DNA of 34,149 bases. It comes from Candidatus Methylomirabilales bacterium (GTDB lineage: Bacteria > Methylomirabilota > Methylomirabilia > Methylomirabilales > CSP1-5). The stretch covers positions 1 through 34,149 of the forward strand of contig JBHIAD010000002.1 of NCBI GenBank assembly GCA_046758405.1, in the 5' to 3' direction. The position numbers and the translations under genes were made by a program. Shown here piece by piece: positions 1 through 34,149 of the stretch. Within the stretch, counting starts at the first letter, position 1. Every line of letters begins with the position of its first letter. The notes beneath the pieces were generated by a model. The model worked only from the letters and a program-made list of their open reading frames with translations. It did no database searches and was not told the origin of the DNA.

Positions 1-293
1 CCCGCCGAACTACCTTGATCTCCTCCAGCTCCGCCTAGGACACCAGCCCCTTCCGCACCAGGACGCGCATCAGAGCCTCCTGCTCTGAGAGGCAGGCGTG
101 GGGAGTTCCTCGAAGCTCAACATTTGCCTCGGATCGAGTTTCTCGCTCACGCTCAGCTCCATTCAATAAGGAGTCGGCTCCGTGAGGCCGCCGGCCTCGG
201 GCGGCTGCGGCTCTTCCATGACCTCATCCTCAACTCGAAGATCGAGAAGCTGCCAGCCTCAAGCCTTGTGCAGCAAGGCACGGTGTGGTGGTT

Positions 294-309
294 TGGCATT
301 AGAGTTGCA
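294..309 (+). promoter_or_regulatory. sigma-54 (-24/-12) promoter candidate
   Basis: TGGCAT-N5-TTGCA (tggcattagagttgca). GG-to-GC spacing matches the consensus TGGCACG-N4-TTGCW. The C of GC lies 46 nt upstream of ATG 354, same orientation. Confidence 0.55.
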
Positions 310-353
310 TAATTCCAAGCGTGCCGACAACCCCCTACGGGAGGAGAGCATTA

Positions 354-581
354 ATGGACCCACTGACACTCTTTCGCACAATCGTCTTCGTTGGAGCCCT
401 CACCTGTACCTTGTTCGGGCTCCTGTTCCTTGTCAGCCCTGACTCCGTTCGCAGGCTGAGCCAAGTGGCCAATCACTCGATCCTCACCTTGGATACCGTT
501 ATCGGGAAGCGGCCTCGCCTGAGCGGGAGCGTCCTGCTCTTGTTGGGGGCCACCGTCTGCTTGATTCTCGTCGCATTCTAG
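354..581 (+). CDS. small hypothetical membrane protein (two hydrophobic segments)
   Basis: ATG 354 is preceded by GGGAGGAGAG (SD) with about 5 nt spacing. Product MDPLTLFRTIVFVGALTCTLFGLLFLV...LLLLGATVCLILVAF has two TM-like stretches. The ORF track begins at GTG 321. Confidence 0.5.
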   Translation: MDPLTLFRTIVFVGALTCTLFGLLFLVSPDSVRRLSQVANHSILTLDTVIGKRPRLSGSVLLLLGATVCLILVAF

Positions 582-730
582 GCGCCGAGGGCCCTGAGCC
601 TGGTTGACGTCTCGGTTCTTTCGGTGGTCTTCCCGCTCGAAACCTTCATGGCATGCCTCCACTCCCCCACAGGCCCGTCACGCCTCTCTCACCTCCCCCT
701 GGAGCCTTAGGAACAGGTCGAGGATCAGGG

Positions 731-1384
731 TCATTGACGTCCGCGAAGCTTGACAGCAGTCCCGCTCTGGCCACAGATACTCTGGAGCAATGAGGGGATC
801 CCAGTGGCGGTGAACTCTTCCACGTTAACCTCGGTATCGCTGAAGACGAGCACCCGGCGCCCGATACCGATCTGGCCTTGGTGGCGCACCCCCTCGAGTG
901 TGAGCGCCTCGGGTGGATCGAGCTCAGCGAATGCGCCCGCGAGGCGCGTGCCTGCACAGGCCAGCTGCTGTGTGAAGCTTCTATCCGGGTTCACCACATA
1001 GGTCAGATTGCAGCTGAACTGGTTTTGCCTCACCGGGCTACTGCCGGGGCTTCCCACGTTATCGATGACGAGGAGGCTGCGGGCGGTCGCGCTCCCCGTC
1101 CCGTCCCCGTTGTAACGGAAGATCCCTTGGGTAACCCTGGTATTGCGACCGGCGAAACCGCGCAGCCGCAGTCTGGGGGGAGGTTCGAACAGATCCCCAC
1201 CACCCGGGACATTCGCTAGGCTTCCTTGGACACAGACTTTTGTAAGGGTAAAGGCGTAGTCGCCACGCAGGAGCGCGTTAAGGTTCTTGGGCTCCTGCGC
1301 CTCCACGCTGCTACCACCCCCCAAGGAAAGCGTAACGAGGACCAGTACGGTCATTGTGAAGCACCGCAGGATAACGCGTTGCAT
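731..1384 (-). CDS. secreted hypothetical protein (N-terminal signal peptide)
   Basis: ATG 1384 is preceded by GAGAGGAGG with 7 nt spacing. MQRVILRCFTMTVLVLVTLSLGGGSSVEAQ looks like a Sec signal peptide. No family recognised. The ORF track gives 1423 as the most upstream start. Confidence 0.7.
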   Translation of the reverse strand: MQRVILRCFTMTVLVLVTLSLGGGSSVEAQEPKNLNALLRGDYAFTLTKVCVQGSLANVPGGGDLFEPPPRLRLRGFAGRNTRVTQGIFRYNGDGTGSATARSLLVIDNVGSPGSSPVRQNQFSCNLTYVVNPDRSFTQQLACAGTRLAGAFAELDPPEALTLEGVRHQGQIGIGRRVLVFSDTEVNVEEFTATGIPSLLQSICGQSGTAVKLRGRQ

Positions 1385-1672
1385 TCCGGACCTCCTCTCT
1401 CGGCAGGGAGTTGTTTCTTCCATTCACTCGTTTTGGTCAGGTGTGAGTGGATTCGGATCGTCTCAATACAATCAAGGGCCACCACCTCCTTCCACACCGT
1501 TGGGCAAGATGCCGGCAAGCTTGAGGATTACACGTGAGGACATTTTCCATCCCTACGTCTCCTAAAGGGGCTTTCAGCATGTCCTCCGACGCGGGTCGTG
1601 TCAACGAGAGACTGCGCCATCTCATGGCTACCTACCCGGTCCTGAGGAATCCCCCAAGCTGATCCGGAAACG

Positions 1673-1688
1673 TGGCACCGATGATGCA
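1673..1688 (+). promoter_or_regulatory. sigma-54 (-24/-12) promoter candidate
   Basis: TGGCAC-N5-ATGCA (tggcaccgatgatgca). The C of GC lies 32 nt upstream of ATG 1719, and a GAGGAG SD lies between them. Confidence 0.55.
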
Positions 1689-1718
1689 TAAGACTCCAAC
1701 ACCAGCACTGAGGAGATC

Positions 1719-2393
1719 ATGACCCCGCAGCATCTCAGCAAGCGCCGCTTCCCCCGTTTCCCCATTCAGCTGCCCGTCCTCTTCCGGCGGCAGGGCGAGG
1801 GCGATGGGCCGCGCGCAGGCCTCGGCCGCAGCCGGGACTTGAGCGAGGGCGGGCTCTGCCTGGAGTTCGACTACGCCTATCCGCCCGGGACCACCTTGGC
1901 CCTCGCCATCCGGGGCGCTGGAACGAGCATCGAGGCGGCCGCGCGGGTGGTCTGGACCGGGGTAGCCTCCCCCTCCGGGGCGATCCCCCACGGAATGCAG
2001 TTCGTCCACCTCGCCCCCGAGCAGTACGACGCCCTCCGGCAACTCTTCCCGCGCAGCGGTGCAATCCGCCGGGGAGCGGTCCGGGTGCCGGTGGAACTCG
2101 CCGTCTGGTGTCAGCCCTGCGATGGCGACGAACCCCCGCTGATGGGTCGGACCGTGGACCTGAGCCGGACCGGGGCCCAGGTGGTTCTCGACCGGGCCCT
2201 GCCGATCCGGAGCGAGGTCGAGCTCAGCCTCGCCATCCCGCATGGCGACATCCAGCAGCGTGCCCAGGTCCAATGGGTCCAACCGAGTGAAGCCGGGGGC
2301 GTTCACCACGGCCTGCACTTTCTTGAGCCGAACTGGGATGCTGAGACGTTTCTCGCTCCTTTGCTGCCCGATCACCCCCCCGCGCCTCCCTAA
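1719..2393 (+). CDS. tandem PilZ-domain protein (two PilZ domains)
   Basis: Two RxxxR...DxSxxG motif pairs: RRFPR...DLSEGG and RGAVR...DLSRTG. Very high third-position G+C. Paralog of 30263-30952 and 3599-4270. Confidence 0.85.
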   Translation: MTPQHLSKRRFPRFPIQLPVLFRRQGEGDGPRAGLGRSRDLSEGGLCLEFDYAYPPGTTLALAIRGAGTSIEAAARVVWTGVASPSGAIPHGMQFVHLAPEQYDALRQLFPRSGAIRRGAVRVPVELAVWCQPCDGDEPPLMGRTVDLSRTGAQVVLDRALPIRSEVELSLAIPHGDIQQRAQVQWVQPSEAGGVHHGLHFLEPNWDAETFLAPLLPDHPPAPP

Positions 2394-2663
2394 CCTGGTT
2401 GCCACAGCGGCATAGGTCCGGGTCGCGCCGACGCGTCGGCCTGCCCACCCGCTTTGCGATCGCGCAGGCCTGCCCATCTGCCGCTCTGTGACGATCACGC
2501 GGGGCGCTCAGGGTCGTTCCCGGATACGCCGGTCAAGAGTTACCTGTACGCCCGGGAGGTCGCAGGGGATGGCGGCTACCTCCGCCTGGAGGTCTGCAAA
2601 GCGACGAGCAAGGACGCAGGACGTGCGACGTCTATCGCTTGGCGCTTCAGTCATCCTTGACTC

Positions 2664-3023
2664 CTACCTTCCGTCTTTCAGCGACTCAAGGTATCCATCC
2701 AGCAGCCGCTGGGTTGCTTCGGAAAGATACAAGAACTGCAGCCCCGTCCGGTAGATCAGCTGGCGCTTCTCAGGTGCCCTCGTCTCCGGGCGGAGAACCC
2801 GCGACCAGACCACCCGGCAGGTCAGGCTTAGGTCGCGGCCGGGTATCAACAGGATCAGCGTCGCCAAGGGCCCGGGCCGGACGATATTGCCATGTTCGAT
2901 TTGGGCCCCCGCTGGGCCAAGATCAATGAGCGCTGCGGTCTCGATATCGTCGATCCGCCCCGTAAGTCGCCCGGCGACAACCCAGCGCGGATGCTGGCGG
3001 CGCTCTTGCTGTGGCTGCTCCAC
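2664..3023 (-). CDS. single PilZ-domain protein (second motif degenerate: DLGPAG)
   Basis: RQHPR (RxxxR) followed by DLGPAGAQI. Clear paralog of 12501-12878. GTG start. Confidence 0.8.
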   Translation of the reverse strand: MEQPQQERRQHPRWVVAGRLTGRIDDIETAALIDLGPAGAQIEHGNIVRPGPLATLILLIPGRDLSLTCRVVWSRVLRPETRAPEKRQLIYRTGLQFLYLSEATQRLLDGYLESLKDGR

Positions 3024-3095
3024 GTGCAGGACTCCCCGCGGGGGGCTCTTATCCGGCTTCTAGGCTCGGTCAGGTCTCCTCTGCTTCGAGGAAGA

Positions 3096-3111
3096 GGCAA
3101 AGAAGATGCCA
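3096..3111 (-). promoter_or_regulatory. sigma-54 (-24/-12) promoter candidate
   Basis: The minus strand reads TGGCAT-N5-TTGCC (tggcatcttctttgcc). It lies 72 nt upstream of GTG 3023. Confidence 0.55.
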
Positions 3112-3220
3112 GTCGCGGTTTGGGGGGAAAGATCCCTCGAAGTTGCCTTCTAATACCAGCTTTTCGGGTGACTGAGGGCACGGAGAGAGCACGGCGAGGG
3201 GAGCGGAGTCTGTTTTCAGA

Positions 3221-3249
3221 ATGAAACCAGATGTTTCATCTTGTTTCAT
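3221..3249. repeat. AT-rich palindrome/repeat ATGAAAC-N5-GTTTCAT-N3-GTTTCAT
   Basis: A perfect 7-bp inverted repeat (3221-3227 / 3233-3239) plus a third GTTTCAT at 3243-3249. It sits in the only AT-rich patch of the 575-nt divergent intergenic region, 110 nt upstream of the minus-strand sigma-54 promoter. Confidence 0.6.
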
Positions 3250-3421
3250 TTTGGTGAGTTCCTCGCCCGCAGGTCCCAGGGGGTGCTGAATGCCGCCCCC
3301 GCTCCTCGTACCACCGCAGGCCCGCGTCACGGCGCTTCAGCTCGACCCGCGGCTGCCGATTCAGGCAGGACTTGTCGTCCGGGCACTGGGAGGTCCGGCC
3401 TCGGGAGCAGAACGGCTTCAT
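3236..3421 (-). CDS. possible small Cys-rich protein (61 aa), unassigned
   Basis: MKPFCSRGRTSQCPDDKSCLNRQPRVELKRRDAGLRWYEERG... The first ~43 codons end almost exclusively in G/C, like the real genes here. The SD is weak and no family is recognised. Confidence 0.3.
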   Translation of the reverse strand: MKPFCSRGRTSQCPDDKSCLNRQPRVELKRRDAGLRWYEERGRHSAPPGTCGRGTHQNETR

Positions 3422-3568
3422 CAGCTACTACCAGGTGCGGTCACCTCACCCATAATCAGCGCTCTGCTCTCTCTCCGCCTGTTAGAGCTCCAGGAACAGC
3501 TCTTGGTCCTTCGTATTCGATGACCCGGTCATGACCTGGGTGGAGCCTCGCGAGAGGAGATGGAGCGG

Positions 3569-3584
3569 TGGCATTAACGTTGCA
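3569..3584 (+). promoter_or_regulatory. sigma-54 (-24/-12) promoter candidate
   Basis: TGGCAT-N5-TTGCA (tggcattaacgttgca). The C of GC is only 16 nt upstream of ATG 3599, which implies a near-leaderless mRNA. Confidence 0.5.
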
Positions 3585-3598
3585 TAGCAAGGGCGCCT

Positions 3599-4270
3599 AT
3601 GCAACAACGCCTCCCTCGACGCGCGATCCGAGTCCCGGTGATCTACAAGCGGCTCGACTTAGAGGAGCCCGCGCTCGTCATGGATATCGGCCAGACCGAG
3701 GACCTGAGCGAGGGCGGGGCCTGCCTCAAGCTTCAGAGTCAACTCCCGGTGTCCTGCCGGGTGGGCCTCGTTTTGTTCACCACCCCGCGGGCGGTCGATG
3801 TCGAGGCGCGCGTGATCTGGACCAGAGGGCGCGACAAATCCTTCCACCACGGCGTGGAATTCCTCCAGATGGGCCCTACTCATTTCACATCCTTATTGGA
3901 GGCTTTGGCCCAGGAGAAATCCCTGCGCCAGCAGGCCCTCCGCCTCCCCATCCGGATGCCCGTCCTCTGTCGGGTGGTGGGTGCGAGCGGCCCTTCTCTG
4001 GAGGGGTGGACGCGGGATCTCAGCCGCACCGGGGTCCTGCTGCGGCTGCCCCGGCAGCTCCCGACCAACGCCGAGGTGGAGATCACGCTGAAGACGCGTC
4101 GGGAAGAACAATTTCGCGGTCGGGTCCGCTGGGTGGGTACCGCTCGGGAGGGCTCTCAACCAATCCGCCACGGCATTGAATTCCTCCAAGCGCCGCTCGC
4201 CCCCGAGCGGTTCATGCGCCTGTTCTTTGGAGCGCCCGACGAGAGAGGGCGCGGGGAAGTGGCTCCCTAG
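3599..4270 (+). CDS. tandem PilZ-domain protein
   Basis: RRAIR...DLSEGG and RLPIR...DLSRTG motif pairs. Same two-domain layout as 1719-2393. Confidence 0.85.
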   Translation: MQQRLPRRAIRVPVIYKRLDLEEPALVMDIGQTEDLSEGGACLKLQSQLPVSCRVGLVLFTTPRAVDVEARVIWTRGRDKSFHHGVEFLQMGPTHFTSLLEALAQEKSLRQQALRLPIRMPVLCRVVGASGPSLEGWTRDLSRTGVLLRLPRQLPTNAEVEITLKTRREEQFRGRVRWVGTAREGSQPIRHGIEFLQAPLAPERFMRLFFGAPDERGRGEVAP

Positions 4271-4632
4271 AGATCACACCCAGTGAGGAAGCATCTGTCG
4301 CCGTCCCACTTCACCCGATTTCGGTGTTGGACGCGGGCGTGCAGGCTGTCTTGCAAGCTTCGCCTCCTCTTACCGCACCGTCTTGATCTCCGCCAGCACC
4401 ACTCAATCCTGGAGGCGTCCCTCGGCTTCGGCGCCCAGAGGGCTCCCCAGGCGGGGGGCCACCAGCGGACCCCTCCACCCCTCCGACAAAGACCTTTTCC
4501 TCGGTACTGACCCCCTTCCTGTCCGGAGTACGGCCTCCCCCCGACGAAGCGTGCGCAAAAACCACATCCTGGGTAATCGCCAACCGTCCCCCATCCGGCA
4601 TTGTACACCTTATTTTTCAACTAGTTACATGA

Positions 4633-4648
4633 TGGAACAAAGGTTGCA
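4633..4648 (+). promoter_or_regulatory. sigma-54 (-24/-12) promoter candidate
   Basis: TGGAAC-N5-TTGCA (tggaacaaaggttgca). It lies 51 nt upstream of GTG 4698, which has a GGGAGG SD at 8 nt. Confidence 0.5.
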
Positions 4649-4697
4649 CTAGTGCCAGGACCCATGGCTGAACTTCCCTCACCTGGGAGGAAATTAC

Positions 4698-6272
4698 GTG
4701 CTTATTCCCCGTAGAGAAGGGAGAAGGGCCGGCCGAGACGGATGGTTCCTCGTCCGCCTTGTCCCATTAGGGAGCCGCGCTTCCGATTTCGCCATCAGCA
4801 TCTGGCGGCGGTCGATGCCAAGGCGGTTTCCGATTGCGTACAAGCTGGCCCTCGCCATCACCACGCTGATCACCATCAGTATGGCTTCGCTTGGGGTGGT
4901 TATTGTGAATAAGCAGATGCAGCTCTTGCGGAAACAGACCGACACCTTCAGCCGCACCATCGTGAAGCAGATGGCCGAATCCGCCAAGGAGCTGATGCTC
5001 GCGAATGACAGGCTGGGCCTGAAAGTCCTTACCAGCAATCTGGTCTCTGATGAGAGCGTCCTTGGTACGGCGATCTTTTCCACGGATGGGAAAATCCTTG
5101 CGCAATCCGGTGTCACGCCATTCAACGACGCAACAGCCGCACGCGAGCAACTCACCGACATCCTCGATCTGCAGCCAAGCCAAGTCCTGGAATGGCAGTG
5201 GCGCGAGTCTCCGGCCACAAGTCCTAACGTGGTCTCCTTCGTCAGCCCTATGCGCTTCCAAAACATGGTGGTCGGGTACGTCTTGATCACATCCAACCGC
5301 TCCTTCATCGATCAATCCGTGCGCCACTCCCTGAGTCGGATCACTCTCGCCACCGTATTCATGATACTCCTCGCCGTCTTGATGTCCTTTCTGCTAGCCA
5401 AGCGCTTATCGAGGCCCATTCACCGCCTTGTCGAGGCGAGCCGGGCAATTGGCAAGGGGGATTTCGATTACCGGATCACAGAACGGCGTACCGACGAGAT
5501 CGGCTACTTAATGGCAGCCTTCAATTCCATGGCGGAAGGGCTCTTGCAAAAAACCAAGGTCGAGAGTGTCTTTTCCCGGTTTGTCTCCACAGAGGTCGCC
5601 AAACAGATCCTGTCGGACTTAAGTCACGTCGAACTGGGCGGGAAACCTGCGGAAGGGAGCGTGCTCTTCGCCGACATTGTCGAATTCACCAGCATGGCCG
5701 ATCGCATGTCACCGCGCGCGATCGCCGAGCTACTCAATGAGTACTTCTCCTACATCTGCCAGGCCAGTGCCCTCTGCCGCGGAACCATCGACAAGTACAT
5801 CGGTGATTGCGTCATGATCGTATTTGGGGTCCACCAAGAGGATGAAGACCATTGTTTCCAGGCCATTGCCTGTGCAGTACTCATTCAACGGATCGTTACT
5901 ATCTTGAATGCCCGCAGAGTCCTGCAGGGATCGTTTCAGGTGAACTTCCGGATGGGATTGAACACCGGGGAAATGATTGCCGGAACGATGGGGTCAGAAA
6001 GTCGGATGCAGTACACCGTGGTCGGTGACTCCGTGAACCTCGCCTCCCGCCTGTGCTCCCTGGCAGGGCCTGGAGAGATCGTGATCAGCCAAGAGATGTA
6101 CACACATCCGACAGTCCAGCCGAGGATCGTGGCCCGCAAGCACCAGGTCGCACATGTTAAAGGCAAACGGGAGCGGGTTACCACCTATCTGGTTCAAGAC
6201 GTCGCTTCCCCCGATCGCCATATCATGGATAAGCACGTGGAGATGATCTTGGCGGAGAAGGTGATCGCATGA
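4698..6272 (+). CDS. membrane-bound class III nucleotidyl (probably adenylate) cyclase: 2 TM + periplasmic sensor region + HAMP + cyclase domain
   Basis: Cyclase motifs VLFADIVEFT, DKYIGDCVMIVFG and VVGDSVNLASRL, with the metal Asp residues and the Asn/Arg pair present. Lys (DKYIGD) plus Thr (QYTVVGD) sit at the base-specifying positions, which suggests ATP. There is a HAMP-like segment after the second TM. An alternative start is ATG 4815. Confidence 0.9.
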   Translation: MLIPRREGRRAGRDGWFLVRLVPLGSRASDFAISIWRRSMPRRFPIAYKLALAITTLITISMASLGVVIVNKQMQLLRKQTDTFSRTIVKQMAESAKELMLANDRLGLKVLTSNLVSDESVLGTAIFSTDGKILAQSGVTPFNDATAAREQLTDILDLQPSQVLEWQWRESPATSPNVVSFVSPMRFQNMVVGYVLITSNRSFIDQSVRHSLSRITLATVFMILLAVLMSFLLAKRLSRPIHRLVEASRAIGKGDFDYRITERRTDEIGYLMAAFNSMAEGLLQKTKVESVFSRFVSTEVAKQILSDLSHVELGGKPAEGSVLFADIVEFTSMADRMSPRAIAELLNEYFSYICQASALCRGTIDKYIGDCVMIVFGVHQEDEDHCFQAIACAVLIQRIVTILNARRVLQGSFQVNFRMGLNTGEMIAGTMGSESRMQYTVVGDSVNLASRLCSLAGPGEIVISQEMYTHPTVQPRIVARKHQVAHVKGKRERVTTYLVQDVASPDRHIMDKHVEMILAEKVIA

Positions 6273-7351
6273 AACGCCTATCCCTGCTGGCTTGCGTACT
6301 CCTTGTTTCTCTGCACATCGCCAGCTGCGCGAACACGCTCATCCTCCGAGGGCCGACCTTGCAGCAGGTGGAGCATCTGGTTGCTGCAGAGGAATATGAG
6401 ATCGCCCTTGACCTGCTCCGCAGTACACCGAAGCGCCACCCGGACTACCAGGCCTTGCGGACAAAACTTCGAGAGGTGGAGAAGCTCGCCGGAGAATACG
6501 CGCGAAGGATCCTCAGGAACATACGCAAACACCTGAAAGCCGGAAACTGGTCCGACGCCTTTCGACATCTCTACATCGGCCTCGCCAGGATTCCGTCCAG
6601 CCCGACGCTACAAGAGGCCCACGACGAGTTGCTCAGATCACAAGCCCGGCGAATCCAAGAGCTCAACACCGAGATCCTCATCGTAAGAGGCAAATGGCTG
6701 AGCGAGGAGGCTCCACTCCGCGAAGAGCTTTCCCGTGTCGATCTGGATAGCTACATTGCAAAATGGGACCTGCGGCGAACCCGGAACGCGCGCAAAGACG
6801 CCTCGGACCGGCTCCTCGCCTGCGGCCTACGGGCGATAAGCGACAAGAACTTTGATCTGGCGAAAAGGTGCCTGACCGTGGCGAGCCGTTTGGACCAATC
6901 GGAGGCAGTCGAACACGCTCTCACAGGCCTGCAAGGGCAGAGGGCAAAATACGAAGAAAAAGCGCGCCGGCAAAGACAGCGCACACAGCGAAAGAAGTTC
7001 CGTCGCACATCAAAGGGACTTATCGCCCGGGTGGAAGTGGCAATGGATCAAGGGAACTTCGCGCTGGCGCGAGAGGCCATGGGTATGCTCATGGAACTCG
7101 ACCCCAGGGATCCCGAAGTCCAACGACTACACCGGCAGCTCAATACCGCGGTCTCAACCAGAGTGGCCACCCTCCTCGAGCGCGGCAGTGTCCTGTACCG
7201 AGCCGAACGCATTGCCAAGGCAAAGGAGATCTGGGAAGAAGCCCTCCGGCTGGATCCGACGAATAAACAGGCCCAATCCTATGTGGAGCGGGCCAAGCGT
7301 GTGTTGGAAAAGCTGCGTGAATTGAAGGAGCAAGGTCCTAGGCTGGAATAG
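6269..7351 (+). CDS. lipoprotein with TPR-like/coiled-coil helical repeats
   Basis: MKRLSLLACVLLVSLHIASC carries a lipobox (IASC). The ATG overlaps the cyclase stop (GCATGA), indicating translational coupling. Confidence 0.8.
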   Translation: MKRLSLLACVLLVSLHIASCANTLILRGPTLQQVEHLVAAEEYEIALDLLRSTPKRHPDYQALRTKLREVEKLAGEYARRILRNIRKHLKAGNWSDAFRHLYIGLARIPSSPTLQEAHDELLRSQARRIQELNTEILIVRGKWLSEEAPLREELSRVDLDSYIAKWDLRRTRNARKDASDRLLACGLRAISDKNFDLAKRCLTVASRLDQSEAVEHALTGLQGQRAKYEEKARRQRQRTQRKKFRRTSKGLIARVEVAMDQGNFALAREAMGMLMELDPRDPEVQRLHRQLNTAVSTRVATLLERGSVLYRAERIAKAKEIWEEALRLDPTNKQAQSYVERAKRVLEKLRELKEQGPRLE

Positions 7352-7554
7352 CAAAGGCGAATCTCACGACTTCCCCTGCGGGACATTCCGATACCCTTTC
7401 ACAGCGGCAATCACTCCGTAAGGCAGCGCGGTGAGGTCTGCGCTCCCCTCCTTACCACAGGGCGCAAGGGGCGGAATACAGATGACTCATGGCAGACCAC
7501 CAGGCGGAGCCAGCTCTTCTCGGACCTCACCCCCTAGAGGCCCGCAGAGAGTCC

Positions 7555-7570
7555 TGGCACGGCAAATGCA
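7555..7570 (+). promoter_or_regulatory. sigma-54 (-24/-12) promoter candidate
   Basis: TGGCACG-N4-ATGCA (tggcacggcaaatgca). It lies about 240 nt upstream of GTG 7810, a long leader. Confidence 0.45.
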
Positions 7571-7809
7571 AAAACCCGCCCCGGAGCGCGAAAACCGAAG
7601 AGAACACCGGAGGGGACTGTGAGGAAGGCCGACCACGCATGTCCCCGCTGGGGTTCTGTATCCGCCTTGACTCTTGCCGGGCACGCGTGTGCCACGACCA
7701 TCCTTCGGCCAAAACCTATCACAAACTCCAGGGGGCCAGCCCCTGGTAACGTCGCCGGGAGAGGGGGAAGGACATGTTCCTGAGCCATCGGCGCTAAGAG
7801 GATTGGATT

Positions 7810-9909
7810 GTGTCGCGGAACGTCCTAGTCGCCGACAACGACCGCCTTCTGGTCACCCTGATGCAAGAGGCCCTCGAAGCGAAGGGCTACCAAGTCCTCT
7901 GCGCCTTTGACGGCATCGAGGTACTCGACCAGGTCCGGAGGAAACGGCCAGACTACATCATTCTCGACCTGGTCATGCCAAAGGTGGACGGGGTCCAAAT
8001 CTGCCGCCACCTCAAGGAAGACTCGGGGCTCCGATCAATCCCGATCATCGTCCTGACAGGGGCGGCCCCCGAGGCCGCCCACTGGCTGAAGGACGTCAGG
8101 GCCGATGCCTTCATCGCGAAGCGTAGCGGGGAGGCAATCCTGCAGGACCTCTTCGTGATCCTCAAGGGGTTCGAGGAAGGGACCGCCCCGCCCACCTGGG
8201 CCCAAGAGATCCGCGGTGTCGATGAGGTTCGGCCCCGTACGATCGTCACTGAACTGCTCACCCACACCACCCACCTGAACGCCATCCTGAAAAACCTGGG
8301 TGAAGGTATTTTCCTCCTCGATTCTTCTCACCGAATCCTGTATGTGAACCCGGCCGGGGCCGCACTGCTGCTTCGCCCTGAGCGAGAATTGATAGGGACC
8401 GCACTCGCGACGATCTTGGGGGTGGGCGAGGACGATCCGCTCCTCCAGGCCCTGAGGACCCTGACCTCGCGAGAGGGGCTGGCTACCGAGCGGCTCGTGT
8501 ACAGCTATCGGGCGTCGACCTTCCAGGTCACGATCACGAACCTCCACGGCGATGGCTGGGTAACGGGGCAGCTGCTCCTCATCCGGGACGTCAGTCCGCT
8601 GTTTCGACGGATCCGGGAATTGGCGGCGCTGAACGACCTGGCTTCGCTCCTCACCTCGACCTTGGACCTGGAGGAGCTGCTCCCCCTGATCATGGAGCGA
8701 ATTCACGCCTTGATGATCGTGGAGGCCAGCTCTCTTCTGTTAAAAGACGACAGGGAAGACACGCTGGTGTTTCGGATCGGGTTGGGGAAGTCCGGAGAAC
8801 TCATACAAGGGCGTCGTTTGAAGGTAGGGCAGGGGATCGCAGGCTGGGTGTGCCAGCATGGTGCCCCCCTCATTATCCCGGACGTGCGGGAGGATCCCCG
8901 GTTTTACGAGGGGATGGACCGGGACACGGGGTTCAGGACCCGGTCAGCGCTCTGCGTCCCCCTCAAGACCCGTGACAAGGTCATCGGCGTCATCCAGGTG
9001 CTGAACAGCCTGACTGGGCCCACTTTCACTGAGGATGATCAGAACCTGCTTTCCGCCATCGCAGCCCATGCAGCCACCGCAATCGAGAATGCCCGGCTCT
9101 ACGTCGAGGCGAAGGCTCATGCCGAAGACCTGGAGCGGAAGGTGGAAGCGCGGACCCGGGAAATTGAGGCCGCCAGCGCCCAGCTTGCGGAAGCCTTGCG
9201 CCAGGCGAACGAAGCCTCCCGCCACAAGTCAGATTTCCTCGCGAATATCTCCCACGAACTCCGGACCCCTCTCAACTCCATTCTCGGCTTCTCGGAGCTC
9301 TTGGAGGACCAGACCTGCGGCCCCCTGACTGAGAAGCAGCAACGGTACGTGCGGAACGTCCTCTCGAGCGGGCGGCACCTGCTGGCCCTCATTGATGATC
9401 TTCTGGACCTCTCCAAGGTCGAGGCCGGGAAGCTGGAGATGCATCTCGAGCATCTGCCGATCCGGGAAGCCCTGCAGGAGACCCTCAACCTCGTGAGGGC
9501 GCAGGCCGAGCAGAAACACCAATCCTTGGAACTCACCGTGGCCCATGACCTTTTAACCTTTTCCGTCGATCCGATCCGCTTCAACCAGATCCTCTACAAT
9601 CTCCTCTCGAACGCCGTGAAGTTCACCTCCGAGGGAGGACAAGTGAGGGTGGATGCCCATCGGGCCGGCGAGTTCCTTGAGATTGCCGTCCAGGACACGG
9701 GGATCGGTATCAAGGCCCAAGACATGCCAAAACTGTTCCAGGAATTCACCCAACTCGATGCCTCCTTGGCGAAGCGCTACCAGGGGACGGGACTCGGCCT
9801 CGCCCTTACGAAGAAGCTGGTCGAGCTGCACGGGGGAAGCATCGAGGCTGCCAGCGGTGGGCCAGACCAGGGCAGCACCTTCACGGTCCGGTTCCCCCTG
9901 CGGGCTTAA
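7810..9909 (+). CDS. hybrid sensor: N-terminal receiver (REC)-PAS-GAF-HisKA-HATPase_c histidine kinase
   Basis: REC features are VADND...IILDLVMPKVDG...FIAK. The GAF-like region contains GIAGWV...ALCVPL. The H-box is SHELRTPLNSILGFSELL. G-boxes DTGIGI and GTGLGLALTKKLVELHGG are present. Confidence 0.9.
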   Translation: MSRNVLVADNDRLLVTLMQEALEAKGYQVLCAFDGIEVLDQVRRKRPDYIILDLVMPKVDGVQICRHLKEDSGLRSIPIIVLTGAAPEAAHWLKDVRADAFIAKRSGEAILQDLFVILKGFEEGTAPPTWAQEIRGVDEVRPRTIVTELLTHTTHLNAILKNLGEGIFLLDSSHRILYVNPAGAALLLRPERELIGTALATILGVGEDDPLLQALRTLTSREGLATERLVYSYRASTFQVTITNLHGDGWVTGQLLLIRDVSPLFRRIRELAALNDLASLLTSTLDLEELLPLIMERIHALMIVEASSLLLKDDREDTLVFRIGLGKSGELIQGRRLKVGQGIAGWVCQHGAPLIIPDVREDPRFYEGMDRDTGFRTRSALCVPLKTRDKVIGVIQVLNSLTGPTFTEDDQNLLSAIAAHAATAIENARLYVEAKAHAEDLERKVEARTREIEAASAQLAEALRQANEASRHKSDFLANISHELRTPLNSILGFSELLEDQTCGPLTEKQQRYVRNVLSSGRHLLALIDDLLDLSKVEAGKLEMHLEHLPIREALQETLNLVRAQAEQKHQSLELTVAHDLLTFSVDPIRFNQILYNLLSNAVKFTSEGGQVRVDAHRAGEFLEIAVQDTGIGIKAQDMPKLFQEFTQLDASLAKRYQGTGLGLALTKKLVELHGGSIEAASGGPDQGSTFTVRFPLRA

Positions 9910-10222
9910 GCCCGCTGCGGCTCCGGGCAGATCACTCCACTCGCTCCCTCCCATTGGCTCGATCGTCACCACAGTAGAAACGATCTCAATCGGGCGAACG
10001 CCCCTCGCCTGCTGCCTCGCTCGCCGCCCACGGGTTCAACGACAAAGGTACGGGGACGCCGGGGATGGTGAACCTACCCGACCGAATCGGGGCTTCGCCA
10101 TCTCTGCCGCGACCCCTTTCCCCTTTTCTCCACCGAAAATCCTTCCCCAGAGGCCCTCAGAGGGGGCGACCACGAAATCGGGGCGGGTGTCCGCTCCCGT
10201 CCGGATGCAAAAAAAGAAGTAA

Positions 10223-10252
10223 TTGACAGGTGACCGAAGAACCACCTATAGT
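10223..10252 (+). promoter_or_regulatory. sigma-70 promoter candidate (TTGACA-18-TATAGT) with A-rich upstream tract
   Basis: A consensus -35 (10223-10228) and a near-consensus -10 (10247-10252), preceded by gcaaaaaaagaagtaa. It lies upstream of rpsU. Confidence 0.6.
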
Positions 10253-10295
10253 CTTTAGACCTTTTCTCACGGTTCCGCCTTTTGGTCCTGACGAT

Positions 10296-10324
10296 GCCGC
10301 GAGGACTGGGTCCAGCGGCTTTTT
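10296..10324 (+). terminator. terminator-like/attenuator hairpin in the rpsU leader
   Basis: GCCGC-GA-GGAC-TGG-GTCC-A-GCGGC followed by TTTTT. It starts about 40 nt after the predicted transcription start and ends about 135 nt before the rpsU start. Confidence 0.45.
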
Positions 10325-10461
10325 CGTTGGCAGGATGGGTCATGCTGTAGGCAGACACGGCAAGAGGCAATGGGGGGAGAATGCCAGCATTTCGGCGGCG
10401 CGATGACGAGTGGCAGCAGGCCAGCTCGAACCCCTCACACCGGCGTCCCCTCGAGGTCACC

Positions 10462-10656
10462 GTGGATGATCGCGGGCTCGAATCGGCGCTCCGGGCCTTC
10501 AAACGCCTTATCCTGCGTGATGGGATCCTCCGGGAGCTAAAGCGGAAGCAGAACTACGAAAAACCGGGGGAGCGGAAGCGTCGAAAGGTTCGCGAGGCGG
10601 CGCGGCGGCGCCGTCGGCAGCTAAGCCGAGCCCTTAGGCGTCAGCAGAACCGTTGA
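10462..10656 (+). CDS. rpsU: 30S ribosomal protein S21
   Basis: LESALRAFKRLILRDGILRELKRKQNYEKPGERKRRKVREAARRR matches the S21 signature (ALRRFKR...FYEKP..RKR). GTG 10462 has a GAGG SD at 5 nt and gives a 64-aa product. The ORF track's upstream ATG 10381 would add a 27-aa extension. Confidence 0.85.
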   Translation: MDDRGLESALRAFKRLILRDGILRELKRKQNYEKPGERKRRKVREAARRRRRQLSRALRRQQNR

Positions 10657-10715
10657 TCAGCGCGTGGTCCGCCGAGGGCAGTACGGGAGTCAGTGTCCCG
10701 AAAGGAGAAGGACGG

Positions 10716-11045
10716 ATGGGTTCGAGAGTGTACGTCGGCAATCTCCCCTTCACTGTGGATGAGCAACAACTGCGCACCCTCTTTGAGGAGGGCGGCCGTC
10801 AGGTGCTCGAAATCAAGGTCGTGACAGACCGGATCTCCGGGCGCCCCCGCGGCTTCGCCTTTGTGGACATGGCAAGTCAAGAAGAGGCCCAGGCGGTCAT
10901 CAACGCCCTGAACGGCCGTGAGCTCGGTGGGCGCAGCCTCACAGTCAGCATGGCCCGTGAGCAGCAGCCCAGAGGACGCGGCCCAGGGCCAGGGCGCGGC
11001 GGCTTCGACCGGGGGCGCGGCGGCGGCCGCCGGGGTATGTATTGA
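10716..11045 (+). CDS. RRM-type RNA-binding protein with Gly/Arg-rich tail
   Basis: RNP2 is VYVGNL and RNP1 is RGFAFVDM. The C-terminus is RGRGPGPGRGGFDRGRGGGRRG. ATG 10716 follows AAAGGAGAAGG. Confidence 0.9.
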   Translation: MGSRVYVGNLPFTVDEQQLRTLFEEGGRQVLEIKVVTDRISGRPRGFAFVDMASQEEAQAVINALNGRELGGRSLTVSMAREQQPRGRGPGPGRGGFDRGRGGGRRGMY

Positions 11046-11230
11046 TGGCAAGGAGGTCCCGAGTTTACCGCGGGGCTAAGCGCCAGAAGGAGCTCGTCCG
11101 AAAGACGCGGCAGGAGGAGAAGCGTCGGCGGAGACTGGAAAAAAGGCTGGGCCCCCAGCAAACCGAGCGCCAGGGGCCTGCGGACGAGGGGGGTGCACTC
11201 CCCCCTTCCGAGGAATCTCCAGGAAGATAG
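11045..11230 (+). CDS. possible small, highly basic protein (61 aa)
   Basis: The ATG overlaps the RRM gene stop (TGATG). Lys/Arg/Glu-rich. Third-position G+C is moderately coding-like. No family recognised. Confidence 0.35.
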   Translation: MARRSRVYRGAKRQKELVRKTRQEEKRRRRLEKRLGPQQTERQGPADEGGALPPSEESPGR

Positions 11231-11376
11231 GCGGGTCGACGTCCTTCGAGTGGATCACAAAGGGACCTTGTGCCCGAGGTCACGAACCGACCCCTTCGGT
11301 CCTGTACCCAGTTGGGGCGGGAGGTCTTCCATGCGGGGGATCGTGGCCGAGAGAGAGATCGTAGGGGACTGGCGGG

Positions 11377-11799
11377 TTATCCGGAAACCTTCCCTTCCAT
11401 GACCTCGACAAAGGCCTCGAGAACATCTATCACCGTGATGATCCCCACCAGGCGCTCCCCTTCCACCACAGGAAGGCCGGTGACCCGCTTCTCGAGGAGG
11501 AGACGGGCGGCGTCGGCGATCGTGTCCGTCGGAGACACGGTGAGCACCGGCTGCGACATGATCTCCCGCACCAAGACCTTTTCCAAGGCCTCATGGGCGT
11601 CCTGCTCTTGCTGACCCACGACTGCCGAGGGGAAGACGAGGCGGATGTCCCGGTCGGTGACAAGTCCCACCAGCCTATGTTGCTCCACGACGGGCAGGTG
11701 CCGGATCTTATGGGCCCGGAGGAGTGCCCAGGCCGTCCGAACACTATCCAAGGGGGTGACTGTGGTTAGATCCGTCTTCATCCGCTCTTGGACCCGCAT
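11377..11799 (-). CDS. CBS-domain pair protein
   Basis: Two CBS repeats (...HKIRHLPVVEQHRLVGLVTDRDI... and ...KRVTGLPVVEGERLVGIITVIDV...). ATG 11799 has a GGAGGG SD. The ORF track's upstream start is 11820. Confidence 0.85.
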   Translation of the reverse strand: MRVQERMKTDLTTVTPLDSVRTAWALLRAHKIRHLPVVEQHRLVGLVTDRDIRLVFPSAVVGQQEQDAHEALEKVLVREIMSQPVLTVSPTDTIADAARLLLEKRVTGLPVVEGERLVGIITVIDVLEAFVEVMEGKVSG

Positions 11800-11986
11800 C
11801 CCGCCCTCCGGCATCTTCACTCCCCTCCACTACCCGAGGCTCGACCCTTCCCGCCCAGTTCGCACCGCAACCGTAGCAGCGCCCCTGCAAAAAGTCAATG
11901 AAAGCAAAATAAAAGGGGGACTTGTGTCAGGCGGAGATTGCTCTAGCATAGGCGGGCTGGCAAGTGGATCACGAGGTGCAAGCGGA

Positions 11987-12424
11987 TTAACGCTGGGAAG
12001 GCTGCTGAGCCGGTCGGGTTGTGAATGGCAGCCGCCAATCCTCGGCCGTGCGATCGTCGACTGAACATTGCCATACGTATCCTGTGTCAGGTTTGAGCGG
12101 TAAGGGACCAATGTTAATCGCCAGCGGAACCCCCAATGGGGTCCCGGGCTTTAATCCTGGTGGTCGACCAGCTTCGAAATCGGCTGTCAGCTCGACCGGA
12201 CGGTCGCCGGTCGGGGTCGGCACTATAAATGGCTTCCCGTCGTCATCTAAGAGTGCCAACTTGAGACTGTGGCGCACGTTAGCTTGATCCCAGGGCACGT
12301 CGATTTTGAGGACGATCGCCATGGGCGTCGGATCGGGTCCGATCAGCGACCATCCACCGCCGAGGATGTAGAGTTTGCCACCAACGACCTGGGCGGCATC
12401 GGCGAGTAGCATCGTGACCTTCAT
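11987..12424 (-). CDS. conserved-looking hypothetical protein (no family assigned)
   Basis: MKVTMLLADAAQVVGGKLYILGGGWSLIG... with coding-like codon bias. It lies 76 nt downstream of, and co-oriented with, PilZ gene 12501-12878. Confidence 0.65.
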   Translation of the reverse strand: MKVTMLLADAAQVVGGKLYILGGGWSLIGPDPTPMAIVLKIDVPWDQANVRHSLKLALLDDDGKPFIVPTPTGDRPVELTADFEAGRPPGLKPGTPLGVPLAINIGPLPLKPDTGYVWQCSVDDRTAEDWRLPFTTRPAQQPSQR

Positions 12425-12500
12425 AGAGATTTCAGGGACAGCGCCCATTTATCACAACGTCTCTTCCTGTCTTCCCTCAGACCCCGGATGGCGCCGCCAA

Positions 12501-12878
12501 TCACGCCGGCTCGGGACTGGGGCCTTCCTGCCGCAGGGAGACCAGGTACTGTTTGAGCAGGTGCTGAGCGGTGTCCGATAGGTTCAGGAACTGAAGCCCG
12601 CTCCGAGAGACCACCTCTGGCTCTCCGGCCGCGCCGGCCTGTGTCCCGGCGGCCCGCGACCAGACGACCCGGCATTGGAGCATCAGGGTGCGCCCCTGGA
12701 CGGGGAAGGCCAGGCTCGCCACGGTCCCGGGCGGGACGATGTTCGCGTACTCGATCTGGGCCCCACCGGGGCTGAGATCCATCAGGGCGGCGTCGTCGGA
12801 AGCCGTAATCCGTCCTGTGAACCGTTCCTGAATCACCCAGCGGGGATGCCGCCGCTGCTCGCGCGTCGGCTCTTCCAT
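12501..12878 (-). CDS. single PilZ-domain protein
   Basis: RRHPR (RxxxR) and DLSPGG (DxSxxG). Paralog of 2664-3023. ATG 12878 is preceded by GGAAGGGAAGAGGAG. Confidence 0.8.
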   Translation of the reverse strand: MEEPTREQRRHPRWVIQERFTGRITASDDAALMDLSPGGAQIEYANIVPPGTVASLAFPVQGRTLMLQCRVVWSRAAGTQAGAAGEPEVVSRSGLQFLNLSDTAQHLLKQYLVSLRQEGPSPEPA

Positions 12879-13029
12879 GTGCTTCGCTCCTCTTCCCTTC
12901 CGCTCCACGCCCAAGCGGCCTGAGCATCACTCAGAACTACACCTACCTATCAGGAAGCGCTCGACAGTACCCTTACCATAGGTTTCGTGTTCTGTCAGCA
13001 AGAGGATGGATCGAAGCCAAAAAATGAAA

Positions 13030-13059
13030 TTGACAGTACAAAGGATCCGGTGGGATAAT
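13030..13059 (+). promoter_or_regulatory. sigma-70 promoter candidate (TTGACA-18-GATAAT)
   Basis: A consensus -35 at 13030-13035. The -10 at 13054-13059 overlaps ATG 13058, so if this promoter is used the TetR start must be downstream, for example GTG 13103. Confidence 0.4.
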
Positions 13060-13705
13060 GAAAATGACCGGTTGGTCGGTCATTCTGATATGGATCGCAC
13101 AAGTGCCTATAATTGTTGATAAAGATAAGAAACGGAAGGATATCCTCGGAGCGGCCATGCGGGTCTTTGCCCGAGAGGGCTACCACCGGGCAAAGATGGA
13201 AGCGGTCGCCGATGAGGCTGGCATCGGCAAGGGCACAGTCTACGACTACTTCCGGAGCAAGACCGACCTGTTCCTGGCGCTCCACGACCACATGCTCGGC
13301 GAACTCAAGGCCTTCTACCTGAAGGAGCTCGAGGGGATCCAGGAGCCCCGCCTCCTGTTGGAGCGGTTCATCGCCGTGGCCTTCCAGACCTTCCTCCTCT
13401 GGGAGCCATTCTTTTTGGTCTTCTTCGACTTCTGGGCCGAGGGAGGCCGCGGCGAGCAGCAGGCGCTCCTTCAGACGCGTCTCAAAAAGGCTTATGCCGT
13501 CGCCCGGAGCGATGTGGCAGCCATCATCGCCGCCGGAGTACAGGACGGCTCCTTCCGATGCGAGGACCCGCTCCTCGCTGCCGCTAGCATCCTGGCCACC
13601 CTCGACGGCCTCGTGTTGCAGTGGCTGTGTGATCGCGAGGCCTTCGACCTGGATGCCATGCGGCAACATCTCACGGAAACGATCCTGCGGAGCCTGAAAC
13701 CATGA
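13058..13705 (+). CDS. TetR/AcrR-family transcriptional regulator
   Basis: The HTH region is ILGAAMRVFAREGYHRAKMEAVADEAGIGKGTVYDYFRSKTDLF. The start is uncertain (13058, 13064 or GTG 13103). The stop overlaps the next gene's start (ATGA). Confidence 0.85.
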   Translation: MKMTGWSVILIWIAQVPIIVDKDKKRKDILGAAMRVFAREGYHRAKMEAVADEAGIGKGTVYDYFRSKTDLFLALHDHMLGELKAFYLKELEGIQEPRLLLERFIAVAFQTFLLWEPFFLVFFDFWAEGGRGEQQALLQTRLKKAYAVARSDVAAIIAAGVQDGSFRCEDPLLAAASILATLDGLVLQWLCDREAFDLDAMRQHLTETILRSLKP

Positions 13706-14952
13706 GCCGGCGCGGGTTGTCGGGGCTGTTGATCCTGGCGATCGTTCTGATTACTGCCGGGGGCGTCTATCTGATCCAGGCAGTAGAGGAACCCCGCCAG
13801 CCCACTCCCACGCCGGTACCGGTGCCCGTCGAAGTCGCGCGGGTCACCCCACGCGACTTCACCCACCGGCTGGAGGCGCTCGGAACCGTCCAGGCCATCC
13901 GCGAAGCGGCAGTCAGCGTCAAGGTCGCCGGGCCGGTCGCCCGCATCCCTCCCCAAATCGAACTGGGCGCTGGCGTAGAGCAAGGGATGCTCCTCGCCGA
14001 GATTGACCCCACCTCCTTCCGCATCGACGTGCGACGGCAAGAGGCCCTCGTGGGCCGAGCCCGGGCCCAGGTCGGGGCGCGGAAGGTGGATATGGCACGG
14101 CAGCGGGCCCTGATCAGCATCAACCGGGACAAACTCCGCTTGGCTGAGGCCGAATACCGCCGACTGGCCACTCTCCTCCAGGAAGGGGGGGTGGCCCAGC
14201 AAGAGGCAGACCGGGCCGAGGCGGCACTCCGCCGGGCCCAGGAGGAATTGGAGCGGGCCGAGAGTGGACTCCGAGAGGCAGAGGCCCAGTCCAGGGCCGC
14301 GGAAGCGGACCTGGCCGCGGCGGAGGCAGAGCTCGCCCGGGCGCGGCAGGCCCTGGCCGACACCCAGGTGCGGGCCCCTTTTACAGGGCTGATATCGGAG
14401 AAGCGGGTCACGCTCGGGGAGCACGTGGCCCCGGGAACGGTCCTCTTCCGGCTGGCGGACATCGCCCAGGTGAGGGTCCTCATCCAGATCCCCGCAGATG
14501 ATGTCGGCTTCCTCCGGCCAGGGGCTCCGGCCGCCGTCAGCGTGCGAGGATTGCCCGGGCCGCGAGAGGGCCAGGTCGAACACATCGGCCCTCGCGCAGA
14601 TCTGGATACCCGTACCTTCCCGGTGGAGGTCCTCGTCGAGAATCGAGGTCCCGCACGGCTCCTCCCTGGACTCTTCGCGCGTGTGGGCATTCCGGTGCAT
14701 ACCTACGCGAACGCGATCCTCATTCCCCGGGCGAGCGTGCTCACCAAGGGAGGGACACCGGTGGCCTTCGTCGCCGATCCGGAGCAGGGGATCGTCCGCC
14801 GCCGGCCGGTCACGATCGCCCGCACCTTCGGATCTCGGCACCTGATCACCCAGGGACTTAAACCCGGTGAGCTCCTAGTGGTGACGGGCCAGCGTTTGCT
14901 CCAGGACGGGGCCGCTATCCGGGTGGTCGAGACGCGGGACCTCGAGCCATGA
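13702..14952 (+). CDS. RND efflux periplasmic adaptor (membrane fusion protein, HlyD-like)
   Basis: N-terminal TM anchor, a long Ala/Glu/Arg coiled-coil hairpin, VRAPFTGLI lipoyl-like motif and a beta-barrel C-terminal part. ATGA overlaps on both sides. Confidence 0.9.
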   Translation: MSRRGLSGLLILAIVLITAGGVYLIQAVEEPRQPTPTPVPVPVEVARVTPRDFTHRLEALGTVQAIREAAVSVKVAGPVARIPPQIELGAGVEQGMLLAEIDPTSFRIDVRRQEALVGRARAQVGARKVDMARQRALISINRDKLRLAEAEYRRLATLLQEGGVAQQEADRAEAALRRAQEELERAESGLREAEAQSRAAEADLAAAEAELARARQALADTQVRAPFTGLISEKRVTLGEHVAPGTVLFRLADIAQVRVLIQIPADDVGFLRPGAPAAVSVRGLPGPREGQVEHIGPRADLDTRTFPVEVLVENRGPARLLPGLFARVGIPVHTYANAILIPRASVLTKGGTPVAFVADPEQGIVRRRPVTIARTFGSRHLITQGLKPGELLVVTGQRLLQDGAAIRVVETRDLEP

Positions 14953-17900
14953 AACGGCTGGTGGAATTCGCCGTCCAGAACCGGGTGCTGGTGAACCTCC
15001 TGACGCTGTTCGTCCTGGGGGCGGGGTTCGTGACCTACCTTCGGATGCACCGAGAACTCTTCCCTGAGTTTTCCCGCCAGGCGATCCAGATCATCACGGT
15101 ATATCGCGGGGCCTCTCCCGAGGAGGTCGAGAAGCTCATCACGGCGGAGATCGAGGCCGAGGTGGCGGACATCGATGAGCTGGAAGAGCTGCAGTCGGTC
15201 TCGCAGGAGGGGCGGTCCGAGATCCTGCTCAAGTTCCAACCGGACACGGACATGAACCGGGCTTTGAGCAACGTCCGGGCGGCGCTCGACAATGTGACCA
15301 ACCTGCCAGAAGAGGCCGAGGAGCCGCAGGTCCGTGAGGTGAAGTCCTCCTTCCCGGTCATTACGGTCTCGCTCGCAGGGGAGATCGACGAGGCAACGCT
15401 CAGGCGGATGGCGAAGGATCTCCGAGACGACCTACGCCGACTCCGGGGTGTCGCTGCCGTCCGGATTCTGGGGATCCGCGAACAACAGATCTGGGTCGAG
15501 GCGGACCCAGCCGAGCTCGAGCGGTACCATCTGAGTCTGGATGACCTTCGGGCGGCCATTGCCAGCCACAACCGGAACGTCCCTGGCGGAACCTTGAAGA
15601 CCGCGCGGGGCGAGATCCTCGTGCGGACTTTGGGGGAGGCTGCCGAAGCCCGTGACGTCGAGCAGATCATCGTCCGAGCGACGCCAGGCGGGCATCCCCT
15701 CACCGTCGGGGATATCGCGACCGTCCGGGAGACCTTCGAGGAGGCTACCACGATCGGGCGGTTCAACGGTCGCCCAGGCATTAACCTCGTTGTCATCAAG
15801 GAACGCACCGGTGATGCGATCGACATCGCCGCCCGCGTGCGGGCGCTGGTGGAACGGGTCCAGGCCCGGTTGCCGGAGACCGTAACGATCGGGGTCTACA
15901 ACGACTTCTCGATCTTCATCCAGAAGCGCTTGAACACCCTCCGGTTTAGCGGTGCCATCGGGCTCACCATTGTCCTGATTACCCTATGGATATTCGTGCG
16001 GACCCGGATCGCCCTCCTGACCGGGCTGGGCATTCCCTTCGCCATGCTCGGGGGGATCGTCCTCATGTCGGTATACGGGATAAGCCTCAATATGATCTCG
16101 CTCTTCAGCTTGATCCTCGTCCTGGGACTTTTGGTCGACGACGCGATCGTCGTGACCGAGAACGTCTACCGCCATGTTGAGGAAGGGATGGATGCTCGAC
16201 AAGCGGCCATCCAAGGGACGGCCGAGGTGGCCTGGCCGGTGATCACGACGGTCACTACCACGATCGCGGCCTTTCTCCCGCTCCTCTTGGTCCCGGGGAC
16301 CATGGGGGTCTTTCTGGCGCCCATCCCGCTCGTGGTGACCTTCACGCTTCTCGCGTCGCTCTTCGAAGCGTTGGTGGTTCTCCCCTCCCACCTAGCGGAC
16401 GCGATTACTCTTGCATACGCACCGCGAGTGCGTCGCCGGCACCAAAACTGGCTGGATCGGGCGCGGCAGGCCTACCAGGGCCTGCTGGCGATGACACTTC
16501 GCTGGCGCTACGTGACGACCGCAATACTCCTCGGCATCACCATCCTCCTCGCTGCGACGGCATGGTACCGGATTCCCTTCGTGCTCTTCCGAGAGTTCGA
16601 ATCATCCCAGTTCTTCGTCAACTTCGAGACCTCACCCACGGCGAAGATCGAGGACACGCTGCAAGTGGCGAAGCGGGCGGAACAAGTTGTGCTCAGCCTG
16701 CCACCCCAAGCACTGAAGTCCCTGGCCACGAACGTCGGGATCACGTTCCTAGACGTCCACCGGGCCGAGCGGGGACCGAACCTGGGGCAGCTGATGGTGG
16801 AGCTTCAGGAGGACCGGCGGCGGAGCGTGGATGCGGTGATCAAGGACCTCCGTGCTGGCATGGCTGAGATCCCAGGGATCACGAAGATCCAGTTCCTGAA
16901 AACCCAAGCGGGCCCCGGTGGCCCAGCGATCGAGGCACGGGTGGCGGGAGACGACATCACGGTCCTGCGCCATCTGGCCGACGAGGTCAAGGCCTTCCTG
17001 CGAGCTTTCCGCGGGGTTCGGGATGTCCGGGATGATTTCACCGAAGGGAAGGAGGAGCTACAGATCACCCTGCGGCCGGAGGCTCGCGCCCTCGGGCTCA
17101 ACCTGGGTCAGATCGCCCGCCAGGTTCAGCAGGGATTCCTCGGGGTGGAGGCCTCCACCATCCAGCAGCGAGATGAGGACGTACCGATCGTCGTGCGCTT
17201 CCCCCAGGTGGCCCGGCAGCGACTGGAGACCGTCGCGGGGATGAAGCTCACGCTCCCTTCGGGCGAGAAGGTCTTCCTCCGGGATGTGACCCAACTCGAT
17301 ACGGCGATCGGGACAAGCAAGGTGCGGCGGGACGACCAGAAGCGCACGATCACCGTCTTCGCCGACGTGGACACTCGTGAGGCGAATGCCTTCCAGGTCG
17401 CCGACCGGCTCAAGCGAAAGTTTGCGGATGTGGGCAGCCGCTTCCCCGGCTACCGCATGACCGTGAAGGGAGAACGGCAGGAGGCGGAGGCATCGCTGGC
17501 GGCGCTGCCGCAGATCTTTCTGATCGCTCTCCTGTTGATCTACTTCCTACTCGGGTCACTCTTCAAATCCTTCGTGCAGCCCCTGATCGTCATGGCCGCC
17601 ATTCCTTTTGCCCTGGACGGCGTCGTCATCGGGCACCTCATCATGGGAGAGGCCTTGAGCTTCCTCTCCATGATGGGCCTGACCGCGCTGGCCGGAGTGG
17701 TCGTCAACGATTCGTTAATCTTAGTGGACTTCATCAACCGCGCCCGGCAGACAGGGACGCGGCGCGACGAGGCGATCCTGGCCTCGGGTGTGGCGCGGTT
17801 GCGACCGGTCCTTCTCACCACGATCACCACCGTCGGCGGCTTGATCCCCCTGGCCTTCTTCGCGTCGGGCCAGGCGAAGTTCCTCTCCCCCATGGCGATC

Positions 17901-18047
17901 TCTGTGGTCTGGGGCCTCTCCTTCGCCACCGTTCTCACCCTCATCCTGATCCCCTGCCTCTATGCCATGCTGGATGATCTGAAGACCTCCACCCGTCGAC
18001 TGCTTCGCCTCGAGGTGAGCGCGAGATCCCCCGAGCTGGGGCGCTAG
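14949..18047 (+). CDS. RND efflux transporter permease (AcrB/AcrD/AcrF family)
   Basis: A 1032-aa product with 12-TM topology and two large periplasmic loops. Typical motifs are GLLVDDAIVVTEN and AGVVVNDSLILVDF. Confidence 0.95.
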   Translation: MKRLVEFAVQNRVLVNLLTLFVLGAGFVTYLRMHRELFPEFSRQAIQIITVYRGASPEEVEKLITAEIEAEVADIDELEELQSVSQEGRSEILLKFQPDTDMNRALSNVRAALDNVTNLPEEAEEPQVREVKSSFPVITVSLAGEIDEATLRRMAKDLRDDLRRLRGVAAVRILGIREQQIWVEADPAELERYHLSLDDLRAAIASHNRNVPGGTLKTARGEILVRTLGEAAEARDVEQIIVRATPGGHPLTVGDIATVRETFEEATTIGRFNGRPGINLVVIKERTGDAIDIAARVRALVERVQARLPETVTIGVYNDFSIFIQKRLNTLRFSGAIGLTIVLITLWIFVRTRIALLTGLGIPFAMLGGIVLMSVYGISLNMISLFSLILVLGLLVDDAIVVTENVYRHVEEGMDARQAAIQGTAEVAWPVITTVTTTIAAFLPLLLVPGTMGVFLAPIPLVVTFTLLASLFEALVVLPSHLADAITLAYAPRVRRRHQNWLDRARQAYQGLLAMTLRWRYVTTAILLGITILLAATAWYRIPFVLFREFESSQFFVNFETSPTAKIEDTLQVAKRAEQVVLSLPPQALKSLATNVGITFLDVHRAERGPNLGQLMVELQEDRRRSVDAVIKDLRAGMAEIPGITKIQFLKTQAGPGGPAIEARVAGDDITVLRHLADEVKAFLRAFRGVRDVRDDFTEGKEELQITLRPEARALGLNLGQIARQVQQGFLGVEASTIQQRDEDVPIVVRFPQVARQRLETVAGMKLTLPSGEKVFLRDVTQLDTAIGTSKVRRDDQKRTITVFADVDTREANAFQVADRLKRKFADVGSRFPGYRMTVKGERQEAEASLAALPQIFLIALLLIYFLLGSLFKSFVQPLIVMAAIPFALDGVVIGHLIMGEALSFLSMMGLTALAGVVVNDSLILVDFINRARQTGTRRDEAILASGVARLRPVLLTTITTVGGLIPLAFFASGQAKFLSPMAISVVWGLSFATVLTLILIPCLYAMLDDLKTSTRRLLRLEVSARSPELGR

Positions 18048-18135
18048 CCGGAAGAGATCCATGGCCCTTTGCCTTTCCCGCCATATCCGACGGAGCAAAC
18101 AACCCACCGGGATAATGGGCACAAAGGCCTCACCC

Positions 18136-19395
18136 TTATCCCGGGTAGGCTGTTGAGGATTCGGGAGCCACGGATGCAGATCGAATCACTCTGCCGATCG
18201 TCAATCCTTGCACGATGATCGAGAAGGCTACGACCGCGTAGGTGACCGTCACGATCGCATTGCGCGCATGCCCCGGTGGCAGTGATAACGCCAGGGCAAC
18301 GGAGATCCCCCCGCGTAATCCCCCCCACGTCAGGATGATCGTCGCTTTCTTGCTGAACTCCTGGACCAGGCTGAACAGTCGAACAGGCAAGCCGACGCTG
18401 AGACAGCGCGCAAACAGGACGATCGGAATGGCAACCAGCCCGGCTTGGAGATACTGCCGCTGAAAGCTCAGCACCAGCACTTCCAGCCCGATCAGCACAA
18501 ACAGGATCGCATTGAGCAGCTCGTCGATGAGTTCCCAGAAGGAGTCAAGATGCTCACGGGATGTGTCGGACATGGCGAAGCGGCGACCGTGATTCCCGAT
18601 GAGCAGCCCGGCAATCACAACAGCGATGGGCCCGGAGGTGTGCAGGGCATTCGCCAGCGCATAGCCTCCCATCACCAGCGCCAACGTGACGAGAATCTCC
18701 ACCTGATAGTTATCCACCGATTTCAACATCAGATAGGCAGCATACCCCATTGCAAATCCCAGGGCCGCGCCCCCAAGGGCCTCCTGGACGAGAAGGAGTG
18801 CAACCCCCGCCGGAGTGGCCTCACCATTGATGGCCACACCCAAGAGCGCCAGAAAAACCACCACGCCCACGCCATCATTGAACAAAGATTCACCGGTCAG
18901 CCTTATTTCGAGTGATTTGGGAACGCGAATCTGTTTCAAGATACCCACCACCGCAATCGGATCGGTGGGCGAGATCAGGGCGCCAAATAACAGGCAGTCG
19001 ATGAAGGGAAGATCCAGCCCAACGAGGCCAAACAGGAAATACGCAAGGATGCCGACAATGCCGGTGGACAGCACCACCCCGGCGGTCGCCACGGTCCCGA
19101 TAAACCATTTGTAGCTCAGCAGGTCGTCGAGATTCACATGCAAGGCGCCGGCAAATAGCAGGAAACTAAGCATGCCGTGCAAGAGGGTCGCGTTAAAGTC
19201 GATTCCCTCCACGAAGGCCCTGGCCTCACCCGGAAGGCCGACCCCGAGCTTACCGAGGACCACGAGCGCAAGCGACATCGCGAGTGCGATGGCCATCAGG
19301 CCGATTTTGATGGGCAGTTTGATGAAACGGACGTTGAGATAGCTGAACACCGCGGATAAGCAAACCAGCACGGTGATGGTATTGATCAGGCCCAA
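18136..19395 (-). CDS. CPA1-family Na+/H+ antiporter (NhaP-like)
   Basis: A polytopic membrane protein with FGALISPTDPIAV and ESLFNDGVGVVVF motifs. TTG start as in the ORF track. Confidence 0.9.
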   Translation of the reverse strand: MGLINTITVLVCLSAVFSYLNVRFIKLPIKIGLMAIALAMSLALVVLGKLGVGLPGEARAFVEGIDFNATLLHGMLSFLLFAGALHVNLDDLLSYKWFIGTVATAGVVLSTGIVGILAYFLFGLVGLDLPFIDCLLFGALISPTDPIAVVGILKQIRVPKSLEIRLTGESLFNDGVGVVVFLALLGVAINGEATPAGVALLLVQEALGGAALGFAMGYAAYLMLKSVDNYQVEILVTLALVMGGYALANALHTSGPIAVVIAGLLIGNHGRRFAMSDTSREHLDSFWELIDELLNAILFVLIGLEVLVLSFQRQYLQAGLVAIPIVLFARCLSVGLPVRLFSLVQEFSKKATIILTWGGLRGGISVALALSLPPGHARNAIVTVTYAVVAFSIIVQGLTIGRVIRSASVAPESSTAYPG

Positions 19396-19738
19396 GACGC
19401 GCTACCCTTCTCAGCTGATTCGAGGGGACCACGGGCGCGGGCGCCCGGTCATCCGCGAAGCCATCTCCACATATCTCGACTGCGGCGATCTGCACCAGGG
19501 GCCTGCCCGCTGGGAATACCGGATCGGGGGGCATTGTAAACCGGAATGATCGATCGCTCAACTGACTATCCTTCAGCACCCTCTCCTCTGATGTGTTGAT
19601 CCGACGGATGACGGCACAACACCCAATCCCGAAACAGTCGGGGGTTCCGGGCCTTCGGACCCTTCAGGCGTGTCTCCTGGCCCTGCCGCTTGGAAGGGAG
19701 ACCCCACGGCCGAGGAGGGCGATCTGTCAGCGGCGGGG

Positions 19739-19873
19739 TTACCAGAGGGCAGGGTCGGAGTGGATCTGCTTCCAGTGGAACCAGAAGGTGAGGGCCGCCG
19801 GGAGCTGCTCGAGCAGTCGGCCGGCAGGGTGTCCCCTCACCGCTTCGCCGGCCACGGCGTGCCAAGGGAACCG
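19739..19873 (-). pseudogene. orphan 3'-terminal fragment of a DUF3179 gene
   Basis: ...FPWHAVAGEAVRGHPAGRLLEQLPAALTFWFHWKQIHSDPALW* aligns with the C-terminus of 26321-27391 (...TIWNALTGEAVRGKLAGTRLEQVPATLAFWFAWKQIYPDTAFW). The body of the gene is replaced by the REC-PilZ gene. Confidence 0.55.
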
Positions 19874-19883
19874 AGGAGGCCTC

Positions 19884-19899
19884 TGGCACACCTCTTGCA
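19884..19899 (+). promoter_or_regulatory. sigma-54 (-24/-12) promoter candidate
   Basis: TGGCAC-N5-TTGCA (tggcacacctcttgca), a full consensus match. The C of GC lies 45 nt upstream of ATG 19943. Position is conserved with the paralog at 25445. Confidence 0.65.
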
Positions 19900-19942
19900 C
19901 TACCTCTCTACTGAACCAGACGCGCCGAGGCAGCCACATCCG

Positions 19943-20683
19943 ATGCAAAAACACCCGATCCTGGTCATTGACGATGATCCCCACTCATGCGAGCTGTTGA
20001 CCTCCATCTTGACAGAGGCAGGTCTCGACGTTCTCACGGCCCCCGACGGCTTGTCCGGGATCCAAACGGCCCGGGCGGCAAACCCCGCCGTGATCCTCCT
20101 GGACATCATCATGCCCGGCATGGACGGGATCACTACGTGCAGGGAACTGAAACAGAATCCCTTCCTGAGGAGCATCCCCGTGATCGGCATCACGGCATCG
20201 GCGAACTCACACTATGGCATGGAGGCCTTTCGGGCCGGGGCCGAGTACTTTCTGCCGAAGCCCTTTGGGGCAGCGAGCCTCGTCCGGATGGTGCAGCAGA
20301 GTGTGCGGTCGACTGATGGAAATACCGACAAGCGCTGCATCCCGCGCCACCACCGGTTCCGGGCTGAGATCCCCCTCCGGTGCCTTATCGGTCAGGAGGG
20401 AAATGCGAGCCGGGAAATCGCGGGCCGCACAGGCAACGTCGCCCTCGGCGGCCTCTCGGTCTTCCTCCCCGAAAGGCTCGACTGCGGGACCCTGCTGAGC
20501 GTGCAGCTGAAGCTCCCAGAAGGGACCATCACCGCCGAGGCCATCGTCCGATGGCATGGCTCTCAACCCGCTGGCAAGGGGTGGGTGCCGCATGGGATCC
20601 AGTTCCACGGCTTCGCCAATGACGCGAGCTCAGTTTCCTACAAGCTCTTCCTCAGCCGGATTGCTGCGGCATCGCCTACCTAG
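19943..20683 (+). CDS. response regulator receiver (REC) + C-terminal PilZ-like domain
   Basis: REC features are VIDDD...VILLDIIMPGMDG...FLPKPF. The PilZ-like part carries RCIPR (RxxxR) and NVALGG (Ser replaced by Ala). The ORF track begins at 19670, but ATG 19943 matches the paralog's N-terminus. Confidence 0.9.
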   Translation: MQKHPILVIDDDPHSCELLTSILTEAGLDVLTAPDGLSGIQTARAANPAVILLDIIMPGMDGITTCRELKQNPFLRSIPVIGITASANSHYGMEAFRAGAEYFLPKPFGAASLVRMVQQSVRSTDGNTDKRCIPRHHRFRAEIPLRCLIGQEGNASREIAGRTGNVALGGLSVFLPERLDCGTLLSVQLKLPEGTITAEAIVRWHGSQPAGKGWVPHGIQFHGFANDASSVSYKLFLSRIAAASPT

Positions 20684-20750
20684 AGACGCTCCAATCGGCA
20701 GCTCCCACAGGCAAACGAAGACTCAGCGGGAAAGTCCTTGATCGGGAGAC

Positions 20751-21000
20751 TTAGTCCCTCTCGGCGCTCCCGGGGTGAGCTGCGGAGGACCGAAGCCCTG
20801 GGGAGTCAGCAAGAGGGTTCCTAGATGGCGGTATCGGAGTACTCTGCTTCCAGATGAACCAGCAGGCGAGGGTCACCGGGAGCTGCGTGAGCTGGGCGTC
20901 GGCAAACTGCCCGGGCACGGCCTACCGTTCGCCCGGCACGACCTGGACCTCTCGCCGCTCACCACCCCGTAGAATCGTCAAGCTGACCGGCGAGCAGGTC
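20751..21000 (-). pseudogene. decayed DUF3179 gene (C-terminal part recognisable)
   Basis: ...VSLTILRGGERREVQVVPGER*AVPGQFADAQLTQLPVTLACWFIWKQSTPIPP... aligns with LILTFRNLRREG...GEAVRGKLAGTRLEQVPATLAFWFAWKQ. There is an in-frame TAG at 20922-20924, an internal deletion and a frame change upstream. It may extend to about 21170. Confidence 0.55.
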
Positions 21001-21255
21001 GCCCTTTCGGAGCCCCGCGCGGTGGGCCGGGCTGTGCACTTCCACCGAAACCACTTCGACCGCTGTGGTGGCCGTCAACTCAAGCTCGCGCTGAATCCGG
21101 CGCACAATCGGTCGGACCCGCCCGGCCGGACCGGCCCAGCGCCCAAAAGTGTCGGCACGCTATCTGTCCCTTCGCTCATGGTGTGATCTGGCCTCCTTTC
21201 TTACTGAGTGGCCTCTTCTGAACGAAGTCGAGGATCCTCGCATGGGGGCATCTCC

Positions 21256-21738
21256 TCAGGCCGAGCGCTTGACGAGCATGGCAAAGATCATGAAGTGGGT
21301 GACAAACAGGGCAGGTACCACAAAGGTCGGGATGTACCAGGCAGAGCCCATGTGGGGGGCCGCGTCGAGCCGAGTCCCCTGGAAGAAGGCGTATACCAAA
21401 TCTAGCGTCCCGATGATGTTGCAGAGCCAGGTCAGGGGGAGCGCGAGGGGCCAGCGGGCGCGGAGCGCCACGATAGCGAGGAGCGCGAGCAGCCCTGCCA
21501 GGAGATCGCCATACGCGGCGGGGAACGCGAAGGCCGACGGCAAGGTGGGCGCGACCACCGCCGGGACCAGAAAGACCAGGCCGATGTGGCGGAAGACGTG
21601 GAGGAAGAGCAACGGGATCAACGCGTCATAAAGTGGCAGCGCAACCAAGCGCGGCGCCACGTACCACTTCGCGATGAGTGCGTAGCCGATCAGGCTGAGC
21701 ACCACTTGGAGTCCGAAGATTTGAAAGTTGTCCATCAT
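21256..21738 (-). CDS. hypothetical integral membrane protein (about 5 TM)
   Basis: Hydrophobic throughout, with GGAGGGCGG directly upstream of the ATGATG start. No family recognised. Confidence 0.7.
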   Translation of the reverse strand: MMDNFQIFGLQVVLSLIGYALIAKWYVAPRLVALPLYDALIPLLFLHVFRHIGLVFLVPAVVAPTLPSAFAFPAAYGDLLAGLLALLAIVALRARWPLALPLTWLCNIIGTLDLVYAFFQGTRLDAAPHMGSAWYIPTFVVPALFVTHFMIFAMLVKRSA

Positions 21739-22061
21739 CCGCCCTCCTGTGGTCGATCTTCCTCACCGATCGATCCCTCCCGACTCCTAGCGATCCATTC
21801 CCCCTAGTTCCTAGAAAGTCGGTGCAGATCCGGGGAAAGTTCCGCCACACTCCGAGATAATCCACAGCCGGCCTCAGAGCCCATGCTTCAGCACTACTTC
21901 GTTAATCCCTCCACAATAGGAGACAATAAGCCGTACGTTGTTCACCCATGGCTATCTCGCTCGCTACCTTTCCTGGATCGGGATCTTTGGGTGCCCTCCC
22001 ACGACGGCCGTCGTGGACCCTCCACCGCCGGAAGAGGTCATTACACCAGCATGTCGCCCGA

Positions 22062-22106
22062 ATGGTTGCGGCGACCGGTATTCGGTTACCGATTATCGGC
22101 AACCAT
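22062..22106 (-). terminator. structured hairpin downstream of the NDH-2 stop (no U-tract)
   Basis: An ATGGTTGC...GCAACCAT 8-bp outer stem encloses further CGGT/ACCG pairings. It starts 27 nt after the stop at 22133-22135. Confidence 0.3.
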
Positions 22107-22132
22107 CCTCCACGAGACACCTGACAAGGGAC

Positions 22133-23443
22133 TTAGGGCGATCCTTTCGACTCAGGGGGTGACGGCGAAGGAGAAGCGATCGACGAAGGCCGAGGGAGGA
22201 TGAGTTTTACCGTCCGTTCGTAGAAAAAGTAGTCCCAGGCCCAGTTCACCATTACGAATAACCGATTCCGGAACCCGATCAGATAAAAAAGGTGTAGACC
22301 CATCCAGAGAAGCCAGGCGGGAAAGCCCGTAAAGGCCCAGCGATTCAGAAGATGGGCGACGGCGGCGTTCCGGCCGATGGTAGCCATCATCCCCCTGTCT
22401 CGATAGTGGAAGGGTCGGAGCGGTTCTCCCACAAGCTGTCGCAGGATATTTTTCGCGGCCCGCACCCCCTGCTGGATGGCGACAGGGGCTACCATGGGAA
22501 TGGGGTATCCCTCCTCTTCAAGGTAGGCTAGGTCTCCAATCACATAGACATTAGCGTAGTTCGGCACCTGTAACGTTGGCAGAACGGTAATCCGACCGTT
22601 CCGTGCAGTGGGAAGGCCCGAAACCTCTGCACACGGATCCCCACGGACCCCGGCCGTCCAGACTACCGTTTCCGTAGGGATCACCTCCCCATCCTCTAGG
22701 TACACAGAATCGGGGGCTACCCGGGTCACCACCGCCTGGAGACGAACCTTAATCCCCTTCTTCCCCAGCCGGGTTCGGGCATACTCCCGAAACTTTTCAG
22801 GGAACGTGGGGAGAAGATTCCCGGCCGCCTCGAGAAGAACGACCCGAACCTCTTGAAAATCGAGGGTAGGATAATCCCGTCTAAGAGGTCTGTAGATGAG
22901 CTCAGCCAGCGCCCCGGCAAACTCCACCCCGGTAGCCCCACCCCCCACGATGGTAAAGGTGAGGAGCCGGTTGCGACGTTCCGAATTTCTTTCCTGAACC
23001 GCCCGCTCGAAGCAGTGCAGAATATGGTTCCGAAGAGCGATGGCCTGATCCATGGTACGAAGAGGAAAGGCACGCTCAGCCGCACCGGGGACTCCAAAGA
23101 AGTGTGTGGTGCTGCCTGTCGCCAGAATCAGAAAATCGTAGGGAAACGCTGGACCATCGGTTTTTATCACCTGCTTCTCAAAGTCAATCTCCGTGACTTC
23201 GGCCATAGCGAACTGGGCATTAGGCATCTTCCGCAGAATCCCCCTCACAGGATACGTGATTTCCTCGGGCTCCAACTCGGCGGCAGCCACCTGGTAGAGG
23301 AGTGGGAAAAAAGTGTGATAGTTGTTGCGATCCACCACGACAACGTGAACGGGGACCCGGGCCAGCGTCCGCGCAGCCCAGAGTCCTCCAAACCCACCTC
23401 CCACGATCACGACACATGGACGGTCCTTCTGAAACGTCTTCAT
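22133..23443 (-). CDS. ndh: type II NADH dehydrogenase (NDH-2)-like FAD/NAD(P)-binding oxidoreductase
   Basis: [14 protein letters not shown] and [16 protein letters not shown] dinucleotide-binding motifs, VYVIGDLA, and a C-terminal amphipathic/TM tail. Third-position G+C is visibly lower than in neighbouring genes. Confidence 0.9.
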
Positions 23444-23668
23444 CGATCTCTTCCCTGACCACGGGGAGCTACCTGACCCTTATAATGAGGACCCGACCCC
23501 GGAGGTCTTGGTCCCCCCCAGATCCTTCAAGGGGAGGTTCTAAGGCAGGAACGGGGTTGAAAGCAGTTAGCGAGTTTGTTCGGCCCTCCCTAGAAGACTG
23601 GCGGTGAAGTACCCGCCACGCTCAAACGCTGGGCTATTGTCAGTCGCCCCTGCCGGGGCTCCGCGGGC

Positions 23669-25057
23669 TCATGCCAGTGGCTTGAGGTCGCCCAGCATGG
23701 TCGGAATCAGCTCCGACACGGTCGGGTGAATGTGCATGGCCCGCTGGATCACGGTGTAGGGTGCTTGGGCGTACATGACATCCAGGATGGAATGGATGAT
23801 CTCATCGCCCCCGATTCCCAGGATGGCCGCGCCCAGGATCTCCTTGGTCTTGGCGTCCACCAGGATTTTCATGAAGCCCTGGGTCTCGCTTTTCTCCACT
23901 GCACGGGCCACGCGCGTCATGGGCCGCTTGGCCATCAGGGCTTTCCGGCCGGACTTCCGCACCTCTGCTTCCGTCATCCCGGCCCGGCCCAGGGGTGGGT
24001 CGATGTACAGGGCATAGGCCGGAATGCGGTCGCTGACGCGGCGCGGGTCATTGTCCAGCAGATTGGCGGCCACGATCTCGTAGTCGTTGTAGGAGGTGTG
24101 GGTGAAGGCCCCCTTCCCGTTACAATCGCCCAGGGCCCAGACGCCGGACACGGTGGTGCGCAGTTGGTCATCCACCACGATGTAGCCCTGTTGGTCCACT
24201 TTGATGCCTGCTCTGTCCAGACCGAGGTCATCCGTGTTGGGACGACGCCCCACCGCGAGGAGTAAACGCGAGCCCGTCACCTCCCTGGCTCCTTTCCCAC
24301 AATCAAGGTTGACCACGACCTTCTCGCCACGTCTTTCCGCATCGATGCATTCGGCCTCAAGGCGGATGGTGACTCCCTCGTTTTCGAGAATCTCCTTGAC
24401 TGCGTCCGAAACGTCTTCGTCATCGCGCTTGATCAAACGCGGACCCCTCTCCACGATGGTCACCCGGCTGCCAAAGCGCCGATACATCTGCCCGAACTCC
24501 AGGCCGATGTAGCTGCCGCCGATGATGATCAAGTGCTCCGGGAGGAAGTCCACTTCCATCATGCTGGAGTTGGTCAGGTAGGGCACGCTCTGGAGTCCGG
24601 AGAAGGGCGGCACGAATGCCCTTGCCCCCACGTTGATGAAGATCTCGTCCGCCTCCAGCCGTTCCTCCCCTACGCGAACCACGTGGGGTCCCTCAAAGCG
24701 CGCGTGACCCTCGTACACGGTGCAGTTCTCCAGGTTCTTGAGCCAGTTTTCCACACCTTGGTTGGACCGCCGCACCACACCATCCTTGCGCGTCTTGACC
24801 TTCTGCATGTCCACGGCGATGGAGCCGCCGACCATCACGCCAAAGTCGGCCCCCCGCCGGGCCATGTAGGCAGCGCGGGCGCTGGCCACCAAGGTCTTCG
24901 TGGGAATGCAGCCGGTGTTGACACAGGTGCCGCCGAACAGTTTGCGCTCGATGATGGCCACCTTCATCCCCGCTCCGGCCAGCCGTGCGGCCAGGGACGG
25001 CCCGGACTGCCCCGTGCCGATGATGATGGCGTCATATTGTGTTGCCATGGTGTTCAT
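23669..25057 (-). CDS. class-I pyridine nucleotide-disulfide oxidoreductase (flavoprotein disulfide reductase; not MerA-type C-terminus)
   Basis: AIIIGTGQSGPS, the redox-active GGTCVNTGCIPTK, LIIIGGSYIGLEFG, and a dimerisation-domain HIHPTVSE motif. An alternative start is ATG 25048. Confidence 0.9.
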   Translation of the reverse strand: MNTMATQYDAIIIGTGQSGPSLAARLAGAGMKVAIIERKLFGGTCVNTGCIPTKTLVASARAAYMARRGADFGVMVGGSIAVDMQKVKTRKDGVVRRSNQGVENWLKNLENCTVYEGHARFEGPHVVRVGEERLEADEIFINVGARAFVPPFSGLQSVPYLTNSSMMEVDFLPEHLIIIGGSYIGLEFGQMYRRFGSRVTIVERGPRLIKRDDEDVSDAVKEILENEGVTIRLEAECIDAERRGEKVVVNLDCGKGAREVTGSRLLLAVGRRPNTDDLGLDRAGIKVDQQGYIVVDDQLRTTVSGVWALGDCNGKGAFTHTSYNDYEIVAANLLDNDPRRVSDRIPAYALYIDPPLGRAGMTEAEVRKSGRKALMAKRPMTRVARAVEKSETQGFMKILVDAKTKEILGAAILGIGGDEIIHSILDVMYAQAPYTVIQRAMHIHPTVSELIPTMLGDLKPLA

Positions 25058-25066
25058 CTCCTATTG

Positions 25067-25237
25067 CTATATGAGCTCCTGATAGTACCGGGCGGCGTCC
25101 GCCTTGCCCCGGACGGGGGCTGCGAGGAGGCTCTCCTCATGCACGCAGTCCTCGGTGAGCGTCCCGAAGAGCCGGTCCAGCTCCCTGTCGGCCTCCAGAT
25201 GCTCCTCCGCCGTCTTGATATTCGCGTCGATCGACAT
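25067..25237 (-). CDS. 56-aa ORF resembling the N-terminal third of a SnoaL/NTF2-like protein (possibly a truncated remnant)
   Basis: This ORF is below the 60-aa track cutoff and was translated by hand: MSIDANIKTAEEHLEADRELDRLFGTLTEDCVHEESLLAAPVRGKADAARYYQELI*. A GGGGAGAGGGG SD lies upstream. It ends 10 nt before the oxidoreductase ATG. Confidence 0.3.
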   Translation of the reverse strand: MSIDANIKTAEEHLEADRELDRLFGTLTEDCVHEESLLAAPVRGKADAARYYQELI

Positions 25238-25285
25238 GGCCCCTCTCCCCGTCCCCGGCGCGCCCCGAGCCCGTGGGCGAGGACC

Positions 25286-25314
25286 ACTCTATGGTCGAGG
25301 AGATGTGATGTCAA
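25286..25314 (-). promoter_or_regulatory. sigma-70 promoter candidate (TTGACA-17-TAGAGT)
   Basis: The minus strand has -35 TTGACA (25314-25309), a 17-nt spacer and -10 TAGAGT (25291-25286). It lies about 50 nt upstream of ATG 25237. Confidence 0.5.
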
Positions 25315-25329
25315 CACGGGGTTGCCACA

Positions 25330-25428
25330 GATGGGGTCGAGATCGCGCTCTTGCCAGGCGAACCAGAGGGCGAGGGTTGCCGGGATGGGTTGGCGCTACG
25401 CCGCGTGAGGCCGCCCCCGAACCATTTC
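25330..25428 (-). pseudogene. orphan 3'-terminal fragment of a DUF3179 gene
   Basis: EMVRGRPHAA*RQPIPATLALWFAWQERDLDPI aligns with GEAVRGKLAGTRLEQVPATLAFWFAWKQIYPDTAF. There is an in-frame TAG at 25396-25398. Its position relative to REC-PilZ is the same as for fragment 19739-19873. Confidence 0.5.
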
Positions 25429-25444
25429 AGGCCCAGGACGGAGC

Positions 25445-25460
25445 TGGTACACGGCTTGCA
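25445..25460 (+). promoter_or_regulatory. sigma-54 (-24/-12) promoter candidate
   Basis: TGGTAC-N5-TTGCA (tggtacacggcttgca). The C of GC lies 44 nt upstream of ATG 25503, the same geometry as 19884-19899. Confidence 0.65.
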
Positions 25461-25502
25461 GCACCCTTCTGCAAAACCGGACATGTGGGGTAGCGAGGGA
25501 CG

Positions 25503-26216
25503 ATGCAAAAACGGCCGATCCTGATCATTGACGACGATCGTCATTCGTGCGAGCTGCTGACCTCCATCTTGAAAGAGGCGGGGTTCGCGGTCTTCACAGC
25601 CGCCGATGGCTTGTCCGGGATCGAACAGGCTCGGACAGTCCATCCCGCCGTGATCATCTTGGACATGATCATGCCCGGCATGGACGGGATCAGCACATGT
25701 CGAGAACTGAAACGGGATCCTTCCCTGAAGAGCATCCCCGTAATCGGCGTCACGGCCTCGAGGGACTCGCATTATACCGAGGAGGCCTTTCGCGCCGGGG
25801 CCGAGTACTTTCTACCGAAGCCCTTTGGGGCGGCGAGCCTCCTCCGTGTCGTGAATGCCGCCAATCGCTCGTTTCCCCGTCACCCCCGATTCCCGGCTGA
25901 GATCCCTGTCCGGTGCCTCATCGGTCGGGAAAGGAACACGACCAGGGAAATCGAGGGTCGCACCGGTAACATCGGTCTCGGAGGTTTCCTGCTCTTCCTC
26001 CCTGAAAGACTCGAGCGCGGGACTATCTTGAGCGTGGAGCTCAAGCCTCCGGCAGGACCGATCACCGCCAAGGCCACCGTCAGTTGGCAGGGTCCTCATC
26101 CGAGGGGTGACGGGCTGGTGCCGCACGGGATACAGTTCCGGGACTTTGCAGATGACCAGAGCTTCGTCTTGTACAAGCTCTACCTCAGCCGGATGGCTGC
26201 GAGGCCACCCGCATAG
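25503..26216 (+). CDS. response regulator receiver (REC) + C-terminal PilZ-like domain
   Basis: IIDDD...VIILDMIMPGMDG...FLPKPF, then RSFPR (RxxxR) and NIGLGG (Ser replaced by Gly). Roughly two-thirds identical by eye to 19943-20683. Confidence 0.9.
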   Translation: MQKRPILIIDDDRHSCELLTSILKEAGFAVFTAADGLSGIEQARTVHPAVIILDMIMPGMDGISTCRELKRDPSLKSIPVIGVTASRDSHYTEEAFRAGAEYFLPKPFGAASLLRVVNAANRSFPRHPRFPAEIPVRCLIGRERNTTREIEGRTGNIGLGGFLLFLPERLERGTILSVELKPPAGPITAKATVSWQGPHPRGDGLVPHGIQFRDFADDQSFVLYKLYLSRMAARPPA

Positions 26217-26320
26217 GGATGCTCCGGCTGGGACCTTCAAAGGGCAGACGATGGGCCGATGCAAAAGGCACTTCCCACACCCTCAGGGCGGGGTAGGCAA
26301 GAGACCGAAGTCCTGAGGAG

Positions 26321-27391
26321 TCAGGGAGAGGGTTCCCAGAAGGCAGTGTCGGGATAGATCTGCTTCCAGGCGAACCAGAAGGCCAACGTGGCCGGGACCT
26401 GCTCGAGCCGTGTACCGGCGAGCTTCCCACGCACCGCCTCGCCGGTCAGGGCATTCCAAATGGTCCCGATCTCGGCGTCCTCCATGAAGAGACCCGTGCC
26501 TTCCCGGCGGAGATTCCGGAAGGTGAGGATCAGACCGGCGATCCGGCGCGAGAAGATGGTTCCTGTGGCGCTCTCCCGCGCAAAGACTACGGCAATCGGC
26601 TCCCCCGCCACAACGTCATTGACCAGCGGCACCCGGCTCAGGTGCCGGAATGGGTACGCCATCCGCGCGCCGGAGCGGTCGAGGCCGATCACAAATTCCT
26701 TCCCCGGCAGGCGCGCGTCTGGATTGGTCGTCCCGAAGATCCCGAGCTGGGGCCCTCGAACGTACCCCGCGTAGACGTTGTGCGTTCCGGTCAACCCGAA
26801 GCGGCTCCGCTTGTCGAGGACCTGGCTCTTGGGATGGAGCGCCTTCCATTCCGCCCAGGTGGTGTGGAGGGCTGGAATCATGGTGAGCTTCATCCCCTTG
26901 AGCTTCCCGACGATCGCGCTCCCGGTCACGTGACTCCAGAGGCTCTGAGTCTCTCGGTCATACATGACCAGCGAGTCCTTCCACAGCTTTCCGCTCACCC
27001 CGAAGGTCAGCGGCTTCCCCTTGATTTCCGGACGGACATACACGATGCCCGTATAGCAGAGAGGTCACCACGTCACGGCCACCGGCACCTTCCCGAGCGT
27101 CGTATTCACGATCTCGTGGTGGTTAAGCTGCCAGGTCGAGTAGGCCTTGGCCACCTGGCCGTCGCGGATCCCCAGGACCTGCTCCTCTGGCCGCATCCAC
27201 CTGTCCGCCTCGGCCACTGTCACATACCGCGGATCATCGATGGCCGGGATCGCGTCGACGGGCAAGACGGTCAGGATGGGCGAGCCGCCGACCATCTCCG
27301 GGCCCTGGGCTGCCAGGAACCGGGCCGAGCCGGCCATCCCGATCAGGACACAGACCAGCAGCAGCAGGGTCCCTCCTCTGCACCGGTGCAT
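26321..27391 (-). CDS. exported DUF3179-family protein, contiguous only if the in-frame TGA at 27065-27067 is decoded (candidate selenocysteine); otherwise a freshly split gene
   Basis: Track ORFs 27065-27391 and 26321-27043 share one frame. The joined product has a signal peptide (MHRCRGGTLLLLVCVLIGMAGSARFLAAQ) and DUF3179-like blocks (DAIPAIDDPRYV, WQLNHHEIVNTTLGKVPVAVTW-TGA-PLCYTGIVYVR, LTFGVSGKLWKDSLVMYDRETQSLWSH, FWFAWKQIYPDT). Confidence 0.6.
27036..27057 (-). promoter_or_regulatory. SECIS-like mRNA hairpin immediately 3' of the in-frame UGA
   Basis: The mRNA reads UGA-CCUCUCU-GC-UAUACG-[GGCAU]-CGUGUA-U-GU. There is a 6-bp stem, plus C-G and G.U pairs across a bulged U. The 5-nt apical loop starts with GG, and 15 nt lie between the UGA and the loop. 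Confidence 0.3.
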
Positions 27392-27560
27392 GGTTCCCTC
27401 CGCTCCCCCAGCCAGATGCTGCTCATCGCCCCTTGATCTACTACTCGTTGAACCCGACTCAGGGGAATCCTATTCCGGCCGGCCTCCGGCCGAATCGAGG
27501 TGCAGGCCACTCCACCGACGACGGAAGTGCGCGGGCGAGCCAAATCACCAGGCACCGAAT

Positions 27561-27589
27561 GAAAAAGCCCCCGGGGATTCCCCGAGGGC
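27561..27589 (-). terminator. rho-independent terminator of the lipoprotein gene
   Basis: The minus-strand RNA is GCCCUCGGGG-AAU-CCCCGGGGGC, a 10-bp stem with one G.U, followed by UUUUUC. It starts 22 nt after the stop at 27612-27614. Confidence 0.75.
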
Positions 27590-27611
27590 TCGCTTACCCG
27601 CTACTGGGCGA

Positions 27612-28154
27612 TTACTCCCACCTCTTGCGTCCATGCTTCTGCTTCTTGGGGCCAGCCCAGGGGGGCGGGCCGTCGCGGAGATGTCCGGGTGGCACCTGCG
27701 CCACAGGAACGGGTATCACCTGGACCGCAGCCCAAGGGCCGCCCCATTGGATGGCCGTGTACCACATGCGCCCATCCCAGTAAAAATACCGCCCTTCATA
27801 AAAGAGGATGTGTGAATGCGCATCGACCACGTAGAGTCCCCAGGCCGGCTCAAAGCGCAGCAGCGGCCCGGTGGCAGGCGGTGGTGGCACCTGGAGCGGG
27901 GGTGGTGGCGATACCGGAGCAGGTTGCACCACAGCCTGCCGTTCCTGGGCCTGGTCACGACCCCTGATGTGCGCCTCCCGGACAGGCTTCCCGGTCGTGT
28001 CCCTGATACTCCCCCGTCGTGCTCCTGAGACTCCCCCGTCGCCTGCGCCGATCCTCGCTCTCCTCATCGCTTCCTGGTCCAGGGTGGTAGCCGCCCCCCC
28101 GGCGCAAGCCGCAAGAAAAAGGACCGACAACAGGACAGCCTTCACCCAGCTCAT
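27612..28154 (-). CDS. hypothetical lipoprotein with Pro-rich linker and Trp/Tyr-rich C-terminal domain
   Basis: MSWVKAVLLSVLFLAAC carries a lipobox (LAAC). A GAAGGAGG SD is present. The product has a PPPPLQVPPPPATG linker and a ...YFYWDGRMWYTAIQWGGPW segment. Confidence 0.8.
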   Translation of the reverse strand: MSWVKAVLLSVLFLAACAGGAATTLDQEAMRRARIGAGDGGVSGARRGSIRDTTGKPVREAHIRGRDQAQERQAVVQPAPVSPPPPLQVPPPPATGPLLRFEPAWGLYVVDAHSHILFYEGRYFYWDGRMWYTAIQWGGPWAAVQVIPVPVAQVPPGHLRDGPPPWAGPKKQKHGRKRWE

Positions 28155-28212
28155 GGGTTACCTCCTTCAACGACTCAAACTCATCAGGTCATCAGGATCC
28201 ACGAGGCTGCTG

Positions 28213-28228
28213 AGCAAACGCTGTGCCA
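28213..28228 (-). promoter_or_regulatory. sigma-54 (-24/-12) promoter candidate
   Basis: The minus strand reads TGGCAC-N5-TTGCT (tggcacagcgtttgct), a full consensus match. It lies 58 nt upstream of ATG 28154. Confidence 0.6.
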
Positions 28229-28450
28229 GGCGGCCTCCGCCGTGCAAACCTCCCGAAACTTCTGGGAAAGTCCATTTCCAGGTCTCGGGGTCTGTGAAAG
28301 CGCCCGGTCGCAATTGTTCTCTTTTTCCCCAGCTCAGTCCCCGCGCCACCCACCCGGATAGCGAGAGCGGATTCCGATCCCCAAGGAGAGGGGCGGGTGC
28401 CCCGAAGATGTCCGACCTCGACGGGTCCGTTGGACGAAAGCCGGTGAATC

Positions 28451-28466
28451 TGGTACCCTCATTGCC
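28451..28466 (+). promoter_or_regulatory. sigma-54 (-24/-12) promoter candidate
   Basis: TGGTAC-N5-TTGCC (tggtaccctcattgcc). The C of GC lies 34 nt upstream of ATG 28499. Confidence 0.55.
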
Positions 28467-28498
28467 ACCCTGCGATCCCCCTCCGAGAGGGACCCGGC

Positions 28499-29398
28499 AT
28501 GCCTGTTCTGTACATCGATGCCCACAGCCACGCGCACGGCCTCCCGTGGGACCACTGGGAGATCCTCGGCATGACCGGGTGCGCCGCCGTGGTTCTCTCC
28601 TGCAGCAACCCCCATGCCACCCGCGAGATCTACAACACTCCTCCCGGCCCCGACGAGATGATTCGTTCCTGGGAGCAGCCGCTCCGCCTCGCCCGGGTGG
28701 CCGAGAAGGTCCACCTCTTCAAGGTATACACGGCGGTCGCTGTTTCCTCTCAGACTCGAATCCGGGACTGGGAGCAGCTCCTCGAGCCCCTTCGCGTCTA
28801 CTTGAAGGACCCGCTGGTGGTTGCCGTCGGCGAGCTCGGCCTCGACCCGGTCCAGTACTTCGGCCTCGCCTGGCCCATCGAGGAGCAGACCGAGGCCCTC
28901 ACCGCCCAGCTTCAGATCGCCAAGGAGACCGACAAGCCGGTCATTCTTCACACACCAACCCCCAAAGAGGCTCGGGATTTCCTCGTGGACCTGACCACCG
29001 AAGCGCTCCCACCGCCCGGGGTGTACAAGCGGACTTACCTCGAGGCCGACTTGGATCTGGTCGCACGGGTCGGCCTCGACGAGCGCCGGCTCGTCGTGGA
29101 CCATGCGGACGCGAGTATCATCGAGTTTGTCCTGCGAGAGACAGAGGCCTGGATCGGAATCAGTATCGGCTCATCGCTGAGGCCAACGGGTCCTGGTGAG
29201 GCGGCCGCGCTCGTCGAACGCTACGGCCCTGACCGGATCATGTTGAATTCGGACCACCTCGCCTATATGAGCGTGGACCCCTTCGCCATCCCTCGGGCCG
29301 CGCGCGAGATGGTCCGTCGCGGGCTCGGTGAAACTGCCATCCGGCGAGTCCTCTTTGAAAACGCCTGTGACTTCTACGGACTGGATCTAACCCCCTGA
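28499..29398 (+). CDS. TatD-related metal-dependent hydrolase (amidohydrolase superfamily)
   Basis: IDAHSHAH (HxH), VAVGELGLD, PVILHTP, VVDHAD and LNSDH form a TatD-like metal-ligand pattern. Confidence 0.85.
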   Translation: MPVLYIDAHSHAHGLPWDHWEILGMTGCAAVVLSCSNPHATREIYNTPPGPDEMIRSWEQPLRLARVAEKVHLFKVYTAVAVSSQTRIRDWEQLLEPLRVYLKDPLVVAVGELGLDPVQYFGLAWPIEEQTEALTAQLQIAKETDKPVILHTPTPKEARDFLVDLTTEALPPPGVYKRTYLEADLDLVARVGLDERRLVVDHADASIIEFVLRETEAWIGISIGSSLRPTGPGEAAALVERYGPDRIMLNSDHLAYMSVDPFAIPRAAREMVRRGLGETAIRRVLFENACDFYGLDLTP

Positions 29399-29414
29399 AG
29401 CCTCGGAGTCCCCG

Positions 29415-30080
29415 ATGTCCTCCTGGCCCAGTCTTGTCGAGTTTGGCCAGTTCAGCCTGGTGGCCTTTGGATCGATCCTCTTCATCGTGAACCCAGTCGC
29501 GGCCATCCCGACCTTCCTGGTCCTCACCAGCAAGGACAGCCCCGCACGGCGATCCCGCATTGCCCGGCATGCCGCCTGGACCTGTTTCATCGTCCTCTCC
29601 TGCTTCGCCCTGCTCGGTGGCGTGCTCTTCAAGGTCTTCGGGATCACGCTGGCGGCTTTCCGGATCGCGGGAGGTCTCCTCTTACTCATGATCTCGTTCG
29701 AGATGCTCCAGGGGCGCCGGTCGCGCACACAGGGGAGCGAGCGCGAGACGGAGGAGGCGATTGAGAAGGAGGACGTGGGCGCCACCCCCCTCGGGGTGCC
29801 CATGTTGGCTGGTCCGGGTGCGATCTCGACGGTGATCGTCCTCACCGCCCAGTCGGTGGCGTGGTGGAACCTCCTCCCCGTCTACGGCTCCATCGTCCTG
29901 GTCGCCTGGCTCACGCGGGTCACCTTCGAGGCCGCGGTCCCCATTCAGCGCCGCCTGGGGGAGACCGGGATCGGGGTCCTCACCCGCCTCATGGGGTTGC
30001 TCCTCGCAGCCATCGCGATCCAGTTCGTCCTCGACGGACTCATGGCGAGTGCGCTCTTCGCATCGCGCTCCACCCCCTGA
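29415..30080 (+). CDS. MarC-family (UPF0056) integral membrane protein
   Basis: FIVNPVAAIPTFLVLT, a charged central loop, then TPLGVPMLAGPGAISTVIVL. About 6 TM. Lies 17 nt downstream of the TatD-like gene. Confidence 0.9.
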   Translation: MSSWPSLVEFGQFSLVAFGSILFIVNPVAAIPTFLVLTSKDSPARRSRIARHAAWTCFIVLSCFALLGGVLFKVFGITLAAFRIAGGLLLLMISFEMLQGRRSRTQGSERETEEAIEKEDVGATPLGVPMLAGPGAISTVIVLTAQSVAWWNLLPVYGSIVLVAWLTRVTFEAAVPIQRRLGETGIGVLTRLMGLLLAAIAIQFVLDGLMASALFASRSTP

Positions 30081-30262
30081 GGACTTCGGCGGTCAAGCCA
30101 CTCTCGACGCACGCCCATCGTCCTCTCGGGCCAGGCTCTCCTACATCCATCTGTACCCGAGCGCACCTACCACGTAACTTGAAAAGCCACATCGGTTGAG
30201 GGACTATAGCTCTGATGCCGCGGGACTCGTCCGATGGTGGGCACACGGGAGACTGTGGAGAG

Positions 30263-30952
30263 ATGATGGCCGAACAGTTCATGATCCAGCGTCAGTTCCC
30301 CCGTTTCCCCCTACAGCTCCCCGTCCTGTTTCGGTGTCAGGGGGAGCAGGAAGGACCCCGGGCGGGGGTCGGGACGACCCGGGACCTCAGCGAGGGAGGG
30401 GTCTGTCTGGAACTCGACTACCGCTATCCCGTGGGGACCACCCTTTCCCTCATCATCCAAGGAGAGGGGACAAACGTCGAGGCGACCGCCCGCGTCGCCT
30501 GGGCAGGGCAGCCCTCCCCCGAAGGCCACATCCCCCATGGAATGCAGTTCGCCGAGCTCACCCCCGAGCAGCAGGAGGGGCTCCGCAAGCTCCTCCCCCA
30601 GGGGGGGTTTGTCCGGCGGGGATCCGTGAGGGTTCCGGTCGAACTCGAGGCCCGGTGTCAGCCCGCCCTCGGGACGGGGGATCCCCTGATCGGTCGGACG
30701 GCCGACATCAGCCGGAGGGGGGCACAGGTGATCCTCTCGCAGCTCCTCCCGGTCATGAGCGAAGTCTCTATCACGCTCTGTACACCCACCGGCGAAATCC
30801 GCCAGCGCGCGCAAGTTCGCTGGGCCGCACCCACCGAGGGGGAGCAGTTCCGCCACGGCCTCCAGTTTCTGGAGATCAACTGGGAGGCCGACGCGTTCCT
30901 CTCCCAGCTTCTGGCAGCCGGACGGGCAGACAACGCTCCGCCTCCCCCGTGA
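30263..30952 (+). CDS. tandem PilZ-domain protein
   Basis: RQFPR...DLSEGG and RGSVR...DISRRG. Close paralog of 1719-2393. ATG 30263/30266 was chosen by N-terminal alignment with the paralog; the ORF track begins at 30215. Confidence 0.85.
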   Translation: MMAEQFMIQRQFPRFPLQLPVLFRCQGEQEGPRAGVGTTRDLSEGGVCLELDYRYPVGTTLSLIIQGEGTNVEATARVAWAGQPSPEGHIPHGMQFAELTPEQQEGLRKLLPQGGFVRRGSVRVPVELEARCQPALGTGDPLIGRTADISRRGAQVILSQLLPVMSEVSITLCTPTGEIRQRAQVRWAAPTEGEQFRHGLQFLEINWEADAFLSQLLAAGRADNAPPPP

Positions 30953-31141
30953 ACCCCTCCTCTCACCTATGGCACGCTGACGCGCGCAAATCATTTGCCG
31001 CTAGACGAACAAGCATGCTCGGAGGGATTGTTGATGGTAGGATAAGACCACGACTTGCGAGACAAATTGCGTCGCCCATCCGCAACCTGAAAAGCACATA
31101 CCCCTTACGGGATTCCGCTACCACTGGAGGGCCGCTTGACT

Positions 31142-31951
31142 CTAGTACCGCCCGAACCTGTAGGACAGCTCGAACCCCACTCCGAAATCGGGACTCCCGT
31201 CACTCAGGCCGACGAACACGTAGGGGCTCACGGTGGTGGTCCGGGTTCGCCTGAAGCTCAGGGTCCCCACCAGTTCGACCGGGTCATCGATTCCCGCCAC
31301 CAGCGAACGACGCCAGTCGATCAGCGCGCTGAGGCTGATGGCCTGCGACAGCTCCGCGCCGGCCCCGACGCTTGCCGCCGGCCGGTTGCGCAAGTTCCGC
31401 CCCGGCGGGTCCCCGATCACCGTGTAGCTCACGTCCCCGAAGAGGAAGAAGGGCCCGAACTGCTTGTCGAACTCGAGCCCAAAGCCGTAATCGGTCTCGC
31501 CGGTGCCCAGGTTCTTGTCCTCATCGGCGGTCGGGATCTTGACTTTGACGAAAGGGGTCAGGCCGGGAACGGGTGAGCCGGGGCCCGGATCGTCCAACAG
31601 ATAGACGCGACCCTTGACCACCGTGTCGCCAACCCCGGTCTCCGACGCCACGACTCCCTCCTCGCCCGCGATCTGTGCCGCAATCCCTTCGATCAGCGTC
31701 ACGCCCTCTGCCGCCTCGAAGTGGACGAAGGATCCGGTCACGCCGAGGTCGAACCGATCCCCGAGGTACCGGAGGGTCACCGGGACAAACACGGTCCGGG
31801 TCGTGGTCGGCGTGCCGAAGTCCCCCTCGTCGTAGGCGGCACCGATCTTGAACTGGAAGTGCTCCCGCTCCGCGGCCCAGCCGGTGACCGCGGTGGTGAG
31901 GCAGGTGGCCAGGAAAAGAGCAGAAACACACGTCGTCACTCGCCCGTCCAT
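31142..31951 (-). CDS. outer-membrane beta-barrel protein (MetA/phenol-degradation-like transporter family, tentative)
   Basis: Signal peptide MDGRVTTCVSALFLATCLTTAVTGWA, alternating beta-strand pattern, and a C-terminal ...ELSYRFGRY with an aromatic terminus. An alternative GTG start is at 31969. Confidence 0.7.
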   Translation of the reverse strand: MDGRVTTCVSALFLATCLTTAVTGWAAEREHFQFKIGAAYDEGDFGTPTTTRTVFVPVTLRYLGDRFDLGVTGSFVHFEAAEGVTLIEGIAAQIAGEEGVVASETGVGDTVVKGRVYLLDDPGPGSPVPGLTPFVKVKIPTADEDKNLGTGETDYGFGLEFDKQFGPFFLFGDVSYTVIGDPPGRNLRNRPAASVGAGAELSQAISLSALIDWRRSLVAGIDDPVELVGTLSFRRTRTTTVSPYVFVGLSDGSPDFGVGFELSYRFGRY

Positions 31952-32036
31952 CCTCTCCCCCCTTCGCACCGTTGGAAGATGGCTGCATTCTCTCCTGCCG
32001 CCAAATTCACCTGTGTCACCCTTTCTTCAGATCGCT

Positions 32037-32076
32037 GAAAAAGAAAGAAGGGTGGCAGCCTTGGAGGCTGCCACCC
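32037..32076 (-). terminator. rho-independent terminator of the repeat-protein gene
   Basis: The minus-strand RNA is GGGUGGCAGCC-UCCAA-GGCUGCCACCC, an 11-bp perfect stem, followed by UUCUUUCUUUUUC. It starts 25 nt after the stop at 32101-32103. Confidence 0.8.
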
Positions 32077-32100
32077 AGGGATCGTAAGGCCGGTGACTAC

Positions 32101-33255
32101 CTAATCCCGCCCACGCCGCTCGTGGCGGTGATGGCGGTCCCGGTGGTGCCGCTCGATCCGGCCCGACCTCTCATGCCGATCCCTCGAACGACGCTCCATC
32201 TTTTCCAGCCTTTCGACTTTCTTATGGCGAAGCCGCTCGATCTTCGAGCGATCACGGCCCCGGATGCTGTGGTCAAGATCCTTACCCCTGGAATGTCCGC
32301 GGCTGATCTCTCGACTGGTGTCGCCTCGGCCTTTTCCTCTGCCTCGACCCTCGGCTTCCTCACCCCTGTGGGGCCCCCGGTCTCCGTGCCTGCCGTCATG
32401 GCCGAACTCGCGTCGAACAACTCCGTCCTCCACCTTGATCTCGAAGGGCCTCCCCTCAAAGGTTCCCTCGATCTTCACCTCACGGAGGCCGGCGGGGAGA
32501 TCCCGGAGAAGCTCATCAGGATTGGTCGTGACCCCTTCGATCTTGAGCTGATCCCGCTCCCGCTTGACCTCGAAGGGCCTCCCCTCAAAGGTCCCCTCGA
32601 TCTTCACCTCACGGAGGCCGGCGGGGAGACCGATAATGTCCGCGGGATTTACGGCCACGTCCTCGATCTTCACCTGCTCGATATCAGGCTGGGCAAGAAT
32701 GGCTTGGATCTGGGCAGGTGCAAGGTCCACACCCTCGACCTTGACCTCGCCCCGCTCCCGCTGGATCTCGAAGGGCATTCCGGCAGGGGTGACGCCCTCG
32801 ATCTTCACCTCGCGGAGATCGGGACCAACCATCGTGATATCGATCCCCGTGGGATCCACCACGACGTCCTGGATTTTCAGCTGCTCAACTCCCGGTTGAG
32901 TCAGGTGCGCCTGGATCTGCTCAGGCGTGAGGTCCACCCCTTCGAACTCCACCTCGCCCCGCTCCCGCTTGATCTCGAAGGGTCTCCCCTCAAAGATCCC
33001 CTCGATCTTCACCTCACGGAGATCGGGAGCAATGTTCGTGACATCGATCGTGACGGGATCGACGGTGACATCTTGGATCTTGACCTGCTCGACGCCCGCC
33101 CCAGGGTTAAGCAACACGTCGTTGATCGCAGCCGCATCCAGAGCCAGGGCGACGTCTCCTTGGATCTTCAGTTCGCCAGGATCGGCAGCTCCTGCAACCG
33201 CAGCCCGGAGAAGGATCGCTGCCGCAGCTCCCACTAAGATGCTCCGTGTACACAT
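32101..33255 (-). CDS. secreted tandem-repeat protein with extremely charged Arg/His/Asp/Glu C-terminal tail
   Basis: ATG 33255 lies 7 nt after AGGAGG. The signal peptide is MCTRSILVGAAAAILLRAAVAGAADP. It has ~69-aa repeats (GVEQxKIQDVxVDPxxIDxTxxxPDLREVKIEGxFEGRPFEIKRERGEVxxEGVDLxPxQIQAxL) and a tail ...RSRDRHERSGRIERHHRDRHHRHERRGRD. Confidence 0.8.
   Translation of the reverse strand: MCTRSILVGAAAAILLRAAVAGAADPGELKIQGDVALALDAAAINDVLLNPGAGVEQVKIQDVTVDPVTIDVTNIAPDLREVKIEGIFEGRPFEIKRERGEVEFEGVDLTPEQIQAHLTQPGVEQLKIQDVVVDPTGIDITMVGPDLREVKIEGVTPAGMPFEIQRERGEVKVEGVDLAPAQIQAILAQPDIEQVKIEDVAVNPADIIGLPAGLREVKIEGTFEGRPFEVKRERDQLKIEGVTTNPDELLRDLPAGLREVKIEGTFEGRPFEIKVEDGVVRREFGHDGRHGDRGPHRGEEAEGRGRGKGRGDTSREISRGHSRGKDLDHSIRGRDRSKIERLRHKKVERLEKMERRSRDRHERSGRIERHHRDRHHRHERRGRD
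32438..33025 (-). repeat. intragenic tandem DNA repeats (4 copies of the LREVKIEG-FEGRPFE core)
   Basis: Core copies start near 32438, 32566, 32764 and 32971 (spacings 128, 198 and 207 nt). Copies at 32438 and 32566 share about 62 nt that are almost identical (ctcgaagggcctcccctcaaaggtYccctcgatcttcacctcacggaggccggcggggaga). Confidence 0.8.
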
Positions 33256-33411
33256 GGACATACCTCCTTTCCCGAGCTTGCTTGCCCGCTTCCTGCTTCT
33301 CGATCGCCTAGCCACTAGACCTGCCCCTCCCCTCGCGGGCAGTTACGGGGAATACCAAGGCGAGGGTCCCATGCCGCTCGGCGAAACGCGGGTTATCATC
33401 CCACCCCGACA

Positions 33412-34035
33412 TTACGACTGACGGTCACTCTCCCTCGGCCGGAAGATCGGCTGGATGAATTGCATCACTGCCCCTGGAATCTCCTGCAGTTCGAACCCCG
33501 CCTCAACCCCTGACCGATTCTCCCCGAGGAACACCTGGTAGGCCAGCCCTTCAACCATAGCAAATAGGATACTCCGGAGCAGGGCGGGTTTGATGGGGTG
33601 GATTTCACCCCGGTCCACGGCAGCCTGGATTGCTTCCTCAAGAATCCGGTTGAAGTGCAGGACCTCGGGCTGGAGGTGCCCGTCGACCCCCTCTCGCCTG
33701 GCGAACTCGAGGAACAGGGCGGCGATGGGGTCCCGCCGCTCGGCGAAGTCGAGGACGACGAACAGGAGGGTTTCGAGAACCTGCCGGAAGTCCATATCCG
33801 CCCGGAGCTTCGCCATAAGCTGCTCGTTCATGTTCGCCCAGGTCGCATTGAAGGCCGCCTTGAGAATGCCCTCCTTGCTACCGAACCAGGCGTAAAGCTT
33901 GAACCGCGAGACCCCCGTCTCCTTGCTGATGTCATCCAGGGTGGTTCCGTCGAAGCCCCTCGCACGGAAGAGGTCCGCTGCCACGCCAATGACCGCCTCG
34001 CGGTCCATCTGTTCCCGCCTACGCCGATGTTTCAT
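33412..34035 (-). CDS. TetR-family transcriptional regulator
   Basis: The HTH region is VIGVAADLFRARGFDGTTLDDISKETGVSRFKLYAWFGSKEGIL. ATG 34035 was chosen; the ORF track's GTG start is at 34047. Confidence 0.9.
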   Translation of the reverse strand: MKHRRRREQMDREAVIGVAADLFRARGFDGTTLDDISKETGVSRFKLYAWFGSKEGILKAAFNATWANMNEQLMAKLRADMDFRQVLETLLFVVLDFAERRDPIAALFLEFARREGVDGHLQPEVLHFNRILEEAIQAAVDRGEIHPIKPALLRSILFAMVEGLAYQVFLGENRSGVEAGFELQEIPGAVMQFIQPIFRPRESDRQS

Positions 34036-34084
34036 TTCGCATCCCACGCTGTAAACCGTGACTTACACCACGAATGAACTCCTA

Positions 34085-34118
34085 ATAATACTGTGAGTAT
34101 GGTTTTGTCAAGAACCAT
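34085..34118 (-). promoter_or_regulatory. candidate promoter plus TetR operator palindrome
   Basis: The minus strand has TTGACA (34111-34106), a 15-nt spacer and TATTAT (34090-34085). The inverted repeat ATGGTT-N8-AACCAT (34099-34118) covers the -35 element. Confidence 0.35.
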
Positions 34119-34149
34119 TTTCGTGATCGTCGGTCCTTTCCTTACATCG

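Follow-up and report, generated by a model that had tools for sequence, protein, structure and literature searches.

Probable sigma-54 promoter elements upstream of PilZ, sensor and envelope genes in a Methylomirabilales-like contig

Ten short elements resembling promoters of sigma-54 RNA polymerase precede genes on the 34-kb contig of an uncultured Methylomirabilales-like bacterium, which was analysed as a whole (the window). Are these elements promoters, and do they form a local sigma-54 regulon, as the first-pass annotation had proposed? We scanned the window with a weight matrix built from the published consensus TGGCAC-N5-TTGCW, reportedly defined by Barrios, Valderrama and Morett in 1999, with approximate frequencies that were not fitted to the sites of the window. 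All ten 16-mers were present in the places and on the strands listed, and the scan added an eleventh strong match, intragenic, which the list had missed. The sites are listed below; distances to the start codon are counted from the end of the 16-mer.

294-309, forward strand: sigma-54-type promoter TGGCATtagagTTGCA, 17.2 bits, 44 nt before the ATG (354) of a 75-aa membrane ORF, with the ribosome-binding site GGGAGGAG in between
1673-1688, forward strand: sigma-54-type promoter TGGCACcgatgATGCA, 14.9 bits, 30 nt before tandem-PilZ gene 1719-2393 (two Pfam PilZ domains, both with RxxxR and DxSxxG)
3096-3111, reverse strand: sigma-54-type promoter TGGCATcttctTTGCC, 13.7 bits, 72 nt before single-PilZ gene 2664-3023 (reverse strand, Pfam PilZ)
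3569-3584, forward strand: sigma-54-type promoter TGGCATtaacgTTGCA, 17.2 bits, 14 nt before the ATG (3599) of tandem-PilZ gene 3599-4270
4633-4648, forward strand: sigma-54-type promoter TGGAACaaaggTTGCA, 16.4 bits, 49 nt before an operon of a sensor-HAMP-class III cyclase (4698-6272) and a TPR protein (6269-7351)
7555-7570, forward strand: sigma-54-type promoter TGGCACggcaaATGCA, 16.5 bits, 239 nt before REC-PAS-GAF histidine kinase gene 7810-9909 (Pfam)
19884-19899, forward strand: sigma-54-type promoter TGGCACacctcTTGCA, 18.5 bits, 43 nt before REC-PilZ gene 19943-20683, whose start codon is fixed at 19943
25445-25460, forward strand: sigma-54-type promoter TGGTACacggcTTGCA, 16.8 bits, 42 nt before REC-PilZ gene 25503-26216
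28213-28228, reverse strand: sigma-54-type promoter TGGCACagcgtTTGCT, 17.8 bits, 58 nt before lipoprotein gene 27612-28154 (reverse strand; ribosome-binding site GAAGGAGG, lipobox-like LAAC, DUF3179 gene downstream)
28451-28466, forward strand: sigma-54-type promoter TGGTACcctcaTTGCC, 12.5 bits, the weakest, 32 nt before TatD-like gene 28499-29398 (Pfam)
28604-28619, reverse strand: eleventh site TGGCATgggggTTGCT, 17.4 bits, within the TatD gene but antisense to it

In all 11 sites GG and GC lay exactly 10 nt apart within TGGCAC-N5-TTGCW, at scores of 12.5-18.5 bits. Given that the core motif is short, such degenerate matches might arise by chance in GC-rich DNA, and the weakest sites (28451 at 12.5 bits and 3096 at 13.7 bits) do fall within the range that shuffles occasionally reach, with 1.1 matches of at least 12.5 bits per window. 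The set as a whole exceeded this background at every threshold. The bare TGG-N9-TGC occurred 40 times, against 20.4 +/- 4.4 in dinucleotide shuffles, none of 100 of which reached 40; matches of at least 12.5 bits numbered 11 against 1.10 +/- 1.04 (maximum 5 in 500 shuffles), those of at least 16 bits 8 against 0.046, and those of at least 17 bits 5 against 0.024. Compared with real, unrelated DNA (720 kb), the matches were 100-fold more frequent. Moreover, 10 of the 11 matches fell into the intergenic share of the window (21% as scored; binomial probability ~2e-6), and sites were kept in orthologues and paralogues. The background inside genes, for which the first-pass annotation had suggested a matrix scan, was low, with one strong match in 26.8 kb of coding DNA compared with ten in the 7.3 kb between genes. 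The only further intergenic match above 12 bits (11157-11172, reverse strand, 12.2 bits) belongs to a terminator hairpin. These results refute a chance origin for the whole set, which we regard as extremely improbable; chance could still account for one or two of the weakest, and the 28451 site is unconvincing by itself.

All ten intergenic matches were co-oriented with the downstream start codon, as the list had claimed, and lay 14-239 nt before it; eight of them stood at 30-72 nt, within the 16-74 nt that the list had given for eight of ten. No sigma-70-like match was found in the upstream regions of these ten genes. In contrast, such boxes were recognizable, again as annotated, for rpsU and the first TetR gene (both 11/12), the oxidoreductase operon (10/12) and the second TetR gene (TTGACA-15-TATTAT), and also for the Na/H exchanger (9/12). 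The sites share with canonical sigma-54 promoters such as glnAp2 and nifH the invariant GG and GC, the exact spacing, the extended consensus and a co-oriented upstream placement without -35/-10 boxes. They differ from these in their density, since about half of the transcription units of the contig (10 of about 19 in 34 kb) carry one, in their targets, chiefly PilZ receptors and sensors instead of genes for nitrogen, flagella or stress, and in having no activator gene nearby. One of these units may extend further, as the TatD-like gene, MarC (29415-30080) and a tandem-PilZ gene (30215-30952) are probably co-transcribed from the 28451 promoter; no separate promoter match was found before the gene at 30215.

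The intragenic site at 28604-28619 lies 449 nt upstream of the lipoprotein gene, and 0.024 matches that strong are expected per window. It is possibly a distal promoter or an inert binding site. Intragenic sigma-54 binding sites form the majority in E. coli and are also found in Salmonella (Bonocora et al. 2015, PMC4591121), and in three E. coli cases such a site yields an mRNA of the next gene with a long 5′ UTR (PMC4591121). The window site resembles these in that, if active, it would give the next same-strand gene a 5′ UTR of ~440 nt, although only 1 of the 11 strong sites here is intragenic.

Several sites are conserved upstream of related genes. The 4633 site was kept in front of the orthologous sensor-TPR operons of two Methylomirabilota MAGs (L001, AGGAACaaaaaTTGCA; L002, TGGCACtaaagTTGCT), the proteins of which are 46-52% identical to those of the window. 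The REC-PilZ paralogues at 19943 and 25503 are 67% identical, and their upstream regions align, promoters (19884 and 25445) included. Homologues of these genes in metagenomic loci often carried strong sites as well (L014, 17.7 bits; L006, 16.5 bits; L010, 15.2 bits). Some have AG in place of GG (CAGCAT/TAGCAT...TTGCA in L005-L008 and L077), so the promoter is not universal in the REC-PilZ family. For the 3569 site, the tandem-PilZ homologues in L087 and L089-L093 had one site each of 16.5-17.7 bits, and between L092 and L093 the promoter was the longest perfectly conserved block within a diverged intergenic region. The consensus for the lineage was TGGCAY-N5-TTGCW. No syntenic relatives were found for sites 294, 1673, 3096, 7555, 28213, 28451 and 28604.

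On another reading, the motif would serve as operator for some unrelated DNA-binding protein, or form the conserved terminus of a small repeat or mobile element, and its likeness to the sigma-54 consensus would be fortuitous. The N5 spacer does show conservation in some of the tandem-PilZ family, where TGGCACTGATGTTGCA is identical in L089-L093. However, the likeness among the window's sites stops at the borders of the 16-mer, and no direct or inverted repeat structure was found around them. The motif is asymmetric and always aimed at a gene, and it is conserved and variable at precisely the positions where the sigma-54 consensus is. We therefore consider an operator or mobile end very unlikely, if slightly less so than chance.

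The pattern is not restricted to this contig. The window held 2.3 sites per 10 kb, compared with 0.01 per 10 kb across 720 kb of unrelated metagenomic loci, and its density was 14- to >100-fold that of such loci. Related contigs held ~2 strong sites per 10 kb, compared with 0.2 in 720 kb of unrelated loci; among the sampled contigs there was about one strong site per 4-5 kb. A site preceded 12 of 18 PilZ genes and 9 of 76 other genes (Fisher p = 6e-6, a value inflated by paralogy and because the loci were picked via PilZ and REC-PilZ queries). The arrangement thus extends across the lineage and goes with PilZ gene families in contigs of Ca. Methylomirabilales, and the predicted sites of the window are ordinary in kind, though unusually dense. 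Of the proposed local sigma-54 regulon, the sigma-54 part was borne out by enrichment, placement and conservation, while the pattern is more than local and the upstream regions share no common motif. The term regulon is valid only for genes read by sigma-54 polymerase, that of a single activator not being demonstrable.

The 3569 site had been handled as an outlier in distance. It does lie 14 nt from its ATG, but this geometry turned out to be the most conserved of all. Of the nine cases in the tandem-PilZ subfamily, window gene included, eight had a promoter-to-ATG distance of 14 nt and one of 15 nt; eight homologous genes of Methylomirabilales contigs share the geometry of 3569, and the histogram of site-to-start distances peaks at 14-15 nt. 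The sequence of the spacer between promoter and ATG was diverged and unconserved. With standard sigma-54 geometry, a distance of 14-15 nt predicts a leader of ~4 nt, and the subfamily may therefore produce leaderless-type mRNA, a reading to which we give slightly less than even odds. Purine-rich Shine-Dalgarno-like runs (AAGGAG, GAGAGG), present in roughly half of the spacers and weak or missing in the others, speak against it, since an mRNA begun 4 nt ahead of the ATG would lack them. Leaderless mRNAs are known from Actinobacteria and Deinococcus, with a sigma-70-type -10 box at a constant short distance from the start codon. The tandem-PilZ genes resemble these in the fixed distance, the unconserved spacer and the weak or absent Shine-Dalgarno sequence in about half of the cases, but differ in promoter class and in a predicted leader of ~4 nt rather than 0. 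We found no description of sigma-54-driven leaderless genes in the literature.

As annotated, the window encodes no GAFTGA enhancer-binding protein, the motif being absent from all frames. At the metagenomic locus L010, a GAFTGA activator gene adjoins a sigma-54 site, a kinase gene and a REC-PilZ operon, and NC10 / Ca. Methylomirabilis genomes, one of them 2.75 Mb in size, have annotated homologues of this activator at 70-72% identity. Predicted sigma-54-dependent activators are thus present in the phylum. The upstream regions of the window's sites yielded no shared dyad or k-mer above the null and no common motif, so several activators are likely rather than one. Two features may be specific upstream elements:

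3221-3249, no strand assigned: AT-rich stretch with three clustered copies of ATGAAAC/GTTTCAT, lying 110-140 nt upstream of the 3111 (reverse-strand) promoter
19734-19803, forward strand: two blocks shared by the upstream regions of the REC-PilZ paralogues, with counterparts at 25317-25385 (alignment)

The first holds, within 29 nt, three of the eight ATGAAAC copies of the window (2.1 expected per whole window) and is a candidate site for an activator or a bending protein. The second pair lies 80-150 nt upstream of the -24 element and is a candidate enhancer.

Alternatively, sigma-54 holoenzyme may bind these sites while most of them are transcriptionally inert or act negatively, for instance by promoter occlusion or read-through block, especially those 14 nt from an ATG and the intragenic one. 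In favour of this, the motif search identified no activator site. In E. coli, most sites of sigma-54 binding carry inactive holoenzyme, and many lie inside genes (PMC4591121). Furthermore, Shine-Dalgarno-like sequences between the -12 box and the ATG of several tandem-PilZ genes suggest longer transcripts from elsewhere. Against this, no alternative sigma-70-like promoter was detectable upstream of the ten genes, and the nine intergenic sites other than 3569 are spaced as ordinary promoters are. Good ribosome-binding sites follow the predicted start at eight of these; the ninth, 7555, has the 239-nt leader, in which no convincing ORF or Rfam family was found. The conservation of orientation and distance is likewise what a promoter predicts. 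Mostly inert binding is accordingly an unlikely account.

Taken together, the sequence matches, their enrichment, placement and conservation, and the activators in the phylum are observed, and the eleven elements are very probably promoters, or at least binding sites, for sigma-54 RNA polymerase. From these sequences we infer actual sigma-54 dependence, as well as the identity of activators, start sites and leaderless translation. In this model, sigma-54 holoenzyme would form a closed complex on the GG (-24) and GC (-12) boxes. This complex would remain silent until remodelled, with ATP, by an AAA+ enhancer-binding protein that binds some 80-200 bp upstream and is encoded in another part of the genome. 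Five PilZ or REC-PilZ c-di-GMP-receptor genes would be wired to sigma-54 directly and a sixth via its operon position, together with the membrane sensor-cyclase/TPR operon, the hybrid histidine kinase, the lipoprotein/DUF3179 unit and the TatD-MarC-PilZ unit, and such wiring would characterise the PilZ genes of Ca. Methylomirabilales as a family.

A link between sigma-54 transcription and c-di-GMP signalling is known from FleQ of Pseudomonas, a sigma-54 activator that itself senses and responds to c-di-GMP. The window is alike in joining the two, and unlike FleQ systems in that the receptor genes carry the putative promoters and no FleQ-like gene was seen. Sigma-54 has been called the 'central controller of the bacterial exterior' (Francke et al. 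2011, PMC3162934). The lipoprotein, the membrane sensor with its TPR partner, MarC and the small membrane ORF fit this envelope and lifestyle theme, while the emphasis on c-di-GMP receptors lies outside that picture, PilZ having 0 occurrences in the survey (PMC3162934).

We found no published work on sigma-54 in NC10/Methylomirabilota. This phylum comprises nitrite-dependent methane oxidisers and their relatives. A broader and more doubtful possibility is that sigma-54, far from being a niche factor, is the main switch of a greatly expanded PilZ/REC-PilZ and sensor repertoire in Ca. Methylomirabilales, with hundreds of promoters per genome and one PilZ subfamily expressed as leaderless-type mRNA from promoters 14 nt before the ATG. 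If so, leaderless-type transcription would be combined with sigma-54 in a way not described for this factor, and the fixed 14-nt geometry offers a simple testable case for leader-free translation of sigma-54 transcripts. The sites also supply start-site and operon predictions for the annotation of uncultured Methylomirabilota genomes. For the lineage, if the predictions are right, the set of c-di-GMP receptors would be gated by enhancer-dependent, all-or-none promoters, placing the output machinery of a second messenger under tight, signal-specific control.

A weight matrix for sigma-54 (-24/-12) promoters was written from the published consensus TGGCAC-N5-TTGCW, with approximate frequencies, and run over both strands of the window (an entire metagenomic contig of 34,149 bases, G+C about 62%), using 500 dinucleotide shuffles of the window as the null. 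The first-pass annotation had claimed ten sigma-54 promoters and proposed such a scan; all ten 16-mers were present where they had been placed, and they were ten of the eleven matches obtained.

Matches to the sigma-54 weight matrix in the window
At least 12.5 bits: 11 observed, shuffle mean 1.10
At least 16 bits: 8 observed, shuffle mean 0.046
At least 17 bits: 5 observed, shuffle mean 0.024

The bare pattern TGG-N9-TGC occurred 40 times, against 20.4 +/- 4.4 in dinucleotide shuffles. Compared with an empirical background of 720 kb of unrelated metagenomic loci, collected for other reasons, the window held 2.64 versus 0.19 matches per 10 kb at 14 bits or more, and 2.34 versus 0.01 at 16 bits or more. 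The observation is thus confirmed, far beyond chance. Intergenic DNA makes up 21% of the window, yet it holds all ten sites, each pointing at a gene whose start codon lies 14-239 nt away. The next-best intergenic match (11157-11172, 12.2 bits) was rejected as one arm of a terminator hairpin. The organism's sequence is also present in two Logan assemblies at 99.8-100% identity; a second assembly, L085, differs from the window by 12 SNPs, none of them in a site, with too few site positions covered for this to be informative.

Gene map of the window (domain assignments from Pfam)
354-581, plus strand, small membrane ORF
731-1423, minus strand, unknown gene
1719-2393, plus strand, tandem PilZ
2664-3023, minus strand, PilZ
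3599-4270, plus strand, tandem PilZ
4698-6272, plus strand, SMP_2-HAMP-class III cyclase
6269-7351, plus strand, TPR protein
7810-9909, plus strand, REC-PAS-GAF histidine kinase
10381-11045, plus strand, rpsU and RRM protein
11377-12914, minus strand, CBS, DUF6941, PilZ
13058-18047, plus strand, TetR, RND pump
18136-19395, minus strand, Na/H exchanger
19943-20683, plus strand, REC-PilZ
21256-21738, minus strand, unknown gene
22133-25057, minus strand, two flavoprotein oxidoreductases
25503-26216, plus strand, REC-PilZ
26321-27391, minus strand, DUF3179
27612-28154, minus strand, lipoprotein
28499-30952, plus strand, TatD-like, MarC, tandem PilZ
31142-33315, minus strand, two unknown genes
33412-34047, minus strand, TetR

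Other genes had been assigned sigma-70-like boxes, and a simple sigma-70 scan gave strong hits before rpsU (TTGACA-18-TATAGT), the first TetR gene, the oxidoreductase operon and also the Na/H exchanger; the same scan gave no sigma-70-like match in the ten sigma-54 upstream regions. The second TetR gene has TTGACA-15-TATTAT. The near-consensus, sigma-70-like promoter of the first TetR gene (13030-13064, TTGACA-18-GATAAT plus a TG extension) overlaps the ORF's first two in-frame ATGs. Translation probably begins at the ATG at 13091, unless the gene model is wrong in some other way. A near-consensus sigma-70 promoter (10223-10252) lies upstream of rpsU and the gene behind it, which encodes a bacterial RRM (RNA-recognition motif) protein; the two genes overlap by 4 nt within 10381-11045.

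Among species-representative genomes, relatives of the window's sensor protein (4698-6272) were found only in Ca. Methylomirabilales/Methylomirabilota MAGs. Both MAG contigs encoding such a relative carry a -24/-12 match at the same place upstream of the sensor operon, AGGAACaaaaaTTGCA in L001 and TGGCACtaaagTTGCT in L002, with the sensor proteins only 46-52% identical to that of the window. The SMP_2/HAMP N-terminal part, the TPR neighbour and the sigma-54 promoter are common to all three, while the C-terminal module is a HisKA/HATPase kinase in L001 (about 370-1990) and L002 (about 240-1840) versus a class III nucleotide cyclase in the window. The output domain has thus been exchanged, with sensor and promoter conserved. 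Further downstream in the window, a 239-nt untranslated stretch (7571-7809) separates site 7555 from the hybrid kinase gene and contains a GC-rich palindrome, GGCACGCGTGTGCC, at 7680-7693 and a hairpin at 7728-7746. Neither an Rfam family nor a convincing ORF was recognised in this leader, and since Rfam and tRNA scans over the entire window were empty, it cannot be ascribed to a known riboswitch.

The window's two REC-PilZ genes, 67% identical, are paralogues whose upstream regions still align, with the promoter kept 42-43 nt from the ATG. Full-length metagenome homologues (48-55% identity) were compared with them. Several of them have strong sites: L014 (TGGCACattacTTGCT, 17.7 bits), L006/7/8 (16.5 and 14.5 bits) and L010, where a gene for an activator with its GAFTGA motif intact is directly followed by a 15.2-bit site and a kinase-REC-PilZ operon. 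Some homologues, L005-L008 (about 400-440 in L005) and L077 (about 830), have CAGCAT/TAGCAT-N5-TTGCA, with AG for GG, indicating that the promoter is common in the REC-PilZ family and not universal. These versions keep the sigma-54 consensus save for the first G of GG, and represent either decay of the promoter or a variant that can be tolerated.

The most constant arrangement was found at the tandem-PilZ genes. The best homologues of the window's tandem-PilZ protein are 47-58% identical and named '[Candidatus Methylomirabilales bacterium]'; together with the MAG relatives of the sensor protein, this makes the source organism most likely a member of the same phylum (NC10), with no closely related genome sequenced. 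Nine tandem-PilZ genes on Ca. Methylomirabilales MAG contigs (L087, L089-L093) each have a site of 16.5-17.7 bits. Between L092 and L093 the intergenic region has otherwise diverged, and no perfectly conserved block in it is longer than the promoter. Taken together, enrichment, placement and comparative conservation uphold the sigma-54 promoter interpretation. Site 3569, previously set apart as an outlier at 14 nt from its ATG, instead has the most conserved geometry of the data set: in its gene and eight homologous tandem-PilZ genes the spacing is 14 nt in eight and 15 nt in one. A conserved N-terminus, M-(R/Q)-Q-(Q)-R-F-P-R, pins down the start codon; the spacer lacks sequence conservation. 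Across all 1.03 Mb of DNA gathered for the analysis, the distance from a strict match to the next long ORF peaked at 14-15 nt (11 of about 40), the others being scattered from 27 nt up. L087 also shows a strong local expansion of the family, with five tandem-PilZ paralogues (5534-8739 and 180-866) on one 10.5-kb Methylomirabilales contig, adjoining an IS110 transposase; in three of the five, a separate sigma-54 promoter precedes the ATG by 14 nt.

Numbering the C of the GC box as -12 puts the first base of the ATG at +5, and the predicted 4-nt leader is too short to hold a ribosome-binding site. In other phyla, leaderless genes are marked by a fixed promoter-to-ATG distance, and a literature search gave no report of such genes for sigma-54 promoters. 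The mRNAs of the tandem-PilZ subfamily may be leaderless, a tentative reading to which we give slightly less than an even chance. Shine-Dalgarno-like purine runs, which a transcript with a 4-nt leader would lack, occur in about half of the spacers, so it is also possible that these genes have an extra upstream promoter, or that the bound holoenzyme has a non-promoter role. A possible RNA hairpin joining the -12 box to the start of the coding region was considered as well; in the window GTTGCAT forms a perfect 7-bp inverted repeat with ATGCAAC in codons 2-4; it was dropped because the pairing is absent in L090-L093 and fold z-scores range from -2.3 to +0.9 across nine family members. A distant tandem-PilZ homologue (39% identity; L095-L098, another lineage) served as a negative control: the 20 kb around it held no sigma-54 match of at least 12 bits, and the gene itself is preceded by a sigma-70-like promoter and a GGAGG ribosome-binding site. 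The sigma-54 wiring is therefore clade-specific and does not extend to the whole tandem-PilZ protein family.

Seven PilZ-domain genes lie in the 34 kb of the window. The c-di-GMP motifs RxxxR and DxSxxG are intact in both domains of the tandem-PilZ proteins, which therefore seem able to bind c-di-GMP; in the REC-PilZ proteins, Gly or Ala replaces the expected Ser of DxSxxG. Over all called genes of the window and the comparison loci, a site of at least 13 bits lies within 250 nt upstream of 12/18 PilZ-domain genes versus 9/76 others (Fisher p = 6e-6), a statistic inflated by locus choice and paralogy that gives the direction of the association, not its size.

Following known sigma-54 biology, the holoenzyme would bind both boxes in a stable closed complex, which an AAA+ activator, typically bound 80-200 bp upstream, would open. 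The window had been said to lack an activator gene, and indeed no GAFTGA or related motif was found in it in any frame. Homologues 70-72% identical to the L010 activator occur in 'candidate division NC10' and Ca. Methylomirabilis genomes, one of them on a 2.75-Mb contig, and carry the annotation of sigma-54-dependent regulators. We know of no function without sigma-54 for activators with an intact GAFTGA loop, and we therefore take the NC10 phylum to possess a sigma-54 system. A literature search found no paper on sigma-54 in the NC10/Methylomirabilota phylum.

An upstream enhancer shared by the sites, raised in the first-pass annotation, did not emerge: k-mer and dyad-symmetry counts in the 230 nt upstream of the ten sites were not above shuffled controls. 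A single common activator is thus not supported, and several activators, one per gene family, are the likelier arrangement. Candidate enhancers are three ATGAAAC/GTTTCAT copies in 29 nt (3221-3249), 110-140 nt upstream of the 3111(-) promoter; two blocks kept between the REC-PilZ paralogues (19734-19803 and 25317-25385); and an imperfect 38-bp palindrome (28252-28289) between the divergent lipoprotein and TatD promoters. On a Ca. Methylomirabilis oxyfera contig (L094), four intergenic, co-oriented TGGCAY-N5-CTTGTT matches (3078, 11809, 13505 and 16013), two of them identical 16-mers, surround an NtrC-type activator gene, three lying downstream of it. With GT instead of GC at -12, this is possibly a lineage-specific -12 variant or a different motif.

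The eleventh match (28604-28619, minus strand, 17.4 bits) lies within the TatD gene. If active, it would give a second, distal lipoprotein transcript with a leader of about 440 nt, which would meet the TatD promoter head-on. E. coli provides documented cases of intragenic sigma-54 sites and of mRNAs with such long leaders (PMC4591121). A syntenic orthologue of this region (sites 28213, 28451 and 28604) was sought and the candidate discarded, the nearest TatD homologue (59% identical) lying in a peptide-transporter operon. The neighbouring DUF3179 gene (26321-27391, minus strand) is broken by one in-frame TGA (27065-27067, in ...VAVTW*PLCYTG...), also present in L085, at what we take to be the first Cys of the family's CPLC motif. 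Read with Cys there, the protein aligns to the Pfam model from end to end without a break (289.6 bits, versus 182 + 70 for the halves), and an 8-bp hairpin (27032-27052) begins 12 nt past the TGA; the gene is a candidate selenocysteine (UxxC) protein gene rather than a pseudogene.

In kind, the window sites appear to be ordinary sigma-54 promoters by every sequence-level criterion tested, and transcription from them is predicted. They differ from known systems in density, targets and geometry. About 10 of the 19 transcription units of the window contig have a site, and the density in related contigs is about 2 strong sites per 10 kb; the E. coli genome is 4.6 Mb long. There, 135 sigma-54 sites have been mapped, most of them intragenic (Bonocora et al. 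2015, PMC4591121). The targets in the window are c-di-GMP receptor genes, whereas those of known systems are nitrogen, flagellar or stress genes; PilZ goes unmentioned in a survey that presents sigma-54 as controlling the cell exterior (Francke et al. 2011, PMC3162934). The 14-nt promoter-to-ATG spacing of the window and related tandem-PilZ genes is unusual among sigma-54 promoters. The sites thus add new members to a known kind of promoter element, in a phylum for which no sigma-54 study was found, and the sigma-54 promoters fused to a start codon are possibly a new variant.
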